Source of the DNA: a virus
Taxonomy: Duplodnaviria; Caudoviricetes
Length of the DNA: 64,000 nt
Virus record (IMG/VR): IMGVR_UViG_3300033070_001518
Location: 1 to 64,000 of that record
Strand: one strand, 5' to 3'
Positions within the stretch are counted from its first letter, which is position 1, and each line of letters begins with the position of its first letter. This document shows, in pieces, positions 1-64,000 of this stretch. The notes below the pieces were generated by a model. That model did not search any database. It was not told where the DNA came from and worked only from the letters and a program-made list of their open reading frames with translations. A program made the translations under genes and the position numbers.

Positions 1-1
1 A

Positions 2-70
2 AAAAAAAAAATAAAAAATGAATTTCTTAAACTTAAGAGAAATAATAAAATAGACGATATATTTAGATAA
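2..70 (+). CDS. partial hypothetical protein (3' end only), C-terminal RNNKIDDIF tag
   Basis: Frame open from the window edge: KKKIKNEFLKLKRNNKIDDIFR*, with stop 68-70 just before tRNA-Leu. Confidence 0.5.
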   Translation, partial: KKKIKNEFLKLKRNNKIDDIFR

Positions 71-71
71 T

Positions 72-151
72 GCCTCGGTGGCGTAACGGTAGCCGCGCGC
101 GACTCAAAATCGCGTTCCAAAAGAGTGTGGGTTCGATTCCCACCCGAGGTA
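72..151 (+). tRNA. tRNA-Leu(CAA)
   Basis: Acceptor GCCTCGG/CCGAGGT, anticodon arm CGCGA-CTCAAAA-TCGCG, T-loop GTTCGATTC; no encoded CCA. Confidence 0.9.
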
Positions 152-154
152 CAA

Positions 155-402
155 ATGAATTCTGAGAATAAATTTAGAGTTGGTGATTATGTTCGAGAAA
201 GGAGAGTCTACTTTGATAATAATCAAAGAGATTCTAGAAGAGGGCAAATTTGTGATATAATTGAGGCAACTAAGGAAAATGGGTACAGTTGTGATGAAGT
301 TATGATAATCATGGAATAAAAGTATATTCGGATAATTTTTACGTATTTGAAATTGATAAGGAGAAATATAGAGAAAATAAGATAGATAATTTGCTGATGT
401 AA
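155..402 (+). pseudogene. small hypothetical gene split by a frameshift near 296-319
   Basis: ATG at 155 gives MNSENKF...DEV in frame 2. Frame 1 from 298 gives SYDNHGIKVYSDNFYVFEIDKEKYRENKIDNLLM*, ending in the shared C-terminal tag. Confidence 0.5.
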
Positions 403-463
403 CACAATGGTAGTGTGCTAGTTTCGTAAACTAGAAATGTGGGCTCGAATCCCGCCATTAGCT
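393..463 (+). tRNA. tRNA-Thr(CGT)
   Basis: Acceptor GCTGATG/CATTAGC, anticodon arm CTAGT-TTCGTAA-ACTAG, T arm GTGGG-CTCGAAT-CCCGC (CTC instead of TTC); no CCA. Confidence 0.85.
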
Positions 464-468
464 CAAAT

Positions 469-531
469 TCCGCGGTCGTATAATGGTTATTACACTACAT
501 TGGTAATGTAGCAAAATGAGTTCAATTCTCA
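469..531 (+). pseudogene. truncated tRNA-Thr(GGT) lacking the 3' acceptor strand
   Basis: 5' acceptor TCCGCGG, D arm GTATAATGGTTATTAC, anticodon arm CTACA-TTGGTAA-TGTAG, T arm ATGAG-TTCAATT-CTCA. The expected CCGCGGA does not follow. Confidence 0.7.
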
Positions 532-952
532 ATATAATCGATCTTCTCTTGATCCAAATATTAAGAAATGCTCACATTGTGGCAATTTTAAACCAATTAT
601 CGATTTTTATAAGAGACGTGGAGAAAGAAAGGATTACAATGCTTTTTGTAAGATATGTAATGTTAAGTATCAACGAGAAAGATTGAGAGGAATAAAAATA
701 AAAATGATTGAATATAAGGGAGGTAAATGTGATAGATGTCTTTTGAAGTTTGATCAGGATAACTATTTTTTGTTTGATTTTCACCATTTGGATCCAAGTA
801 TTAAAGATCCAAATTTTGGAAGAATAAAATTCCAAAATTGGAATAGAATAAAAGATGAGATAGATAAATGTGTGTTAGTTTGTGCTAATTGCCATAGAAT
901 TATCCACTATCTACAACGCCGTGACTTAGAGGAAAAGGATTGTCTCTCATAA
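512..952 (+). CDS. HNH endonuclease with N-terminal Zn finger; start codon missing or uncertain
   Basis: Frame open 512-952: CSHC...CKIC, then GGKCDRC, FDFHHLDP and CVLVCANCHRIIH. No in-frame ATG upstream of the Zn finger; the ORF track starts it at TTG 683. Confidence 0.75.
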   Translation, partial: QNEFNSQYNRSSLDPNIKKCSHCGNFKPIIDFYKRRGERKDYNAFCKICNVKYQRERLRGIKIKMIEYKGGKCDRCLLKFDQDNYFLFDFHHLDPSIKDPNFGRIKFQNWNRIKDEIDKCVLVCANCHRIIHYLQRRDLEEKDCLS

Positions 953-987
953 GGACGATTAAGTGAGTTCGAACCTCACACACGGTA
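918..987 (+). tRNA. tRNA-Met or Ile2 (CAT) with an atypical D arm
   Basis: Acceptor GCCGTG/CACGGT, anticodon arm TGTCT-CTCATAA-GGACG, T arm GTGAG-TTCGAAC-CTCAC. D arm is short and irregular. Confidence 0.6.
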
Positions 988-1002
988 CAAAATACTAACA
1001 AT

Positions 1003-1179
1003 ATGAAAGATAAAATTAAAGGATTTATTCTTTTAAGAGAGTATCCAAAATGTGGTAAGAAAGTAGGGGATTTTGAGCCATATACATCAGGAGAATTTCT
1101 TAAATATCCTGAAATTTGGCAACCTGTTTATAAAAAGTCTTATATTAGAGATAGAAAGGTAGATAAGATATTACAATAA
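1003..1179 (+). CDS. hypothetical protein (58 aa), C-terminal RDRKVDKIL tag
   Basis: MKDKIKGFILLREYPKCG...YIRDRKVDKILQ*, below the ORF-track size cutoff; the stop abuts tRNA-Arg. Confidence 0.7.
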   Translation: MKDKIKGFILLREYPKCGKKVGDFEPYTSGEFLKYPEIWQPVYKKSYIRDRKVDKILQ

Positions 1180-1252
1180 GCCTCTTTAGTTTAATGGAGA
1201 AAATAGGCCCGTCCTAAGGGCTCAGATGAGGGTTCGAGTCCTTCTAGAGGCA
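1180..1252 (+). tRNA. tRNA-Arg(CCT)
   Basis: Acceptor GCCTCTT/TAGAGGC, anticodon arm GGCCC-GTCCTAA-GGGCT, T arm GAGGG-TTCGAGT-CCTTC; no CCA. Confidence 0.9.
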
Positions 1253-1253
1253 C

Positions 1254-1445
1254 ATGAATGAAGAAATAGTAATTAAGAATATAGCTAGATCTATCTATAT
1301 GAATCAAACTTTTCGTGATCGTTCTTGGGACCTCACCAATTATGGTGGTTGTGAAGAAATGGCTTCAGAAATATTTGATTTGATAAAAAAAAATTTAATC
1401 CCTTACCAAAGGGAAATAAAAATAAATGAAATAAATAATGGATAA
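1254..1445 (+). CDS. hypothetical protein, C-terminal REIKINEI tag
   Basis: 63-aa ORF directly after tRNA-Arg, overlapping the next start. Confidence 0.65.
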   Translation: MNEEIVIKNIARSIYMNQTFRDRSWDLTNYGGCEEMASEIFDLIKKNLIPYQREIKINEINNG

Positions 1446-1860
1446 ACAGGAAAATCACACAATATCTGAAAAGGCACTAGAGATAGTGAATAAAAATCCA
1501 ATGTCGTTGGGTGTGTTAAAGACTATTGATGCTAAAGATAATTTTGATTTCTCTTTTTTAGAGGTTAATAGAGGAATGTGGTTACATACTTATAAATATG
1601 AAGGTGATAGTCCTCGTAGAGAAATATTTATATTCTATGATTTGACCTATGATCAATCAAAGTTAATTAGAGACAAGTTTGAGTATTCTAAGTTTATTCC
1701 TTATGAGTCTTTTTTGGATTCCAATGTTACACCCACTGCTCAGAAAAATCATAAATTACATTTGGATTTTATTGAAAATATCAGAAAGAGAAAATTAGAT
1801 CCAGTAGTAAATACCTTTTCATTCAATGAAGACCCAAAATGGGAACCGATTATAAAGTAG
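1438..1860 (+). CDS. hypothetical protein
   Basis: 140-aa ORF in a co-directional operon. Confidence 0.7.
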   Translation: MDKQENHTISEKALEIVNKNPMSLGVLKTIDAKDNFDFSFLEVNRGMWLHTYKYEGDSPRREIFIFYDLTYDQSKLIRDKFEYSKFIPYESFLDSNVTPTAQKNHKLHLDFIENIRKRKLDPVVNTFSFNEDPKWEPIIK

Positions 1861-1866
1861 AGAGAT

Positions 1867-3060
1867 ATGAAACTCAAAATATCTGATATTAAGACAACCC
1901 CTAAGAACATGGAATTTAATTTTTGTGTCTGGGGTGAACCATCCCAAAAGGTGATGGATTGGATATCTCATTGGAATTTAAAGGCTGAGAAGTCGGGTGG
2001 ATTCACAAATATTTTTATAGGTGATTCGGATATTTATAAAATGTTTGAAGAACCAAAATTGTATAGTTTTGTTGATGGATTTTCGCCCAATCTAAATAAG
2101 CATCTACACCTAGGTCATCTTTCTAACTTGATTTTTGCTAAATCAATCCAATCCTTAGGAATTGGTCAAAAGAATATTGCAATTTTGGGTGATACATTGA
2201 CAGGAAAGATTGATACAGATGATGCTTTGGATAAATTTAAATCATATTGCAAGTCATTTGGCTATAATATTGATTATACATATTTTGCATCTAAGCAAGA
2301 GTTGATTGATAGTTCAATTCTTGATTATGGGTATGGAGATTATGCTGGTACATTTACATTTGATGTTGGTGATTCAAAAATTGTTGGTATTAAATCTGAT
2401 GGATCAACATCTTATTTTTATCAAGATGTGGCACTTGCTCAAGCATTGGTGGGGTCTCCTAAATCTCCTAAACCAATTCTTTATATAACTGGATTTGAAC
2501 AAGAAAATCACTTCAAGTCTTTGAAGTTTCTATTCCCACACAATGATCACATTGGACTTGGTTTAGTTATGATTAATGGTAAGAAAATGTCTTCATCAGA
2601 AGGGAATGTTATTATGATGGAAGATATATTGAATCAAGTTGCAGATAAATTTAATGGGGATAAAAATCTAGCTTGGAATGTTATTTCCGGACATATTCTT
2701 AAATATTCACCAGAATCTGTTAAAAATATTGATCTCAAGTCAATTGGTGATGTTAAATCATCCTGGGGATTATATTTGAGCTACACACTAGCTAAGATGA
2801 AATCCGCTGGGATGTTACCAAATACTAATTCTGATTTTATTTCTAATCAGTTAAAATGGGGATATTTGCAATCTAAAACTGAAAAATCTCCACATTATCT
2901 TTTTAATTCTTTGGTTGATCACTGTAAGAAGATAAGTCAATTGTACACGAAATTGCACATAAAGGACAATATAGATAATCAAAAAATGTATCAACCTCTT
3001 TTAGATGATCTACTTTTAGGTATGACTAAACTAGGAATGTTTGATATTGATAATGTTTAA
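1867..3060 (+). CDS. argS: arginyl-tRNA synthetase, shortened form
   Basis: FSPNLNKHLHLGH (HIGH), DGSTSYFYQD, YITGFEQENHF, GKKMSSSEGNVI (KMSKS), DALR-like GLYLSYTLAKMKS. Confidence 0.85.
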   Translation: MKLKISDIKTTPKNMEFNFCVWGEPSQKVMDWISHWNLKAEKSGGFTNIFIGDSDIYKMFEEPKLYSFVDGFSPNLNKHLHLGHLSNLIFAKSIQSLGIGQKNIAILGDTLTGKIDTDDALDKFKSYCKSFGYNIDYTYFASKQELIDSSILDYGYGDYAGTFTFDVGDSKIVGIKSDGSTSYFYQDVALAQALVGSPKSPKPILYITGFEQENHFKSLKFLFPHNDHIGLGLVMINGKKMSSSEGNVIMMEDILNQVADKFNGDKNLAWNVISGHILKYSPESVKNIDLKSIGDVKSSWGLYLSYTLAKMKSAGMLPNTNSDFISNQLKWGYLQSKTEKSPHYLFNSLVDHCKKISQLYTKLHIKDNIDNQKMYQPLLDDLLLGMTKLGMFDIDNV

Positions 3061-3452
3061 ACCCATCTCCCTGTCCAATTATATCTAACTCCTAGATAAT
3101 TTAGTAATATTATTCCCCAACCAATTATTAGCGGTCCAAATTTCCAATTGCCCTCTATGGTGAATGATGAGAATATCATAGCTATTGCCATTCCTAGAGA
3201 GAATAGAATAGGCCAAGCTCTATTTTTTCCGATTTTTAGTCCATTTGTGGTTGGGTCTGTGTACCATAGAAATTCTTTGAATGTTATTTTTCTTACTTTG
3301 GATTCAGCACATTCAACGAGGTTTGTAAAGTTATAGAATTTTATCCAACATGAATCCACGCCACTGTTGTGATCAACAACTCCAACTTTTGAGTATCCCT
3401 CGGTTTTTACTAACTCACCGGGATTAAATTTTGCAATTCTGCTTAAATTCAT
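3057..3452 (-). CDS. hypothetical membrane protein with two C-terminal hydrophobic segments
   Basis: WPILFSLGMAIAMIFSSF and FGPLIIGWGIILLNYLGV. Confidence 0.7.
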   Translation of the reverse strand: MNLSRIAKFNPGELVKTEGYSKVGVVDHNSGVDSCWIKFYNFTNLVECAESKVRKITFKEFLWYTDPTTNGLKIGKNRAWPILFSLGMAIAMIFSSFTIEGNWKFGPLIIGWGIILLNYLGVRYNWTGRWV

Positions 3453-3481
3453 AGTTTTATTTTTCTTTTATATATATTTTA

Positions 3482-3493
3482 TTTGTATATTCG
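3482..3493 (+). promoter_or_regulatory. Bacteroidota-type -7 promoter element (TAnnTTYG)
   Basis: TTTGTATATTCG 4 nt before ATG 3498; the near-identical TTTGTATATTTG occurs at 14126 (-) and 57470 (+). Confidence 0.5.
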
Positions 3494-3497
3494 TACT

Positions 3498-3908
3498 ATG
3501 TTCAAAAGGAAGTTTTTGGATTTGGCTGCTACTCTTTCACTTTCTTCGGATAAGCAAGAGAGGATCGGTGCTGTTATCACAGATCGTAATAGACTTGTTT
3601 CTTGGGGGATTTCTCTTAAGAAAACTCACCCAGTGCAAGAAAAATATAATAGAATCAGATTTGCTGATAACGCTGGTGAGCCAGGAATCGATATTGCTCA
3701 TATTCATGCTGAGATTGATGCTCTCAATAGATCCAAGTCCAAGAATTTGAAGGGACACACTATTTATATTTATAGGGAAAGTATGGGTGGAGATCTTCGT
3801 ATGTGCCGACCTTGTAAGGGTTGTATGCAGGCTCTTATTGACCGCGGAATTAAGAAAATGGTATACACCACTCCAAACGGAGTCGCGGTGGAGAAGATCA
3901 TTTCTTAA
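3498..3908 (+). CDS. cytidine/deoxycytidylate deaminase-fold protein
   Basis: HAEIDAL and RPCKGC zinc-binding motifs; ATG 3498 preferred over TTG 3483. Confidence 0.8.
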   Translation: MFKRKFLDLAATLSLSSDKQERIGAVITDRNRLVSWGISLKKTHPVQEKYNRIRFADNAGEPGIDIAHIHAEIDALNRSKSKNLKGHTIYIYRESMGGDLRMCRPCKGCMQALIDRGIKKMVYTTPNGVAVEKIIS

Positions 3909-3983
3909 TTAACTTGGATCATTGTGATATTATGAATATCTAAGTATTTTTTCATGTGCAGTGAAAAAGTGCCTCAAAAAATT

Positions 3984-3991
3984 TATATATA
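3984..3991 (+). promoter_or_regulatory. putative late promoter octamer
   Basis: TATATATA 5 nt before ATG 3997. Confidence 0.65.
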
Positions 3992-3996
3992 ATCAT

Positions 3997-5541
3997 ATGA
4001 TTAAGAAGTATTCTACTTTCCTTGAAAGTATTAAAAGTCTGATTAACGAGTTTAACCAACAGGATAAGGAAGTTATTAAGAGACTCGATGAGTATTTTAC
4101 TATTGCGATCGAATATGAAATTTGCTCGACCGAGGACCCCGAAGAAGAACCTTCCTCAGATGAGGATAGTGCAATTGAAAATGCAATTGAACAAACAATA
4201 TTAGATCTTAAGAGGGGTAAAACTCTTGGTTCTTATGGTTTTTCGGAAGATAAATGGGATGAATCGAGATTTAAAGGAAATGAGAATAAACTACTGACAG
4301 ACTATCCAAAATTGGATACGATGTCTAAAAAGAAGAAAAAAGAATTGCACTCTAAGTATAAAACTTGGACGTGGTTACAAGAATTTTTCGACAATTTAAT
4401 ATCACTAGTTGATTTTGATGATCAAATTATAACTGATGAGAATTTAGATCCTGAAAACTACTCTGATGAATTGGAAATTTCCATTGTTAAGAGATTTTCA
4501 TATAACATTCAGTTGTTTGGATTTGCTCAAAATATAGATTATTTAAAAGAAAAGGCTGAGGAACATCTACCGAATTTCTGGGCAAATTGGGGAAGTACTT
4601 TTAAATTTGAATTGGAAGGTGACTCTGATAAGCAACGTATTTTAGAATTCTCACCTAAGACATATGTTAAAGGCATTTCACAGGGCATTAAACAGCTTGA
4701 AGATTTTTATAATGACTTTGAAAATCAAAAATATTGGTATTTTAATAACAGAACAGCTTTGCATATAAATGTTGGGGTTACAAGTAAAGTTAAATGGAAT
4801 CCTATTAAAGGATTGTTGTTGATGGGTGATTTTGGTAGAGATGAAAAAGGAAAAGTTCCATATGTATTTAAGGGTATTGAGTGGAGATATGGCAATAGAT
4901 TTACTGGATCGCTAATCGATGCAGTTAGAAAGAACCTTAAGGGTGATATTATGTATTCAGTGGAAAATCCTGAGACTGGTGAAGTTAAAGTTGGGGATCT
5001 TGAAAGGGATAAGGTTCAAGGTCAAATAAATTCTTTACAAGATGAGATTAATAGTATTAGGGGTTCAATGAAAAATCAACAAAAAAAGGAAAAGTCTGAA
5101 AGTAGAAAGAAAATTGATGAACTAGAATCTAAGATTAAACAAATACAGCCAACAATTTGGAATTTGGATATTAGAAAAAAAGGAGAAATTCTTAAACAGA
5201 AAGATTCATTAAAGCAAAATAAATCGTTATTGGATTTAAATGATATCCCGGCTTTTGAGGAATATTTCAATAGCTTTATAATTCAAGCTAATAAGGATTT
5301 TTATATTAAAGAATTTGGTATCAAGCTTGTTGAGATTGATAAAAATTACGTAGAATTCAGATATGTTGGGACAACTATATCAGATAATTTACTTGGTGGT
5401 GTTACTAAGCAAATGATGATAGATAAGATGTATTACTTTTGTTATATTGTTTATCTTATGACAAATTCAGATTATAAGAAGAAAGAATATCACAAAAAGC
5501 TTTATAAATTAGTTGAAGAGATCAGGGGATATGCAAATTAG
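3997..5541 (+). CDS. putative amidoligase (COOH-NH2 ligase / Amidoligase_2-like) with capsid-targeting-like N-terminus
   Basis: AIEYE, ELEGDS...LEFSP, TALHINVG and VEFRYVG in the family order; N-terminus MIKKYSTFLES. Confidence 0.65.
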   Translation: MIKKYSTFLESIKSLINEFNQQDKEVIKRLDEYFTIAIEYEICSTEDPEEEPSSDEDSAIENAIEQTILDLKRGKTLGSYGFSEDKWDESRFKGNENKLLTDYPKLDTMSKKKKKELHSKYKTWTWLQEFFDNLISLVDFDDQIITDENLDPENYSDELEISIVKRFSYNIQLFGFAQNIDYLKEKAEEHLPNFWANWGSTFKFELEGDSDKQRILEFSPKTYVKGISQGIKQLEDFYNDFENQKYWYFNNRTALHINVGVTSKVKWNPIKGLLLMGDFGRDEKGKVPYVFKGIEWRYGNRFTGSLIDAVRKNLKGDIMYSVENPETGEVKVGDLERDKVQGQINSLQDEINSIRGSMKNQQKKEKSESRKKIDELESKIKQIQPTIWNLDIRKKGEILKQKDSLKQNKSLLDLNDIPAFEEYFNSFIIQANKDFYIKEFGIKLVEIDKNYVEFRYVGTTISDNLLGGVTKQMMIDKMYYFCYIVYLMTNSDYKKKEYHKKLYKLVEEIRGYAN

Positions 5542-6064
5542 TTAAGTACTTTCTGAAGAAAAGATCTCTCAAATCCATTCCATATTGAGATGATAGTTCG
5601 GGGTGTCCTTGAAACCCCATCACTTTATTTTTGTCATTATAAATAGCTTTAACTATACCATCATTGACAATACCTTCATATCCACTTGGTATATTTTCTA
5701 TGAACCAACCGTGATTATATTCCATATCACCCTGTATTCCTTGAAATGTTAAAGATTCTTTGCCAATTTTTTTGATATTAAGTTCTTTTAATTTCTCACC
5801 TTCTATTATAGACATAATTTGCATTCCTAAACACACAGCGAATATTGGCTTGTTGCAAGTTTTTAGAAAAAATTTTTCTAGTGTGATATCCTCATCATCA
5901 GAAATATGAATATCTCCGCCAGATAAAACAACATAATCATATTGCATGGCATGTTCGATATTGAAGTGTGTGTAGTATACGATATCACATTTGTCAAAGA
6001 GTTTAGAAAGCTCTCCACTAAATCGACTGTCATGATTGATTATCAATCCTCTCATAGTGATCAT
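5522..6064 (-). CDS. class I glutamine amidotransferase
   Basis: VVLSGG, AVCLGMQI (catalytic Cys), FQGHPE (His-Glu). Confidence 0.85.
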   Translation of the reverse strand: MITMRGLIINHDSRFSGELSKLFDKCDIVYYTHFNIEHAMQYDYVVLSGGDIHISDDEDITLEKFFLKTCNKPIFAVCLGMQIMSIIEGEKLKELNIKKIGKESLTFQGIQGDMEYNHGWFIENIPSGYEGIVNDGIVKAIYNDKNKVMGFQGHPELSSQYGMDLRDLFFRKYLTNLHIP

Positions 6065-6085
6065 TTGATAGTATTTTTGACCATA

Positions 6086-6093
6086 CAAATATA
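6086..6093 (-). promoter_or_regulatory. Bacteroidota-type -7 promoter element
   Basis: TATATTTG on the minus strand 21 nt before ATG 6064. Confidence 0.4.
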
Positions 6094-6121
6094 GTAATAA
6101 AATTCCAAATATTATGAGAAT

Positions 6122-6556
6122 CTATTTTTTGTTATCTTCTACAGATTTGGATTTCAATCTTGATGACCTCCTTGAATGTTGGATCCGCCTATCTTCTTGA
6201 ATAATTGGTTCTTGGCATTTTTCATATGTAAAATCCATATAGAATTCGAATTGGGCCATTGATGGTGGGGGCAATGGCTTTATGGAAATTAAATCTCTTG
6301 AAACTAAACCTGATGCTGATGAGTAATCTGGGTGATCTTGAATTTTTGTTTCCTTGAAATCAACATCTTCAACAATTGATTTAATTTTATTATCTCTATT
6401 TATCAACTTGATCTCTGATTCGATTTCTTCCATTTTTTCTTTATTTCCTAGTGTAATACTCCTAATCAATGGGAGACCAATAGAATTAAATTGGGATTGA
6501 GTTCCTGATAAAGATATTTGATCTTTGTAGAATTTTTCGTATTCGTCAATATTCAT
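6122..6556 (-). CDS. hypothetical protein
   Basis: 144-aa ORF carrying an internal RDNKIKSIV copy of the shared tag. Confidence 0.65.
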   Translation of the reverse strand: MNIDEYEKFYKDQISLSGTQSQFNSIGLPLIRSITLGNKEKMEEIESEIKLINRDNKIKSIVEDVDFKETKIQDHPDYSSASGLVSRDLISIKPLPPPSMAQFEFYMDFTYEKCQEPIIQEDRRIQHSRRSSRLKSKSVEDNKK

Positions 6557-6567
6557 TATAATTATAA

Positions 6568-6919
6568 TTATTTCTTATAATTTGTTTCATTCCTCTTTAA
6601 CCACAGAAAGAAATCTTGAGCGTATAGTCTTTTATTTCCTTCACGACCATTGGGTATCATTCCGTATGTGCCATATGATGGGTCACTCTGCTTCATTAGT
6701 ATAAACTCATTATTTATCCACGTAGTTAATTTTTCGTTAGATATGCTAGATGTGTTTATGGTGTTATATCCTCAATTTAGCCAATTGAGGCAAGTTTTCT
6801 AACTTGGTCAGGTATTCTTGATTATTTCTTATTATTGTTAGTATTGGGTCTATTACCTCTTTCTCAAATTTAAATCTATTATTAAGTTTGTAGGATTCGT
6901 AAGTTCTTAGGAACTTCAT
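6568..6919 (-). pseudogene. frameshifted putative internal head protein
   Basis: MKFLRTYES...LAKLRI* (6919-6764) continues in the +1 frame as GYNTINTSS...KRNETNYKK* (6771-6568); the ATG overlaps the upstream TGA. Confidence 0.6.
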
Positions 6920-7221
6920 AGTTTATAAATTTTCTTTATGGTGTCTAATAGTAAATTTTCATCTTTAGTTGATAGATTTTCTATAAATTCTTTCCTGAAC
7001 CAATCAATTATCCTTTCGTAGACAATTTCTTCAGCTTCCGCATTGCTATTTTCCATATACCAAGATAAATCATCAGAGTATTCATCATCAACCCAATTTG
7101 GCCATTCCTCGCTGAACATTTCCTGGACTCTATCGTTTGAAAAATTTTCTTTGATTTTGGATATTGCAAAATCCAAATTGAATTCTTGAATAGATTCATT
7201 GAATTTTTTGATATGGGTCAT
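6916..7221 (-). CDS. putative internal head protein
   Basis: N-terminus MTHIKKFNES; acidic protein. Confidence 0.6.
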   Translation of the reverse strand: MTHIKKFNESIQEFNLDFAISKIKENFSNDRVQEMFSEEWPNWVDDEYSDDLSWYMENSNAEAEEIVYERIIDWFRKEFIENLSTKDENLLLDTIKKIYKL

Positions 7222-8132
7222 TTTAATTTTATTTTTATGTAGATCCAGAATTTATTAGCATATACACTTATTAGGGTATTGTCAGACCATTTATAGTTAG
7301 ATAGAAATTCTTTAGCACTTTCTTTGAATTTTATTAAATCTTCTTCATTTAATTTACCCATATTCCAATTTCCATATCCGTAATATCCGAATGTTATTAT
7401 TTTATCTTGGACTTGTGGAATCATTTTTTGCTCAAAATATTCTAATTTAAATTTATCCATTTCAGACTTTATCTTTCCTAATAAGATTATGTCATTATAT
7501 GATAGGTCTGAAATTACCTTTTTGAAAGTGGAGATAGATTTTAGGTCGGATGTCTTTATCCAATTTAATACAGATGTTTTCAGTTGAAAGGATCCTATTT
7601 TATTAAATTTATCAGCTATAATATACCCATATTCGAGAGATCCATTTGTGGTTACTCCGAAATATAGTTTCATATCTGGCTCATAGTTTATCTCAGTTAT
7701 TTGTAATGACTTGAATCTTTTAAACACTGATTCAACTTTTAGATAGTCTAATTTTTCAAATTTAAATACGAAGAGGAAGTTATTTGGAATTTCTTTGGAT
7801 GGTTGATTTTCTTTTAATCCGAGTGCTGTTAGGCATTTTAAAAATGTTGTAAATACTCCCTTCCCATATGACTCATTTATTTCTGCTGATGTTGTTATTT
7901 CTGGTTCGCTGTCGGATCCATTTATGTGTGATTCGACTCTCTTCAAGAGCTGAATTTTTTCATAATCGTCTAATACATTGACTGAATTCGATACTCTAAT
8001 TTTTGGATCAGAATTTTTTGTATATTCTCCTACTAGAGATTTAATAAAATCGTCATCACATAGGGACTCAATATACTCTCCTAGGGTATTATATTTTCCA
8101 TATTCTGAGAATTCAAAATATTTTTTGATCAT
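7218..8132 (-). CDS. putative internal head protein
   Basis: N-terminus MIKKYFEFSE, internal INES, late octamer upstream. Confidence 0.6.
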   Translation of the reverse strand: MIKKYFEFSEYGKYNTLGEYIESLCDDDFIKSLVGEYTKNSDPKIRVSNSVNVLDDYEKIQLLKRVESHINGSDSEPEITTSAEINESYGKGVFTTFLKCLTALGLKENQPSKEIPNNFLFVFKFEKLDYLKVESVFKRFKSLQITEINYEPDMKLYFGVTTNGSLEYGYIIADKFNKIGSFQLKTSVLNWIKTSDLKSISTFKKVISDLSYNDIILLGKIKSEMDKFKLEYFEQKMIPQVQDKIITFGYYGYGNWNMGKLNEEDLIKFKESAKEFLSNYKWSDNTLISVYANKFWIYIKIKLK

Positions 8133-8136
8133 AGTG

Positions 8137-8144
8137 TATATATT
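8137..8144 (-). promoter_or_regulatory. putative late promoter octamer
   Basis: AATATATA 4 nt before ATG 8132. Confidence 0.65.
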
Positions 8145-8696
8145 CTACTTCTTAATTGCTAAAATTTCTAGCCAATTGCTTTGATTATCATAAAGAATTC
8201 CATTTTTAACTTGGTTGCTAATAATATTGAAATTTTTTTCAACTAGATTTGTCCAATCATTTTTTGATAGAATAATCTTACCTGTGGGTATATCATTTAC
8301 TAATTTTACCGAAAATAGTAAATATTTAGATATTCTATGAATTTCTGAGAAAATATTCTCCAACTCCTCTAAAGTGAAGTAGTGTAGTCCCAATCTAGAA
8401 TATGTTAGATCAAATTCATTATTTCTAAATGGGAATTTATTCTTGGTGTTATGATTTATACAATTTATTCCAATTTTAATAGCATTTTCAACATAATCAT
8501 TATTTATTTCTGTTGCTTTTATATCAAATCCTAAATTTTTTAGGTATAAAGCATCTGATCCGTTTCCACAAGAAATTTCTAGAATTTTAGATGGTGGGCT
8601 TATCACAGATTCAATTTTTTGAATCATATCCATGTCTATATTATTTTCTAGTTTTAGAAGAGATTCTTTTATAAATTGTCGATATCCCTTTATCAT
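8145..8696 (-). CDS. class I SAM-dependent methyltransferase with capsid-targeting-like N-terminus
   Basis: ILEISCGNG, FPFRNNEFDLTYS..LHY; N-terminus MIKGYRQFIKES. Confidence 0.8.
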   Translation of the reverse strand: MIKGYRQFIKESLLKLENNIDMDMIQKIESVISPPSKILEISCGNGSDALYLKNLGFDIKATEINNDYVENAIKIGINCINHNTKNKFPFRNNEFDLTYSRLGLHYFTLEELENIFSEIHRISKYLLFSVKLVNDIPTGKIILSKNDWTNLVEKNFNIISNQVKNGILYDNQSNWLEILAIKK

Positions 8697-8697
8697 T

Positions 8698-9462
8698 TCA
8701 TTTTGTTTTTATTCTTTCCATTTGGAATTTTTTAATATCTACGTATTTATTATCTTTCAGAAATTGAATTACCTTTTGTAACATTTCCATCATTATTTCG
8801 CAATCCGCTAGTCCATCATGATATCCAGACATATTTATTCCCAAAGATGGTCCTATTTTACTTAACGATGATGATACTAGACCATTATCTCTATCTGATG
8901 TTCCGATTCGATTTATCATTTCTTGGTATTTAATATCGCCTTCAGCCAATGATTGAAGAGTTGGTATGTAAAATAATTGAAGTATTTGCTTAGTATCTAT
9001 TATTTCATTTTGGAATTTTATATCTGATCTAGTGTTGAGAAATCTCATATCAAACGAAGCGTTTTGTATGACAAAATTAGAATTCTCGTATTTTGATATA
9101 AATGATAAAAACGAATTTAAGACATCATTTTCTTCGAGATATGTATGATCACCACTACCATACCTATTAAATGATAAGATTTTTTTAATCTTTGAATCTT
9201 TCCGATTGAATATCGATTTTGTTTTATCTGTTAGTTTTATCTTTTGATTGAATGTTTCAATTTTTTTGAATGAGTTCGATTCAAAATCATATTTTGTTGC
9301 TATACAAGATACTTGTGTTATTTGTATTTCATATGGATCGGATGGGAGACCGGTGGTTTCTAAATCTAAAAAAATCCAATTGTTTTTGGATTTTGATTTT
9401 AACCATTCTAATAAATCAGAAATAGATTTTCCCCAGAATTTATGCTCAAATAAATGGTTCAC
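8698..9462 (-). CDS. DEDDh 3'-5' exonuclease (DnaQ-like)
   Basis: IFLDLETTG, QNASFD, HDGLADC motifs. Confidence 0.85.
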   Translation of the reverse strand: MNHLFEHKFWGKSISDLLEWLKSKSKNNWIFLDLETTGLPSDPYEIQITQVSCIATKYDFESNSFKKIETFNQKIKLTDKTKSIFNRKDSKIKKILSFNRYGSGDHTYLEENDVLNSFLSFISKYENSNFVIQNASFDMRFLNTRSDIKFQNEIIDTKQILQLFYIPTLQSLAEGDIKYQEMINRIGTSDRDNGLVSSSLSKIGPSLGINMSGYHDGLADCEIMMEMLQKVIQFLKDNKYVDIKKFQMERIKTK

Positions 9463-9466
9463 AATC

Positions 9467-9474
9467 TATATATT
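9467..9474 (-). promoter_or_regulatory. putative late promoter octamer
   Basis: AATATATA 4 nt before GTG 9462. Confidence 0.6.
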
Positions 9475-9483
9475 AGATTTGCA

Positions 9484-9783
9484 TTAAAAAAATACCCACC
9501 TATCGTGATCCATGGTATAATGAATAGATATTGGATATAGATTTATTCCTTTTGTATCCTTTTCTATGATAAATCTACAAAAACCATCAATTATATCTTT
9601 GTTCGTTATTCTTACGACTATTCTGTCGGAATCCTTTAGGATGTTGAATAGCTCTTTATCATCAGATTTTTTTACTATAAGTAAATTCTCACTTCCTTGA
9701 ATTTTACCGTTTTTATAAGATTCTTTTAAGAATTTAGTTAATAAATCTTTATTGCTTAATTCTACCTTTATCTCACTTTTCAT
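9484..9783 (-). CDS. hypothetical protein
   Basis: 99-aa ORF filling the gap between neighbours. Confidence 0.65.
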   Translation of the reverse strand: MKSEIKVELSNKDLLTKFLKESYKNGKIQGSENLLIVKKSDDKELFNILKDSDRIVVRITNKDIIDGFCRFIIEKDTKGINLYPISIHYTMDHDRWVFF

Positions 9784-9802
9784 TAAAATTATATTATATT
9801 TT

Positions 9803-9810
9803 AATATATA
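9803..9810 (+). promoter_or_regulatory. putative late promoter octamer
   Basis: AATATATA 5 nt before ATG 9816. Confidence 0.65.
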
Positions 9811-9815
9811 GTTTT

Positions 9816-10541
9816 ATGAAATACCTAAAGACATTCAGATTATATGAATCTATCATTGTTCCTGATATGATCGATAGTGATATGGAAATCGAATCATATG
9901 ATGATTTAGTTAGATATGGCGAACAGAATGGATTTGATGTTGTTGAATATGATGAGTTCTATTCATCATTATCTGATGTGGATAAAAAATCTGCTCCCCC
10001 AGAGCGAGGAGGTCCCCCATTTTTTGCACTTTTCCACCCAATTAGAAAGAAACCGATGTTTGTTGTTTCGGATAAAATGTTTTTTGATGGGATGCCAATG
10101 CCACCGCCTCATATGATGGGTAGAATGGGAATGCCTCCGGGAATGCCTCCAATGCCACCCACAGGACGAGGAATGCCACCAAGAATGGGTGGACGAGGTC
10201 CATTGGGACCACCTCCGCGCCCACCATATAAAGAAATTATTAATGATATTATGGGACATGAGATGATTCATAAATCTCAATCCGAAAGAAGGAGAATAGA
10301 ATATTCCTTGCCTAGTCCTACTGATACAAAGAAGTATTTTTCTAATAAAGATGAGGTTATGGCTTTTGCTTGGTCAATAGCTAATGAGATATCAAAAGGG
10401 TGTGATTCTATTAAAGATTGTCTTAGAAAATTAAAAACTAATAAAATATGGATTGATATTACAAAGAATTGTGATGTTAAGACACAAAATAGGTATAAAA
10501 AATATATTTATTTATATCTAGAAGATAAATTTCAAAAGTAA
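9816..10541 (+). CDS. zincin-like (HExxH) protein with a Pro/Gly/Met-rich insertion and capsid-targeting-like N-terminus
   Basis: MKYLKTFRLYES; GHEMIHKSQ...YFSNKDEVMAFA; low-complexity stretch at about 10088-10226. Confidence 0.6.
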   Translation: MKYLKTFRLYESIIVPDMIDSDMEIESYDDLVRYGEQNGFDVVEYDEFYSSLSDVDKKSAPPERGGPPFFALFHPIRKKPMFVVSDKMFFDGMPMPPPHMMGRMGMPPGMPPMPPTGRGMPPRMGGRGPLGPPPRPPYKEIINDIMGHEMIHKSQSERRRIEYSLPSPTDTKKYFSNKDEVMAFAWSIANEISKGCDSIKDCLRKLKTNKIWIDITKNCDVKTQNRYKKYIYLYLEDKFQK

Positions 10542-10547
10542 TATATA
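10540..10547 (+). promoter_or_regulatory. putative late promoter octamer
   Basis: AATATATA 5 nt before ATG 10553. Confidence 0.65.
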
Positions 10548-10552
10548 GATAT

Positions 10553-11065
10553 ATGAAAATTATCAGAGCTAGACTTAAGCCACAAAAGGGAACTACCTAT
10601 GAGTTCATTTCTGTGAAGGGTAGAATACGTGGTTTGATAGAAAAAAATAAGGGGGATATTTTTGATTTTGTTATAGATAGTGGTGGTCGAAAAGCGATTA
10701 AGTCCTTTGGTCCCGATGATATAAATTCTGAATTGGTTGGTAAAGAAATACCAATTATTGATAAAGATGTTGTTGCTAAATTTAATGAAGATGGTACTAT
10801 TGAGATAGTTCAAGAATTAAAAGAGGAGGCTCTTCCAAGACAATCGACCGTTAATCAACTTAAGAGGATAAGAAAATTGACAAAGGGGATTGATATTGGT
10901 GATAGAGTGTCTAAAATGAACAAAGAGGGATCTAATATTCATTATATTCATAATCCAATTGATACTGGAATTGAGTCCTATGAGGATTTTGAAAGACACA
11001 ATAGGAAATTTATTCCAGGTTGGAATCTTAAGCATTTGAAGTCACCATTTAAAAATGAAAATTAG
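10553..11065 (+). CDS. hypothetical late protein
   Basis: 170-aa ORF behind a late octamer. Confidence 0.7.
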   Translation: MKIIRARLKPQKGTTYEFISVKGRIRGLIEKNKGDIFDFVIDSGGRKAIKSFGPDDINSELVGKEIPIIDKDVVAKFNEDGTIEIVQELKEEALPRQSTVNQLKRIRKLTKGIDIGDRVSKMNKEGSNIHYIHNPIDTGIESYEDFERHNRKFIPGWNLKHLKSPFKNEN

Positions 11066-11492
11066 TCTTTTTGAGAAGTTCAAATTCGAAAGAAATTGTG
11101 ATTCTTTAAGAGATATTTATTCGGATATTGAAGATGATTTAAATATCATTTCTTTAAGAGTACGAAGTTCATTTGTATCTCAATATTATAATCCCAATTA
11201 TCATGATCCTAAATGGGATAATTTTGATCAACCACCATCCCTAGTGTGGATTTGTGATCAAATGAGAAAGAATAATTTTGGATTCACAATAAAAACTATG
11301 GATATAAAAAAAATACCACTTTGTATTTTAACTATAGATCATCTAAATAGAATAGACCAATTGAAATTGGATAAATTAACTAGAAGATCTAAGGAGGATG
11401 GATTTTTTCAAATTGCTGATACTAGAAGCGTATGTAGAGGTGATATTTGTAAAAGAGCTTTTATATTTATACACGAAGAGTATTTTGTATAG
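11055..11492 (+). CDS. putative internal head protein (acidic N-module family)
   Basis: MKISLFEKFKFE followed by LRDIYSDIEDDL. Confidence 0.55.
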   Translation: MKISLFEKFKFERNCDSLRDIYSDIEDDLNIISLRVRSSFVSQYYNPNYHDPKWDNFDQPPSLVWICDQMRKNNFGFTIKTMDIKKIPLCILTIDHLNRIDQLKLDKLTRRSKEDGFFQIADTRSVCRGDICKRAFIFIHEEYFV

Positions 11493-11583
11493 ACTATCTC
11501 TTTTCCAATATCAATAAACTTTTCTTATTTATTTTATTATAAGATTAATCAGAATTAACTGATAAATAAAAAAATATAACGAA

Positions 11584-12537
11584 ATGGTAAACGAAATTGA
11601 TGAACTATTTGACGGCAGTTTGGACAAGAAGATGGATTTTTTGAATGAGCAATCAAAAACCAATACGGATGGGATCTATAGAATAGATCTGTCCAAGGCA
11701 AAGGATAAAAAAAAGGGATATAGAAGTGTGGTTAGATTTCTACCTAACCTAACAAAGGATGGTAAGGTTGCTCAGTCGGCTTTGGAGAAGATCTCTCACT
11801 ATGTTGATATTAAGCAAATGAAGGAGCTTTCAGGATTTTTTGATTCTCCAAAGAACTTTAATGAGAAGTGCACTTTGTCTGATCTTTACTATCAACTTAT
11901 GAATTCTAAAAATGCTATTCTTCAGGAGAGAGCTAAGATGCTAAAGTATTCAAGAAAGTACTATTCATATGTTTTAATTCTTGAAGATGAGCAACAAACA
12001 GACCTAGTTGGTAAAATAATGATTTTCCAGTATGGTAAAACAATTAAGGATAAGATTCAGGCTGAGAAAAACGGTGATGTCTCTGGAGTTAGTTGTAATG
12101 TCTTTGATTTGGCTAATGGTAAAGATTTTGTCCTTTTTGTTAAGGAGATATCCACCGGTGATGAAACATACCCTGATTATAAGATGTCCGCATTTAAATC
12201 AGATCCATCACCTATTCAGATTTTTAACAAAGAAAAAGGTGTTTTTAAACATGCTCCCACTCAAGATGGTAAAATAGATCCAAAAGCACATTCTATAATT
12301 AAGGATTTCTTGATGGATCGAGATCATGAGCTTGAGGATTTTGGACCAAAGAGACTTGATGACGCACAGCAGAATAAAATAACAGAGATTGTTAATTTTA
12401 TGACTGGAAAGGCTTCATCATCATACCAGGAGTCAAAGCCTTCGTCAAATGATTTTGATTTTGAAGAGACTCTAACAGGAGAAACAAAAAAGGCCGATTC
12501 GACAGAAGATGATGACTTCTTTTCTGACTTCAAATAA
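11584..12537 (+). CDS. gp32: T4 gp32-like single-stranded DNA-binding protein
   Basis: VVRFLP, RKYYSYVLILED...GKIMIFQYGKTIKDKI, NVFDLANGKDF, acidic tail DDDFFSDFK. Confidence 0.88.
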   Translation: MVNEIDELFDGSLDKKMDFLNEQSKTNTDGIYRIDLSKAKDKKKGYRSVVRFLPNLTKDGKVAQSALEKISHYVDIKQMKELSGFFDSPKNFNEKCTLSDLYYQLMNSKNAILQERAKMLKYSRKYYSYVLILEDEQQTDLVGKIMIFQYGKTIKDKIQAEKNGDVSGVSCNVFDLANGKDFVLFVKEISTGDETYPDYKMSAFKSDPSPIQIFNKEKGVFKHAPTQDGKIDPKAHSIIKDFLMDRDHELEDFGPKRLDDAQQNKITEIVNFMTGKASSSYQESKPSSNDFDFEETLTGETKKADSTEDDDFFSDFK

Positions 12538-12549
12538 TTTTGAGGTTTA

Positions 12550-12591
12550 AAATTCAAAAAGGGATGGAAATTTCCATCCCTTTTTGAATTT
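12550..12591. terminator. rho-independent terminator, symmetric
   Basis: Perfect inverted repeat AAATTCAAAAAGGGATGGAAA/TTTCCATCCCTTTTTGAATTT just after the gp32 stop. Confidence 0.85.
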
Positions 12592-12638
12592 GAAACCTAT
12601 TCAATAATATCCATATAATAAGAAAATATTCTATTTAG

Positions 12639-13613
12639 ATGAATGTGATTAATAGGGAATTTAAAGAATTGGCTAGTGGAGAAATATATAAAGTCATAGA
12701 TGTTTATCAGAATTTAGCAGTTGCTAAGTTAAGAGGCACTAATACCACAGAAAGAATTGTGGTTACTAGACTAATAGATCCGAAATTTTACCTCCCTATG
12801 GACGGACACTTATCAACGGATAATATATTACCAATTGATGAAAGTAAAAAATTTACTATACATACTGATGACTATGTCGATCCGAAAAAATTCTTTAATG
12901 AGTCTAATACTTTGGCTTTATTTGCTGATCAGATAAAGTCCATCCCTGAGGATAGGTTACCTAGAGAAGATATAGATATACCAGTAACTACATCTCACAT
13001 GTCAAATGATATGGTTCCATCGATGAGTGAAAGTGCTATTATTATTGATAATGATTATGATGAAGCGGAGGAGATAGCTAGGAAATATGGTGTTTCTAAC
13101 GTAGATAACAGCATTAGAGCTCAGAATGAAAAATTTGCTAAGTTACTAGATCCTGATGATTTACCAAGTCAAAATGGTAATCGAGAAACAAAGGTTGATG
13201 TTGTTGATGTATATAAACCAAATCAGGAAGTTCAACATATTAAAGTTGAAGATCCCATAACTACTATGTTTAGAAATGTTAAGAGGACTATTGATTTTAA
13301 TCTAGATCTAAAAATACAAAATAAGATACCTAGGATAGATTTTATTGAGATGATGGAGGATTCCTATCAAATTTCTATTATCGAATTTTTGGCAGAAGAA
13401 TTTGCGGAGGAATTATTAAAAAATCCGAATGGATTAAAGAAGATGATTTCGGATAAGATAAGATCCCTAGTCTATGTGGATAAAAAGAAAACTCAATTAA
13501 GTGAATATGTTAGTGAGGCAGATGTGGATAAGGTTTCTAAAAAGAAAGCTCCGACTAGAAAAAAATCAGCCATCAAAAAAGATAAAATAGATGATACAAG
13601 AACTCTATCTTAA
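12639..13613 (+). CDS. hypothetical protein
   Basis: 324-aa ORF with a basic C-terminal tail. Confidence 0.75.
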   Translation: MNVINREFKELASGEIYKVIDVYQNLAVAKLRGTNTTERIVVTRLIDPKFYLPMDGHLSTDNILPIDESKKFTIHTDDYVDPKKFFNESNTLALFADQIKSIPEDRLPREDIDIPVTTSHMSNDMVPSMSESAIIIDNDYDEAEEIARKYGVSNVDNSIRAQNEKFAKLLDPDDLPSQNGNRETKVDVVDVYKPNQEVQHIKVEDPITTMFRNVKRTIDFNLDLKIQNKIPRIDFIEMMEDSYQISIIEFLAEEFAEELLKNPNGLKKMISDKIRSLVYVDKKKTQLSEYVSEADVDKVSKKKAPTRKKSAIKKDKIDDTRTLS

Positions 13614-13992
13614 GAAAGCTTATATTATAAGAAAAGAATATTTATCAATTGTTGGTAATATTGAGCAATATGAAGTTTTTGCTAAAAAACTTCTAGAATC
13701 GATAGGAGAAAAATCTAAAGATTTATTATCTCTTCAAAAGAAAATCGATGAAAAGAAAATCAACAATATTGAAGTGGCTAAAGATGAGTTAATGAAAATA
13801 ATTATAAATTTAGAAGAGGAAGCCAACGGTATAGAATCCATTGTCAATAACATGAATAAGAGAATTGATAAGCTTAAGCAGGATGAAACTTCATTGTATC
13901 GAGAATTGAAGGAGAAGTACCCCGATGTCTTAGATTCTGTTCTCAAAAAGGAAATACATGAATATATTGTGAGTATGACAAAGACTTCCTAG
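13591..13992 (+). CDS. coiled-coil hypothetical protein
   Basis: 133 aa with a heptad-like K/E/L pattern. Confidence 0.7.
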   Translation: MIQELYLKKAYIIRKEYLSIVGNIEQYEVFAKKLLESIGEKSKDLLSLQKKIDEKKINNIEVAKDELMKIIINLEEEANGIESIVNNMNKRIDKLKQDETSLYRELKEKYPDVLDSVLKKEIHEYIVSMTKTS

Positions 13993-14120
13993 TCATGAGA
14001 AGTCTTTGACTTCCTAGAATATACCTTACCACAAGGTTTAACTTTTTGGATCATCATTCTGCGAACGATCTGGGCTACATACCTTTCGGAGAGCTCGGAT
14101 TTATTTTTCGCCTTTTTCAT
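13989..14120 (-). CDS. small basic protein (43 aa)
   Basis: MKKAKNKSELSERYVAQIVRRMMIQKVKPCGKVYSRKSKTSHD*, with TTTGTATATTTG 5 nt upstream. Confidence 0.55.
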   Translation of the reverse strand: MKKAKNKSELSERYVAQIVRRMMIQKVKPCGKVYSRKSKTSHD

Positions 14121-14125
14121 AATAA

Positions 14126-14137
14126 CAAATATACAAA
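14126..14137 (-). promoter_or_regulatory. Bacteroidota-type -7 promoter element
   Basis: TTTGTATATTTG on the minus strand. Confidence 0.55.
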
Positions 14138-14184
14138 AAAATTATCACATTCTAGATTTATTTTCTTTAGAAATGATCCTAGTT

Positions 14185-14192
14185 AATATATA
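14185..14192 (+). promoter_or_regulatory. putative late promoter octamer
   Basis: AATATATA 5 nt before ATG 14198. Confidence 0.65.
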
Positions 14193-14197
14193 ATCTA

Positions 14198-16915
14198 ATG
14201 AAGCAATCTAGATTTATTAACATAGATAAAAATATTTTAATAGAATATATTTATGATGATGATAACCTAATTAGTGAAGCATATAATATTTTATTCAATA
14301 CTAAGACGGGGATTCCTGCTTTCACATCATATTATGATAGCGAGGGTAATAATAATTTGTCTAGTAATGCCTATAATATAGACCCAATAAATGATAGATG
14401 GGGCCCAATAATATTAGATCCTAGTGTTCCTGATAAGATAGATGATAATGTTGGATCTTTGCAAGTGCGAAATTTTCCATCATCAATTCCCATCAGATAT
14501 GACACAGTAAAAGTCCATATACCCATAAATTGGACATTTGGTGATTATAAGGGATTTTATATTCGGATTTATACCTATGATTTCAATAATGATAAAGAAG
14601 TTGATTTTTCTAATTATTATTTTGATGTTAGTAGTGTTGATCAAAGTTACCAAATGGAATTTTCATCTCCCATATTGATGATAAATGAAAAACAATGGGG
14701 CAAATATCTAAGAATAGATTTTCCATCCCCAACAAAGGTATCCGATCAAAGAGTTAACGGATCTACAAAAGAAAATACTATAAATTATAATTTTAATTCT
14801 GGAATTGGTATTTCAAAAAATGCTCCAGTATTTATTGATTTTCATTTTATTGAGAGGATTGATTTTATAAATGGGAAAAAGTTTTTTATTTTAACCCCAC
14901 GAATTACTACTAGCGTACCACAGACTCCAGATTTTGAAAATATTGGAGTAGTCATCGAGCCATCTAGTCAAGGAGATTATTTTGTTATTTATGGTATTTA
15001 TAATGGTAGCTTGGCAGAGTTGAACATATTTTTAAATGAATCTTATTATCTTGGTAATAGATATTATCTAGAATATACAATAGACTTATTCGAAAAAAAT
15101 ATAAAAACTAAATCCCAAACATATATAGTTACGGAAAATTTTAATCAGCCTATTGAGTATCGACCCATTATAAAGTACTCAACAACAACTGCAGTTATTG
15201 ATGTTACTATGAAGTTAATAGATAACATAAATGGTGCTCAAATATCAAGAAGATCTTCTTGGGGGATAAATGTGGAAAATATCTCTAAGTATTCTAGGAG
15301 CCTTTCTAAGATAAATCTAAGAAAGGCTTTAAGAACCGAGGTTCATAATATAAAGGATGTATTGCAACCAACTATTAGTAATAATCCATTTGGAACAAAA
15401 CCAATTCTTATACTTGAGAAATTACCATTTAACATATATTCTAATGATTACACTGTTCATACTGGATCAGATAATATTATTTTTGAAAAGGTTAATTGGA
15501 TGGGATTGAATAAAATTATTGTTCCTTTATACCCATTTGATAATATTTTGAAATTTTCAATTCTAGAAAAGGGTGGTTTTTTGGGATATCAAGTCTATGA
15601 TTTAAATAGAGTTATTAATCTAAAACTAGTTGTTAAGTCTGATGATAAAGTCTTGGAATTTGATGTCTACAGAGATTCTGATGAAAATGAGTTTGAATTG
15701 GGAAAGGTTGTTTTTAAAATACCTAAAGTAAAATATAATGATTTGAAAAAGATTAATTTACTTGGGTATAATATATTTTATATAACTGGTGTTGATGAGG
15801 TTGAGAGTAAAATTATAATTTATAGTGGGTTGTTTCTTCCATATGATTCAGATTCGAATGTGAGAAAACTTGAATCAGATTTTTCCATTTCGCAGTTGCC
15901 AGCTCAACCTAATCCCCAAGTCGAAGAATCATTTGATGAGAAGAAAATAAAACAAATTTCTCAAATATCTAAAGAAAAGATTAAACAAAAAGGAGTTGGT
16001 AGTAAAATATCACTTTTGGTTGATTCTAAAAATAGGCAAAAATTCATTGATAAGATAGTACCTTCGACAATATTTAGAAAGTATGAGGATAGCCCAGTTA
16101 ATATACCAAATGATTGGCCTAGTCAATATTCAGAGCCACAAATATCCATCAATAGTGGTAAGATATGGGTACTGAAGAGAAAATCAGTTGCTATTTTAAG
16201 GGGAGAAGCTACATATGCTAAATCTAGAAAAATAGTTGAATATGAAATACAGCCTGGATTCCCAATTACAAATGGGGCTTTATTACAATTAGGTTTGACC
16301 ACAGGGGAGCCTATACGAAATGATGTGATTATGTTAGTTCCTGATGAGCAGGTTGGTAAGTATAAAATTGTTGATGGTCCTATTACTGTTTATGATCAAT
16401 ATATTGGTAAAAATGGCAATTTTAGAGGTGATAAACCAGTTAGTGAAAACTTAGCTGAATATAGAATTGTATCTGCTGATACAGAAGATCAGGCTATCCA
16501 GGAGTTTAAGGAAACATATTCAAATTTAAATAATGCAAACTATTGGAAAAAATCAGAATGGCCAAATTTTGCCGCTCATATATATGAGAAGGTCGAGATA
16601 AAGAATTTTGATGTCTATTATTATCCACAAGATACTCCAGTTAATTGCTATGGAACTCCTCCGAATATCTTATTTCCAGAGTCTATTCCATTAAATCAAA
16701 GAACTCCTTGGTATCCATATGTAACACCACAAAAGAAATGTGCAAAATTTATTGAACCTCATCCACACAAAGTTAGAAAAGTTGATTGGGTTATTAGACA
16801 AAATAGTTTGGATAACTTCAATAAGGTAAAATCCGGCATTGGTATTAACCTTGCTCCACCAGATCACACTGATGACAGAGATAGAATCTACTACGTGGAG
16901 GAAATTAATATATAA
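14198..16915 (+). CDS. large putative virion structural protein (paralog A)
   Basis: 905 aa, late octamer upstream; the N-terminal ~550 aa is colinear with 16919..18754; next to a tail gene. Confidence 0.6.
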   Translation: MKQSRFINIDKNILIEYIYDDDNLISEAYNILFNTKTGIPAFTSYYDSEGNNNLSSNAYNIDPINDRWGPIILDPSVPDKIDDNVGSLQVRNFPSSIPIRYDTVKVHIPINWTFGDYKGFYIRIYTYDFNNDKEVDFSNYYFDVSSVDQSYQMEFSSPILMINEKQWGKYLRIDFPSPTKVSDQRVNGSTKENTINYNFNSGIGISKNAPVFIDFHFIERIDFINGKKFFILTPRITTSVPQTPDFENIGVVIEPSSQGDYFVIYGIYNGSLAELNIFLNESYYLGNRYYLEYTIDLFEKNIKTKSQTYIVTENFNQPIEYRPIIKYSTTTAVIDVTMKLIDNINGAQISRRSSWGINVENISKYSRSLSKINLRKALRTEVHNIKDVLQPTISNNPFGTKPILILEKLPFNIYSNDYTVHTGSDNIIFEKVNWMGLNKIIVPLYPFDNILKFSILEKGGFLGYQVYDLNRVINLKLVVKSDDKVLEFDVYRDSDENEFELGKVVFKIPKVKYNDLKKINLLGYNIFYITGVDEVESKIIIYSGLFLPYDSDSNVRKLESDFSISQLPAQPNPQVEESFDEKKIKQISQISKEKIKQKGVGSKISLLVDSKNRQKFIDKIVPSTIFRKYEDSPVNIPNDWPSQYSEPQISINSGKIWVLKRKSVAILRGEATYAKSRKIVEYEIQPGFPITNGALLQLGLTTGEPIRNDVIMLVPDEQVGKYKIVDGPITVYDQYIGKNGNFRGDKPVSENLAEYRIVSADTEDQAIQEFKETYSNLNNANYWKKSEWPNFAAHIYEKVEIKNFDVYYYPQDTPVNCYGTPPNILFPESIPLNQRTPWYPYVTPQKKCAKFIEPHPHKVRKVDWVIRQNSLDNFNKVKSGIGINLAPPDHTDDRDRIYYVEEINI

Positions 16916-16918
16916 TTT

Positions 16919-18754
16919 ATGATAAAATCTATATTTAAAAAAGTAAATAGAGATGTTTTGGTTGAGTGGATCTATGATCCAAATAATGTTGTACTAGAAC
17001 AATATAAAATATTAGATGATTCTAGGAATGGTATGAGATCATATATTGGAGGTGATGTGACCATGACTAATAATGATATCACAAGCCAATTAATTGGAAT
17101 TGATCCAGTTCAGGGAAAATGGGCTAAAATTGATTTATATAAGTTTCCATTTCTATCAGTTCAGGATTTTAGTAGTCCTGGGATCAGACATGATAGATTG
17201 AAGATATATTTACCCTCTAATTTCCAATTTGGAGAGCACCAAGGAGTCTATTTTAAAATTTATACCCTAGACTACCAAAATAAAAAATTGTTCGAGGTAT
17301 CGAATTTCTTTTTTGATCAGAATGATTTGCAAAAATTAGATATTTTATCGTCTTTCACACCACCTCTTTTATATCAAGATAGGACATGGGATAAATTCAT
17401 TCAAGTTGACATACCATCTATTTATGCTGTTGCTTTGCAGAGAGATGGTGGGTCATCGACCCCCGATTCAATAAATTATAACTTATCTGGACCATCTGGT
17501 CTATCACTAACAGCGCCAATATTTGTTGATTTTCAATTTGTTAGTAAAATAGTTGATATTGGGTCGACCAAAACATACATAACATCACAAAAATTAACTA
17601 CTCAGTTTCCGCAATTGCCACAAATCGAATCTCTTAAATTAGTTATTGAGGAATCAAGCCGTGGTGATTATTTTGAAATCTATCCTGAGTATGATGGTAG
17701 TTTTTCAAATTTTGTTGAATTTATAGATAGTTCTAAGTCAATAAATAAATTTTATATTACTGAATATACCATAACATTATTTGAAGAAAATGTCCGTGGT
17801 AGACCAACTACGATACTTGTTGAAACTGATGAGGACTTTTCCCAAAAAATAGAATGGAGACCTATCATAAAATATTCAAGTACAAAGGCAATAATTGATG
17901 TTGAGATGAAATTATTGAATAGGGTTGATGGTACTATAGAAATTATTAGGTCAGCATATGGTATGACCCCGGATCAACTATCAAAGTATTTAATAAATCT
18001 TAAAAAAATACTAGTTAGAGATACTTTCAAGCCTAAGATATATTCAAAAAAGAAATTGGGTTTTTATGGGTTAGATCAATTGGGGAAATCGCCCCAACCT
18101 GAGAATAGGGTTAAAGTCCCTGTGCCATCTTTGATAAATCTATTAAACATTTCAGCTTTTTCAGAATCAGCTACAAATCGAATTTCCCAAAATAAAATAG
18201 AGAACTATCATTATTTTGGGAAATTGAAATTAGGAATAAGACCATTTGATAATATTTTTCGATTTCATATTGCATTTAAAACTGTGGACTCGATCACTCC
18301 ATTGGATTTGACGAATTGTCAAGAATTAAAATTAGTTTTTCGAAATGATAAAAATGAAATTGAATTTATTCAATATATGGATCAAAAAACATCTCCTAAA
18401 AATGGTGTTTGTCAATTCAAGGTCCCGGAGTCTAAATTTTTAGACATTAAAAATCTATTAAAGCCATCTACAGAATCTAAGTCAAAATTAAGTTCTAGTA
18501 GTTTATTTTACATAACAACTACGAATCAAGGAGTTGTGAATACAATATATTCAGGTATGTTTATAAATCTAGACAGTACAGAAGGCATTGAGGACGGTAA
18601 TGTTGTTAATAACCCTGGCCAAATACCAATTATAATAGAGGATCCAAATCCATCTGATGGAATTGCTATTGTTACAAGAAGAATAAAGGACCTAAAGGAT
18701 ATCCCCACCATAAAGAAACCAACAAATCAATCAATCAGGACTAAGAAAAAGTGA
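16919..18754 (+). CDS. large putative virion structural protein (paralog B)
   Basis: Shares blocks with paralog A, e.g. IRHDRLKIYLP vs IRYDTVKVHIP and EWRPIIKYSST vs EYRPIIKYSTT. Confidence 0.6.
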   Translation: MIKSIFKKVNRDVLVEWIYDPNNVVLEQYKILDDSRNGMRSYIGGDVTMTNNDITSQLIGIDPVQGKWAKIDLYKFPFLSVQDFSSPGIRHDRLKIYLPSNFQFGEHQGVYFKIYTLDYQNKKLFEVSNFFFDQNDLQKLDILSSFTPPLLYQDRTWDKFIQVDIPSIYAVALQRDGGSSTPDSINYNLSGPSGLSLTAPIFVDFQFVSKIVDIGSTKTYITSQKLTTQFPQLPQIESLKLVIEESSRGDYFEIYPEYDGSFSNFVEFIDSSKSINKFYITEYTITLFEENVRGRPTTILVETDEDFSQKIEWRPIIKYSSTKAIIDVEMKLLNRVDGTIEIIRSAYGMTPDQLSKYLINLKKILVRDTFKPKIYSKKKLGFYGLDQLGKSPQPENRVKVPVPSLINLLNISAFSESATNRISQNKIENYHYFGKLKLGIRPFDNIFRFHIAFKTVDSITPLDLTNCQELKLVFRNDKNEIEFIQYMDQKTSPKNGVCQFKVPESKFLDIKNLLKPSTESKSKLSSSSLFYITTTNQGVVNTIYSGMFINLDSTEGIEDGNVVNNPGQIPIIIEDPNPSDGIAIVTRRIKDLKDIPTIKKPTNQSIRTKKK

Positions 18755-18760
18755 TATATA
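18753..18760 (+). promoter_or_regulatory. putative late promoter octamer
   Basis: GATATATA 4 nt before ATG 18765. Confidence 0.55.
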
Positions 18761-18764
18761 AGTT

Positions 18765-19364
18765 ATGAGGCTGCATAGTCAAGGATCCCAATTTGCTTTT
18801 AACCTACCTCCAAATTTAGTACCTAGTGAGATTATACAATCTTATACTCCCATATTGGAAAAAAATTGGATTCAATATGATAATGTAATTGATTATTTAA
18901 ATTCTACCATTAAGTCAGTTTCTTTTCCTGGTCTGTCTTTTAATATGCCAAAGCAAAGTTTGATTCGTGGTAAGGTAAGGCAATACAAACCAGCCACAAA
19001 TATTCAAGATATTGTGACTACTAGGCAATTGGATATAACCTTTGCTTCAGTGGATGCTGATATTAATTACTGGTTGATGTTTGACATTGTTTCTAAAAAC
19101 TACTTAGATGTGAATCATTTATATGTTAATCCGTTTACAATAACTGCTCTTGATATACACAGAGATGGTATTTATAAAATAGTTTTCTATGAAATTATCT
19201 TAAATTCTCTTGGTGATAATAAATTTGATTATTCTCAACAAAAAGTAACCTCTAAGGAATTCACCATGTCTTTTAATTTTAATTTCTATGGGGTCGAATT
19301 CTTATTGGATAAGTCCAAGGTTCTAGAATTGGGGCAGGTCCCAACTATAATACAGAAAATATAA
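18765..19364 (+). CDS. T4 gp3/gp19-fold tail completion (tube terminator)-like protein
   Basis: IKSVSFPGLS, LDITFASVDADINYWLMFD and C-terminal FTMSFNFN resemble gp3-family patterns; late octamer upstream. Confidence 0.55.
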   Translation: MRLHSQGSQFAFNLPPNLVPSEIIQSYTPILEKNWIQYDNVIDYLNSTIKSVSFPGLSFNMPKQSLIRGKVRQYKPATNIQDIVTTRQLDITFASVDADINYWLMFDIVSKNYLDVNHLYVNPFTITALDIHRDGIYKIVFYEIILNSLGDNKFDYSQQKVTSKEFTMSFNFNFYGVEFLLDKSKVLELGQVPTIIQKI

Positions 19365-20102
19365 TTATATTTTTATCCACTCATTTGGGATTATATCAGC
19401 ATCACTTATATTTACATGATCCCCGAACCACTTGGATGGGGATATGATTTTTTTCATTGGATTGATATTAAGCCATGCTCCCCACCAACTAAATGATGAA
19501 TTTGCTATTATATTATGATCACAACTCGACATCATGGATAGGTCTTCTATTTCACTATTATTTTTGATAAATATCATATTTTTGAAGTTGAAATTTTCTT
19601 CACACCAACCAATATCATCAGAGAAAATTAACAATTGATTATATTCTCCTAAGTAATCAATTGCATTTTTGTAATATTGGATTGACTGTACTGGATGATA
19701 TCCATTTGATGATATATAATCTGTTCTTCGAACATGGATGGAAATATTTCCATCCTGTTTAGATTTATTGAGACTAAAATCTTTTTTTATTGATTCTTTG
19801 GAGTCAATGAAGTATTTTTCACTTTGCCAATATCCATCAATATAATATGATTTTTTTGGATCTATATTATTTTCTCTATACGAAAATGTATCAAAAATTA
19901 TATGTTCGTTACTTTTTGATTTAGTTTTGCATTCTATTTTGAAATTATTTAATAGAAATTTTCTATTTGTATAACCGTGATTAAGATTGTAAAAGTCTAT
20001 ATCTAAAAAAAGATCTATTGAGTATTTGAGTGATAAGTGTCTAGAATAAGCATATTGGAACATTTGATTTCCAATACCGCCTTGAATTTTAGAAATTATC
20101 AT
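19365..20102 (-). CDS. GT11 alpha-1,2-fucosyltransferase-like
   Basis: GGIGNQMFQYA, HVRRTDY, IIANSSFSWWGAWL. Confidence 0.88.
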   Translation of the reverse strand: MIISKIQGGIGNQMFQYAYSRHLSLKYSIDLFLDIDFYNLNHGYTNRKFLLNNFKIECKTKSKSNEHIIFDTFSYRENNIDPKKSYYIDGYWQSEKYFIDSKESIKKDFSLNKSKQDGNISIHVRRTDYISSNGYHPVQSIQYYKNAIDYLGEYNQLLIFSDDIGWCEENFNFKNMIFIKNNSEIEDLSMMSSCDHNIIANSSFSWWGAWLNINPMKKIISPSKWFGDHVNISDADIIPNEWIKI

Positions 20103-20108
20103 TTAAGT

Positions 20109-20798
20109 CTACCATAGATTTTTATATATTTCATTTTTACCCCCGAAATTGTGAAAGCAAAATGGTTTTATTCCTTGGTAATCATCAAAATGCTCTTCTT
20201 GTGAAAAATATTTTGCCACATCATATTCAGCAAATTTTATTCCATGATCTAAAAATAGATCTCTATTCCAAATACATATTTGTGTGTCTTCATTGTAATT
20301 ACCATCTCGAGCAACCCACGGCATATTATATTTGCTTGGTATTTCTAATAGTTTCTTACTTCTCAATGATATTCCATTACCTACTCTTATTATCTTACCT
20401 TCTCTATCTATTAGCCAATCCTTAGTATTATTAGTTCCTCTTTCGAATAGATTTTTAAATCCCCATGGTGCTCCAATATAATCATATTCATAGAATTCGT
20501 CTTTCCATGAATGACCATTTACTACAAATCCATCAGGTTGAATTAATACCATGAAATCAGTATCAATATACTCATGTAGTCTAAATAGAGAATTATAAGA
20601 CCATTCATCCCTATTCATTTTATCAATATATTCATATTTGATAAAACTTGGAAGGTTCTTAGGATTTTCATGTGTTATTAATTTAACACACCCAAAATTA
20701 ACATCCTTACAACTATACTTTAGAGCCTCTATTGTATTTTCGATATCAACAGATGTCATTGAAACTAATGTAACATTTCCTAGATTAACTTTAGACAT
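20109..20798 (-). CDS. DUF5672 glycosyltransferase-like protein
   Basis: IQPDGFVVN, YDYIGAPW, VGNGISLRS, NEDTQIC. Confidence 0.75.
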   Translation of the reverse strand: MSKVNLGNVTLVSMTSVDIENTIEALKYSCKDVNFGCVKLITHENPKNLPSFIKYEYIDKMNRDEWSYNSLFRLHEYIDTDFMVLIQPDGFVVNGHSWKDEFYEYDYIGAPWGFKNLFERGTNNTKDWLIDREGKIIRVGNGISLRSKKLLEIPSKYNMPWVARDGNYNEDTQICIWNRDLFLDHGIKFAEYDVAKYFSQEEHFDDYQGIKPFCFHNFGGKNEIYKNLW

Positions 20799-21579
20799 AT
20801 ACAAATTTATTTGTTTTTATATCAATTGGAAAGCAACCTAGATGAGGTAAATCATAATTGATCCAGTTTTCAGGTCCCACAGCTATATATTTATCACTAA
20901 GCCATGCTGCCCACCACGAAAAGCTAGAACACGACATTATGCAGTATTTTGAATAGTATAACATTTTAAAATCTACCATCATCTCATTAGAAATGATTTC
21001 ATATTCTGGTAGGACATTTTTTGCTACTCTTATATCATCGGTGAGTATTAGAAATTTAATATCATTTTTTTCCTTTTTAATTCTATCTATGGCATCTCGA
21101 TAATATTTTTCTGAAGTGTGTGTTTTGCGACCGAGATGGTCTGTTTCTCCAAAAACATAAGCTCTTAAATGTACGTAACAATAATCCTCTATTGGGTACT
21201 TATCAAGTAACATTTTTGTATCATTATCCATCTCAATTCTAAACCATTCTTTTATTTGATCTTCGTATCCTACATAATACTTATCTGTTTGGTAATATCC
21301 ACAAATTCTAGTATAATCTGAAACATTAAAGATATTTGGATTGTAGGATTGATTTGAACTTTCTTGATAATTTGATGTGCAATTACCGTCTTTAATACCC
21401 ATATCGATATTTGGGAAATATTTATGTATATGGTGAGATGGATCTTCTTCATATGGTAATGGATTAGAACCAATGCCAGGAATATAGAAATTGTATTTCC
21501 TTTTATCTGCTATTATTCTTGCTATTGAATATTGAAACATCTGATTTCCGAGTCTCCCACCTAGTCTAGCTTCTATCAT
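20791..21579 (-). CDS. GT11 fucosyltransferase-like
   Basis: GRLGNQMFQYS, VHLR, SSFSWWAAWL. Confidence 0.82.
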   Translation of the reverse strand: MIEARLGGRLGNQMFQYSIARIIADKRKYNFYIPGIGSNPLPYEEDPSHHIHKYFPNIDMGIKDGNCTSNYQESSNQSYNPNIFNVSDYTRICGYYQTDKYYVGYEDQIKEWFRIEMDNDTKMLLDKYPIEDYCYVHLRAYVFGETDHLGRKTHTSEKYYRDAIDRIKKEKNDIKFLILTDDIRVAKNVLPEYEIISNEMMVDFKMLYYSKYCIMSCSSFSWWAAWLSDKYIAVGPENWINYDLPHLGCFPIDIKTNKFVYV

Positions 21580-21587
21580 ATTTTATT

Positions 21588-22529
21588 TTAATTGTTTGTG
21601 ATCGATGTATTATTCTTAAAAGAATCACTATTTAAATATTCATATATTTCGTTTATTCCGTAGTTTAAATCATATTTTATTTTATAATCTATAACTTGGT
21701 TTATTTTTGAAAAATTTACTCTATAATCTCTTGGGTCATCCCAATCAACATGATCTATTTTAAAATCTGGCAATCCAATATTTTTGTAATATGACAATAG
21801 CTCACTCACTATTTGCCCCTTAGTATAATTTAATGAATCACTTCCAAGATTATATACACCTGTTAATTTATTCTCAATAGAAATAATTATCATATTACAA
21901 GCATCTTCAACATGGATGTATGGCCTCCAAGATGATTCACTATATACACTTACACCACCACCATTAATTATTTCATATAAAAATTGATTTATTGTTAAAT
22001 CAACCCTCATTCTGTGTGAGACTCCAAATAGTGTTGCGCTTCTTAGTACTAATGATCCTTTAGTGTTCTTTAGTATATATTCCTCCGACTTTATTTTTGA
22101 ATCTGAGTATAGTCCAAGTGGATTTAGTATTGAATTCTCATCTACTTCTTTTTCGCTTTTTCCGTAGTTTGAACATGTACTTAAATAAACAAATTGTATG
22201 TCATTATCATCACATAATTTGGATATAAATTCTGATGATTTAGTATTTATCTCATATGTAATATCTTTGTTTTTTTTACAAATTGGTTCACCGACAAGTG
22301 CTGCCATATGGATAACAATATCATTTTTTAATATCTCATCTCCTATTTTATCAAAGTCTGTAACATCGCCAATTACCAAATTATAGTTATCATTTCCAAT
22401 GAATGGTCTATGTCCATCCTCTCCGAAAGAAAGATTATCATATACAGTAACTTTATCGCCTCTTTCTAAGAATTTTTGAGTTAATTTGGATCCGAAAAAT
22501 CCAGATCCGCCGGTAATTAATATATTCAT
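21588..22529 (-). CDS. NAD-dependent sugar epimerase/dehydratase (extended SDR)
   Basis: TGGSGFFGS, STCSNYG, YSDSK. Confidence 0.88.
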   Translation of the reverse strand: MNILITGGSGFFGSKLTQKFLERGDKVTVYDNLSFGEDGHRPFIGNDNYNLVIGDVTDFDKIGDEILKNDIVIHMAALVGEPICKKNKDITYEINTKSSEFISKLCDDNDIQFVYLSTCSNYGKSEKEVDENSILNPLGLYSDSKIKSEEYILKNTKGSLVLRSATLFGVSHRMRVDLTINQFLYEIINGGGVSVYSESSWRPYIHVEDACNMIIISIENKLTGVYNLGSDSLNYTKGQIVSELLSYYKNIGLPDFKIDHVDWDDPRDYRVNFSKINQVIDYKIKYDLNYGINEIYEYLNSDSFKNNTSITNN

Positions 22530-22533
22530 TTGT

Positions 22534-23784
22534 TTATTTATTTCTAGAATCTCCTATTTTTATTAGATTTACTCCATCTTGTTCTTTTATGTATCTCCAC
22601 GGGTCAATAACAGTTGATCCTATAGGAAATTTATATTCCAAAAAGACATCATGGTTTGTTCCGATAAAAAATATTGATGGTTGTGATAATGGAGGATCTT
22701 CACTATCAATCCATGGATCGTACATTGTCGATTTGATGCCTCTTTCATCTAAAATATTTTTTAAAAGAATAGATGGGCTACCAACCATGAGATTAGTTTC
22801 CTTTTTAAAGGTCTTGCCTAGAATAATTATTGGTAAGTTGATTTTATTTTGCTCTTCTATTAATATGTTAGATAGCCATTCAGTTTGATATTCTCGACAC
22901 ATCATTAGATTATCATACCAATCAAAACTCAAATCTACCTTCTTTGATAACCAAGACAGTGCTATGTTGTCGCGAGGATGACAGCCGCCTCCGTCTCCCA
23001 TCCCACCCAACAAATATTTACTACTCATTAACCTCTCGTTAGCTAAAAATAATCCCTTCATGACATTATCACAATTGATATTATCCAATTTATGTGATAA
23101 TTCCATCACTGTGTTAGCCAAACACACTTTCATTGTTATGTATGTGTTATATGTGACTTTGATCATTTCCGATTCTTCGATTGTGCATTTATACACAGGC
23201 TTATTATGAATTGTCGAATAAAACTCTTTTACTACATTGAAAGCGTTATCATCATCGACTCCAAATAAAACAAATTCAGGTGAAATAAAATCTCTAATTG
23301 TTGTACCCATTGCTATAAAAAATGGATTATAACATAGTTTTACATGATCATTTAATAAAGGCTTTATTTCCCTTCTTATAGTTCCAGGTAAAACTGTGGA
23401 TATTATTACAACAATTTTATCATTTCCTTGTTTTTTTATTTCATCTGACAGACTTTTTATTCCATTTTTTAACCAAGTGTAGTCAAAATCCATTCTCTCA
23501 TCTGGAATTCTTGTAGATCCTTCATATTTCACACTATGTGGAGTTTGTATCGGAACAAATATTATATCTGAGTTTGAAACCACTTCAGAAATACTTAACC
23601 ATTTTATATTATGGTTTTCAAGCAATTCTTGAGCTCCCTCTTCTCTGTATGGGAGTTTTTTTATTTTTAGAATATTTTCGACATCTGAATTGATATCAAA
23701 TCCATATACTTTATGTCCATTCTTCTCGATAGCTAGAGCACATGGCAATCCTAATTTTCCAAGTCCTATAAATCCTATATTCAT
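22534..23784 (-). CDS. UDP-glucose/GDP-mannose dehydrogenase family
   Basis: GFIGLGKLG, ISTVLPGT, YNPFF, GGGCHPRD. Confidence 0.9.
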   Translation of the reverse strand: MNIGFIGLGKLGLPCALAIEKNGHKVYGFDINSDVENILKIKKLPYREEGAQELLENHNIKWLSISEVVSNSDIIFVPIQTPHSVKYEGSTRIPDERMDFDYTWLKNGIKSLSDEIKKQGNDKIVVIISTVLPGTIRREIKPLLNDHVKLCYNPFFIAMGTTIRDFISPEFVLFGVDDDNAFNVVKEFYSTIHNKPVYKCTIEESEMIKVTYNTYITMKVCLANTVMELSHKLDNINCDNVMKGLFLANERLMSSKYLLGGMGDGGGCHPRDNIALSWLSKKVDLSFDWYDNLMMCREYQTEWLSNILIEEQNKINLPIIILGKTFKKETNLMVGSPSILLKNILDERGIKSTMYDPWIDSEDPPLSQPSIFFIGTNHDVFLEYKFPIGSTVIDPWRYIKEQDGVNLIKIGDSRNK

Positions 23785-23796
23785 TTTTGTCTTTTA

Positions 23797-24408
23797 TTAT
23801 TTTTTAACTATGATTAGCATATCATCATATCTCCCCTTAACATTTCTCAAGTCCACCATCTCTGGTGAATATTGGGATAGTTTGTTCATTATCAATTGGA
23901 CTTTATCTGGGTAATTTCCGTCCACATCCTCAATAACATATGTGCCTCCTTTATTTAATCTATCATATAGAAAATGGAATGTGTTAGCCATATCCTCAAA
24001 TACATGACTACCATCATCGATGATTATATCAAACTTCATATCCCCCAATTCTGAATTAACCTTATTTGTATTATTGATATCAGAGAATATCATTTTTACC
24101 CTATTGTCTTCATTTTTCCAGATTAAATTATATGGATCAATATCAATACCAACAACATTACTACCTTTATCAAAATATTGATTCCACATATATAAGCTCC
24201 AACCTCCCGAAATTCCTATCTCTAGAATATTAATAGGATTTCCTAAATACTTATTAAAATGGTCGTGGTATGTTTCAAGATAGCTGTGGATACTGCCCTT
24301 GTCAATATCATATTGTGTTGTATTTCTTTCACCATTTGTACCTGGTTCTTTTCCTGTATATTCTGTGATAAATTTTCTTGATTTTTCCCACACTTCTCTT
24401 AGTATCAT
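23797..24408 (-). CDS. SAM-dependent O-methyltransferase (Methyltransf_24-like)
   Basis: ILEIGISGG, DIIIDDGSH, GGTYVIED. Confidence 0.8.
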   Translation of the reverse strand: MILREVWEKSRKFITEYTGKEPGTNGERNTTQYDIDKGSIHSYLETYHDHFNKYLGNPINILEIGISGGWSLYMWNQYFDKGSNVVGIDIDPYNLIWKNEDNRVKMIFSDINNTNKVNSELGDMKFDIIIDDGSHVFEDMANTFHFLYDRLNKGGTYVIEDVDGNYPDKVQLIMNKLSQYSPEMVDLRNVKGRYDDMLIIVKK

Positions 24409-24416
24409 AATTAAAT

Positions 24417-24989
24417 TTATTTTTTTGCTAATAAAACTCCAGCATGGGGAGCGTTAACATAGGTGAATTTTCCCTCACCATAGATAGTAAATCCCCATTC
24501 TTGAAATTTTCTTATAAAATTATCTAAAATATCATATGTATGATACTCAAGAGCAAAGACTTCAACTGAGTTCATGTCTTCTTTTGTTAGAGTATAAAAG
24601 TTTGTTTCGTATCCCTCGATGTCACATTTAATAGCTGTGACATTATTATCCTTAATTAGAGATATCAAGTCTTCGGGAGACTGTATCATCTTCCATATAA
24701 ATGTATATTTATTATCATTATTTAATGAATTATCTTTTACAAATTTTTTCAATCTCTCTATTTCACTTGGTTCGTTATTCCAAGTATTTATAAGTGGACC
24801 TCCCTGTGGATTGCCATCAATACCTATTACCTTTGCAGCGGTACTTCCTAAAAAAATTGGACTTTGTTGAAATTCATCTATGTGAGCGATAGCTCTACCA
24901 CATCCAAGATCTAAGAGAATTTTTCCGTTCATATCTAAGTGAGGCCAATGATCAACTGAGTTCTCTGTTGTAATATTAAATTTTATCAT
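24417..24989 (-). CDS. FkbM-like methyltransferase
   Basis: LLDLGCG and IKCDIEGYE. Confidence 0.6.
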   Translation of the reverse strand: MIKFNITTENSVDHWPHLDMNGKILLDLGCGRAIAHIDEFQQSPIFLGSTAAKVIGIDGNPQGGPLINTWNNEPSEIERLKKFVKDNSLNNDNKYTFIWKMIQSPEDLISLIKDNNVTAIKCDIEGYETNFYTLTKEDMNSVEVFALEYHTYDILDNFIRKFQEWGFTIYGEGKFTYVNAPHAGVLLAKK

Positions 24990-25752
24990 ATTTCATTTTT
25001 ATTTTATTGGATATTAAATTGTTAATTTCAAGCATTAATTCTTTCTTTGTGTGAAGATATCCATTAGAATTAAACTTGGTCATATAATTATAATCAATTT
25101 TATCACCAAAAATTATCTTACTTTTATTTTTTGGAAATAGTGATACTAGGTCAGATGTTTCAATTGGTTCTGTAAATAGATTAAATAAAATCTCATTTGG
25201 ATATTTCTTGGATAGATTTTCAATATCACTATGTAAATTATCTAAATTATACCATTGATATCTAGAATTTATATTTATATCAAAATCTTTTTCATTTATC
25301 AAATCGAATAATATATTCTTTTTAAGAAGATTATTGAACAGAGCTCCAAGTCTGAATATTTTAAGATCATCACATTTAACAAATTCTCTGACCATCAATT
25401 CAAATAGGTATCGGTTACTTCCATATTCTAGTTTAGAAATATTTGGTTTATAGTCCTCTTTGCTTCCAATAGGAGAATCAGTATAGACATCTATTGTTGA
25501 GATTAATGTAACTGATGAGTATTTTTTTTTCGATATAATATTTATGATATTTATGATATTATTAAAATCATCAAGTATATTTTTATTGATTATTCGTTTA
25601 GAAGATGGTAAACATGATAAAAAAATATCATCCCCATCATTTACAATATCATCAAAGGTATTAATATTACTACTATTAAAATGATGATCGAATTCTCTCG
25701 ATTGCATAATAGTTTGTCCAACCAATCCGTTATATCCTACTATTATTTTCAT
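24976..25752 (-). CDS. Rossmann-fold sugar epimerase-like protein
   Basis: VGYNGLVG, ISTIDVY, YGSNR. Confidence 0.6.
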   Translation of the reverse strand: MKIIVGYNGLVGQTIMQSREFDHHFNSSNINTFDDIVNDGDDIFLSCLPSSKRIINKNILDDFNNIINIINIISKKKYSSVTLISTIDVYTDSPIGSKEDYKPNISKLEYGSNRYLFELMVREFVKCDDLKIFRLGALFNNLLKKNILFDLINEKDFDININSRYQWYNLDNLHSDIENLSKKYPNEILFNLFTEPIETSDLVSLFPKNKSKIIFGDKIDYNYMTKFNSNGYLHTKKELMLEINNLISNKIKMKYDKI

Positions 25753-28322
25753 ATACTAATCTCATCATTTTGTAAATCCTTTATGTTTAAGAATATGACC
25801 CCTTTATCTACTAATTCCTTATTATTTTTCTTAATATCTTCGAAAAAATTCCAAGCCAATACAATTATTACATTTGGTAGATTGTTAAAACAATATTCTT
25901 TATTTTTTATTGGAATATTTACGCCTGGTATAAATCTATTAACTTTTAGTAGATTATCTTCAATGGTATAATCTATCATGGTATTATCAATACCAAAATA
26001 GTTAAGAGCGGTTGTTGCTTTAGCTGGTGATCCATAAGCAGCAATTTTACCGAATTTGGATTTTAATAAATTCATATTTGATAAAACATTTGACTTTATA
26101 ACTTTTAATCTTTTAGCAAAATTCTTATATGTCTCATGATTGGATATTCCAAATTCTTCTTCTGCTTGTAAAAATGATTTTATACTATCATCATTGTCAC
26201 CAAATTTTGACCTGACGTATGCTCTAATTGATCCACCATGTGTATCAATATGTTTCACTTTATAGAGAGATAGTCCCAAATTTTTGAAAAAGTTAGAAAG
26301 TGATGTTACGGACCAATAATTAACATGTTCGTGGTAGATATTATCAAATGTCATATCTTTAATAGTATCTAGTAGATATTGAACCTCTATAATAAAACTA
26401 CCTCCATCTTTTAATAGACTATTAAATGTGATTTTTGCCATATTAACTAGATCGTCCGAGTGGGCGAATACATTTGATGATGTAACAATATTTGCCTTGC
26501 CATGTTTTTTAACAATTTGGTCAGCAACATTCTGATTAAAATAATCATTGATGGTTTCTATTCCATTGTTATTAGCAATATCAGAAATGTTTTTTGCTGG
26601 CTCTACACCAACCACTCTAATCCCCATTTCTTTCATGGGATTCAAAAAAATACCATCGTTGCTACCAATGTCAACTACTAGTGAATTGATATCCAATTTA
26701 AATTCCTGTATGAATTCATAAGCAGCTGTTTTAAAATGTTTTTTAAATGATTCCGTTGTTGAGGATACATATAAATAATTATCAAACATCTTTTTTGGGG
26801 GAACAACAAATGATAGCTGGACATTTTGACAATTTTGACAGTGTTTTATTTCTAAAGGATACATATCAACCTCATCTTCTATGTTGGATAGTAGGTTATT
26901 GGCAAGTGGTGACATTCCCAATGAAACAATGTTCTTAAGATTTTCACTTTCACATGACCTACATTTGACTTTGTAATTTTTTATTAGACTATTTCTAAAA
27001 TTTTCATCGACTAATAAATATGGAATTGTATGAGTAATTCCATAATTTTCATGTTCTCTTTCTCCACGAACTAAATTTAAAAAAATAGAATCTTCCAAGA
27101 AAACCATCGCATGTGCCACATTGGGTCTAATTACAGCGATATCACCAGCTTTTATTATTCTTGTCTCTATCTCACAGTTAGGTTTAGATAGATCTTTTAT
27201 AACACTAATGTATTTACCGGATACTAGTAAACATTTTTGCTCTTGTATTGGGTGATAGTGATTAGCTCTGACACTTCCGGATTTTGATTCTATATATCCA
27301 ATTAAATTTATTGGCTCTGGTAATTCATAATTAGATATTTTACCACGATCATCTATATACTCCTTTCCTCCTTCTATAATATATTCTAGTTCATCTGGTT
27401 GATCTTTTTTTGACCAATTTTTAATCATCTCTGATACACACTTTTCAATATTATATTGAAATTTGAATCCAGTTGATAGTAATTTTTTATTACATAGTGT
27501 GTATCCAAGATTTGGTATCTCATCATTTGTTTCGACTATATTGACATTAGGGTTGAATTTTTTACATAATTCAGCCACTTCTTTAATTGTCATATTTTCA
27601 TTTCTTAAATGAAATATCTCTCTATTAATATTTGATTCTCCTAAAAATTTCATCGATCTCACAACATCTATCAAACCAATTAAGCTTTTATATTGGACAC
27701 CACCCGAAAATAGACTAATTGTTCCATTTTGTGATGTAATTTTAGAAAATAAATTAGGCATAATATTCATTCTCATCGTGTCAGTAGAATATCCATATAC
27801 TGAACCTAGTCTAACTATAATATAATTTAAATTTGAATTTTGTAAATCTATTTCAGATTGTACTTTGCTAGTAGCATATGTTAGTATAGGACTAACTGCC
27901 TCATGTTCCTCTATGTTAAATTTAGTATCGATTAATCCTTCGTATACTACATGTGTTGATGGAAATATAATTTTGCACTCTGGTGGTGTATGATTCATAA
28001 TAATCCTTGTTGCGTCTACACCACACTCTTTGATTTCTTTATCTTTTTCAGTATTAGATCCTGATTTTGTATATGCTACGTCAGTTACTCCTGCTAAATG
28101 ATATATCAGTGTCGCCCCATCCATTATTTTCTTCATTAGCACATCATCTAATATACTTCCTTGTATAAATTGCATTCCCCAGTCTGTTATTTGCTTAACT
28201 CTTTCAGATACAAATCGAGAATCTAAGACAATAATTTCTTTAAATCTAGCTTCTCCAGAGTATAACTTACATAATTCACTTCCTATATATCCCAACCCCC
28301 CCGTTATTATAATTTTATCCAT
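25749..28322 (-). CDS. tri-domain NDP-sugar enzyme: SDR epimerase + cupin isomerase + C-methyltransferase
   Basis: TGGLGYIG/YATSK; DDRG...RANHYH...AHAM; CRSC...CQNC, DIGSNDG, YHEH, AYGSPAK. Confidence 0.85.
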   Translation of the reverse strand: MDKIIITGGLGYIGSELCKLYSGEARFKEIIVLDSRFVSERVKQITDWGMQFIQGSILDDVLMKKIMDGATLIYHLAGVTDVAYTKSGSNTEKDKEIKECGVDATRIIMNHTPPECKIIFPSTHVVYEGLIDTKFNIEEHEAVSPILTYATSKVQSEIDLQNSNLNYIIVRLGSVYGYSTDTMRMNIMPNLFSKITSQNGTISLFSGGVQYKSLIGLIDVVRSMKFLGESNINREIFHLRNENMTIKEVAELCKKFNPNVNIVETNDEIPNLGYTLCNKKLLSTGFKFQYNIEKCVSEMIKNWSKKDQPDELEYIIEGGKEYIDDRGKISNYELPEPINLIGYIESKSGSVRANHYHPIQEQKCLLVSGKYISVIKDLSKPNCEIETRIIKAGDIAVIRPNVAHAMVFLEDSIFLNLVRGEREHENYGITHTIPYLLVDENFRNSLIKNYKVKCRSCESENLKNIVSLGMSPLANNLLSNIEDEVDMYPLEIKHCQNCQNVQLSFVVPPKKMFDNYLYVSSTTESFKKHFKTAAYEFIQEFKLDINSLVVDIGSNDGIFLNPMKEMGIRVVGVEPAKNISDIANNNGIETINDYFNQNVADQIVKKHGKANIVTSSNVFAHSDDLVNMAKITFNSLLKDGGSFIIEVQYLLDTIKDMTFDNIYHEHVNYWSVTSLSNFFKNLGLSLYKVKHIDTHGGSIRAYVRSKFGDNDDSIKSFLQAEEEFGISNHETYKNFAKRLKVIKSNVLSNMNLLKSKFGKIAAYGSPAKATTALNYFGIDNTMIDYTIEDNLLKVNRFIPGVNIPIKNKEYCFNNLPNVIIVLAWNFFEDIKKNNKELVDKGVIFLNIKDLQNDEISI

Positions 28323-28345
28323 ATATTATTATATTTTTTTTATTA

Positions 28346-28974
28346 TTATAGTTTATTTTCTATAATGATTAAGAAGTTATCGTAGTGGTTATAATTGTGA
28401 TTTGGAGCATTTCTCAAATCTCTAGTTGTTATAGTCTCATGAGTAACTATTTTACTTATTTCATTAACCCAGTGTTCTGGATTTTGACAATCTTCTATTA
28501 TTAGAAATCCCCCTTGTTCAATTTAGATAAATAATTGGAGACAACAAATAGAACATCCGATAGATAATGACTACCATCATCTATGATTATATCAAACATG
28601 ATATCTTTTAATTTCTCTTTGACAATTTCATTTTTAATATCTGAGGTGATATATGATATATCGTCTCTTCTATATTCGTCTAATACAGCATCGACTATAT
28701 CAACACCATAGATATTTCCATTAATGAAATATTCTTTCCATGCTAATAAGCTACCGCCTTTTTGTGTACCTATTTCTAGAATGTTTATTTCAGATAATCT
28801 ATCAAAATTTTCAAATATTTCATCATATGATTCACCATATGTGTGACCTATATACGGATCTGGATTTTGGCTTATTTCCCATAGTCCAAGATCAACATAT
28901 TTATTTTGTCGAGATCCGTGATTTTTGTCTGTTTTGTACTTTAATAAGATATCAGCAATTTTTTCATTCTCCAT
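28346..28974 (-). pseudogene. O-methyltransferase with a 1-nt frameshift in a G5 tract (28509-28513)
   Basis: ILEIGTQKGG and DIIIDDGSH. One extra G restores NKGGFLIIED...RDLRN...DNFLIII, matching the paralog at 23797..24408. Confidence 0.75.
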
Positions 28975-28982
28975 TATTATTC

Positions 28983-29624
28983 TTATTTTTTGTAATATTT
29001 TGACCACTTCCCATGAAATCCAAATGGTATAATTCCTTGTATTTCTGGTATTTCCGCTTCATGTGAAAAATATTTAGATACATCTAGTGGAGCATAAACA
29101 CATCCCTCTGCTTCAAATAAGTGTCTATTGTGACAGGTGAAAAATCCATCTTCGTTGTAATATCCAAAATAGCTTTTCCATTCCAAATTCAATTTTGTTG
29201 GTAGTGATAACAATTTTCTACTTCTAAGACTAAATCCACCATTTCCAACTCTTATAAGATTCCCAAATGGATCTTTACAACTAAAGTCATCATTTGGTAA
29301 AGCCCATGGAGCCCCTATGTAATCATAGTCTAAAAAATTTGGCATCCATTTGTCTGGATTAATTACATATCCATCATCCTGAACTATTAAACAATACTCA
29401 GTATCAATATATTTATATAGCTCATAGACTATAAATTTATTATATCCTTCATAGTCCAAATTTGGTATTTTATATATTTCTACCGTACTATCTTCTATAT
29501 TTTCACTAGTTATTAATTTAGATTCGCTAAAATTAATTCCCTCCATTGATTTTTTAATGGCGTTTAGTGAGTCAATGACTCTAATACACGAAACAGAAAC
29601 TATTGTGATGTTTAAATCTAACAT
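28983..29624 (-). CDS. DUF5672 glycosyltransferase-like protein
   Basis: VQDDGYVIN, YDYIGAPW, VGNGGFSLRS, NEDGFF. Confidence 0.78.
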   Translation of the reverse strand: MLDLNITIVSVSCIRVIDSLNAIKKSMEGINFSESKLITSENIEDSTVEIYKIPNLDYEGYNKFIVYELYKYIDTEYCLIVQDDGYVINPDKWMPNFLDYDYIGAPWALPNDDFSCKDPFGNLIRVGNGGFSLRSRKLLSLPTKLNLEWKSYFGYYNEDGFFTCHNRHLFEAEGCVYAPLDVSKYFSHEAEIPEIQGIIPFGFHGKWSKYYKK

Positions 29625-29625
29625 G

Positions 29626-30240
29626 TTATTTAATAATTTTAATATTTCCGTCTTGATAATAATTTATAAATCCAGTTCCCCAAGAATGACCAATATCTGT
29701 TAAATCATATTTTTCAATATTGAGTGAATTCCACCAAGTCTCCATCAAAGGTTCCCAAGGAAGATGAATATCATCGCAAAAAACATATCCCTTGTACCCT
29801 ATTTTTGATAATAGATCTGTAAATGATTTTTCCTGTATCCCATCATGTGCTATATCTAAGAAAATAATTTTTGAAGACATTATTATATCCTCACTTTCTT
29901 TGATGATATCCATTAGTTTAAATTCCAAATTCGGATAATTTACAGAAAATGGATAATTCCATATATGTTCAATGTCATATGTTATAACTTTATTTTTAGG
30001 ATTCTGAGACAACGATATGGCGGAATCTCCCCAATTTGTTCCAACATCAAGTATTGTTATACCATCAAACATCATTGTTAAATATGTTAATAGTTTATAA
30101 TGCTCTCCTCCTTTATTTGATCGACTATTAGAGAAGTGATGTGAATTATCTAATGGTGATGAATATCCCGGATAGTCAAAATCTTTCATATATGATTCTG
30201 TACTGATATCATTTATCTTTTTATAATCTATTATCATCAT
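29626..30240 (-). CDS. class I methyltransferase-like protein
   Basis: ILDVGTNWG, IFLDIAHDG, FCDDIH. Confidence 0.55.
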   Translation of the reverse strand: MMIIDYKKINDISTESYMKDFDYPGYSSPLDNSHHFSNSRSNKGGEHYKLLTYLTMMFDGITILDVGTNWGDSAISLSQNPKNKVITYDIEHIWNYPFSVNYPNLEFKLMDIIKESEDIIMSSKIIFLDIAHDGIQEKSFTDLLSKIGYKGYVFCDDIHLPWEPLMETWWNSLNIEKYDLTDIGHSWGTGFINYYQDGNIKIIK

Positions 30241-31211
30241 TTTAGTTTATTTTTTGTTTCTTCAATTATATTATTATACAGTACTCTAATGTCTAATTTG
30301 TTCATATCCAATTTTAATGCCTTTTGATATAGATGGTCATTTTGTATTAGTAATTCTTCTGTCACATCTGAAAAATTATCTACCATTAGTACTGGAAATC
30401 CATCAAATATTTTTTCAAGGTATTTTGATCTTATTACAATCGGAACTCTTTTCATATATAAAACTTCCCAATCTCGGTGACATTCACATCCGATGGCGTT
30501 TCCGTCTGGACATATCATAAATTTATGATTTTTTATCTCAGATAGGTAATTGACATATTCATTTGATCCTGCTGGGTTCCGCATTGTGGCCCAAGATTTA
30601 TCAGAAAAATATTGATTTATTTTAATTCTATTAGGATTGTGACCAATATTATGATTCATATAAAGTAGTTTAGTGGGTTGATATTCTTGATTAATAAAAC
30701 TTAATAGAATATCGTGTCTATTATCCGATGCATTCATTTTGCGTTGTATTCCATATGGGACTGGTATTACCTTACCTCCAAATGAAATTGCATTTGCTGC
30801 ATAAATACTGATAACATTTTCAGGAATTTTATCAAAAATAAATTCATCTATTGGAGTATCATCAAAGAATGAAAATATAACAAATTTCATATCTGGTAGT
30901 TTAGAGCATAGATCCAAAAGATCATTTTCTCTAAAATATTCAATTACCACTTTATCTTTATATTTCCTTGATTCTTCATTAATTAGTTCTACAGCAGAAT
31001 ATTTTATACCAGATCTATTATATAATCTGATACTATCAATGAATAGAGTCATATAAGATTTTTTACCAATCAATTCTTTATACTTATTCATGAATTCTTG
31101 ATTGTCTATATTAGCTGGATTCATATATCCGCCATATAATCCTAATCCGGGATGATCTCCAAATGAGTGGTCACATATATCTCTTATGTATGTTGGATCT
31201 AGTAGGTTCAT
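30237..31211 (-). CDS. exostosin/GT47-like glycosyltransferase
   Basis: KFMICPDGN...HRDWEVLYMKRVPIV. Confidence 0.65.
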   Translation of the reverse strand: MNLLDPTYIRDICDHSFGDHPGLGLYGGYMNPANIDNQEFMNKYKELIGKKSYMTLFIDSIRLYNRSGIKYSAVELINEESRKYKDKVVIEYFRENDLLDLCSKLPDMKFVIFSFFDDTPIDEFIFDKIPENVISIYAANAISFGGKVIPVPYGIQRKMNASDNRHDILLSFINQEYQPTKLLYMNHNIGHNPNRIKINQYFSDKSWATMRNPAGSNEYVNYLSEIKNHKFMICPDGNAIGCECHRDWEVLYMKRVPIVIRSKYLEKIFDGFPVLMVDNFSDVTEELLIQNDHLYQKALKLDMNKLDIRVLYNNIIEETKNKLK

Positions 31212-32110
31212 TGCTTTATTAAATAGCTATATTTTTTTCTTATTAGATTTACCATTTTTTCAGGACACTCACTCATATCAGTAACTAGCATATTTTCATA
31301 GTAGAAAGTTTGAATTGGGTTATTATAAGTATTATTGCCTCTTCCAAATGGATCTTGATTGTTATTTATTTTGTGATCAATACTATTTAAGATGTTGGGA
31401 TTATTAAATTCTTGATGTGAATAACTTTTAATTTTATTTTTAACTCTCTCTGCCCCACCAACAAAGCTAAAATGCCATCCACCATCGATTATCTTCTCAT
31501 AGTTCTTACTTTCATTCCTAAGATGTGTTAATGATACTTCTTTTGTTTTTGAGTACTCAACAACATATGCGCCATACCAATTAGTATGAGCCACCATATT
31601 AACATAATAGTAGTAACAATTCTGTAGTAAACATCTGTCTACAATTCTATTTTTCCTAATTTGATCAATTGCATCAGGATTTGAAATTTCATCCAAATCA
31701 GATACCATAATCAAATCATCATCATCACAATTTACTAATCCAAACTTTATAAACTCTCTCTGTAGATAATCTCTACAGAAATTTGGCCATTTTTTGAGAT
31801 CATTCTCATGCTCTTCCTTATCATAGATATCAGATATGCTGTTATAAATATTATTGTAGGGACTATTTTCTTCCTTCTTTGTGAATTTTAGAATATCATC
31901 TGGATAACACTCCTTAATATGAATTATTTTGTCCATATATTTTTCAAATAGGTGTTTGTTATCATCAAAATAATATGGCTTGTCCATATTAGAATGTGTT
32001 TTGTTTGTTTCACTTATTACAAAGTAATCCACATGGTCATATAATGTGTCTAGTCTTATATCCAACACATCAAACTCATTAAAAAATTGAAAACAATCGT
32101 AAATTTTCAT
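31208..32110 (-). CDS. GT17 (MGAT3-like) N-acetylglucosaminyltransferase
   Basis: IYDCFQFFNEFDVLDIRL, VDYFVISE, SDLDEI, GGWHFSF. Confidence 0.85.
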   Translation of the reverse strand: MKIYDCFQFFNEFDVLDIRLDTLYDHVDYFVISETNKTHSNMDKPYYFDDNKHLFEKYMDKIIHIKECYPDDILKFTKKEENSPYNNIYNSISDIYDKEEHENDLKKWPNFCRDYLQREFIKFGLVNCDDDDLIMVSDLDEISNPDAIDQIRKNRIVDRCLLQNCYYYYVNMVAHTNWYGAYVVEYSKTKEVSLTHLRNESKNYEKIIDGGWHFSFVGGAERVKNKIKSYSHQEFNNPNILNSIDHKINNNQDPFGRGNNTYNNPIQTFYYENMLVTDMSECPEKMVNLIRKKYSYLIKQ

Positions 32111-33033
32111 AGGTTATTAATTTTGTAAAATTCTAAAGCTTCTTTTTTGCATGTATTGTAATCAGACACTACACCATCCCTACCCATATAGGTAAATTGA
32201 GAAGTGTAAGAGTCCCCCTGTGACCAGTATCCATTACTAACATTATGTCTACCAAAATATTTTGGAGCCAAAATCAATTTTGCATTTTGATTTAACCAAG
32301 ATGCCCACCAACTAAAACTAGAATTTGCTATTATTAAATATTTTGCCTTATTCACCATGTAAAAATCGAAACCTATATCAATATGATAGCAAGGAATTCC
32401 AGGAATAAATTGCCCAGCACATTGTGGATCATCACTAAAAATGATAAATTTCATATTAGGATTGATACCTTTCATATAATTTATACAATTTTTCCAGTAT
32501 GATTGGTTAGGTATTAGATTGGGTACTGATTTGTATTCACCTCCTCTAAAATTAATAACACATGTGTTATCGTCTAATGATATACCCATTTCTATCATCT
32601 TTTTTTGATATTCCTTCTCATGTTCGTCTTTAATTAAAAACCAACTAATAACGTCGGATCTTCTGTCTATTAAATAATCTTCAGATTGTGACATCACATG
32701 TATCATCGTATTATCTTCTATGTTAAAGACATCGGGATCATACATATTTATGATACATGAATCACCATTATAAATATGTCCTTTATGTTTATCCCTATAT
32801 GTGTGAATTTGACCCTCAAATTTGTTTAAACCATCTTTGTCTTTTCCAATTATCTTGACGGGTTTTCCAAAATCAACATTCATAAAATACATTTGATTGT
32901 CTCCATTGTGGTAGTCATATATTGGATATGGTGGCACTCCCCATTCATATCCTAATTTTTCTGCAACTATCCTTGCTATTACATAGTTCCACATGTGATT
33001 TCCTAAATTACCTGTTAAATTAGCTGTTATCAT
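32107..33033 (-). CDS. GT11 fucosyltransferase-like
   Basis: GNLGNHMWNY, INFRGGEY, IIANSSFSWWASWL. Confidence 0.78.
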   Translation of the reverse strand: MITANLTGNLGNHMWNYVIARIVAEKLGYEWGVPPYPIYDYHNGDNQMYFMNVDFGKPVKIIGKDKDGLNKFEGQIHTYRDKHKGHIYNGDSCIINMYDPDVFNIEDNTMIHVMSQSEDYLIDRRSDVISWFLIKDEHEKEYQKKMIEMGISLDDNTCVINFRGGEYKSVPNLIPNQSYWKNCINYMKGINPNMKFIIFSDDPQCAGQFIPGIPCYHIDIGFDFYMVNKAKYLIIANSSFSWWASWLNQNAKLILAPKYFGRHNVSNGYWSQGDSYTSQFTYMGRDGVVSDYNTCKKEALEFYKINNL

Positions 33034-33734
33034 GTTTTAATTTTATATTTATTTACTACATAGTCATATTCTCTTCTTTTAATATCCTCTGTTATTGTTC
33101 CACTGACTCTCGTTGAATGATCCTCTCTATTCACAACGGTAATTATATTACAAATACCTGGTAAATCGTGTCTATCATATAACATCTTATAATAATCACA
33201 ATCTACTAGCCAAAATAGATTTTCATCAAAATCTATAACATCCTCATTTTTAAACATCAGCACACTTGGTGAGCTAATTGTATTGTTCCCATATTGTATA
33301 TTATTATGATAAATTGGATAAAATGGTTTAATAATATTGACACCATCATTTGTATGGCAACACGCAGTTACCATCCAATATTTTTTATTCAATTCAAAAT
33401 TATCTACTAATATTTCTAGACTATTTGCTTCATATAGAAAGTCATCTTGACATAGTATTTTGATAATCGACCCATTAGCATTTTTAATAGCATTATTCAT
33501 GTTGGATGGAAACATTCCCCTATCTTCTGTATTATAGATGTGTGTAATATTTAAATTGGATTTCCATTTATTACACAACTCCTCTATTGCAGAGGTCACA
33601 CTATGATCTGAAACTATTATTTCAAAATTCTTATATGTTTGTTGCGAGAATATACTAAAAGAAAATTCTAAATATTCAACTCCTTTACCTTTCATTTCAT
33701 ATGTCGGGATACATATACTAACCATCGAATTCAT
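33030..33734 (-). CDS. GT2 glycosyltransferase
   Basis: VSICIPTY, EIIVSD, ILCQDD. Confidence 0.85.
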   Translation of the reverse strand: MNSMVSICIPTYEMKGKGVEYLEFSFSIFSQQTYKNFEIIVSDHSVTSAIEELCNKWKSNLNITHIYNTEDRGMFPSNMNNAIKNANGSIIKILCQDDFLYEANSLEILVDNFELNKKYWMVTACCHTNDGVNIIKPFYPIYHNNIQYGNNTISSPSVLMFKNEDVIDFDENLFWLVDCDYYKMLYDRHDLPGICNIITVVNREDHSTRVSGTITEDIKRREYDYVVNKYKIKT

Positions 33735-33735
33735 A

Positions 33736-35667
33736 TTATACTGACTTAATTATTTTAAGTTCTGGTAAAAAGGTAATAAAATCACCATGATATTCATTTT
33801 CTAAGCTTTTTATTATAAATTCAGAAAAGTTATGAGTTAATATTATTAGATAATCCACCTTATTCTTCTTCATAAATTCTCTATTAACTATTTTTATTCC
33901 GGTTCCTGGCATAAATTTTCCTTGCTTAATATCCGTATCATCTACTATAAAATCAATAGTTTCGTGTGTAAGACCTAATGAATTTATAAAAATACATCCT
34001 TTAGCAGATGCTCCAAATGCTGATATTCTTTTGTTATCCTTTTTTATGTTCATTATTATATTCTTACAATTGGATAGATAGTCTCGTACTTTCTTATTCC
34101 AATTTACGTAATATACATTGTCATATTTTTTCTCATCATCAATGAATTTTAATATTGAATTATCTGATGTGATATTGGATGTGTTTTTAACCATTGTTAA
34201 TCTTAACGTACCACCATGTATAGTTTGTTTTTCTATTCTAGCAATTCTAAAACCATGTTTTTCCATCAGTATTTTTAGTGGTGTAACTGAGTAATAGTAG
34301 ACGTGTTCATGATATATTTGATCAAATTGATTTGTCTCCATATCGTATATCCAGTATGGAAATTCAAGCACCCATGCTCCATTATCTTGTAATGAACCAT
34401 ATACACCATCTACAAATGAATTTATATCTCTAAGATGTTGGAAAACATTTGTGGATGTGATAACTTTGGCTTTTTTTGGTATAAGTTTAATTGTTTCTTT
34501 TGAGAAAAATTCAACAAGTGTTGGTATTCCCCTTTCTATTGATAGTTTTGATATATTCTCAGATGGATCTATATTCAAATATTCTAAATTTTTATCAGAC
34601 TCTTCCCTAAAGGCAGCCAAAAGCGTACCATCATTTCCTCCAATATCAATAATTAAATCATTTTCATCTATACCAATTATATCTTTAATATAGTTAAACA
34701 TTTTTTTACAATGTGCGTAATATGGTTGATTTACTCCAGACTTAAATAGATATTCACTAAATAGTTTACCACTATCAATAGATATTGATAGTGCTGTTAA
34801 CCTTGATTCTGGAAATAGATTAATACTCAATGGGTATCTTTCACAATTTATAGATTCTTCAAATGTGTTATTTAGTTCATTTACTAAAGGAAAATTTCCT
34901 AAATTAAAATATGGTATTTTTTTACTATCTCCTGTTATTGGACAAGTGTCTATAGAATAATAATCATTCATTTTATTTTTTATTTTTGCGATAGACATTG
35001 ATAAATTTTTTGGAGCATTTTTTGGAGCAAGAATTGGTTCCACATTTGGATTTGTTAATTTAGCAAATTCATACATACTCTTAAGTTCTGTACCAATATT
35101 ATAAACACCATTAAGATCCTTTTGTATGCATTTAATAATAATATCTGATATTACGTCTGGATGGTCAAAATTTCCTACTTGATCTATCCACGCTGAGTCA
35201 TAAGGAAATGGTTTAGGTTTGTGCATACATCTGCAAATTAGATAATTATTTGATAGTAGCTGAACCAATCCATCCCCAAGAAGTTTGGTATATCCATACC
35301 AATTTTTACCATGAATTGGGATATCATCTTCTGAAGCATAATCTACGGAATCAGAGTAGAGATAAGTGGTTGATATATGTATCAGTTTTATTTTATGGAG
35401 ATTGCAATATTGTATTAAATCATGTACGAATTTATAATTAACTAACCAATGACTCTCTCTATCATCTGAATATGTGTCTGTGTTGGCTATGCAATTAACG
35501 ATAATTTTGTAATTACTAAATTTCCATGAGGATGGATTAGAGACATCAAATCCATCCTTTTTTCGAGAAATATAATCCCAAGAAGTTTGTTTAACTAGTT
35601 CAGATCCCAATAATCCATCTCCAAGTACGAGACATAAATTTATTGGATCTATTTCGATTTTACTCAT
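33736..35667 (-). CDS. RmlD-like reductase fused to an NDP-sugar C-methyltransferase
   Basis: LGDGLLG, HISTTY, YGYTK; then CPITG, DIGGNDG, YHEH, AFGASAKG. Confidence 0.82.
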   Translation of the reverse strand: MSKIEIDPINLCLVLGDGLLGSELVKQTSWDYISRKKDGFDVSNPSSWKFSNYKIIVNCIANTDTYSDDRESHWLVNYKFVHDLIQYCNLHKIKLIHISTTYLYSDSVDYASEDDIPIHGKNWYGYTKLLGDGLVQLLSNNYLICRCMHKPKPFPYDSAWIDQVGNFDHPDVISDIIIKCIQKDLNGVYNIGTELKSMYEFAKLTNPNVEPILAPKNAPKNLSMSIAKIKNKMNDYYSIDTCPITGDSKKIPYFNLGNFPLVNELNNTFEESINCERYPLSINLFPESRLTALSISIDSGKLFSEYLFKSGVNQPYYAHCKKMFNYIKDIIGIDENDLIIDIGGNDGTLLAAFREESDKNLEYLNIDPSENISKLSIERGIPTLVEFFSKETIKLIPKKAKVITSTNVFQHLRDINSFVDGVYGSLQDNGAWVLEFPYWIYDMETNQFDQIYHEHVYYYSVTPLKILMEKHGFRIARIEKQTIHGGTLRLTMVKNTSNITSDNSILKFIDDEKKYDNVYYVNWNKKVRDYLSNCKNIIMNIKKDNKRISAFGASAKGCIFINSLGLTHETIDFIVDDTDIKQGKFMPGTGIKIVNREFMKKNKVDYLIILTHNFSEFIIKSLENEYHGDFITFLPELKIIKSV

Positions 35668-35676
35668 TTAATTTAA

Positions 35677-36348
35677 TTATATTTTATAGTGATTTCTAAC
35701 GAAAAAGATTTTTTGCATTATCACATTTATGTTGTTTTTGACAGTTGCGTTACTTGAGTGTCTCCTGTGTTTGACTAATATATCTGGTAAATTTCTCAAC
35801 GAGAACCCTAAAGATAAACATCTGCACCACAATTCTAAGTCTTCAAGGCCATCGAAATTTGAATTATACCCACCTGATTTTATAATTTTATCTTTTTCGA
35901 ACATTATTGTAGGATGATTCATAAACCAATCAGAGACATTCATTATGCCCCTTGGGATAATTAACGGGTGGTTGGTTTTGCTTGATTGGTCTCCAAACAA
36001 TTCCATCTGAGATCCTAAAATATCAACACTATTAGATTTGAAATAATCATATTGTTTTTCTAGTCTATTGGATATCATTATATCATCTGCGTCCATTCTA
36101 CATACTAAATTATACGAACATAGATTTAATCCATAGTTTAAAGCTGCGGAAATGCCTCCTCTTTCTTTGTGGTATATTTTGTATTTTACCTTCTGTATTG
36201 AATCTAAATACTTCGATATTTCTTCATCTGATCCATCGTTGACTATAACTACCTCATAATCTTGCATTGATTGATTATCAACACTTTCAAAGCATTCTTT
36301 AATGTACTCGACTGGGGTATTGTAAATTGGTATAAGAATAGATATCAT
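35677..36348 (-). CDS. GT2 glycosyltransferase
   Basis: ISILIPIYN, IVNDGS, RMDADD, MNHPT, EDLELW. Confidence 0.9.
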   Translation of the reverse strand: MISILIPIYNTPVEYIKECFESVDNQSMQDYEVVIVNDGSDEEISKYLDSIQKVKYKIYHKERGGISAALNYGLNLCSYNLVCRMDADDIMISNRLEKQYDYFKSNSVDILGSQMELFGDQSSKTNHPLIIPRGIMNVSDWFMNHPTIMFEKDKIIKSGGYNSNFDGLEDLELWCRCLSLGFSLRNLPDILVKHRRHSSNATVKNNINVIMQKIFFVRNHYKI

Positions 36349-37178
36349 ACTTCATCGATTATATTTTTTAGAAAGTTAATAATTCTTTCCTCATCCATAT
36401 ATTCATTAGGTGTGTTATTTATTAGATATGGTTCTTTGTATAGATTTTTATACTTTTCTGAATCATTATCAAGTTCAATAATTTTTCTTATTACATCATC
36501 ATCATTTCCATATTTATGCCAGTTGATAAATGATGACTCATTGAATTCTATTTTACAAGACTCACTACCCCAATATATCGGAACACATCCACCTAACATA
36601 CCATCTATAATTTTTTCTGTGAGATATCCATTTTCTGAATAGTTCTCAAAACACATACAGAATTTATATTCTTTTAGCCATTCAATTTTATCAGATACTT
36701 TAAATCCTATGTTATTGAATGCTGATCCACCCGAATCAACTTTTTTATAAGTTGATAATTTAGAAAAAAATTCATTTCTTTTTTGAGCATTTGAATTACT
36801 ATGTATAAATGCACAAAATTTATTTCGAGTAGAAATATCCTTTTTATAGAAATAGTCTTTTTGTTCGTTGGTGGCATTTCCCCAATGTAGTTGGTAGATT
36901 GGTAGTCTAAGGTATCTTTTATCTGATGAAAATTCAAATCCTATATAGTAGTCACATCTATCAAAGTCAGATTTTATATTTTCACCAGTATAGATTATTT
37001 TTTTCTTAGCTTTTAGGCTATCGATATGCCTTCCGAATACTGATCCGAATAGTATATCTGGATCTTTATCATCTAAGATAATATTATATCCTGTTTTCAG
37101 TAACATTTTATATAGATAGAATGTTTCTGGTAAAAATCCATGCCAGAAATCTACAAATCTAACTTTAACATCCTTCAT
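36345..37178 (-). CDS. GT10 alpha-1,3/4-fucosyltransferase-like
   Basis: YKFCMCFENYSENGYLTEKI and VPIYWG. Confidence 0.88.
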   Translation of the reverse strand: MKDVKVRFVDFWHGFLPETFYLYKMLLKTGYNIILDDKDPDILFGSVFGRHIDSLKAKKKIIYTGENIKSDFDRCDYYIGFEFSSDKRYLRLPIYQLHWGNATNEQKDYFYKKDISTRNKFCAFIHSNSNAQKRNEFFSKLSTYKKVDSGGSAFNNIGFKVSDKIEWLKEYKFCMCFENYSENGYLTEKIIDGMLGGCVPIYWGSESCKIEFNESSFINWHKYGNDDDVIRKIIELDNDSEKYKNLYKEPYLINNTPNEYMDEERIINFLKNIIDEV

Positions 37179-37864
37179 GACCTCATTTCATTTTCATTTT
37201 TTAGAACTTGTACTATTCTTGGTATCCACGATTTGACAGTTGTGCAGTATGGTGATTGTTTATTGTAACAATATTCGGGGGTTAGTACTTTTGTAGAATA
37301 TAGTATAAAAAATTTATTAGAATGACTCTCGTCATGCCATTTGGCTATCAATCCCCTTGAATAATCTATATCAATTTGATTTGCTATGAATTGAAACATA
37401 TTCAACATACATCCCTTTGATCCCCCAAAAAATGCCCCAGCCATGTATTGAAAATTAATTTTATCTGATATAAATGCCAAAGACTTTGGATTATTTTCAG
37501 GTGTTCCTCTGTTACCAACGAACCACGGATGGACTACACATGTTATATCACTGAATATCTCATCATTAACAACATTTTCGAATATCATGTCACTATCTAC
37601 ATAATAGATGTAATCAAAACTATCTAGCTTACTAGAATTGTCTGTGAAATGTTTATATCTTAAAAGAGTTGGATATGGCCATGGCTTATGTTCTATTATA
37701 ATTTGATTAATCACCCTAGACGATTCTAGGGTGATTAATTCATCTGTGAATATGAAGTATTCCACTTCATGATTCTTTAGAAAAAATCGATCAGAGGTTT
37801 TTATTAAATCATTGACATATATTTTATACTTGCCAGTGGATACTATTAATAGTGCAATTTTCAC
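37175..37864 (-). CDS. GT6 (ABO/alpha-1,3-Gal(NAc) transferase-like)
   Basis: IVSTGKY, YVDSDM, GAFFGG, WHDESH. Confidence 0.88.
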   Translation of the reverse strand: MKIALLIVSTGKYKIYVNDLIKTSDRFFLKNHEVEYFIFTDELITLESSRVINQIIIEHKPWPYPTLLRYKHFTDNSSKLDSFDYIYYVDSDMIFENVVNDEIFSDITCVVHPWFVGNRGTPENNPKSLAFISDKINFQYMAGAFFGGSKGCMLNMFQFIANQIDIDYSRGLIAKWHDESHSNKFFILYSTKVLTPEYCYNKQSPYCTTVKSWIPRIVQVLKNENEMRS

Positions 37865-39966
37865 TTTTCGGTTTTTTTCCTTTTTTTCTTATCAGATATT
37901 TCCGTTTTGTCAATCTCGGGGTTATATGATAGAATTAGAACAGATCCAGATTTTGGAGATTGTTCAATTACATAGTCAGTTATTGGATCATCTATCCATC
38001 TTTGAATAGCTCTTTTTAGAGGCCTAGCTCCATATGTTGGGTCATATCCAACTTTGATCAAATGGTCTTTTAGACTTTCCTCAATAGTTATAGTAAATCC
38101 AATATTTTTGGCTCTTGCAAATGTTTTTACTAGTTCTAGGTCCACAATTTTCATTATCTCATCTTTTCCTAGATCCTTGAAATATATTATACCATCAAGT
38201 CTATTTATGAATTCTGGTGCAAACTTTTTCTTTAATTCTTTTTCGAGGGTAGATTTGATATTGATATCATGCGACTCTAATTTTGCATTTGTGCTAAATC
38301 CGACTCCAGCTCCGAAATCTTTTGCTATTCTAGTTCCAACATTGGATGTCATTAAAATAACACAATTTTTGAAGCTTATTTTTCTTCCGTGTGAATCTGA
38401 CATATACCCATCATCTAACATTTGTAAAAATAGATTTAGAACATCAGGATGGGCTTTTTCGACCTCATCAAAGAGAACAACTGAATATGGCTTTCTTCGA
38501 ATTCTATCTAGAACATTTGAATCTTCGTATCCGATATATCCCTGTGGAGATCCAATTATTTTATTAACAGAAAATTTTTCCATATATTCTGACATATCAA
38601 TTCTTATTAATGCATCATCGGAATCAAATAGATACTTGGCCAATTGCTTAGCTAGTTCAGTTTTTCCTACTCCAGAATTTCCTATTAGGATTCCCGAGTA
38701 TACTGGTTTATTCTCATCTTTCATTCCAACTCTTCCTCTCTGAATAGCTCTAACGACTTCCTTGACAGCGTCATCTTGGCCAACTACTCTTCCGGAAACA
38801 ACTTCATACATTTTTGATAGCTTTTGATTTTCAGTCTCACTTACCTTGGATAGGGGTATTCCTGTCATCATTGAAACAACTTCAGCAACATTTTCTTCAT
38901 TTACAGGTTGTCTATTTTCTTTTGATTCTTCTTCCCATTTCTGTCTAGCATCTTCTAATAGTTTATTGAGTTTTCTTTCAACATCCCTTAGTTTTGCCGC
39001 CTCTTCATATTTTTGGGCTTTTACTATCTCAGCTTTCTTTTCTTTTATTTCTTGTATTTCCTTCTCAACATCAAGAATTTCTTTGGGGACTTGTATATTT
39101 GAAATGTGGACTCTAGATCCAGCTTCATCTAGGGCATCTAGAGCTTTGTCTGGTAAAAATCTATCCGTTATGTATCTAGAAGTTAATTCCACACAAGCCT
39201 TAATAGCTTCTGGTGTGTAATTGACGCTATGGTGTGCCTCGTATTTGTCTTTAACATTATTAAGAATTTCCAAAGTCTCTTCTTCTGAAGCAGGTTCGAC
39301 CATTACTTTTTGAAATCTTCTTTCTAAAGCACCATCCTTTTCAATATATCGACGATATTCATCTATGGTTGTTGCTCCGATGATTTGAAGCTCCCCTCTT
39401 GCTAGGGCTGGTTTGAATATATTTGACGCATCAAGTGTTCCCGATGCTCCACCAGCTCCTATAATAGTGTGAATTTCATCAATAAACAATATTACGTCTC
39501 CATTTTTCTCCAATTCAGCCATAAGTGCTTTGATCCTCTCTTCGAATTGGCCTCTGTATTTAGTACCTGCGACCATTGAAGCTAAATCTAACATTACAAT
39601 TCTTTTATTAAAAAGAATTCGTGAGCATTTTCTTTGATTTATTTTAATTGCTAGTCCTTCAGCAATTGCTGATTTACCAACACCTGGTTCACCTATTAAG
39701 ATAGGGGAATTTTTTTTTCTTCTCGCTAGAATTTGAGAAACTCTTTCTATTTCTTTACCCCTTCCGACAATTGGATCTAGCTTACCCTCTTCAGCGAATC
39801 TTGTTAGATCTCGGCTATATGTGTCTAGAACAGGTGTTTTTGAAGATTGATTACTTGGCTTCTTTGTTTTTCCAAAATCATCATCCTCACCTTCATCATC
39901 AACGGAATTTTTAACTTCTTGGCTCTTTTTGATGTAATCTATTTTCATGTTTTGTATTTTTTCCAT
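37861..39966 (-). CDS. clpC: ClpC-type AAA+ unfoldase lacking the N-terminal Clp-repeat domain
   Basis: Walker A GEPGVGKS and GNSGVGKT, Walker B FIDEIH and LFDEVEKAH, UVR-like AQKYEEAAKLRD, VGF loop. Confidence 0.92.
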   Translation of the reverse strand: MEKIQNMKIDYIKKSQEVKNSVDDEGEDDDFGKTKKPSNQSSKTPVLDTYSRDLTRFAEEGKLDPIVGRGKEIERVSQILARRKKNSPILIGEPGVGKSAIAEGLAIKINQRKCSRILFNKRIVMLDLASMVAGTKYRGQFEERIKALMAELEKNGDVILFIDEIHTIIGAGGASGTLDASNIFKPALARGELQIIGATTIDEYRRYIEKDGALERRFQKVMVEPASEEETLEILNNVKDKYEAHHSVNYTPEAIKACVELTSRYITDRFLPDKALDALDEAGSRVHISNIQVPKEILDVEKEIQEIKEKKAEIVKAQKYEEAAKLRDVERKLNKLLEDARQKWEEESKENRQPVNEENVAEVVSMMTGIPLSKVSETENQKLSKMYEVVSGRVVGQDDAVKEVVRAIQRGRVGMKDENKPVYSGILIGNSGVGKTELAKQLAKYLFDSDDALIRIDMSEYMEKFSVNKIIGSPQGYIGYEDSNVLDRIRRKPYSVVLFDEVEKAHPDVLNLFLQMLDDGYMSDSHGRKISFKNCVILMTSNVGTRIAKDFGAGVGFSTNAKLESHDINIKSTLEKELKKKFAPEFINRLDGIIYFKDLGKDEIMKIVDLELVKTFARAKNIGFTITIEESLKDHLIKVGYDPTYGARPLKRAIQRWIDDPITDYVIEQSPKSGSVLILSYNPEIDKTEISDKKKRKKTEK

Positions 39967-39995
39967 ATTATTATTTTCTATTTTCGTCGATTTGT

Positions 39996-40355
39996 TTAGT
40001 CTAGTAGTTTATTTAGTACTATATCTCTTCTTTCTTGGAGGCTAATTTCTTGATAAAGATCACAAGAGAATGATAGCTTGATCTCAGTGTCGGACATATC
40101 TATCATTTTTATAAAACATCCAATTGCTTTATATCTTGAAGTGAATAAGTCAATTTTATATGATGATGTGAATGTATTTTTAGAACTTATCAAAGATTGA
40201 TTGTCCCATAAATCAACAAAAAATTTTTTATAGTTATTATTTGATATAATATCAAATGTGAATGATATGGATGTGGTGATTTGTGTACCCATATTATCAT
40301 ATTGAATCTGCTCATTTTTAAAAACAAATACTCTATCTTTAATTTTAACTAACAT
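39996..40355 (-). CDS. hypothetical protein, C-terminal RDIVLNKLL tag
   Basis: 119-aa ORF upstream of clpC. Confidence 0.65.
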   Translation of the reverse strand: MLVKIKDRVFVFKNEQIQYDNMGTQITTSISFTFDIISNNNYKKFFVDLWDNQSLISSKNTFTSSYKIDLFTSRYKAIGCFIKMIDMSDTEIKLSFSCDLYQEISLQERRDIVLNKLLD

Positions 40356-41155
40356 TTTTCTCCAAAAATCATAAATGAATTATTAAGGTCTATTCCCGAT
40401 TTAAATATATTTTTATATCTTTTTGAGATCATATAGTCGTAAATAATATTTGATGAAAATATAGTTTTGTGCTTTCTATTATTCCAAGGTCTCCAATATA
40501 ATTGGGAATAGTCAGGTAGATAGAGAAATAAAATACCACCTATTTTTAACTTTGAATACCAATAATCCAAGACATCTACCCAGTTTTCCAAATGTTCTAA
40601 ACAATGTGATGAGACAATGTAATCTAAATTTTTACATTCCATGGGAAAATGTATATCTTTATGATTATGAAAGCTATTTTTGTATTGATTAACATTTGTA
40701 TTTATACATAGATGTAAAATATTATTTTTATCTATATTTTTATTTTTAATTAACTCCTTTGTGAGTTTAATGATGTTATCTATATCATAGTCAGCTGATA
40801 TACATTCTAGATTCAAAATGATTTTATCTTTTAAATAATCTATTTTATTATGATGTCGGTATATTTTAGGTGATAGATTATTACTAAATATTCCATTTGT
40901 TCTTTCGACATGACTCATCCAAGGAATAGATCCATTTGGTGGGTCCGAAAATATATGTCCAGAATTTGGACATTGTTCGGAAAATCCCTTTATGAAAGGA
41001 TTTAATCTCCAAACTAGATTAAATATTTGGTCATTTCTGACTAAATAATTTTTGTAAAGATAAACATCATGTCCCAATTTAGAAAATTCTTCGGGAAGTG
41101 TACTTAGAGCTAAATGATCACCTAGTCCACCTTGGCAAAAAATAATTTTATCCAC
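40349..41155 (-). CDS. chimeric glycosyltransferase-like / partial Methyltransf_11 protein
   Basis: N-terminal QGGLGD; C-terminal DYIVSSHCLEHL...GGILFLYLP, with no recognisable SAM-binding GxG. Confidence 0.55.
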   Translation of the reverse strand: MDKIIFCQGGLGDHLALSTLPEEFSKLGHDVYLYKNYLVRNDQIFNLVWRLNPFIKGFSEQCPNSGHIFSDPPNGSIPWMSHVERTNGIFSNNLSPKIYRHHNKIDYLKDKIILNLECISADYDIDNIIKLTKELIKNKNIDKNNILHLCINTNVNQYKNSFHNHKDIHFPMECKNLDYIVSSHCLEHLENWVDVLDYWYSKLKIGGILFLYLPDYSQLYWRPWNNRKHKTIFSSNIIYDYMISKRYKNIFKSGIDLNNSFMIFGEKC

Positions 41156-41186
41156 AATTTTGTATTGTATGATTTATAAAAAGTTT

Positions 41187-41194
41187 TATATATA
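41187..41194 (+). promoter_or_regulatory. putative late promoter octamer
   Basis: TATATATA 4 nt before ATG 41199. Confidence 0.65.
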
Positions 41195-41198
41195 GAAA

Positions 41199-41645
41199 AT
41201 GATTAGAAATTGGAAACTCTTCTTAGACTCTACCAATTCAGATTTTGATCTAGCCAAAGATATATTTACAGAACTAGAGGATGAATTTGGATTATCAATT
41301 GATTATGATAATCGAATCGATGATGAGATGTCTTGTGTTATGACTTTATTTGGAGAATTAGAGATGGGTAATAATACTGAATTTACTAATTTTCTTTGCC
41401 TTCTATGTCATAAAGTTACAGAATTAACAAACTATATATGTCATTTTCAATTAACATTTCATTCCTCAGATATGAATATTCCGATGAGATATAGATCTAA
41501 GTTTGTTAGTTTTGATGGTGATAATTTATCACAATCTCGTACCTCGGATATAGGATATAGTTATTTTCTAGATGATGATTCGAGAAAAAAATTAAATACC
41601 GATATCTTCAAAAGGGGAACTATTTGGTTGTATATCACAGAATGA
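41199..41645 (+). CDS. putative internal head protein (paralog 1)
   Basis: MIRNWKLFLDS...KDIFTELEDEFGL. Confidence 0.6.
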   Translation: MIRNWKLFLDSTNSDFDLAKDIFTELEDEFGLSIDYDNRIDDEMSCVMTLFGELEMGNNTEFTNFLCLLCHKVTELTNYICHFQLTFHSSDMNIPMRYRSKFVSFDGDNLSQSRTSDIGYSYFLDDDSRKKLNTDIFKRGTIWLYITE

Positions 41646-42115
41646 TCAAAAATTGGAAATTGTTCTTGGAGTCATCTAACCTGGATTTAGAGGACTTAGA
41701 CATTATTAAAGAGATACTAATTGATCTAGATGATGATTTTGGTCTTGATGTTGAATATGATGTAAAAATTGATGGGTGTATTATTAATATCCATGGTAAA
41801 TTGAATGGAAGTAGAAATAATGAAATAATCTATTGTGTTAATTCATTGTGTAAAAAAATTCAAGAATTTGTAAATAGCTCTTATGAGGTTCAATTTGGAT
41901 TTGGGGATTTGGGGGTGGGAAATCGTCTTTATGTTATGTATGGGCCAAGATCGTCATATACAAATGATATCCAAAGTAAAATTCCAGATAGTTTAGAAGA
42001 TAAAATAATGTATCAATGGATAGTAGATGGTGTTGATGTGTATCGAGAAATCCCACCACAAGATTTGGATGATCGAGAATTTAGATATTGTTATATTTGG
42101 ATATATAAAAATTAA
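41642..42115 (+). CDS. putative internal head protein (paralog 2)
   Basis: MIKNWKLFLES...KEILIDLDDDFGL; the ATG overlaps the upstream stop. Confidence 0.6.
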   Translation: MIKNWKLFLESSNLDLEDLDIIKEILIDLDDDFGLDVEYDVKIDGCIINIHGKLNGSRNNEIIYCVNSLCKKIQEFVNSSYEVQFGFGDLGVGNRLYVMYGPRSSYTNDIQSKIPDSLEDKIMYQWIVDGVDVYREIPPQDLDDREFRYCYIWIYKN

Positions 42116-42194
42116 TTTGGAGTTATTTCTTTTTAGGAACATCTCCAAGAAAAAATCTGGATTCTTTTTAGCCTCACATAGTCAAGTCCATTTT

Positions 42195-42202
42195 AATATA
42201 TA
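42195..42202 (+). promoter_or_regulatory. putative late promoter octamer
   Basis: AATATATA 5 nt before ATG 42208. Confidence 0.65.
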
Positions 42203-42207
42203 TTAAA

Positions 42208-42402
42208 ATGGATATAAAGAATTGGAATCTTTATTTAGAATCTAGTAATGAATTAAATTTGGTAAAGGACATACTTACTGAGATTGAGGATAGTTTTGAA
42301 ATTTCAATTGAGTATGATGTTAGTGATGTAAATTGGTTTCTTATCGCCGATATCAATAATATGAGTGTTGATTCATCTAAAAATGATGATATGGTTAAAT
42401 AA
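42208..42402 (+). CDS. putative internal head protein (paralog 3, probably truncated)
   Basis: MDIKNWNLYLES...KDILTEIEDSF; only 64 aa versus about 150 aa for its paralogs. Confidence 0.5.
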   Translation: MDIKNWNLYLESSNELNLVKDILTEIEDSFEISIEYDVSDVNWFLIADINNMSVDSSKNDDMVK

Positions 42403-42416
42403 AGATTCATCTGTTG

Positions 42417-42570
42417 ATAATTAACTATATCTCCAAATGAATCCACCTGAGGATTTATATTTTCCTTTACAACAATCAGATATTACACTAGGTGATCCAA
42501 TAGATTCGGCAGCATTTTTCACTGAACTATATTCTTTTATAAAATTCATATCCATGTCATATTAGAATAT
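42417..42570 (-). pseudogene. NUMOD1 DNA-binding domain remnant of a homing endonuclease
   Basis: Minus frame reads *YDMDMNFIKEYSSVKNAAESIGSPSVISDCCKGKYKSSGGFIWRYS*, with in-frame stops upstream; boundaries approximate. Confidence 0.7.
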
Positions 42571-42615
42571 TAGCTTCCCCTAGTTGATTTATGTAAAATT
42601 CTAGTTACCAGGTAT

Positions 42616-43401
42616 TTATCTTTTCACCATGAAAAAAAATCCTGAGTTTGACTGAGATTTCACTTCCTCCTCTACTTCTTTAATTTCTTCTTTTCCTTGA
42701 CTAATAAGTTCGGTACTGTTGATTTTCACGGAACCGGGGAGGCTCCAGTCGTACCTTCCCACCAAATTACCCAATTGAACTTTTGACCACCCAATAACGT
42801 ATTTGATAAATAAATCATCTTTAAATAGGTGTTCAGGTAAAATTTCCGCATAAGCTTCCATTATGACATCATATTTAACATTTGTGAGGATGTGGATTCG
42901 ATGACTTAATTGATTGAAATGAAATCGAAGGGTATATTTATTCAAAGCGTTTAGCATGTCTGACATTGAATCTAATATTGTTTTATAGACACCCAATTCT
43001 CCAATTGTAGTGACATATGAGCTCAAGTAGGGTTGATTGGTGACGCCTAAATTTACAGATAGATTTGGACTGTTTATTCCTAATTGCATTAATGACTCAT
43101 TCCTGACCTCATATAAATAGATAACTGTTTGTATTTCGCATGGTACATTTATATAATTAAACTTTGTGAACTCATCCGAGTGGAAAGCTTCTTTGGATAT
43201 TCTAAAGTACATTTTTTGAACTGCGTATTGATAATTTCTATAAAACCATTTCATTGCTCTATTTTCTATAATTTGCCTGATGGCATTATCTGGTAGAGTT
43301 TTTGGTAATGAGCAAGCAACTGTTAGTTCGGTTTGAACTATATCAATTAATTCTTCTAGAGTATATCCATCTTGAGATGGTACATAAGGATGGTCTGCCA
43401 T
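42616..43401 (-). CDS. gp13: T4 gp13-like neck protein
   Basis: TLEELIDIV at the N-terminus; KYVIGWSKVQLGNLVGRYDWSLPGSVKIN...EEIKEVEEE at the C-terminus. Confidence 0.8.
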   Translation of the reverse strand: MADHPYVPSQDGYTLEELIDIVQTELTVACSLPKTLPDNAIRQIIENRAMKWFYRNYQYAVQKMYFRISKEAFHSDEFTKFNYINVPCEIQTVIYLYEVRNESLMQLGINSPNLSVNLGVTNQPYLSSYVTTIGELGVYKTILDSMSDMLNALNKYTLRFHFNQLSHRIHILTNVKYDVIMEAYAEILPEHLFKDDLFIKYVIGWSKVQLGNLVGRYDWSLPGSVKINSTELISQGKEEIKEVEEEVKSQSNSGFFFMVKR

Positions 43402-43405
43402 ATTC

Positions 43406-43413
43406 TATATATT
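43406..43413 (-). promoter_or_regulatory. putative late promoter octamer (divergent pair)
   Basis: AATATATA 4 nt before ATG 43401. Confidence 0.65.
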
Positions 43414-43428
43414 AATCTTTGCAAATTG

Positions 43429-43436
43429 AATATATA
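43429..43436 (+). promoter_or_regulatory. putative late promoter octamer (divergent pair)
   Basis: AATATATA 4 nt before ATG 43441. Confidence 0.65.
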
Positions 43437-43440
43437 AAAT

Positions 43441-43983
43441 ATGATTATTAAAAGATTTAATGAATCTAATGAGGATTATAATTTAGGAATTTTGAGTGAT
43501 ATATTTCATTCCTTGGATGATGTCCATAATGTTAAAATTCTACTTAATAAATTTAAAATAGATGATATAAAAGTTAAATCTTCATCATATGATTGTCCCC
43601 ATTATGCTGATCTAATAAGTAATGTAATAGACAAATTGGAAGATGTTCGAATATCCCCTAATTATATAAAATCATATATTGAGAATGGGTCCTATCATAA
43701 GCAGTTTAATCAGCGACCACTCAATGAGTGGGATTCTTCAGACGCATGTCACCTAAGTAATGAGACAAATTTATTAATAGAAAAGTATAGAAATTCTAGT
43801 TTTTATAGAGTTTATATATCCCCACGATTTAATACTAATAATGATTATAAGGAATCAAAAAAACTATTGAAAGATATTAAAGATTTATTGTCAATAACAA
43901 AGTCTTATAACCTATCATTGGTTTTTAGTTATAGTTTGGAGTGGATTACTCCTTTTGGGGAGGCGGTTCTGATATTTGTTTAG
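43441..43983 (+). CDS. putative internal head protein
   Basis: MIIKRFNES...LSDIFHSLDD. Confidence 0.6.
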   Translation: MIIKRFNESNEDYNLGILSDIFHSLDDVHNVKILLNKFKIDDIKVKSSSYDCPHYADLISNVIDKLEDVRISPNYIKSYIENGSYHKQFNQRPLNEWDSSDACHLSNETNLLIEKYRNSSFYRVYISPRFNTNNDYKESKKLLKDIKDLLSITKSYNLSLVFSYSLEWITPFGEAVLIFV

Positions 43984-44965
43984 TTTTCCAAAAAGAATAT
44001 ATTCCCTTTTCAATTTCAAAATTATCCCAAGTGAATGTTTTTCTTTTGGGTTGAATTTTTGCCCAATTCCACATTTCGGTTAATCCCTGTTCCAAATCGA
44101 TTGTATCTTTATAGTTTAATAAATCCATAGATTTTTTATAAGTTGGGTATGAATATTTGGATTCATGTCTTTCTTCTTTATAAATAACATCACCATCACC
44201 AATTATTTTTCTTAATATACTATTTGCTTCGTTGATTGAATATGATTTAGTACCTCCTATGTTTATTATTTGCTTGGATGTATTTTCTTGAATTGCGCAT
44301 TTCCAAAAAGGTTCTAAACAATCATCTATATAGGAAAATGATCTTGTTTGATTTCCATCTCCGAATATTGTCATTGGTTCGTTATTTATATACTGGTTCA
44401 TCCATATTCCCAAGACATTTCTATATTTGTCCCAGATATTTTGATTTACTCCATAAACGTTATGTGGTCTTATTATTGTCCAATCCAATCCGTGTTGATC
44501 GCCAGCTATTTTTATATCTTCTTCACAGGCAAATTTGGCTATCCCGTATGGATCAATCGGCATTGGTTGGTGAGTTTCATCAAATGGTGGATTTCCAACT
44601 CCATAGACAGCCATACTTGAAGTGAAAATTAGCCTTTTAACATCATATGTAATACAGTTATTAACAATATTTGAAGTTGCGACTAGATTATTTTGATAGT
44701 TAAATTTCCTTATGAAGGGTGATAATCCCTCAGCGGCATAAGCGGCAAAATGAAATACATAAACTGGTTTGTATAGATTAAATATATCATCTAAAGATTT
44801 ATTTATATCTCGATTTATGAATACAATTCTTTTATCAACATTTTCTTTATACCCCCCACTCAAATCATCTATTCCTACTATTTTATAATCTGGTTGATTA
44901 TTAAGTATCCATGTTGCCATTCTCGATCCAATGAATCCCGCAACTCCTGTTATTAATATGTTCAT
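43946..44965 (-). CDS. NAD-dependent sugar epimerase/dehydratase
   Basis: TGVAGFIG, TSSMAVYG, YGIAK, RPHNVYG. Confidence 0.9.
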   Translation of the reverse strand: MNILITGVAGFIGSRMATWILNNQPDYKIVGIDDLSGGYKENVDKRIVFINRDINKSLDDIFNLYKPVYVFHFAAYAAEGLSPFIRKFNYQNNLVATSNIVNNCITYDVKRLIFTSSMAVYGVGNPPFDETHQPMPIDPYGIAKFACEEDIKIAGDQHGLDWTIIRPHNVYGVNQNIWDKYRNVLGIWMNQYINNEPMTIFGDGNQTRSFSYIDDCLEPFWKCAIQENTSKQIINIGGTKSYSINEANSILRKIIGDGDVIYKEERHESKYSYPTYKKSMDLLNYKDTIDLEQGLTEMWNWAKIQPKRKTFTWDNFEIEKGIYSFWKTKQISEPPPQKE

Positions 44966-46260
44966 ATTATTGTTTTTATTTTTTCATAAATATCTTTATT
45001 CAAAGTCCAGATTCCTAGGCCACATGATCCATTTTTGATCAATTTAAATCCTTCTAATTGTGAAAAAAATCTATTCACACCTTCAAATATTTCGACATCG
45101 TGAAATAATACTACTCCTGAGTCATTTACAAATTTTGACCAATTATAAAAATCCTGACTAACTGATTCATAGGAATGGAATCCATCAATATGTAGTATAT
45201 CGATTTTTTTAGCCCATATAGTAGATATATCTGTGAAATCACCCTTTATGATATTTACATTGATTTTATATTTGTTTTTTAGTTTAGTATATAGATCCAA
45301 AACATATTGCTTAGTATCTCTTAATCCAGCATGTGGATCACCTTGGAACCAATCTATACCATATACCTCTCCAATTTTTGGATAAGCAAAGCTAAACATT
45401 GAGAATCCCCAATCAACTCCCAATTCGACTATTATTTTTGGGCTTATGACCTTAGTGAGATCTATTGCAAAATCAAAGTGACCATTCCACGCAGATTCTT
45501 TTTCGGATATGTCTTTTTTATATTCTTCTTTTTGTAGATCTTTGGTATTTTGATTAAAATTGTCATAGTTTTTATTCATAGGAAATATATTTTTCCAGTA
45601 GTAATTATATCGTAAATCACATCCCTCATTTGAAATATTTTCAATATTAATGGATTTATCAATTGTTGCTTTATGTCCAGGATATGATTCAGTTGAGAAT
45701 CTATCTATATTATGTACATCCCAATTATTTATATTAAATAAACCTGAGCTAAACCAAAAAAATGTTCCACTGAAATGCCAATCGGAATATACCCATGGTG
45801 GACATGGATGATCTACTCTAAATATTCCTGCAAATATTACCTCACTTCCTAGATTTTTTTCAAGTATTTGAATACTTTCATCTCGTAGATTAAAATAATA
45901 CATACTTGATGTCCATTTTTCTACATTTGGATTTTTATAAGTAGATCCTTTACTGTGATGATAAAAAGTTATACTCTTTGGTGTCATTTCTGACTTTAAA
46001 CTTTTTAATTGATCTATGAAATATTCGGACTCTCTATTGGTTGGGTGATTTTTTACAAATTTATATATGGGATGGCCAATATTATTTTCAATTTTCAATT
46101 TTAATGATTCATCTAAATCAATATCTGTTGAGATATAAATTATCTTAACTCCATCGAAAATATGATAATATTCTTTAATATATTTTAGATTTACTCCAAG
46201 TGAATCTTCTACATTGTTTGGGTCGGAAAGATAGAGATAAGAAACCACATTTTTAACCAC
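44962..46260 (-). CDS. glycosyltransferase-like domain fused to a Methyltransf_24 domain
   Basis: FYHHSKG and HFSGTFFW; then VELGVDWG and ILHIDGFHSYE. Confidence 0.65.
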   Translation of the reverse strand: MVKNVVSYLYLSDPNNVEDSLGVNLKYIKEYYHIFDGVKIIYISTDIDLDESLKLKIENNIGHPIYKFVKNHPTNRESEYFIDQLKSLKSEMTPKSITFYHHSKGSTYKNPNVEKWTSSMYYFNLRDESIQILEKNLGSEVIFAGIFRVDHPCPPWVYSDWHFSGTFFWFSSGLFNINNWDVHNIDRFSTESYPGHKATIDKSINIENISNEGCDLRYNYYWKNIFPMNKNYDNFNQNTKDLQKEEYKKDISEKESAWNGHFDFAIDLTKVISPKIIVELGVDWGFSMFSFAYPKIGEVYGIDWFQGDPHAGLRDTKQYVLDLYTKLKNKYKINVNIIKGDFTDISTIWAKKIDILHIDGFHSYESVSQDFYNWSKFVNDSGVVLFHDVEIFEGVNRFFSQLEGFKLIKNGSCGLGIWTLNKDIYEKIKTII

Positions 46261-47356
46261 AGAAATTTAGATTATTTTTTATCCTAGATATATAGAAATC
46301 CGGCATTTTGTTTTCGGATAAGAGTCTTAGGCATATTTCTCTAGACTCTTCGCCGTGCCCGCTGTAAAAGGAACAAACAGAGAATTCATCTAAGATTCCA
46401 TAGTCATAAATCCATTTTTCGATAAACAATCCATCCATATGCGGATTTAATTTATTCAGAGCTATTTTACCAACCATATACCCTTGTTGATTCCATCCAT
46501 GTAACCTACATATTTGCATTATCCAATATAATGGCTCAACCCTATGTGGTGAATGCTCAAATGATTTATAGAAATCTTGTAAAACTTCCTCTTTTGGTGT
46601 AGAGGATTCGTTTTTTATTTTAGCTATGTTATATAGGCTAACAAATTCTTCTTCTCTCCAGAATCCTTGAGATGATCTAATTTTATAATTTTTTATTGCC
46701 AAATCTATTTCACCACAATCTCGATAGCTTTGAGCTAGATAAAAAGTATATCTAGACCTCATGTACTCATTTAATTCTGGATCTAGTAAGGCATTTTCTA
46801 ATAGAGATGCATCCTTTCTATACTTTTCTGGTCCACTTTTGTTTCTTTCCGAGTCTTGAAGTGGGTGGTTTTTAAATCCAGTGGCTAATCCAGAGGTTCC
46901 TTCCATGGCTAAAAATTCATGAACAACTCCCTCATACCTCAGGTCTTTTTTATTGGAAGTTATTTGTGGTCTTGGATATATTATTCCACCTAATATTGTG
47001 GAAACATTATAAATGTCATGTACTAAATTTGATTTGAATTCTATTGGATCGAATCCATCATCGAAGATTAGAATTTCATCAGCATCGATCATTAAAGCAT
47101 AATCGATGTGATCTACTTTTCTTAGTTTAGATAATGCTATTGTTCTATTATGAGAAAAATCAACCCATTCATTTTGAATTACTTCACCGGGAATGTTATT
47201 ATTACTTATCCAATTTCTAACTATATCTTGCGTTCCGTCAGTTGATCCTGTATCAGATACTAAAACGTAATCAATTAGTATTTTGACTGAGTTTAGACAT
47301 CTAAGTATTACGTGTGATTCATTTTTAACAATTAGACATAATCCGATTCTCTTCAT
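46253..47356 (-). CDS. GT2 glycosyltransferase with a TPR-like C-terminal region
   Basis: [28 protein letters not shown]; helical [11 protein letters not shown]...AIKNY. Confidence 0.82.
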
Positions 47357-48396
47357 TTAAAATTGTCCTGATTCCTGAGATTTATTAGCAAATCTCTTTG
47401 ATCTTTGGATATATTTTTTGGTATCCTAATGGATATTCGTATATACATATCTCCCAAATGCCAATTATGTATAGGGACTCCCTTGCCCGATATTTTAATT
47501 GACTTACCATGTGTGGTTCCTGGGCTAATCGTGAAGGACACATCTCCATGTGGTGTTTTTATTTTAAAATCTCTACCTAATATTGCATCAATCACTGATA
47601 TTTCTTGTTCATATATTAGATTATTATCTTCTCGTTTGAAATTTGGATCGGGAATTTCCTCAACAAATATTTGAAGATCTCCAAAATCACCACCTTTTAT
47701 CCAACTTCCATAGGATGGCATAGACATATGAGTACCCTCAACAGCTCCCTTTGGTATCTGAATTTCTATTACTTCTTGCTTTGGTGATGTTCCCATACCA
47801 TGACATGACTTACATGGTTCCCTAGACACTTTCCCCTCTCCACTACACATTGTACAGACAACAGTTTGTCTTACTGTCCCAAATGGGGTTTGTTGTACCA
47901 TGGATCGATGTCCAGATCCATTACAAGGACCGCAAGTACTCATGTCTTTTCCGCCCCTCCCATCACATGTTTTACACTTATCTTGGCGTGTGAATTTTAT
48001 CTTCTTATTTGTTCCAGAGATTATCTCATTGATTGTTAAATCAACTTTTACCCTCAAATCTGGACCCTTTCTGCTTCTAGATCTTCCAGAAAATCCACCA
48101 CCGAAAATATCCCCAAATTGAGAGAATATGTCCTCCATATTGAATCCATGTCCCCTCCCACCACCAAAAGGATTGTTACCGCTGGATGATCCAAATCGAT
48201 CGTATTGTTGTTTCTTTTCGGGGTCTGATAGGATTTCAAATGCCTCTGCACATTCTTTGAATTTATCTTCGGATTGTTTATCGTCTGGATTTTTATCCGG
48301 GTGATATTTCATTGCGAGTTTTCTGTATGATTTTTTAATTTCATCTAATGAAGCTGATCTATCAACTTCCAATATTTTATAATAGTCTTTATTCAT
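47353..48396 (-). CDS. dnaJ: DnaJ chaperone
   Basis: J domain with HPD, G/F region, four CxxCxGxG repeats, C-terminal GDLQI/GDMYI. Confidence 0.95.
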
Positions 48397-48952
48397 GTAT
48401 ACCTAATCCGTTTTTAATTTTTAATTCTCTCAATTTTGATTTAATATTAGTGAATTCTTTAACTTCAGAAACCTTCAATGAGATAAAATCATCACATATT
48501 ATTGAAAGTAATGTTGGGTATTTATCAACATTTTCAAAATTGTCAAGAATAGAGATATTAGATTTTAATTTTTTTTTCAAGAAAATTAAACATTCCTCTA
48601 TGTCAAAGGTCAATTTAAATGCTTCTAGTCTTTCATCCTTGAAGATAGTTGGTGGCTTGATGAAATATTGATAATAAACTCTACGTATATATGGCAGAAC
48701 AAAGGATAAAGTATTTTCTGAATATTTATGTCCTTTTTCTTTTGGTAGATCCATTAAAAAAAATTCTTCATTAAATATTTCAGAATATTTCATAGCAGAT
48801 TTACAAATTGTGGTAAATTTATCACCATCTGATTTATCCATTCCATTTGATAGTAAATTGTAGTAGATATCACTATCGTAATCCATTAGAGATGTCTTTT
48901 TTGGTCTATCACTTGAATATATCAATTCTAGAACTTCTCTACGATCCTTCAT
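48389..48952 (-). CDS. hypothetical protein, C-terminal RELKIKNGL tag
   Basis: 187-aa ORF between grpE and dnaJ. Confidence 0.65.
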
Positions 48953-49410
48953 CTAGATAATATAATTTTTGGATATCTTATAATTTTATCTCCGATTTTA
49001 TACCCCTTTGAAACAACATCTATTACTTTTTCACCGTCACCGGTTTCTAAAATATTAATGACTTCGTGTAGATCTTTATTATAGATTGATGTTTCTATTT
49101 CCTTAATTCCTTGGGACTCTAGAAAGGATTTTATTTTATTTACTATTAGATTCACACCCTGTGGAATTTCTTTAAATGATTTTAATGCAATGTTAAGATC
49201 ATTATCCATGTCTAGGATCGGATCTATCATTTTACTTTTAGTATTTAAGATAGCATCTTCTTTCTCTTTGAACATTCTTTTTTTAAGATTTTCCATGTCT
49301 GCATACAATCTAATGTACATATCTTTCCAATCCGTTACTACCTCATGATTTGATGCAGGATTTGTCATTTCTTCCTCAATAATTTCTTGATTTTCTTTTG
49401 CTTTTTTCAT
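48949..49410 (-). CDS. grpE: GrpE nucleotide exchange factor
   Basis: YIRLYADMENLKKR, LHEVI, VVSKGYKIGDKIIRYPKI. Confidence 0.9.
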   Translation of the reverse strand: MKKAKENQEIIEEEMTNPASNHEVVTDWKDMYIRLYADMENLKKRMFKEKEDAILNTKSKMIDPILDMDNDLNIALKSFKEIPQGVNLIVNKIKSFLESQGIKEIETSIYNKDLHEVINILETGDGEKVIDVVSKGYKIGDKIIRYPKIILSR

Positions 49411-49895
49411 TAATAGTTAAATGATAGTAATTTTTTTATAGAATTTGAACTCAAAAAATCATATGTTCCGAACTGATCAGTAACTTGTGTTATTTCCAAT
49501 TCTTCAATATCTGATTTGATTTCTGTCATATACTTTTCTAAGTCTTTAAGACCTTTTTTATAGGATGGATCAGCGTTCCAATATTCAGGGAATTTATCTA
49601 AAAACTTATCTATAGCAATTGATAAAGTTTTTTTCCTTATTAGTACTTGATTTTGATTATTAATTGATTTGTTGGTCAATAGATCAACGATGTACGTATT
49701 AAATTTGTGTATTAGATTGTCCGTTTCTATGACTTTTAAAATACCAATTATCAAAGCATCCCTTTCTGTTATTTCAAATTCTTGATTTTCCTTTAGAATT
49801 TTTTCACCTTCTTTGTCAGATCCTAGAATATAATAAACATAATTATCCCAAGAACACCTCTTCACTATATCTTCCGGAGTGAGCAATATCTTCAT
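49410..49895 (-). CDS. hypothetical protein
   Basis: 161-aa ORF heading the grpE-dnaJ operon. Confidence 0.7.
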   Translation of the reverse strand: MKILLTPEDIVKRCSWDNYVYYILGSDKEGEKILKENQEFEITERDALIIGILKVIETDNLIHKFNTYIVDLLTNKSINNQNQVLIRKKTLSIAIDKFLDKFPEYWNADPSYKKGLKDLEKYMTEIKSDIEELEITQVTDQFGTYDFLSSNSIKKLLSFNY

Positions 49896-49942
49896 ATTAA
49901 ACGTAAGTTTATTAAATATATGAAAATATCACACCTAAGTTT

Positions 49943-49950
49943 AATATATA
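49943..49950 (+). promoter_or_regulatory. putative late promoter octamer
   Basis: AATATATA 5 nt before ATG 49956. Confidence 0.65.
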
Positions 49951-49955
49951 ATCCG

Positions 49956-51182
49956 ATGATTACTTATAATGAATTTATATTGGAAAGGGTAATAAATGAA
50001 TCTATTTTTAATTATTCGGATAATTTTCAGAAAGTTTTATTAAGAATTAATTCACCAATTTCCAAAAAGTTAATAAGTATCAAAGGTGAAGATATAAACG
50101 CATCTCAAAATTATATTGATTTGATTTTGAGTGAGGATGATATGGTGACTTTTATATCCGATGCTAAATCAAACGAAATAATCGGAAGTGAAAAGCCACT
50201 ATTTAGAGTTATTGAGGAGGATAGATTTTTAATTAAATCTCCAAAAAATAAATTTATTTTTGATAGGTTAGGTATTGATATGGATGGTGATTATTTTCAA
50301 GAGCCTAGTGAGGGTGATATAGGTATAGTTTCAAATGAGGCTCTTGGGTCACATGGTACTTATGTTTTATTTGAGTATTTTAAATCTACTGATGAATCGA
50401 AAGTAGGAAAGAAAGTTATTTTAAATAAAGAGTGTATTGTTACTAATGCCCCCGATATTTCTAAAGTTTGGACTACAAATCGAAATAAAGTAAAAATAGG
50501 TAGATTTGTTAGGAGTATTTTAAAGGCAAATGATATTGACTTTTCTGACAAAGAAATAGAGATGTTTGTTAATTCATATAAATCTGAGATCGAGCTTATA
50601 AATAATGCCTTTATGAAATTCGATGTGATCGAAGGTGACTTGATTTCTGAATTTTATTTTTATACCAAATATTCAATTCTAGCTGGAACATTGGGTAATT
50701 CTTGTATGAAAAATAAGCCAAAAAACTATTTTGATTTATATTGTAAGAATCCGGATAAGATTAAATTAGTTGTCCTTTACAATGATAATGGTGAAATCAT
50801 CAATGGTAAGTATTCTTCTAATTTCATAACTGGCCGAGCTCTATTGTGGAAGACTGATCAGGGAGATACTATCATGGATAGAGTTTATACTATCCATGAT
50901 AAAGACGTAGAACTTTTTAAGAAATTTGCCGAAAAAAATAATTGGTGGTATAAAAAAATTCAAAATTCGGAAGTTAAATTTACCGCACAAAGAGGCGAAG
51001 AAATAAAAACTGATGAAGAATATACGATAGGTCTTTCGAATGTTAATTTTGATCGATATCCGTTTGTAGATACCTTTGCTTATCTTGATAAGGAAGGTAA
51101 AATGATTTCAAATAGATCAAGACATCCTTTTATTTGGTCTATGGGAAATACAGATGGTACTTTACAACAACAGAGGAACTAA
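49956..51182 (+). CDS. putative internal head protein
   Basis: Starts MITYNEFILE, close to the T4 capsid-targeting sequence MKTYQEFIAE; contains GNSCM, GRALLW, MDRVY. Confidence 0.65.
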   Translation: MITYNEFILERVINESIFNYSDNFQKVLLRINSPISKKLISIKGEDINASQNYIDLILSEDDMVTFISDAKSNEIIGSEKPLFRVIEEDRFLIKSPKNKFIFDRLGIDMDGDYFQEPSEGDIGIVSNEALGSHGTYVLFEYFKSTDESKVGKKVILNKECIVTNAPDISKVWTTNRNKVKIGRFVRSILKANDIDFSDKEIEMFVNSYKSEIELINNAFMKFDVIEGDLISEFYFYTKYSILAGTLGNSCMKNKPKNYFDLYCKNPDKIKLVVLYNDNGEIINGKYSSNFITGRALLWKTDQGDTIMDRVYTIHDKDVELFKKFAEKNNWWYKKIQNSEVKFTAQRGEEIKTDEEYTIGLSNVNFDRYPFVDTFAYLDKEGKMISNRSRHPFIWSMGNTDGTLQQQRN

Positions 51183-51210
51183 AAAAGGGGGATGAAAATC
51201 CCCCTTTTTT
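51181..51210. terminator. bidirectional rho-independent terminator
   Basis: AAAAAAGGGGGAT-GAAA-ATCCCCCTTTTTT between convergent genes. Confidence 0.88.
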
Positions 51211-51217
51211 ACCCCCT

Positions 51218-53077
51218 TTACTTTACCTCTTCATAATTAACATCTTGTGGTTGATCACTATTATCTGTAGGTGTAGATTGTTGATATAGATTGGTGCTTA
51301 TTCTAGCCCAGGTATCATTCAATTTAGTCATAGATACTTCCAACTCATCCATATTTTGTGATGAGTGTGCTGATTTTAGACTATCGACTGATGATTTTAG
51401 ATCAGATTTATCTTGATCAGATAGTTTATCATCAAATTCTTTAATTTGTTTTTCTGTTTGGAAAATTAAAGCATCTGCTTGATTCAATTTATCAATTTTC
51501 TCTCTCTCTATTTTATCAGATTCTGCGTTATCTTCGGCTTCTTTTTTCATTCTTTCAATTTCCTCTTTTGATAATTGTGATCCTCCTTCAATACGAATTT
51601 TATTCTCCTTTCCAGTTGATTTATCCTTCGCGTGAACTGATAGAACCCCATTTACGTCGATATCCAACGAAACTTCGATCTGTGGAATTCCCCTAGGGGC
51701 TGGCATTATACCATCTAGATGAAACCTTCCTAAGCTTCTATTATCTCTAGCCATTGGCCTTTCTCCTTGCAGGACATGGATTTCAACAGATGGTTGACTG
51801 TCCGATGCTGTTGAGAATGTTTCTGATTTTTTTGTTGGTATTGTTGTATTTGCATCTATTAGTTTTGTGAAAACTCCACCCATAGTTTCAATTCCAAGAC
51901 TTAGGGGAGTAACATCTAGTAGAAGAACATCACTTATTCCTCCGGTCAAGACAGCTCCTTGAATTGCTGCTCCTATCGCAACAACTTCATCTGGGTTAAC
52001 GGATTTATTTGGTTTTTTACCAAACATTTTCTCGATAGCATCTTGTAGGGATGGGATTCTAGTGGATCCGCCGACAAGTATTAGTTCATCAATATCACTT
52101 TCGTTTAGATTTGATTTTTTTAAAGCAGTTTTTGCACAGTTTATAGCTCTGTCAACTAGTTTGTGGGTCATTTGATCAAATTTAGCCCTTGTCAATTTCT
52201 TAACAAAGTGTAATGGGACATTATCCTTTACTGTAATATATGGTAAATTTATATCACTCTCTGTTGTTGAGCTTAATTCAATTTTTGCTTTTTCAGCGGC
52301 GTCTTTTAGTCTTTGGAGAGCCATCGCATCTTTGGATAGATCCATATTGTGTTCAGATTTGAAATCTGAAATCATCCAATTGATTATCTCATTATCAAAA
52401 TCATCACCTCCTAAGTGAACATCACCATCAGTAGATTTTACTTCAAAAACACCATCTCCCATCTCTAATACCGATACATCATGAGTGCCACCACCAGTAT
52501 CGAAAACTAATATTTTTGAATCTGTATTTTTCTTATCCAATCCATATGCTAAAGCTGCTGCGGTTGGTTCATTTATAATTCTCTCAACCTTTAGTCCCGC
52601 GATTTGACCAGCTTCAATTGTGGCAGTCCTTTCAGCATCTCCAAAATATGCCGGAACTGTGATGACAGCCCTTGTAACCTCATATCCCAAATAATCCTCT
52701 GCTGTCTTTTTCATTTTTTGAAGAATCATTGCAGATATTTCTTGTGGAGTATAAATCTTTCCATCAATATCAACTCCCGGAACATTTGATCCGGTTTTAA
52801 CAACCTTGTAGGGGACTAATTTTGCATCGGATGTGCAGTTAGAGTAGTCCTTTCCAATAAATCTTTTAATTGAAAATACTGTCTTTGTTGGATTTGTTAC
52901 TGCTTGTCTTTTTGCTGGGTCACCAACTCTTCTATCCGAATCAGTAAATCCAACTATCGATGGTGTGGTTCTTTTACCCTCGCTATTTGTAATAACTATT
53001 GGCTCTCCCCCCTCAACGATAGCAACACAAGAATTTGTTGTTCCAAGATCTATCCCTATAATTACGTCTTTTTTCAT
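51218..53077 (-). CDS. dnaK: DnaK (Hsp70)
   Basis: [43 protein letters not shown], tail VNYEEVK. Confidence 0.97.
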
Positions 53078-53103
53078 ATTTTATTTTTATTTTTATTTAG
53101 TTT

Positions 53104-53119
53104 ATCAAAAATCGTGCCA
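53104..53119 (-). promoter_or_regulatory. sigma54-like (-24/-12) promoter upstream of dnaK
   Basis: TGGCAC-GATTT-TTGAT versus consensus TGGCAC-N5-TTGC; 26 nt before the ATG. Confidence 0.55.
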
Positions 53120-53198
53120 AAGTTAGTTTGTCATGCTGTTAATAACCCACTTCGATTTTAATATATATTCCACATTGTAAAAAGTTGTCCAAAAATCT

Positions 53199-53693
53199 AT
53201 GATTATTAAAAAATATTCTGAACACTCTGAATTTCAAAAAGATATTGATATGCTTAATAATATTCGAGATATTTTCATTGATGTTGAAGACGAGTTTAAT
53301 ATAGATTTGGAATATGAATTTATTAGTCCATCATATAATTCATCTAAAGATCCAAATTGGGTTTATATGAAATCATATGATGTTGATGGTAAAATGAATT
53401 ATGATCTTACTCAAAAATTTAACCCACTTCTTATAAATAAAAGATGGATGATTAGACATAACAACATATCTTCAGAAGAAAGGTCTCAAGGATTGCCGTT
53501 ATCAAAGCTGATTGTAAAATTACGATCTCTGATTGAGAGAGTCGAGCATGCTTATGACCTATCTACTCAACATGATCTCTCATATTGTACAGTAATTGAT
53601 CGCGGTAATTCTCGAGTTATCTATTTTAATTCTAGTGTTTTACCGAATACTGAAACTATGCGATCATTTATGTTTCAAATAGATTTTATTTAG
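53199..53693 (+). CDS. putative internal head protein (acidic N-module family)
   Basis: MIIKKYSEHSE...IRDIFIDVEDEFNI; palindromic AATATATATT at 53160-53169. Confidence 0.6.
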   Translation: MIIKKYSEHSEFQKDIDMLNNIRDIFIDVEDEFNIDLEYEFISPSYNSSKDPNWVYMKSYDVDGKMNYDLTQKFNPLLINKRWMIRHNNISSEERSQGLPLSKLIVKLRSLIERVEHAYDLSTQHDLSYCTVIDRGNSRVIYFNSSVLPNTETMRSFMFQIDFI

Positions 53694-53736
53694 TCGGTAA
53701 AAAATCCATGTATATTCATATACCTTAAATATATTT

Positions 53737-53744
53737 TATAAATA
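53737..53744 (+). promoter_or_regulatory. T4-consensus late promoter TATAAATA
   Basis: Exact TATAAATA 4 nt before ATG 53749. Confidence 0.6.
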
Positions 53745-53748
53745 TCTT

Positions 53749-54828
53749 ATGGTGTATTATGTATATGTTTATTTGAATCCTCTGAAGAGTGGAAATTTTA
53801 ACTATGGTGATATTTCTTTTGATTATGAGCCATTTTATGTTGGAAAGGGACATGGTGATAGATTAAATCACCATCTTAAAAAGGTTAAAAATAAAAACAA
53901 AATTAACCAATGTGAGAAATTCAGATTAATAGAAAGTATTTTATCCACAGGTGAGAGTCCAATAATAATAAAAATATTTGATAACCTCGGGGAAATGGAT
54001 TCCCTTCGTCTAGAGAAAGAGATAATTCAGCGTATTGGAAGAGTTAATTTAGAATCTGGTCCATTGACCAATTTAAATGATGGTGGTCAAACACCACAAC
54101 TGAATTACAAACACTCAGAAGAAAGTAAGAGAAGGATATCAGAAGGTGGAAAGAAATCCCCCACAAGATTTATAGAATTAATATCTCCCAATGGAATTAG
54201 ATATGATAAAATAAAACTATCATCCTTTTGTAAAGAGAATAATCTAAACTATGATGTGATGAGGAAAAATGCTAATCGAGGAAAAATTAAAATACGATAT
54301 AAGCAAAAGTCAAATACTGAGACTATCAATTGTGAAGGGTGGGAAGTTTTAAATTATAAGATTAATAGAAAAGAACCCTATTTGAAAATAAAATATTTAT
54401 TAGTATCTCCAGATGGTAGGGAATATAAAATATCCTCAAGAGATACGTTGGAAGATATTTCCAAGTCACTATTCTTAAATTTAAGAATACTAAGGTTATA
54501 TAGAAATCGTGGTAGAATAGATTTGCGTAACATTAATCAATGCAAACTTGAGTCATCAAGAAATTGTCAGGGATGGGAATTCATTGACTATAAGAGAGAT
54601 AAAAATTATAAAGAATTTGAGTCGAGTCGAATAGAGTCATGGGAAGCTACCTCTCCGGTGGGGGAGGTATTCTACACATCTAATCTGGCATTGTTTTGTA
54701 GAAATCATAGTCTATCATATAGGACATTTCAAACATTCAAAAATAAAACGATAAAAATGCCAATCAGGAGCAATTTTTCTGATAAGATTATAAATTCTAT
54801 AGGGTGGTCTATTAAAAAACTGAATTAG
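53749..54828 (+). mobile_element. free-standing GIY-YIG homing endonuclease
   Basis: YYVYVYLNP...FYVGKG...R, NUMOD3-like HSEESKRRISE, three SPxG...GW repeats. Confidence 0.82.
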
Positions 54829-56011
54829 AATCTATCCACTTTCTAGCATTGAGAAGATCTTTAGTATCGGACAAAATCTTGGATTTAATTAAAGAAATTT
54901 TATCCTTCCCATTTATTACACCGATAGCTATTGGGAAAAGCCTATTCTTATTGTTTTTAATAGCAAAGTCCTTTTTGGATCCAGTGTATTCTGATAGTAA
55001 GTTATCAATTTTAAGAGAAATTGATTTAATGTAATTATTAATCACATTGGTTATGTTTGATATTTCATTTCTCTTTTCATCATTCTCAGGAAGCTGGGAA
55101 ACAACATCATCGATTGTTTCTTCCACTATCATTTTTATTAGGATATTTTCCCTGTTTATTTGATCAGTGAATAAAGAATGTCTTTCAATGTACCATGGTG
55201 ATTTTATTTTAACCATCTTGCCATTTTCAAATTGTACCACTACACCTTCTTTATCTACTGATTTTAAAATAACTTCCCTTATTGAATCTAAGGTATGTCC
55301 ATTTTCGGACTCTACAACAGAAATTCCATCATATTGATTAGTATAATCATTTAAGTCTAGATATTCTCCAGTATTGTTATTTCTGAGACGAAGTAATATT
55401 AATTTGGTATTAGTGTATGGTAATACAATTCGATTTCGTGGTGAGACAAATTCAAAAATAGGGATTATATCACTATCAAGTGCCCATTTAACAAATCTTT
55501 GAATATTTATATCCTCATCATATATTTTTTGAATTTCGATAGCTTGATCAGATTCAAAAGAAGCTTTAGACCTACCCTTAATTGATCCATCAGGAAGCAT
55601 TATAAATGATGCGATAGATCCATCTTCTTTGTTGAATATGTTTTTTATTTTATAATCCTTAATCACGGAATACATTGAGCATGGGGTTTGATCCACGTTG
55701 AAAAATTTATCTAAAAGAAGATATCTTTTAAAAATAGATCCATCTTTATTGAATACGAATGTTAGTCCTCTCATTTCATGAGACTTAATTTCTTTTTTAT
55801 CAGAAATTGGGTTATCAAAGTGAGACCACATAGCTAATCTATAATTAAAAATAGAAATATTGAATCCGTCTACAGTGTGTTTAGATTCGTAGAAAATAAA
55901 ATTATCATGTGTGTCACATATCAATCTAGCCTCTTCGTATGATGGTAAGAAATATCCATGGTCACTAATCTTCTTTTCTAGAATAAATCGGGAGTAATTG
56001 AAAATTGACAT
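54812..56011 (-). CDS. rnlA: T4 Rnl1-like RNA ligase with capsid-targeting-like N-terminus
   Basis: KEDGS (motif I), FEFVSPRNRIV, EGVV, VKIKSPWY; start MSIFNYSRFILE at 56011. Confidence 0.88.
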   Translation of the reverse strand: MSIFNYSRFILEKKISDHGYFLPSYEEARLICDTHDNFIFYESKHTVDGFNISIFNYRLAMWSHFDNPISDKKEIKSHEMRGLTFVFNKDGSIFKRYLLLDKFFNVDQTPCSMYSVIKDYKIKNIFNKEDGSIASFIMLPDGSIKGRSKASFESDQAIEIQKIYDEDINIQRFVKWALDSDIIPIFEFVSPRNRIVLPYTNTKLILLRLRNNNTGEYLDLNDYTNQYDGISVVESENGHTLDSIREVILKSVDKEGVVVQFENGKMVKIKSPWYIERHSLFTDQINRENILIKMIVEETIDDVVSQLPENDEKRNEISNITNVINNYIKSISLKIDNLLSEYTGSKKDFAIKNNKNRLFPIAIGVINGKDKISLIKSKILSDTKDLLNARKWIDSNSVF

Positions 56012-56015
56012 AAAA

Positions 56016-56023
56016 TATATATA
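56016..56023 (-). promoter_or_regulatory. putative late promoter octamer
   Basis: TATATATA 4 nt before ATG 56011. Confidence 0.65.
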
Positions 56024-56087
56024 AAGAACAAATATACTTAAATACGTCAAAAAGACCAATCAATATTTTTTAGTATTGTTTTTGATA

Positions 56088-56095
56088 GATATATA
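56088..56095 (+). promoter_or_regulatory. putative late promoter octamer
   Basis: GATATATA 4 nt before ATG 56100. Confidence 0.55.
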
Positions 56096-56099
56096 ACGT

Positions 56100-56336
56100 A
56101 TGGGGTACAAGAAATCTTTAATTTCTATTATTAAATTTTTGGGCATTGATCTGAATGAGGTCGTTGTAGATATTCCATTGGAGGAAATAACATTCAATTC
56201 GATTGAGTGGATCAAGCCTAATAAAATTATTCTTCATAAAATAATTGATGACTTGGATGTGGAATATGATTTTGATGATTTTGAGGAATCAACGAAAATG
56301 GAAATTTATATTTTCTTTGTTAAAAATTATCTGTAG
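56100..56336 (+). CDS. hypothetical acidic protein
   Basis: 78-aa ORF behind a late octamer. Confidence 0.65.
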   Translation: MGYKKSLISIIKFLGIDLNEVVVDIPLEEITFNSIEWIKPNKIILHKIIDDLDVEYDFDDFEESTKMEIYIFFVKNYL

Positions 56337-56829
56337 AGAATCTTTCTCTCCTTTTCTTTTCCATATATGCTTTTAGATCATCGTAAGTAACCGCTCCGGG
56401 AGATTTTAATATCATGTTTGGATCAGCTTCCCTTTTAGTTTTTATTTCTTCTTCTTTGGACTTTTTAACTTTTTCTTCATTTTCCATTTCAATTTTCTTT
56501 AGTAGACTACCCAAAAAGAAATCAATTCCCTTTTCTTTTATAATTTGCCTGTCCAAATTAAATTTGAATTCTTCTTTGGTATAAAATACCATTATTTCAC
56601 TGTTTGATATGTAATGATCAGTATAAAAATTTATATCGCCAATTTTACCTTGCATATAAATTGGAGTTTTATATTTTTGATTATAGAAAAAGCTGAATTT
56701 ATCATCGTCATTTAAAACTCGTTCCCCAGACCTATCAATTTTTGTCGTCGATACTCCTAGTGTCATTTTAAAATATTTTGATTTCTTTATTTCTAAAATT
56801 GTATTTAATCCACAAACAATATTATACAT
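56320..56829 (-). CDS. hypothetical protein
   Basis: 169-aa ORF. Confidence 0.7.
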   Translation of the reverse strand: MYNIVCGLNTILEIKKSKYFKMTLGVSTTKIDRSGERVLNDDDKFSFFYNQKYKTPIYMQGKIGDINFYTDHYISNSEIMVFYTKEEFKFNLDRQIIKEKGIDFFLGSLLKKIEMENEEKVKKSKEEEIKTKREADPNMILKSPGAVTYDDLKAYMEKKRRERFSTDNF

Positions 56830-56903
56830 ATTCTATGTATTTTAATTTATCATTCTCAATATATAATTTAATGAAGTCTGATCTTATTTGAAAAATAGAT
56901 TTC

Positions 56904-57446
56904 TTATTCAGTTTCTATACCAAGATCTTCCTTCTTATCAAACTCGTCATCTAAATCAATTTTGAGAGATACTAGATAATCTTCATCAACACTATCTAGT
57001 TCAGTATTTCTTGTTATTTGCCCAATCAAGTCAAAATTTTCAAGGTCATATTTTTTGAATTTTATAAAGCATTTTTTGATATTTTTTGATTCTTTTTCCT
57101 CTTCCGGGACAGCTTCCTCTAATGGGATTGTTACGTATAGGTTATAGAGAAACTCATCATCTGAGAATTTGACTACTAAATTATCATATAGAGATGAGTA
57201 TTTGCTAATCTCTGAACTTTGAAGTTGTAATCCCAATTCCGAAAATGATATTTCTTTTTCAGATTTCTCCTGGTCTCGACCCTTTTTTAAGGCATCTGAC
57301 ATTGTGGATACTTCATCGCTATCAATCTCTCTTTCGAAAAATCCATCGATTTTTCTTTTTAGTTTTATAAGTTCCATTTTTATGTACTCCTCAGGAGTAT
57401 CAGACTGATTTTCCTTAATGAAATCAACAAATTTTTTAATTCCCAT
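56904..57446 (-). CDS. putative internal head protein
   Basis: MGIKKFVDFIKE; very acidic. Confidence 0.6.
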   Translation of the reverse strand: MGIKKFVDFIKENQSDTPEEYIKMELIKLKRKIDGFFEREIDSDEVSTMSDALKKGRDQEKSEKEISFSELGLQLQSSEISKYSSLYDNLVVKFSDDEFLYNLYVTIPLEEAVPEEEKESKNIKKCFIKFKKYDLENFDLIGQITRNTELDSVDEDYLVSLKIDLDDEFDKKEDLGIETE

Positions 57447-57451
57447 ATACT

Positions 57452-57459
57452 TATATATA
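57452..57459 (-). promoter_or_regulatory. putative late promoter octamer
   Basis: TATATATA 5 nt before ATG 57446. Confidence 0.65.
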
Positions 57460-57469
57460 AATTATAGAA

Positions 57470-57481
57470 TTTGTATATTTG
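57470..57481 (+). promoter_or_regulatory. Bacteroidota-type -7 promoter element
   Basis: TTTGTATATTTG 17 nt before ATG 57499. Confidence 0.55.
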
Positions 57482-57498
57482 AAAATCAAAATTAAACT

Positions 57499-57684
57499 AT
57501 GATCAAAATGGATGTTAAAAAGTTCTCTAAAATTAAAGAAGAGCTTAAAAAATTTAGAAAATCAATCTTCGGTAAAAAAGATAAATTGAACATATGTAGA
57601 AAATATAATGTGACTTCGGATGAGGTCAACATTGTAATTAAATATTTAGCTTATGAGCGAAAAAAAGAAAGAACACAACAGTAA
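57499..57684 (+). CDS. small basic hypothetical protein
   Basis: 61 aa, Lys-rich. Confidence 0.55.
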   Translation: MIKMDVKKFSKIKEELKKFRKSIFGKKDKLNICRKYNVTSDEVNIVIKYLAYERKKERTQQ

Positions 57685-57904
57685 TCGTTACTATTTTAAT
57701 CTCTGTAGAAATTGTATAGATCTCTTTGGTAAAAAAAGATTAGAAGATTCATTTGGTTATAAAATAGAATTAATTTACTATATGTTTGATATGGAGTGCT
57801 CTATTTGTGAGTCATATTTTATTTGTGGAATGGGAATAGTAAAACCTCAACTAGATATTATAAATCGAGAGATAAAAATTGATTTTCTTCAAAACTCTCT
57901 TTGA
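57653..57904 (+). CDS. hypothetical Cys-containing protein, C-terminal REIKIDFL tag
   Basis: CRNC and CSIC pairs suggest a Zn ribbon. Confidence 0.6.
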   Translation: MSEKKKEHNSNRYYFNLCRNCIDLFGKKRLEDSFGYKIELIYYMFDMECSICESYFICGMGIVKPQLDIINREIKIDFLQNSL

Positions 57905-57924
57905 TGCTATTAGATCAATTATAT

Positions 57925-57932
57925 TATATATA
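57925..57932 (+). promoter_or_regulatory. putative late promoter octamer
   Basis: TATATATA 5 nt before ATG 57938. Confidence 0.65.
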
Positions 57933-57937
57933 GTAAT

Positions 57938-58471
57938 ATGATCTTAAAATTTAAGGATTATGATGACCTAGAAGATGATATCATCAATAACTTTGATGAC
58001 TTAAAAACTGAGTTTATAACAATTATCAGATTAAAAGATATTATCTATGAAAAAAATAACAAGGTTTTATTTGATCGTGGTTGGTGGGAGGTAGTGAAAG
58101 ATCTTTTGGATAGAAAGAATATTACTTTTAAAGTAGATCCATATGATAATTGGCTTTCCGTAAAAGATCCTGAGGTTAGGAAAATATTAGATTTATCGAA
58201 AGATATAATTGGTGTTGCTATTGTTTATGGAAGAGCGGATATGTTTTCAGAATCTGATGACTTACTAAAACTTAGAGACGGAAAAATAACTGAAAAGTTG
58301 GTTAAGAGATTAGAAGTTTATGGATTATATCCTATACAAGACCCATCCAAATGGTTCTATAACTCATTGGGTAGTCCTAGATTCTATTTTCCTGAGAAGC
58401 AAGCAGGATTATTCCTATGTGGTGAAATTTGGTTATACAAAGATAATTCAGAGTCCAGTTATGGATCCTGA
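57938..58471 (+). CDS. putative internal head protein
   Basis: MILKFKDYDDLE; late octamer upstream. Confidence 0.55.
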   Translation: MILKFKDYDDLEDDIINNFDDLKTEFITIIRLKDIIYEKNNKVLFDRGWWEVVKDLLDRKNITFKVDPYDNWLSVKDPEVRKILDLSKDIIGVAIVYGRADMFSESDDLLKLRDGKITEKLVKRLEVYGLYPIQDPSKWFYNSLGSPRFYFPEKQAGLFLCGEIWLYKDNSESSYGS

Positions 58472-58864
58472 TACGTGTCCACTAGATCCTCTTTGAACAA
58501 GATCATCTATTTGGTGGTTAGATAACTTTGATACTTTCTCCATTACTATTTTAGATACTACCACTCCTCTATTAGATAATTTATCATATTTTGTACCATC
58601 TCTTTTCGATTGAAAATAGATTTGGGCTTCTAATATTCCAGCCCTTTCTTCGATAGACATTTTTGGCGATTTTAAATCCTCACACACTTGAAAGCAAGCT
58701 TTCCAGAAATCTTTTGTATAATCCGTAGACTGCTCCATTTGGTCTACTTTATGAATTTTATTAGAAAATGTGGGATTTGATATTAATAAGGAAAGGGATA
58801 ATAGTAGATTTTGTTTCCATCCCTCTTCAACTTTATGATAGTTATTAAATTTTTTCAATCTCAT
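58448..58864 (-). CDS. putative internal head protein with a hydrophobic segment after the propeptide
   Basis: MRLKKFNNYHKVEE-GWKQNLLLSLSLLIS. Confidence 0.55.
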   Translation of the reverse strand: MRLKKFNNYHKVEEGWKQNLLLSLSLLISNPTFSNKIHKVDQMEQSTDYTKDFWKACFQVCEDLKSPKMSIEERAGILEAQIYFQSKRDGTKYDKLSNRGVVVSKIVMEKVSKLSNHQIDDLVQRGSSGHVSGSITGL

Positions 58865-58869
58865 AAAGG

Positions 58870-58877
58870 TATATATT
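58870..58877 (-). promoter_or_regulatory. putative late promoter octamer
   Basis: AATATATA 5 nt before ATG 58864. Confidence 0.65.
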
Positions 58878-58879
58878 AA

Positions 58880-59392
58880 CTAGACGATAGAATCTATCTT
58901 TCTTCCACGTATTATTCTAGGATCATTTATGAGATAATAACTAATTATCCATTGTGGTTGTAAGGTTGATAGATCCACATATTTGCAGATATAGTAGACT
59001 GCCAAGTCCTCATTTCTTTCCGTAGACAGAAAATCTATCAATTTCTCATCTGAGTCAAATTTTATTGATTTACATTCGTGTGAAATAGTTGATATTCCAT
59101 TTCCTGAAAACGATAATAATGAGAATATTCTTGAAGTAGTAACGACTCTAATATTATTTATTAAATGTGGTAATAATTTTTCAAACCAAGTTTCTGGACT
59201 TATGGAAGTTATTGTAACACCACCTGATCCATCATGTATACTATTTGAGCTTATTTCTTTACAATTTAGATAAAGTTTGATAAATGGTATAATATCGTAA
59301 TCATTAACACAGTAAATATTTCTTTGTCCTTTATCATCCTTTAACTTATATATGTCACATATGTCATTTATTTGATCTATTATACTAGGCAT
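58880..59392 (-). CDS. hypothetical protein, C-terminal RGRKIDSIV tag
   Basis: 170-aa ORF at the end of the operon. Confidence 0.65.
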   Translation of the reverse strand: MPSIIDQINDICDIYKLKDDKGQRNIYCVNDYDIIPFIKLYLNCKEISSNSIHDGSGGVTITSISPETWFEKLLPHLINNIRVVTTSRIFSLLSFSGNGISTISHECKSIKFDSDEKLIDFLSTERNEDLAVYYICKYVDLSTLQPQWIISYYLINDPRIIRGRKIDSIV

Positions 59393-59808
59393 TATTTATC
59401 TATTTTTTCTACAATTATCCCTGATAATTTTAAAAAAACAACTCCGTCTAAATCTTTGTAATCTTCTTTATAAACAACTCTAGATATTCCAGAAGATAAG
59501 ATTTCTTTTGAACAATTTTTACACGGGGAATGTGTTAGATACATTGTTGATCCATCACATGAGTGCCCCCATTTAGCACACTTTAATATTGCATTTTGCT
59601 CCGCGTGTATAACAAACCAGTGCGTTTCCCCGTCTGCGTTTTCGCAGACATTGTCCATGCCGCTCGGGGATCCATTGTACCCGTCTGATATTATCATACC
59701 ATTTTTAACAATTAAGCAACCTACTTTTTTTCTCAAACAATGAGACAATTTTGCCCAACTAGAGGCCATTTCTAAATAGATCAGATCATATTTTAATTGT
59801 TTATCCAT
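59392..59808 (-). CDS. dCMP deaminase (ComEB-like)
   Basis: KVGCLIV, GYNGSP, HAEQNAI, SPCKNC. Confidence 0.92.
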   Translation of the reverse strand: MDKQLKYDLIYLEMASSWAKLSHCLRKKVGCLIVKNGMIISDGYNGSPSGMDNVCENADGETHWFVIHAEQNAILKCAKWGHSCDGSTMYLTHSPCKNCSKEILSSGISRVVYKEDYKDLDGVVFLKLSGIIVEKIDK

Positions 59809-60568
59809 GATCTATTGACCAACTTTTTGGTAGGAATTTTGGATTTGTATTTTCGATAAAGTGAATTCTCCAATTTTTGATAAATTGATCAATACTATTG
59901 ATTTTTTCAATTACCATTTCCCCGTGAGTTTTAGTACATATAATTGGAGGAGGTGTATTTTGAGATATCCACTTTTTCTTCAATTGATTTGATATTCGTT
60001 TAACTCCCAATTCCTCTTTTATTTCTTTTCTTATTTCCTCTTTCCTCTTATCAGGAATTTCTTCCTTATCCAAACAAAGAAATAATCCTTGTATTTTTTG
60101 TAATTTTTTATTGTTGATTAGGTCTCCATTTATTGGAACATTATAGATTTCTGATAATTTTTTTTTGTATTCAAAAGCTAGTTCCTCATATGTGAAATGA
60201 CAATCTAAACATACTGTTAGGACATCATGGAATCTATGTGATTTTATTTCTTCTGAGAAGTGAATTCTATAACATCTAGGTACAACATGATGCTTTGTTA
60301 GAAATTGATTCGTTCCACAGACAACACAAATATTTTGCATTTTCTCAAGTCCATAATCCAATCCATGACATCCCAATCCATTGGGATTGAATGTCAATCT
60401 AATAGAATAATCATCTATTTTTTCAGCTAAATTTCTACTTAAATACCAATTTATTTTTTTAATATTGGATCTAAACATTAGGATGTTATCTGGTGAATAC
60501 ACACTATAGTTTCCGTAAATTTTTCTATTTTTAATAGACTCTCTCAATTTGATCATAATTAAGTTCAA
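59801..60568 (-). CDS. HNH nuclease resembling the C-terminal domain of eukaryotic EXD2
   Basis: NWYL, IRLTFNP, NICVVCG, TKHHVVP, HDVLTVCLDCH, HG...WRIHF...PKFLPKSWSIDH. Confidence 0.7.
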   Translation of the reverse strand: MNLIMIKLRESIKNRKIYGNYSVYSPDNILMFRSNIKKINWYLSRNLAEKIDDYSIRLTFNPNGLGCHGLDYGLEKMQNICVVCGTNQFLTKHHVVPRCYRIHFSEEIKSHRFHDVLTVCLDCHFTYEELAFEYKKKLSEIYNVPINGDLINNKKLQKIQGLFLCLDKEEIPDKRKEEIRKEIKEELGVKRISNQLKKKWISQNTPPPIICTKTHGEMVIEKINSIDQFIKNWRIHFIENTNPKFLPKSWSIDHG

Positions 60569-61070
60569 TATTGGTCATTCTTCCAAACACAAGAACGCCA
60601 ATTCTAACTTTTTGCTTTTCTTCTAAAATTTCTTGTACTTTACCTTTAAATGTATCAAATGGTCCATCAATTATAACAACTTCGTCGTCTACGTGGAATG
60701 TGGTTAATTTTTCCACAACTTCTCTCTTCTCATCCTCTACTTTTAGCAAATTTCTGACCTCTTCTGATTTTATTGGGTGTATATCACCTGATTTACTTCT
60801 AACAAATCCAGTGGCTCCTTGGACACTTTTTAATATGTTATTTACTTCTCCGAGGGCGGATGTTTCGATAAAAACATATCCAGGATATATAGTTCTTTCT
60901 CTAAGAAACTTTTTTCCACTTTTTGAAGAAAGCACTTTTTCGACTGGTATTATTGTTCTACCAATTAAATTTGATATACCTGCTCGATTAACCTCTAGAT
61001 TCAATTTCTCTAAAACACTTTTTTCTTTGTTATTCTGTGTTCGTATTGCGTACCATTTCATATCTGACAT
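60531..61070 (-). CDS. nusG: NusG transcription factor
   Basis: KWYAIRT, IYPGYVFIE, KOW VIIDGPFDTFKGKV, VLVFGRMTNIEL. Confidence 0.92.
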   Translation of the reverse strand: MSDMKWYAIRTQNNKEKSVLEKLNLEVNRAGISNLIGRTIIPVEKVLSSKSGKKFLRERTIYPGYVFIETSALGEVNNILKSVQGATGFVRSKSGDIHPIKSEEVRNLLKVEDEKREVVEKLTTFHVDDEVVIIDGPFDTFKGKVQEILEEKQKVRIGVLVFGRMTNIELNYDQIERVY

Positions 61071-61071
61071 T

Positions 61072-61467
61072 TTAGGTTGATTTTTTATAAAATTTTAATT
61101 CTTCTTTAATTATTTCGGGGAAGTTATTAATTAAATATATTAAATCTTCACTTTTGTTTAGATTTAATTTTAACATAAGAAGTTCAAAATCTTTATCTAG
61201 TAATTGATTTGATTCTATTTTTTTGGACTTTGACCAAAACCACTTGGGATATGGTTTATCTAACATAAAATAATACCAAAGGTCTAGACCAATAGATTTA
61301 TTTATTAATTTATTATTAATAAGTTGAGCTTCTTTTGGATATTTTTTACTCATATATCTATTAAAGATAAAGAAATATTTGTCCTTCATCTCATCCGTTA
61401 CAAGATTCCATTTCTTTTTATCTTGAAACATAATTTTTGATATTGATAAGATATTATCTTCGATCAT
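61072..61467 (-). CDS. hypothetical protein, possibly T4 gp62-like clamp-loader small subunit
   Basis: FFIFNRYMS and PKWFWSK are loosely gp62-like; sits in a replication operon. Confidence 0.35.
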   Translation of the reverse strand: MIEDNILSISKIMFQDKKKWNLVTDEMKDKYFFIFNRYMSKKYPKEAQLINNKLINKSIGLDLWYYFMLDKPYPKWFWSKSKKIESNQLLDKDFELLMLKLNLNKSEDLIYLINNFPEIIKEELKFYKKST

Positions 61468-61646
61468 AATTTTATGAATCGTTGGGTATTCTCATTTATA
61501 GTTTCATTCCATACTGAAAGAGGTCTTGCATGTACAGATCCAAAACTTAAAGATCGATAAATAACTAGAACTTCCTTGGTTTCTGTATGACTACACAGGC
61601 TTATTTTCCAAGTTTCTTTTGGTAGTGGATAATTAATCATTTTCAA
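61464..61646 (-). CDS. DUF1653-like protein lacking the HYKG segment
   Basis: HTETKEVLVIYRSL.FGS..ARP...RF. Confidence 0.55.
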   Translation of the reverse strand: MKMINYPLPKETWKISLCSHTETKEVLVIYRSLSFGSVHARPLSVWNETINENTQRFIKL

Positions 61647-61887
61647 TTTTTGTTATTTTTTCATTTCTTTGTTTTCTGACCTCTTTTATTTCCCATTCTC
61701 TTTCATAATATATCTTATTAGCTAAATCTTGAATTTTAGTCAATGCGTTATCAGGACTAATTGATCCACCATATATTCCCTTCTTTATATCATCACATCT
61801 AATTGATGTTAATATTGATAGAGCAGCGAGAAGCATTTTACCTTCATCCGAGTTAGTATCAAAATTATTGAATGTTTTTTCGATCAT
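61633..61887 (-). CDS. hypothetical protein, C-terminal RNEKITKI tag
   Basis: 84-aa ORF in the operon. Confidence 0.6.
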   Translation of the reverse strand: MIEKTFNNFDTNSDEGKMLLAALSILTSIRCDDIKKGIYGGSISPDNALTKIQDLANKIYYEREWEIKEVRKQRNEKITKIEND

Positions 61888-62615
61888 TTTAATCTCTCTT
61901 TGGTTATTCTAATTGATTTTTCGTTTATATCACAACCTATGAAATTTCTTTCCAATTCTTTGCACAGAACAGCACTAGTTCCAGATCCTAAGAAGAAATC
62001 ACCAACTAGATCATTTTTGTCTGTGGATGTCTCTATTATCCTTTTTATCAATTCTTTTGGTTTTTGTGTTGAATAACCCGTTCTTTCCTTTTTATCATTT
62101 TGTCCTAAAATGTTTATTTGCCAAACATCTCCCATTATTTTACCCCTTGGATTGTAATACTTTTCTTTTTCATATCCTCGTGGTGCTGATAATGAATATG
62201 GTTCTCTAATATTGTCTTCGTTGAATTTAAATTTATCTGTTTTTGACCATCTAAGAATTGTATCATGTCTATTACTAAAATTGCCTTTTTTTCTAGGTGA
62301 TGAGTTGTAATACCATATTATTTCATTTCTAAAGTTATTATATCCAAAAATATCATCTCCGATACATCTAATCCAATGATTTATTCTCCAATCCATTTGG
62401 AGATATACAGATCCAGTTGGTTTAAGAATTCTTTTCATTTCGGAAATTCTAGGAACGTAGAAATCATAAATTAGATTCTTTATTGGTTTTAAATCTTTAA
62501 AGTCTGGGAAATTATTTCCTGTTCCATAAAGAATATCCCCATAAATAAGATCGAGAGAATCTGTCTTGATTGTCTTCATAAATAGAAGATTATCTTCACA
62601 TTTAATTTCAAACAT
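61884..62615 (-). CDS. N6/N4 DNA methyltransferase (beta class) with a DILY variant of DPPY
   Basis: DLIYGDILYG, YLQMDWR, NEIIW, TQKPKEL, DFFLGSGTS. Confidence 0.85.
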   Translation of the reverse strand: MFEIKCEDNLLFMKTIKTDSLDLIYGDILYGTGNNFPDFKDLKPIKNLIYDFYVPRISEMKRILKPTGSVYLQMDWRINHWIRCIGDDIFGYNNFRNEIIWYYNSSPRKKGNFSNRHDTILRWSKTDKFKFNEDNIREPYSLSAPRGYEKEKYYNPRGKIMGDVWQINILGQNDKKERTGYSTQKPKELIKRIIETSTDKNDLVGDFFLGSGTSAVLCKELERNFIGCDINEKSIRITKERLK

Positions 62616-62895
62616 TGAGTAAATTTAATTTCAATTCTCTAATTATTGGTTTTAATTCTTCCATAAATTTATCCTCTAAGTGAAATTCAACTCCATATAA
62701 AGATGGATTATATACATATTGTTTTTCTCCGGTTTCAAAATTCCCACCATCTAAAATTAGTATTCCACGATTTATTAGATTTTGTGATAAATTGAATGAT
62801 ATTTCAATTTTAGGACTTCTTGACCACCAAAGCATGGAATTGCCATCAAGTATTATTAGCTCCCTTCCCCGAAAAATTTTTTCTACTATTAACAT
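62608..62895 (-). CDS. hypothetical protein, C-terminal RELKLNLL tag
   Basis: 95-aa ORF in the operon. Confidence 0.6.
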   Translation of the reverse strand: MLIVEKIFRGRELIILDGNSMLWWSRSPKIEISFNLSQNLINRGILILDGGNFETGEKQYVYNPSLYGVEFHLEDKFMEELKPIIRELKLNLLNV

Positions 62896-63857
62896 CTAGA
62901 GAACTTATCGTTCATTGAATTTAAAATTTCACTTGGAAAATTATTGATTCGTAGATCTATTAATTTCATATTTCCATTAATGTTTGATACAATTTTACTA
63001 ATCATGGATTTTGATAGTTTTTTCTTTTCGCAAATTATATCTGCTATATTTTCATATAGATCTGGGTCATCTAGAGAAACTTCACCAAACTCATTTATAT
63101 ATGAATCATATATAGATTTGGCTCCTTTAGCTCCTATTCCTCTTACTCTGCCATTTTTAGTGACTCTATATACTGATTGAATATTATCACTTGAATCTCC
63201 TGAGACTATTTTTATGAATAGAGACTCCATTTTATTTATTATATGAGTATCGTATTTTGTTTCGAATTTCTTAAAAAGAGATAAGAATTCTGAATTATCA
63301 TTTAAATCAAAAATATCATTACTTGGTAATTTTTTAATCTTGTCGATAATCATTTGATAGTTGTTTGGTAAAAATATTTTCTGTTTATTAAACATCTCAT
63401 TAGACATGAAATTTATCCACATGTTATCTAGATCGAATGATATTAATTGTTTGATGTCATAATCATTTGATACGATCATGGTTGATTTTTTTTCCTCGTT
63501 AAGCTTTTGAACCAAAAAGGCGATCCAATCATCTCCTTCAATTCTAGGATATTCCAGAATTTTAATGCTAGAAAGTCTAGATTTAAATTTCTCATATGTG
63601 GAGTAGACAAATTTCCAATCAATATCTGAATCTTTTTTTCGATGTGTTTTATATTCCGTTAGTAGTTCTTTTCTCCAAGATCTCTCTTTAGAATCAGAAA
63701 CTAAATAAAAATCACTGAACGGATATATTTTTCTATAATTTAGTATTGAATTTTCTAGTGCTTGATCTAGTGCTCCATAAAGAAGATTATTTTTATGTAA
63801 AGTAAATACTAATTTTGATAAAATATAATTTCCATCGATTATACATGACAATAGCAT
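62889..63857 (-). CDS. rnh: T4 RNase H-like 5'-3' exonuclease (FEN family)
   Basis: IDGNY, SWRK...YKTHR, EGDDWI, SNDYDIKQL, GDSSDNI. Confidence 0.88.
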   Translation of the reverse strand: MLLSCIIDGNYILSKLVFTLHKNNLLYGALDQALENSILNYRKIYPFSDFYLVSDSKERSWRKELLTEYKTHRKKDSDIDWKFVYSTYEKFKSRLSSIKILEYPRIEGDDWIAFLVQKLNEEKKSTMIVSNDYDIKQLISFDLDNMWINFMSNEMFNKQKIFLPNNYQMIIDKIKKLPSNDIFDLNDNSEFLSLFKKFETKYDTHIINKMESLFIKIVSGDSSDNIQSVYRVTKNGRVRGIGAKGAKSIYDSYINEFGEVSLDDPDLYENIADIICEKKKLSKSMISKIVSNINGNMKLIDLRINNFPSEILNSMNDKFSRC

Positions 63858-63902
63858 TATGAATGTTATTTTTTATTTATATGGATAATGAAAGAAAAGT
63901 CT

Positions 63903-63910
63903 TATATATA
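63903..63910 (+). promoter_or_regulatory. putative late promoter octamer
   Basis: TATATATA 5 nt before ATG 63916. Confidence 0.6.
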
Positions 63911-63915
63911 CATTC

Positions 63916-64000
63916 ATGATCATTAAACTATTTGAGTATTTCAATGAGTCTCCAACAAAAGATGATTTTTTGGAATCATTTCAAGACTACACTGATTTAT
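63916..64000 (+). CDS. partial putative internal head protein
   Basis: MIIKLFEYFNESPTKDDFLESFQDYTDL..., running off the window. Confidence 0.55.
   Translation, partial: MIIKLFEYFNESPTKDDFLESFQDYTDL

Follow-up and report, generated by a model that had tools for sequence, protein, structure and literature searches.

A genuine C-terminal peptide tag under selection, R-x-x-K-[IL]-[DN]-x-[IL], spans a clade of huge phages. Late-type genes are excluded from its carriers, the tag being almost never found behind the late-type AATATATA motif. We encountered it in a window of 64,000 nucleotides, part of a contig of 80,411 bp that is a fragment of a 'Mahaphage'-type huge phage, and found no published description of it. 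Our leading guess, for which we consider the chances evenly balanced, is that the tag serves as a docking or degron helix on non-late proteins and is read by the Clp protease of the phage.

The tag in the window and in related genomes

A sequence-only reading of the window had listed ten C-terminal peptides with one consensus. All ten were found in place; six of them follow the strict consensus (ORFs ending at 70, 402, 1445, 57904, 58880 and 62608), while four are looser (RDRKVDKIL, RDIVLNKLL, RELKIKNGL and RNEKITKI). On the plus strand, a 3' gene end cut by the contig start (2..70; RNNKIDDIF at 38-64, stop at 68-70) is directly followed by tRNA-Leu (72-152). The end of a mini-ORF without an ATG, GTG or TTG start (298..402; RENKIDNLL at 370-396) overlaps tRNA-Thr (393-464); this ORF may be the frameshifted continuation of one ending at 319. 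The same strand encodes a 58-aa protein (1003..1179; RDRKVDKIL at 1147-1173, 18.4 bits with the tag matrix), right after which tRNA-Arg begins at 1180, a 63-aa protein (1254..1445; REIKINEI at 1410-1433, 15.6 bits) and an 83-aa protein (57653..57904; REIKIDFL at 57866-57889), whose orthologue in L002 has the C-terminal sequence RELKVDLITDL. Carriers on the minus strand include a 187-aa protein with a weak tag (48389..48952; RELKIKNGL at 48404-48430, 8.9 bits), whose orthologue in G001 has the C-terminal sequence RDLKIEEINE, an 84-aa protein with a loose tag (61633..61887; RNEKITKI at 61645-61668; orthologue C-termini RIEKINKL and RIQKIDKIEDE) and a 95-aa protein (62608..62895; RELKLNLL at 62617-62640; orthologue C-termini RQIKLNSIDV, RETKLNLLNV and REIKLNSINV).

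Two further minus-strand carriers allow a view of the tail in structural models. For a 170-aa protein (58880..59392; RGRKIDSIV at 58883-58909), no change is seen at I161, R162, K165, I166, S168 and I169 among six orthologues with identities as low as 55%, and AlphaFold models the tail as an unpacked coil of low confidence. A 119-aa protein with a tail-tube/Hcp-like fold (39996..40355), encoded immediately upstream of a ClpC-like gene (37861..39966), bears the K-less tag variant QERRDIVLNKLLD at 40002-40028. Its conserved family has a K-less motif of its own; the Arg of the tail is the sole invariant residue among 34 representatives, and the tail is predicted as a C-terminal helix (residues 106-118, pLDDT of about 87). 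The modelled tail is a coil in the former and a confident terminal helix in the latter, so that the helix proposed earlier is predicted in the one family with a confident model.

Our own gene calls for the whole contig yielded 103 complete proteins (25,096 aa). The strict pattern matches seven times in total, compared to 0.42 matches expected from composition, and lies at most eight residues before the stop in six called proteins (0.016 expected), which confirms enrichment at C-termini; the ORFs ending at 70 and 402 raise these six matches to eight. Outside the window, the same contig holds REIKLDQIL directly before a stop (gene 77275-77598), RNWKINQI (gene 64627-65193) and RNVLINKIL (gene 70258-70749). 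Two internal copies noted before, RKRKLDPVV (1783..1809, plus strand, 17 residues before the end of the 1438-1860 protein) and RDNKIKSIV (6371..6397, minus strand, inside the 6122-6556 protein), are both present at their positions, and are indistinguishable from chance in the contig alone because the loose pattern is expected about four times.

Restricting the tag to ten proteins turned out to be an understatement: in the tag-bearing branch of the largest known bacteriophages it sits on 12-17% of all proteins, more than 100 per genome. Among complete genomes, the tail was found on 140 of 966 called proteins of LR756502.1 (1 after shuffling) and on 113 of 928 of LR745206.1 (0 after shuffling), whereas in LR756504.1 a variant, R-K-x-[KIR]-I-x-x-L-L, marks 119 of 923 (compared to 0.9). 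In the latter genome, the whole tagged set has moved to the new consensus together and comprises subfamilies with longer common tails (T-x-x-E-[YH]-R-K...). About 28 internal copies in LR756502.1 show that genuine internal copies are present in relatives. The related complete genomes LR756501.1 and LR756500.1 lack the tag; LR756501.1 has DPYGEExW on about 70 sites instead, largely internal, and H[LI]xNADDFG, the different tag of another lineage, also occurs internally. Searches of IMG/VR placed 37 of 58 pattern matches at in-frame ORF ends, with as many as 14 tagged ORFs in 11 kb, while none of the 80 matches in prokaryote genomes did so.

Selection on the peptide and the class of its carriers

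The tag is a portable peptide of about 13 residues, [K/hydrophobic]-[S/Q]-E-[hydrophobic]-R-[D/E/N]-x-K-[I/L]-[N/D]-x-[I/L]-[L/G], with 0-6 residues between this consensus and the stop; measured over the tagged proteins, the distance from tag to stop ranges from 0 to 10 residues (mode 1). Its carriers are 40-622 aa long and mostly unknown proteins or ORFans (Pfam match in 3 of 100 tagged proteins), although enzymes such as a flavokinase and BtpA are among them. Turnover is high: for 93 of the 140 tagged proteins of LR756502.1 the sister genome LR745206.1 encodes no homologue, and extra non-orthologous tagged genes are present in relatives. That the tag is common to otherwise unrelated proteins could be upheld, both by BLASTP within the window contig, where we found no paralogy, and by the separation of 139 tagged bodies into 133 BLAST clusters. 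An ordinary paralogous domain family was rejected since similarity stops at the tail, with the single exception of the tube-fold family of 39996-40355, of which the tail is a part.

Comparing 37 orthologue pairs of LR756502.1 and LR745206.1, we found the tag to be 63% identical and the body 41%, with 35% of the identical tag residues encoded by different codons. As the tail is kept in orthologues while synonymous codons vary, selection acts on the peptide. The tag behaves like a short linear docking motif (SLiM) in that it is conserved in orthologues while its flanks diverge and is carried by unrelated proteins. Tag codons match genome-wide synonymous usage (AGA, AGG and CGT for Arg; at least five codons for Leu/Ile). 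This genome-typical choice and the codon changes between orthologues speak against a nucleotide-level gene-end signal, such as a promoter, a recombination anchor or the translation-initiation region of the gene that follows, which mimics a peptide. Such a signal would suit the tight arrays in which tagged genes are packed and the A/T-rich tag DNA, and AAAATTGA can be spelled by K-I-D; yet the motif is in frame without exception, a close downstream gene in the same direction is missing for 45 of 140 tagged genes, three window tags sit before tRNA genes, and the tagged gene 64627-65193 just past the window faces a convergent gene. With neither synonymous conservation nor frame independence nor dependence on a downstream gene observed, this explanation is largely refuted already and only the faintest chance is left to it.

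The carriers stand outside the late class, as had been claimed. The AATATATA motif lies upstream of 2 of 140 tagged but 198 of 826 untagged genes in LR756502.1 (p = 7e-13); in the window contig the counts are 0 of 9 and 23 of 95, too few for significance. On these grounds a capsid-targeting or cargo-loading peptide was rejected, since its carriers would belong to the late (head) class.

Candidate readers of the tag

We propose that the tag would form a short amphipathic helix with R0, K3, I/L4, I/L7 and L8 on one face, which hangs from the C-terminus of unrelated, fast-evolving, non-late (early/middle) Mahaphage-type proteins and may dock all of them onto one common reader. The docking face of the helix, the existence of a single reader and its identity are what we infer here. 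Our preferred candidate is the phage Clp protease, presumably assembled from a ClpC-type unfoldase (VGF loop, no usual N-domain) and two phage ClpP subunits. The tag could then act as a degron for the timed clearance of the early proteome, or as a tether of the SspB type, with tagged proteins passing bound host proteins to the protease. The reader could also be a host (Bacteroidota) protein.

The candidate unfoldase in the window (37861..39966, minus strand) is a double-AAA+ protein of 701 aa that contains a UVR motif as well as a GAGVGF loop for ClpP docking; an acidic N-terminal extension of about 45 aa takes the place of the Clp_N domain. Among five complete genomes, three with and two without the tag, a pair of strong ClpP genes is confined to the tag-bearing three. 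The VGF loop is found in the Clp ATPase of all tag-bearing lineages; that of tag-less LR756501.1 is ClpB-like, with an N-domain and without the loop, and LR756500.1 has no Clp ATPase. The ATPase of LR756504.1, the genome with the variant tag, alone lacks the acidic extension. ClpC-type unfoldase, two ClpP and a PrkA-DUF444 pair together mark exactly the three tag-bearing genomes (n = 5), a pattern shared by at least 48 genes other than those for Clp, PrkA and DUF444 among them; many phages without the tag also encode ClpP or PrkA. Of the partners suggested by the sequence-only reading, the ClpC-like ATPase stays a candidate; its ClpP-docking loop appears only in tag-bearing lineages. From that interpretation as a whole, the protein-level tag, the non-late carriers and the helix in one family stand, and the single partner is putative.

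Most known Clp degrons are extended peptides right at the chain end, and the Clp reading is weakened because the tag is helical in the sole confident model and lies 0-10 residues from the end. This distance and the internal copies in LR756502.1 led us to reject an ssrA-type degron, of which the last residues and the carboxylate are read. A phospho-arginine degron (McsB/ClpC/YwlE) was likewise rejected: PF00217 (McsB-type arginine kinase) was absent from all five complete genomes, while a control genome gave a match, and the ClpC-like protein lacks Clp_N. If DPYGEExW and the tag share a job, this job does not depend on ClpP, which is missing from LR756501.1.

That DPYGEExW and H[LI]xNADDFG are also internal fits docking better than end-dependent degradation, and would agree with an address label for a place, be it the virion, the membrane, a compartment or a factory for replication or translation, comparable to PTS1/PEX5, encapsulin cargo peptides or membrane-targeting helices. 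The portable, C-terminal and lineage-specific nature of the tag fits such a label as well. We nevertheless regard it as unlikely: the position of tagged genes outside the late class argues against head loading, membrane-like segments and charge are alike in small proteins with and without the tag, we identified no compartment gene, and a conserved R/K plus D/N face is atypical for a lipid-binding helix. We are similarly doubtful, and somewhat more so, about the phage PrkA(YeaG)-DUF444(YeaH) pair as reader, to which the tag would direct proteins or from which it would protect them. PrkA, an AAA+/kinase-like protein, is linked to bulk proteolysis; DUF444, its partner, contains a vWA domain. Of the proteins present in the three tag-bearing and missing from both tag-less genomes, PrkA is the most conserved (84% and 67% identity); DUF444 adjoins it, and a 40-codon tagged ORF lies directly 3' of DUF444 in LR756502.1. 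The broad starvation proteolysis driven by YeaG in E. coli (PMC13684143) is in line with this role, but YeaG-dependent proteolysis is reported to be largely non-specific. Moreover, around 60 other phage contigs with PrkA (60-70% identity) show no tag within 20 kb around it, compared to 1-5 at Mahaphage loci, and the sample consists of five genomes.

The tag might have no common reader and be a self-contained helix that caps, dimerises or stabilises small proteins, ancestral to bodies that have diverged past recognition. The tube-fold family of 39996-40355, where the helix is part of a conserved family and its most conserved stretch, favours this view, and the longer common tails in LR756504.1 suggest local paralogue expansions. 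It appears rather improbable given 133 unrelated bodies, flavokinase and BtpA included, the unpacked tail in the 58880 model and the joint consensus shift in LR756504.1, which points to an external constraint; generic capping needs neither an invariant Arg nor a fixed polar pattern. The window also encodes a Hsp70/DnaK homologue (51218..53077, minus strand) and a full DnaJ with J, zinc-finger and C-terminal domains (47353..48396, minus strand), whose start is overlapped by the tagged gene 48389..48952. Together with the basic residues that flank aliphatic ones in the tag, this would be compatible with phage Hsp70/DnaJ (or GroEL) chaperones being recruited to phage proteins just after synthesis. 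D/N is disfavoured within the hydrophobic core of DnaK-binding sites (Ruediger-type motif), however, and conserved inside that of the tag. As tag-less LR756501.1 also encodes Hsp70, the earlier proposal of DnaK as partner is weakened, and we hold chaperone recruitment to be highly improbable. Since replication proteins are not what carries the tag, the clamp, named before as another partner, is unlikely; the FEN and the gp32-like SSB of the window are without tag. A clamp-binding or PIP-like tail was rejected in view of ORFan carriers and a consensus with no Q or aromatic positions.

Relation to known terminal peptides

The tails of T4 gp43, gp33 and gp55 on gp45 and of T7 gp2.5 and gp4 likewise unite several phage proteins by one terminal motif for one partner, but belong to few DNA-handling proteins and are acidic or aromatic, in contrast to the largely Pfam-less carriers here. 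The encapsulin C-terminal cargo peptide and the N-terminal capsid targeting sequence of T4 are also short terminal addresses on unrelated cargo, for an HK97-type shell; the near-absence of the late-type motif upstream of tagged genes sets the phage tag apart from them. Comparable as well are tails that bring unrelated bodies to one ATP-dependent machine by a short C-terminal peptide, namely adaptors and degrons of AAA+ proteases (SspB XB on ClpX, MecA on ClpC, ssrA, the FtsH tag of lambda CII). A candidate for such a role is the Clp protease, which the phage encodes in full and which accompanies the tag across genomes. Its tag bears no sequence resemblance to these tails, is probably helical and, lying up to ten residues from the end, independent of a free carboxylate; it marks over a hundred proteins per genome, the machine would be virus-encoded, and the phage ClpC has no N-domain, the part on which known adaptors rely. 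A large repertoire with fast turnover, united by a short motif, is also typical of effector addresses and related systems (oomycete RXLR, Plasmodium PEXEL, poxvirus C-terminal PRANC/F-box, PTS1/PEX5, ESCRT-III MIM). All of them belong to eukaryotes or target eukaryotic cells, and to our knowledge none has been described in bacteriophages. Like the phage tag, such addresses come in lineage-specific motif variants, and in the ESCRT-III MIM, which binds the MIT domain of Vps4, a C-terminal helix is read by an AAA+ ATPase.

The R-x-x-K tag in the window contig and in huge phages

The contig holding the window (positions 1–64 kb) is 80,411 bp long and has a G+C content of 30%. The window encodes three tRNA genes, a gp32-like SSB, an Rnl1-type RNA ligase, a large sugar-modification block, a ClpC-type AAA+ protein, Hsp70, a full DnaJ and a NusG-like protein. 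Megablast against phage records gave no match and single-protein searches of IMG/VR yielded just two close relatives. Since a close IMG/VR relative of 46 kb is rated only 10% complete, the window contig is regarded as a fragment of a huge phage. In tblastn searches, a 905-aa window protein whose function is not known showed 27–42% identity to six ‘uncultured phage’ records, none of which is annotated: LR756502.1 (642 kb), LR745206.1 (634 kb), LR756504.1 (636 kb), LR756501.1 and LR756503.1 (735 kb) and LR756500.1 (462 kb). Sizes of 634, 636, 642 and 735 kb are also those of the four largest genomes in Al-Shayeb et al. 2020 (PMC7162821), which were assigned there to a ‘Mahaphage’ clade with Bacteroidetes as predicted hosts; judging by these sizes, the records probably represent the same phages.

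The sequence-only reading had listed ten window proteins with a shared C-terminal peptide, R-x-x-K-[IL]-[DN]-x-[IL] (R-x-x-K tag), and all ten peptides were found in the sequence. Four of them fit the consensus only loosely; in two of these four, orthologues in related contigs end in tails nearer to the canonical form (RIQKIDKI vs RNEKITKI in the window, RDLKIEEI vs RELKIKNG in the window). Our own codon-usage caller predicted 103 complete proteins on the contig, in which the strict pattern R..K[IL][DN].[IL] occurs seven times (0.42 expected). Six of the seven matches lie within eight residues of the stop codon, where 0.016 are expected, so that the suspected enrichment at C-termini holds. Two further tags are supplied by the mini-ORFs ending at 70 and 402, and three further tagged ORFs are located on the contig 3' of the window.

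For the scan of four complete related genomes, a position matrix was built from LR756502.1 and proteins were counted as tagged when a match of at least 10 bits lay no further than 10 residues from the stop. The tag turned out to be strongly enriched at C-termini in LR756502.1 (140 of 966 proteins, 1 after shuffling) and LR745206.1 (113 of 928, 0 after shuffling). LR756504.1 carries a variant, R-K-x-[KIR]-I-[EDN]-x-L-[LIN], mostly at the very end of the protein, in 119 of 923 proteins (0.9 after shuffling). The tag is found on 12–17% of the genes in tag-bearing genomes. The matrix scan gave no tagged proteins in LR756500.1, and no R-x-x-K tag was present in the 395 kb covered of LR756501.1. A narrow back-translated DNA pattern matched 58 places in IMG/VR, 37 of them in-frame ORF ends, most of which have further tagged ORFs close by (up to 14 in 11 kb). 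The tag-bearing IMG/VR contigs are up to 385 kb long and have a G+C content of 27–31%.

A peptide signal on otherwise unrelated proteins

Could the shared tails be explained without a peptide signal acquired by many different proteins? Full-length paralogy is ruled out: BLASTP finds no similarity between the tagged window proteins outside the tail, as the sequence-only reading had stated, and the tail-trimmed tagged proteins of LR756502.1 fall from 139 only to 133 BLAST clusters. Mimicry of a host motif or copies in prophages were likewise rejected, as none of the 80 matches listed for the same, admittedly narrow, DNA pattern in prokaryote genomes was an in-frame ORF end. A reading at DNA level, including K-I-D as a AAAATTGA-type promoter, was rejected in view of codon usage and synonymous differences. 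Codons at tag positions track the genome-wide synonymous usage, with AGA/AGG/CGT at 70/19/8% for the tag Arg vs 72/15/7% genome-wide and five or more codons in use for Leu and Ile. Among 37 orthologue pairs of LR756502.1 and LR745206.1, the two closest complete genomes, tag identity is 63% vs 41% for the body, and 35% of identical residues use a different codon in the tag vs 46% in the body. Moreover, 45 of the 140 tagged genes of LR756502.1 have no close co-directional gene downstream, and three window tags stand ahead of tRNA genes. Taking these observations together, the tag is a signal at peptide level.

At window positions 1–1445, the three tRNA genes are interspersed among a succession of four small tagged ORFs in alternating order, the ORF stops being placed 0–2 nt ahead of, or within, the tRNA genes. 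The tagged mini-ORF ending at 402 (region 125–402) lacks a start codon and runs into tRNA-Thr. It is also overlapped in a different frame by the ORF ending at 319; the two may be joined by a frameshift, either real or an assembly error.

The tagged proteins are a fast-changing set. A Pfam match was obtained for only three of the 100 longest tagged LR756502.1 proteins (flavokinase, BtpA and DUF6011), and a PHROGs search of tagged proteins returned nothing. No homologue in LR745206.1 was found for 93 of the 140, and relatives of the window hold additional tagged genes at non-orthologous sites. Wherever orthologues exist, the tail is the best-conserved part. Tagged genes stand in tight same-strand arrays (upstream gap of at most 5 nt in 74% vs 38% of other genes) and reach their highest density towards the termini of the deposited records, e.g. 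35 of 56 genes at 620–640 kb of LR756502.1. The earlier claim that they fall outside the late class is borne out in LR756502.1, where 2 of 140 tagged vs 198 of 826 untagged genes have the late-type A/T motif AATATATA in the 60 nt ahead of them (Fisher p = 7e-13); on the window contig the difference has the same direction without being significant (0 of 9 vs 23 of 95). Small proteins with and without the tag do not differ in membrane-like segments or net charge. The array densest in tagged genes includes a gene at LR756502.1 624083–624418 (locus L051:4083-4418) whose 111-aa product partially matches a low-molecular-weight phosphatase and is unusually conserved (71% and 60% identity in the two other tag-bearing genomes).

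Shape of the tag and candidate readers

Provided that the tag forms an alpha-helix, R0, K3, I/L4, I/L7 and L8 (numbered from the tag Arg) would share one face. The AlphaFold model for the family of 58880–59392 is weak (pLDDT 65), shows the tail as unpacked coil and gave no PDB match. The gene at 39996–40355 adjoins the ClpC-like gene on its upstream side and belongs to a family of 41 representatives (E-value ≤ 0.001). The tag Arg is the only invariant residue among the 34 representatives aligned, the tail consensus being E-R-R-D-x-[IL]-[IL]-[DN]-x-[IL]-L. This 119-aa protein is modelled with confidence (pLDDT 87); the model adopts a tail-tube/Hcp-like fold (Foldseek probability 1.0, TM 0.5–0.6) and closes with a helix at residues 106–118. 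We treat this member as a special case, because its K-less motif is intrinsic to one old family. In four genomes the gene has been kept immediately ahead of the Clp ATPase, an unexpected neighbour for a member of the tube family.

Candidates for a reader, i.e. a putative partner recognising the tag, were judged by co-occurrence across five genomes. The three tag-bearing complete genomes have 89 proteins in common which are missing from LR756500.1, and 48 of these also have no match in the covered part of LR756501.1. The best conserved of the shared set is a PrkA (YeaG) homologue with an adjoining DUF444 (YeaH) gene; neither is present in the two genomes without the tag. As a sufficient marker PrkA fails, since many PrkA-bearing phage contigs show no nearby tag. 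YeaG drives bulk starvation proteolysis according to a 2026 report (PMC13684143), and by analogy the phage PrkA may therefore serve the recycling of host proteins. PrkA homologues with 60–70% identity are encoded on well over 100 IMG/VR viral contigs of 34–60% G+C (L237-L301), far beyond the Mahaphage group. In LR756502.1, a 40-codon ORF ending in the tag (277142–277264; locus L033:17142-17261) starts at the DUF444 stop codon. Hsp70, named earlier as a possible common partner, is weakened in this role since it is present in the tag-less LR756501.1, as are EF-G and GluRS.

The lead candidate is the Clp protease, whose distribution would make the most mechanistic sense for a reader. Two strong ClpP genes are confined to the tag-bearing three of the five complete genomes compared. 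In every tag-bearing lineage the Clp ATPase carries the VGF loop for docking to ClpP and lacks an N-domain, whereas that of LR756501.1 is ClpB-like with an N-domain and without the loop, and LR756500.1 has none. LR756504.1, with its variant tag, is the only lineage whose Clp ATPase lacks the acidic N-terminal extension. A phospho-arginine degron is unlikely because a McsB-type arginine kinase is absent, and the Clp_N domain is missing as well.

The window ClpC-like ATPase (37861–39966) has a UVR motif, a short middle domain and the VGF loop, has lost the Clp_N domain, and carries an acidic extension of ~45 aa as well as a basic KKKRKK tail. A tag-like K-I-D-Y-I in its N-terminus was discarded as it is not conserved in relatives. 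The relatives also encode two ClpP paralogues, PrkA and DUF444, EF-G, GluRS, an M16-type peptidase and RNase R; G002, a close relative from IMG/VR, has GroEL/GroES-like genes as judged by C-termini only.

Lineage-specific motifs and a possible addressing system

Other motifs were found in the tag-less genomes, and neither is present in the other genomes compared. The 395 kb covered of LR756501.1 (735 kb; loci L202-L221) contain ~70 copies of DPYGEExW, about half of them two or three residues before the stop and the remainder either near N-termini or internal, with as many as four in one protein. Since the copies vary in synonymous codons, the constraint is on the peptide. In LR756500.1 (loci L088-L111), which is devoid of the R-x-x-K tag, PrkA, Hsp70 and a Clp ATPase, eight proteins (9–10 by a looser three-residue count) share a third C-terminal motif, K-Y-[EN]-H-[LI]-x-N-A-[DE]-D-F-G-x-[LI]. 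If these motifs serve the same function as the R-x-x-K tag, that function would be independent of the extreme C-terminal position and of ClpP.

We put forward, as a speculative proposal whose odds we rate as rather low, that Mahaphage-type phages encode proteome-scale addressing, in which a lineage-specific peptide passes early proteins on to an AAA+ protease built by the phage. This peptide would be the R-x-x-K helix in the case of the window; LR756504.1 would use R-K-x-x-I-x-x-L-L instead, the 735-kb phage perhaps DPYGEExW, and LR756500.1 H[LI]xNADDFG, with tag and reader co-evolving between lineages. A fast-evolving arsenal of early proteins might thereby be delivered to the protease, either for timed self-clearance or to bring bound host proteins to destruction.

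Most genes of the largest phages resist annotation, and the tag groups more than 100 per genome as non-late proteins with a shared handle, providing a simple sequence rule for finding this class in metagenomes. If it is read by a phage protease or another common receptor, huge phages would organise their early proteome by a built-in addressing or turnover code, which has not previously been described for phages. The variant tag or wholly different motifs of sister lineages offer a natural handle on the reader via co-variation, and, if there is such a receptor, the small portable peptide could be used as a tool together with the reader that recognises it.

The tag itself is well supported as an observation. 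Neither the literature on these phages nor wider searches gave a description of the motif or of any proteome-scale tag. The principle of a short tail common to several proteins and recognised by a single partner is established, as in degrons, adaptor tails, clamp-binding or acidic tails and cargo peptides. The proposed delivery of host proteins would be a bacterial-virus counterpart of F-box/ubiquitin or PROTAC-like targeting.

Follow-up and report, generated by a model that had tools for sequence, protein, structure and literature searches.

A T4-like N-terminal tag shared by unrelated late proteins of a huge phage, a candidate capsid-targeting propeptide

Results

A recurrent N-terminus across the contig

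The window analyzed here is a 64-kb stretch, the first part of an 80-kb contig that is 31% complete and on which we counted 103 ORFs. This contig represents part of the genome of an uncultured, huge T4-like phage that is kin to the 642-735 kb "Mahaphage" genomes. An earlier note on this DNA had listed 19 N-termini resembling the capsid-targeting sequence (CTS) of T4, and all 19 proved to be real ORF starts at the positions it gave, 18 with ATG and that of an exonuclease with GTG (Table 1). Eighteen of the 19 follow one pattern: Met, one to six residues, an aromatic residue, any two residues, a second aromatic residue, zero to three residues and Glu, often followed by Ser. This tag ends at residue 8-14 of the protein, with its motif set at distances from the ATG that differ by as much as 5 residues. 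Of 22 contig tags, 17 had the aromatic pair (i/i+3 spacing), the other five including a short form with a single aromatic beside the Glu and the weak tag of the exonuclease. About a quarter of the tagged proteins also have a common second motif roughly 25 residues in.

Table 1. Tagged genes and box-driven untagged genes of the contig. Box distances are 5' of the ATG; bits are motif model scores; orthologs are those in LR756502.
Position	Strand	Length (aa)	Gene or product	N-terminal tag	Box, score and ortholog
3997..5541	+	514	Amidoligase-like (lead only)	Aromatic pair 5/8, Glu10-Ser11	Box TATATA, 7 nt; ortholog tagged
6764..6919	-	51	Last cistron of operon	Short form, aromatic 7, Glu8-Ser9	12.2 bits
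6916..7221	-	101	Internal cistron	Short form, aromatic 7, Glu9-Ser10	19.0 bits (top score of contig); ortholog tagged
7218..8132	-	304		Aromatic pair 5/8, Glu10; second motif-like site ~10 residues further	Box 4 nt; ortholog (40% identity) tagged
8145..8696	-	183	SAM-dependent methyltransferase (Pfam Methyltransf_25/11, 1e-9)	Tyr5, Phe8, Ile9, Glu11-Ser12 (full T4-like core)	Ortholog (54% identity) tagged
8698..9462	-	254	RNase_T/DEDDh exonuclease, GTG start (Pfam RNase_T, 3e-6)	Degenerate only	
9816..10541	+	241	Pro/Met/Gly-rich linker and one HExxH motif	Aromatic pair 7/10, Leu9, Glu11-Ser12	Box 5 nt; 14.2 bits; ortholog tagged
11055..11492	+	145	Second cistron after box-driven gene 10553-11065	Aromatic pair 6/9, Glu12	7.6 bits
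14198..19364	+	905, 611, 199	Three late genes	Untagged	Box-driven
41199..41645	+	148	Small acidic protein, first of three tandem paralogs (41199-42402)	Trp5, Phe8, Asp10 replacing Glu	Box 6 nt
41642..42115	+	157	Small acidic protein, translationally coupled to 41199..41645	Trp5, Phe8, Glu10-Ser11	
42208..42402	+	64	Small protein, truncated paralog	Trp6, Tyr9, Glu11-Ser12	Box 5 nt
43441..43983	+	180		Short form, aromatic 6, Glu8-Ser9	Box 4 nt; 14.0 bits
49956..51182	+	408		Tyr4, Phe7, Ile8, Glu10	Box 5 nt
53199..53693	+	164	Small acidic protein	Aromatic 6, Glu8 and Glu11	No exact box; 11.2 bits
54812..56011	-	399	RNA ligase 1 (Pfam RNA_lig_T4_1, 2e-18)	Tyr6, Phe9, Ile10, Glu12	
56904..57446	-	180		Phe6, Phe9, Ile10, Glu12	Box present; ortholog (47% identity) tagged
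57938..58471	+	177		Weaker match: aromatic pair 5/8, Glu12	Box 7 nt
58448..58864	-	138		Weaker match: aromatic pair 6/9, Glu13-Glu14	Box 5 nt; 10.8 bits
63916..64000	+	230	Start of gene extending to 64608 on the contig	Aromatic pair 6/9, Glu11-Ser12; second motif-like site ~9 residues further	Box present
67814-69733, 71835-72392, 74464-75573			Three genes past the window end	Tagged	

The pattern M-x(1-6)-aromatic-x-x-aromatic-x(0-3)-[ED] occurred at 20 of the 103 contig ORFs, against 2.9 +/- 1.6 expected after shuffling residues 2-16 of each N-terminus, and 3.7% of windows beginning at an internal Met fitted it. We also obtained the tag motif de novo by expectation-maximization, using for training and for ortholog pairs the 642-kb relative LR756502 (956 ORFs). 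The model trained on LR756502 alone scored at least 8 bits at 9 contig N-termini, against 0.6% of internal windows; in LR756502 itself, 162 of 920 N-termini reached at least 10 bits, against 0.28% of internal windows. Altogether, 160-230 of the 956 ORFs of LR756502 (17-24%) are tagged. A literature search found no paper describing such tags in huge phages.

The tagged proteins and their conservation

Five of the tagged proteins had been given enzyme labels in the earlier note. Pfam bore out the methyltransferase, the DEDDh exonuclease and RNA ligase 1, whereas the remaining two labels stay leads only: the amidoligase-like protein scored 0.91 in Atlas to viral Amidoligase_2 clusters and had no match in a Pfam search, and the zincin-like protein (9816..10541) has only weak Peptidase_M78 look-alikes. 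The tag ascribed to the exonuclease is degenerate here, but its LR756502 ortholog carries a clear one. An HNH nuclease is also among the tagged proteins of the contig, and those of LR756502 include a 2H phosphoesterase, a CCA/polyA polymerase, a NUDIX protein and a helicase. The majority of tagged proteins are small, acidic and fast-evolving and have no known fold, with a median pI excluding the tag of 5.6 on the contig and 5.3 in LR756502. For example, the 157-aa protein has just 2 other homologs among 5.8 billion proteins; its AF2 model (pLDDT 71, tag weakly modeled) yielded no fold match against the PDB. A few tagged proteins look membrane-bound, such as a TPM-domain protein with a signal-like segment.

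RNA ligase 1 illustrates how the tag is attached. Tag and linker form a 19-residue extension before the T4 Rnl1 fold; in an alignment with the solved T4 Rnl1, query residue 31 is the first aligned and corresponds to T4 residue 12, and the AF2 model has pLDDT <50 over residues 1-18. Among its metagenomic homologs, 106 of 120 are tagged, with Glu:Asp at 100:1, and more distant untagged homologs begin exactly at the conserved body. The tag on RNA ligase 1 is thus a disordered add-on that is absent from some lineages.

In ortholog pairs between the contig and LR756502 (37-54% identity), tag status was kept in 10 of 10, and untagged families remained untagged. After tag trimming, 254 tagged proteins fell into 222 BLAST clusters, 197 of the 254 having no BLAST relative within the set, and the tag is carried by unrelated Pfam folds. 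It is a modular, portable add-on to unrelated proteins. Selection on it acts at the amino-acid level: at conserved tag positions, synonymous codons are used as in the genome at large, the Ser after the Glu is encoded by both TCN and AGY codons, and Glu:Asp at the predicted P1 is 97:26 in LR756502 tags compared to 390:462 at internal pattern sites (p 2e-12).

Association with a late box

The scan for co-occurrence of tag and late box that the earlier note had proposed gave an association: a AATATATA box 4-7 nt 5' of the ATG went with the tag at an odds ratio of 17. This spacing leaves no room for a Shine-Dalgarno sequence. The same box lies 20-30 nt upstream of the portal, protease and capsid genes, and the tagged genes are co-regulated with late genes. 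The 408-aa protein (49956..51182) has a box before ATG 49956 and not before the upstream in-frame ATG 49920; its tag has the positions of the T4 CTS with 7 of 10 residues identical, and all four of its paralogs or orthologs in LR756502 are tagged.

The tag is missing from about 90 box-driven genes of LR756502 and from 6-8 on the contig, and three of those in the window (14198..19364) make it plain that a box need not be accompanied by a tag; a homolog of the 905-aa protein lies among the baseplate genes of Flavobacterium phage MaF61. Conversely, tagged, translationally coupled internal cistrons have no box. The start of 6764..6919, for example, overlaps the 3' end of the gene before it and is therefore not at an mRNA 5' end, and since several tagged genes are such internal cistrons, the tag is independent of mRNA 5' end position.

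Head genes and scaffold repeats in relatives

Because no head genes lie on the 80-kb contig (31% complete), we inferred the head machinery from relatives that have about half its genes in common. Their portal (PF07230, 1e-57) and major capsid protein (PF07068, 4e-28) are T4-type, and their prohead protease matches phrog_207 (6e-28 and 5e-38), with a weak PF03420 match below the cut-off. A gp21-family prohead protease together with T4-type head genes was found in three tagged relatives.

The scaffold part of this protease consists of 10-13 tandem copies of the tag motif, aromatic-x-x-aromatic-[IL]-x-Glu. Of 91 occurrences of the strict core pattern in the LR756502 proteome, 11 are in the protease-scaffold, the sole protein with more than two, and 27 fall within the N-terminal 10 residues of proteins. 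LR756501 and a 270-kb IMG/VR genome (G005) gave the same picture of repeats and tags, and in the cultured relative PTm1 both are absent; the link between repeat and tag is drawn from one clade and one outgroup.

Discussion

We favor the explanation that the shared N-terminus is a portable T4-type capsid-targeting propeptide that the prohead protease removes, an explanation to which we assign a probability of roughly 0.6. The likeness to the T4 CTS on which the earlier note had built turned out better than expected, given the T4-type head genes of the relatives, the matching positions, the Glu preference, the disordered add-on and the motif repeats in the protease scaffold. From these we infer scaffold binding, cleavage, encapsidation and ejection of the tagged proteins. 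Tagged genes would be transcribed late from the AATATATA box, as head genes are, and the first 10-14 residues would bind the core of the assembling prohead scaffold through the aromatic pair i/i+3, the scaffold in this clade being predicted to consist of the 10-13 tag-like units fused to the protease. After shell closure, a Glu-specific protease of the T4 gp21 type would cut behind the conserved Glu, so that the cargo is released inside the head and the tags and scaffold fragments exit. RNA ligase 1, the methyltransferase, the exonuclease, the HNH nuclease and the small acidic, fast-evolving proteins may then be ejected with the DNA into the next host.

There is some, though small, probability that the tag is a signal for another late process outside the capsid, such as Hsp70/DnaJ recognition, assembly-site localization, timed degradation or activation by cleavage. 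Phage Hsp70 and DnaJ genes adjoin tagged genes (47353-53077), and the tag is basic and then hydrophobic, as are many of the motifs that chaperones and proteases recognize. For head cargo, moreover, the tagged proteins are very numerous. Such a process, however, does not predict the strong preference for Glu over Asp, and it predicts neither the position-wise match to the T4 CTS nor the motif repeats in the protease-scaffold.

It is unlikely that the tag loads and is cleaved but that most of the cargo serves within the head, as auxiliary scaffold, inner body or DNA-packing aid, or is degraded and expelled like scaffold. The identity of the tag with the scaffold repeat would suit such a role, as would the prevalence of small, acidic proteins of no known fold, and inner-body proteins in PhiKZ-like phages carry propeptides that are cleaved off (PMC5694885). 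Against it, enzymes with cytoplasmic substrates (RNA ligase 1, methyltransferase, exonuclease and HNH nuclease) stay tagged across orthologs, and evolution is very fast among the small tagged proteins, as it is for counter-defense proteins, the family with 2 known homologs being one case.

An origin as a by-product of expression signals is highly improbable. Since the box lies 4-7 nt 5' of the ATG, the first codons of these near-leaderless mRNAs would fall within the promoter or initiation region, and the tight spacing, the missing room for a Shine-Dalgarno sequence and the odds ratio all fit this idea; genome-like synonymous codon use at tag positions, the many box-driven untagged genes, the tagged coupled cistrons without a box and the variable distance from motif to ATG do not. 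Finally, the resemblance can hardly be due to chance, to an AT-rich composition or to descent from a single protein family: at 30% GC, Lys, Ile, Asn, Tyr and Phe are frequent in N-termini, and the tandem paralogs and the recurrent second motif hint at descent, but shuffling and internal windows excluded chance and composition, and the trimmed BLAST comparison and unrelated Pfam folds did not support common descent.

If the tag is indeed a capsid-targeting propeptide, then with about a fifth of its proteins bearing a T4-like loading tag this phage probably ships a ready-made protein set, including RNA-repair enzymes, along with its DNA. The "enzyme kit acting before phage gene expression" suggested in the earlier note is plausible, because the tagged set includes a ligase, a methyltransferase, an exonuclease and an HNH nuclease in addition to the enzymes of the relative. 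One copy of each tagged protein in the 642-kb relative would amount to ~5 MDa, far above any known head proteome, so not all tagged proteins need be packaged.

Comparison with known systems

In the T4 CTS, the sequence of which is confirmed in PMC8442874, residues 4 and 7 are required for targeting and residues 8 and 10 for cleavage, and Asp in place of the cut-site Glu blocks processing (PMC9026906). The conserved tag positions match these determinants. As in T4, a 10-14 residue N-terminal tag with an aromatic pair i/i+3, followed in part of the tags by [IL]-x-Glu, sits on unrelated late proteins, the putative cargo evolves fast, and the portal, capsid protein and protease of the relatives are T4-type. 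The scale differs: 3-5 proteins in T4 compared to ~20 on the 80-kb fragment and, counted from sequence alone, 160-230 in the 642-kb relative. P3 is Leu or Ile in T4 but often Phe here, and only 6 contig tags obey the strict [IL]-x-Glu rule, the number with [ILV] at P3 likewise being 6; in most tags P3 is occupied by Phe or some different residue, or Leu stands at P2. The scaffold of the tagged clade is fused to the protease and repeats the tag motif, whereas T4 gp22 lacks such repeats. T4 internal proteins (IPI-III) are small, highly basic and DNA-associated; the putative cargo here is mostly acidic and has enzymes such as RNA ligase 1, so that we regard the tagged proteins as CTS-like cargo and not as members of the IP class.

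In the phiKZ-like giant phages (phiKZ, 201phi2-1 and SPN3US), propeptides of head and ejection proteins are cut by gp175/gp245, a diverged gp21-like protease that cleaves after Glu; these propeptides are believed to direct proteins to the prohead (PMC5694885, PMC9026906). Both systems are found in giant phages whose heads contain many internal proteins, as far as the tagged proteins are packaged here. The phiKZ-like propeptides are mostly 80-130 residues long, mutually dissimilar and end in [SAG]-x-Glu, with ~8-19 proteins cleaved, whereas the tag described here is short, stereotyped and much more numerous.

Encapsulin cargo-loading peptides are likewise short and portable and direct unrelated enzymes into an HK97-fold protein shell. 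They usually sit at the C-terminus, attach to the shell protein itself and stay uncleaved, and their cargo does not pass into another cell; the tag of this phage, in contrast, is N-terminal, with predicted cleavage and delivery.

An N-terminal tag on the contig

The earlier note had claimed that about 19 proteins begin with a short peptide resembling the T4 capsid targeting sequence (CTS; MKTYQEFIAE; PMC8442874), here called the tag. All 19 N-termini proved to be true ORF starts, and 18 follow a common plan: Met, one to six Lys/Ile-rich residues, an aromatic residue, two variable residues, a second aromatic residue, zero to three residues, and Glu, often with Ser next. The exonuclease, with a weak match and a GTG start, does not follow it. 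In a shorter variant, a single aromatic residue adjoins Glu. Three tagged genes lie past the end of the window. The pattern was found in 20 of 103 contig ORFs, versus 2.9 ± 1.6 when residues 2-16 were shuffled, and its background rate at internal Met windows was 3.7%. This pattern is loose, and its likely false positives are marked as such in the table. Separately, several small proteins share the C-terminal motif R-x-x-K-[IL]-[DN]-x-[IL]; this set did not overlap the N-terminally tagged set.

Origin of the contig and the tag in its relatives

The contig (80,411 bp from IMG/VR, with the window as its first 64 kb; 30% GC; CheckV completeness 31%) is part of the genome of a huge T4-like phage that is abundant in sludge and wastewater samples and whose host group is probably Bacteroidota. 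Matches to its 905-aa late protein were confined to the huge uncultured phages LR756502 (642 kb), LR745206, LR756504, and LR756501/3 (735 kb), plus a weaker match to a gene that sits amid baseplate genes in MaF61, a T4-like Flavobacterium phage. We found LR756502 homologues for 54 of the 103 contig ORFs, with gene order largely kept; on capsid-protein comparison, Lak megaphages, Sphingomonas phage PAU, and jumbo phages of Tenacibaculum, Chryseobacterium, and Flavobacterium fall in the wider group. Megablast of phage records gave no matches. A giant eukaryotic virus, suggested by Hsp70, DnaJ, sugar enzymes, collagen repeats, and missing Shine-Dalgarno sequences, was rejected because the nearest kin are T4-like phages of Bacteroidota and uncultured huge phages, and because a gp32-like SSB is encoded on the contig and the head genes of its relatives are of T4 type.

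Small genes lie between the DnaJ and Hsp70 genes, with several tagged genes adjoining, and the Hsp70 is 78% identical to its LR756502 orthologue. Three tRNA genes are also present in the window. A long block of genes of sugar-nucleotide or glycosyltransferase-like type, in synteny with LR756502, is free of tags apart from one false positive, the GT17-like N-terminus. Past the window, an ORF truncated by the contig end carries collagen-like Gly-x-x repeats and is homologous to a 1477-aa protein of LR756502 driven by the late box described below.

We analysed the entire LR756502 record; an unsupervised motif search over its 956 ORFs, limited to residues 1-21, recovered the tag in approximately 24% of them. 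N-termini scoring at least 10 bits numbered 162 of 920, versus 0.28% of internal windows, and a motif model trained on LR756502, with the contig excluded, found nine contig N-termini at 8 bits or above. Contig and LR756502 orthologues agreed in tag status in 10 of 10 tagged pairs (37-54% identity), with differing tag sequences, and untagged families were untagged in both. The box and tag also occur in LR756501 and in G005, a 270-kb IMG/VR genome (89% complete) with a smaller tagged set of roughly 17-28 proteins. Neither was found in the cultured relatives PTm1 (a Tenacibaculum phage) and MaF61, which are thus unusable as a test bed through virion proteomics.

Proteins carrying the tag

After trimming the first 18 residues, the 254 tagged proteins of the contig and LR756502 formed 222 BLAST clusters, 197 of them singletons, and Pfam and PHROGs searches gave no match for most. 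Pfam domains on the contig's tagged proteins were SAM methyltransferase, RNase_T exonuclease, RNA ligase 1, HNH nuclease, and TPM; LR756502 added PPK2, CCA/polyA polymerase, lysozyme, 2H phosphoesterase, NUDIX, DEAD helicase, RNaseH-like, and ankyrin domains, a list from a loose filter in which a few entries may be false positives. Some tagged proteins appear membrane-bound. The tagged TPM-domain protein (Pfam 5 × 10−37) has, after the tag, a second Met, a hydrophobic segment resembling a signal peptide, a membrane segment further on, and a tail rich in Gly and Ser; either it is membrane cargo or its start codon is mis-assigned.

RNA ligase 1 was aligned to the solved T4 enzyme, and its residue 31 stands opposite T4 residue 12, giving a 19-residue extension. 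In an AF2 model built from 51 homologues, pLDDT was below 50 at residues 1-18 and the fold began at about residue 20. The tag, variable in sequence, was present on 106 of 120 metagenomic homologues (51-83% identity), with Glu to Asp at 100:1; more distant, untagged IMG/VR homologues start exactly at the conserved body.

One small tagged family was modelled by AF2 at pLDDT 71, and its search against PDB returned no fold matches at E 0.001 or better. A subset of small acidic tagged proteins carries a second motif, [DE]-[IM]-[LF]-x-x-[LIV]-x-[DE], about 25 residues in; one member of this subset had only two other homologues among 5.8 billion proteins. Another window protein has a low-complexity linker, some 60 residues long and rich in Pro, Met, and Gly, running from the tag region to a C-terminal domain with one HExxH motif.

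Features on the contig and in related genomes (contig positions up to 64,000 lie in the window)
Feature	Record	Coordinates	Remark
Tag with T4 CTS position numbers	Contig	49956	408 aa
Methyltransferase	Contig	8145-8696	Tagged
Exonuclease	Contig	8698-9462	Weak tag match
HExxH protein	Contig	9816-10541	Linker
RNA ligase 1	Contig	54812-56011	Tagged
Small tagged family	Contig	41642-42115	AF2 model
Second-motif proteins	Contig	41199-42402, 43441-43983, 53199-53693	
Second-motif proteins	LR756502		~34 proteins
TPM-domain protein	Contig	67814-69733 (L041:5814-7733)	Minus strand
Late box	Contig	3984-63915	Also in relatives
Loose-pattern matches	Contig	31208-32110 (GT17-like glycosyltransferase), 6122-6556, 61633-61887, 77801-78361	Likely false positives
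C-terminal motif	Contig	1254-1445, 57653-57904, 58880-59392, 62608-62895, others	Small proteins
tRNA genes	Contig	72-152, 393-464, 1180-1253	Leu-CAA, Thr-CGT, Arg-CCT
Sugar-gene block	Contig	19365-40918	Minus strand; LR756502 440-465 kb
DnaJ to Hsp70	Contig	47353-53077	DnaJ 47353-48396, Hsp70 51218-53077
Collagen-like ORF	Contig	78603-80411	Truncated
Protease fused to scaffold-like region	LR756502	225272-227371 (L017:5272-7371)	10-13 tandem repeats
Same	LR756501	(L003:1417-3348)	10-13 tandem repeats
Same	G005	97691-99937 (L091:1510-3756)	10-13 tandem repeats

T4 determinants and scaffold repeats

The first 10 residues of T4 IPIII are enough to bring foreign proteins into the head; CTS residues 4 and 7 are the main ones for targeting and residues 8 and 10 for processing, the gp21 protease cuts after [LI]-x-Glu, and Asp at residue 10 blocks cleavage (PMC9026906). 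In T4 these residues are Tyr, Phe, Ile, and Glu, the conserved core of the tags, and the tag of the gene at 49956 has them at identical position numbers. Strict [ILV]-x-Glu was present in only six contig tags. At the last position of LR756502 tags Glu outnumbered Asp by 97 to 26, versus 390 to 462 at internal sites with the same pattern (p = 2 × 10−12); Asp is the commoner of the two proteome-wide.

The contig, at 31% completeness, contains no head genes. LR756502 encodes a T4-type head module with a portal (PF07230, 1 × 10−57), a major capsid protein (PF07068, 4 × 10−28), and a 699-aa prohead protease (phrog_207, 6 × 10−28; PF03420 weak, below cut-off). The capsid protein is extended at its N-terminus by about 85 residues, which include a tag-like site, and in T4 gp23 the residues directly before the known cut match the tag core pattern. 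The C-terminal half of the protease consists of 15-residue repeats, each with aromatic-x-x-aromatic-[IL]-x-Glu, a core identical to that of the CTS at five of seven positions; in the protease-scaffold proteins, the repeats give way to an acidic stretch and a C-terminal domain that is conserved. The strict core pattern occurs 91 times in the LR756502 proteome, 11 times in the protease-scaffold and 27 times within the first ten residues of proteins; other proteins have at most two each. The PTm1 protease-scaffold has no repeats. The link between repeats and tag spans one clade and one outgroup.

It is unlikely that the tag serves some other late process (recognition by chaperones, for instance, or timed proteolysis), as this would not account for the preference for Glu, the agreement with T4 determinants, or the scaffold repeats. 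Still less probable, in our estimate, is that tagged proteins are packaged yet structural and not injected.

The late box and selection on the tag

The co-occurrence of tag and late box was upheld on the contig, where a TATATA box ends 4-7 nt upstream of the ATG (odds ratio 17, p = 8 × 10−7). The box, AATATATA, leaves no space there for a 5′ leader. In LR756502 it also lies 20-30 nt upstream of three head genes (portal, protease, and capsid), whose leader is A-rich. Tagged genes are thus co-regulated with head assembly. Wastewater metatranscriptome contigs cover the region in fragments that carry neither transcript starts nor strand.

The tag could be a by-product of near-leaderless late mRNAs, but this is very improbable: six to eight box genes on the contig have no tag, several overlapping, internal cistrons are tagged yet have no box, and synonymous codon use at conserved tag positions equals genome usage. 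Both Ser codon families are used for the Ser after the tag Glu. Selection acts at the protein level, and the tag is not a nucleotide element. Resemblance by chance or paralogy is scarcely credible, being excluded by the controls.

A possible injected starter proteome

The tag is more likely than not a capsid-targeting propeptide of the T4 type. Tentatively, at a probability of about one in three, we propose that huge T4-like phages in the Mahaphage group pack a "starter proteome" into the capsid: 100-200 different proteins, approximately one fifth of their genes, among them a kit of RNA-repair and nucleic-acid enzymes together with scores of small, acidic, hypervariable proteins. The tag that loads them would be a single repeat unit of the phage's own scaffold, so that a late box plus tag would turn any gene into injected cargo, and the repertoire would scale with genome size. 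In the mechanism that we propose, the tag would co-assemble with the scaffold core and be clipped after Glu by the protease, along with the scaffold; the cargo would stay in the head and exit when the DNA does. We infer each of these steps, from binding and cleavage to packaging and ejection. One copy each of roughly 229 tagged proteins amounts to about 5 MDa, and by rough estimate a 642-kb head could hold tens of MDa, given a T4-like protein volume of a few percent, so capacity would be no obstacle.

If the tag functions as it does in T4, one sequence rule would identify injected proteins across a whole clade of uncultured huge phages. Such proteins would be active before any phage gene expression, making them prime candidates for counter-defence or host takeover, and would partly account for the purpose of many unknown huge-phage genes. 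Placing a gene behind the late box and tag suggests a simple evolutionary route to new cargo. Some tags are near-identical to the T4 CTS, so the idea is testable directly in T4. To our knowledge, the receptor of the T4 CTS is still undefined; the scaffold repeats are a concrete candidate binding partner.

Full-text searches found no literature that connects capsid targeting with huge phages or with megaphages. The underlying mechanism is the familiar T4-type one, and both the T4 CTS and long phiKZ-like propeptides are already known. The present case departs from the T4 system in its scale, in its enzymatic cargo, which is acidic, unlike the T4 internal proteins, and in a scaffold made of the tag motif.
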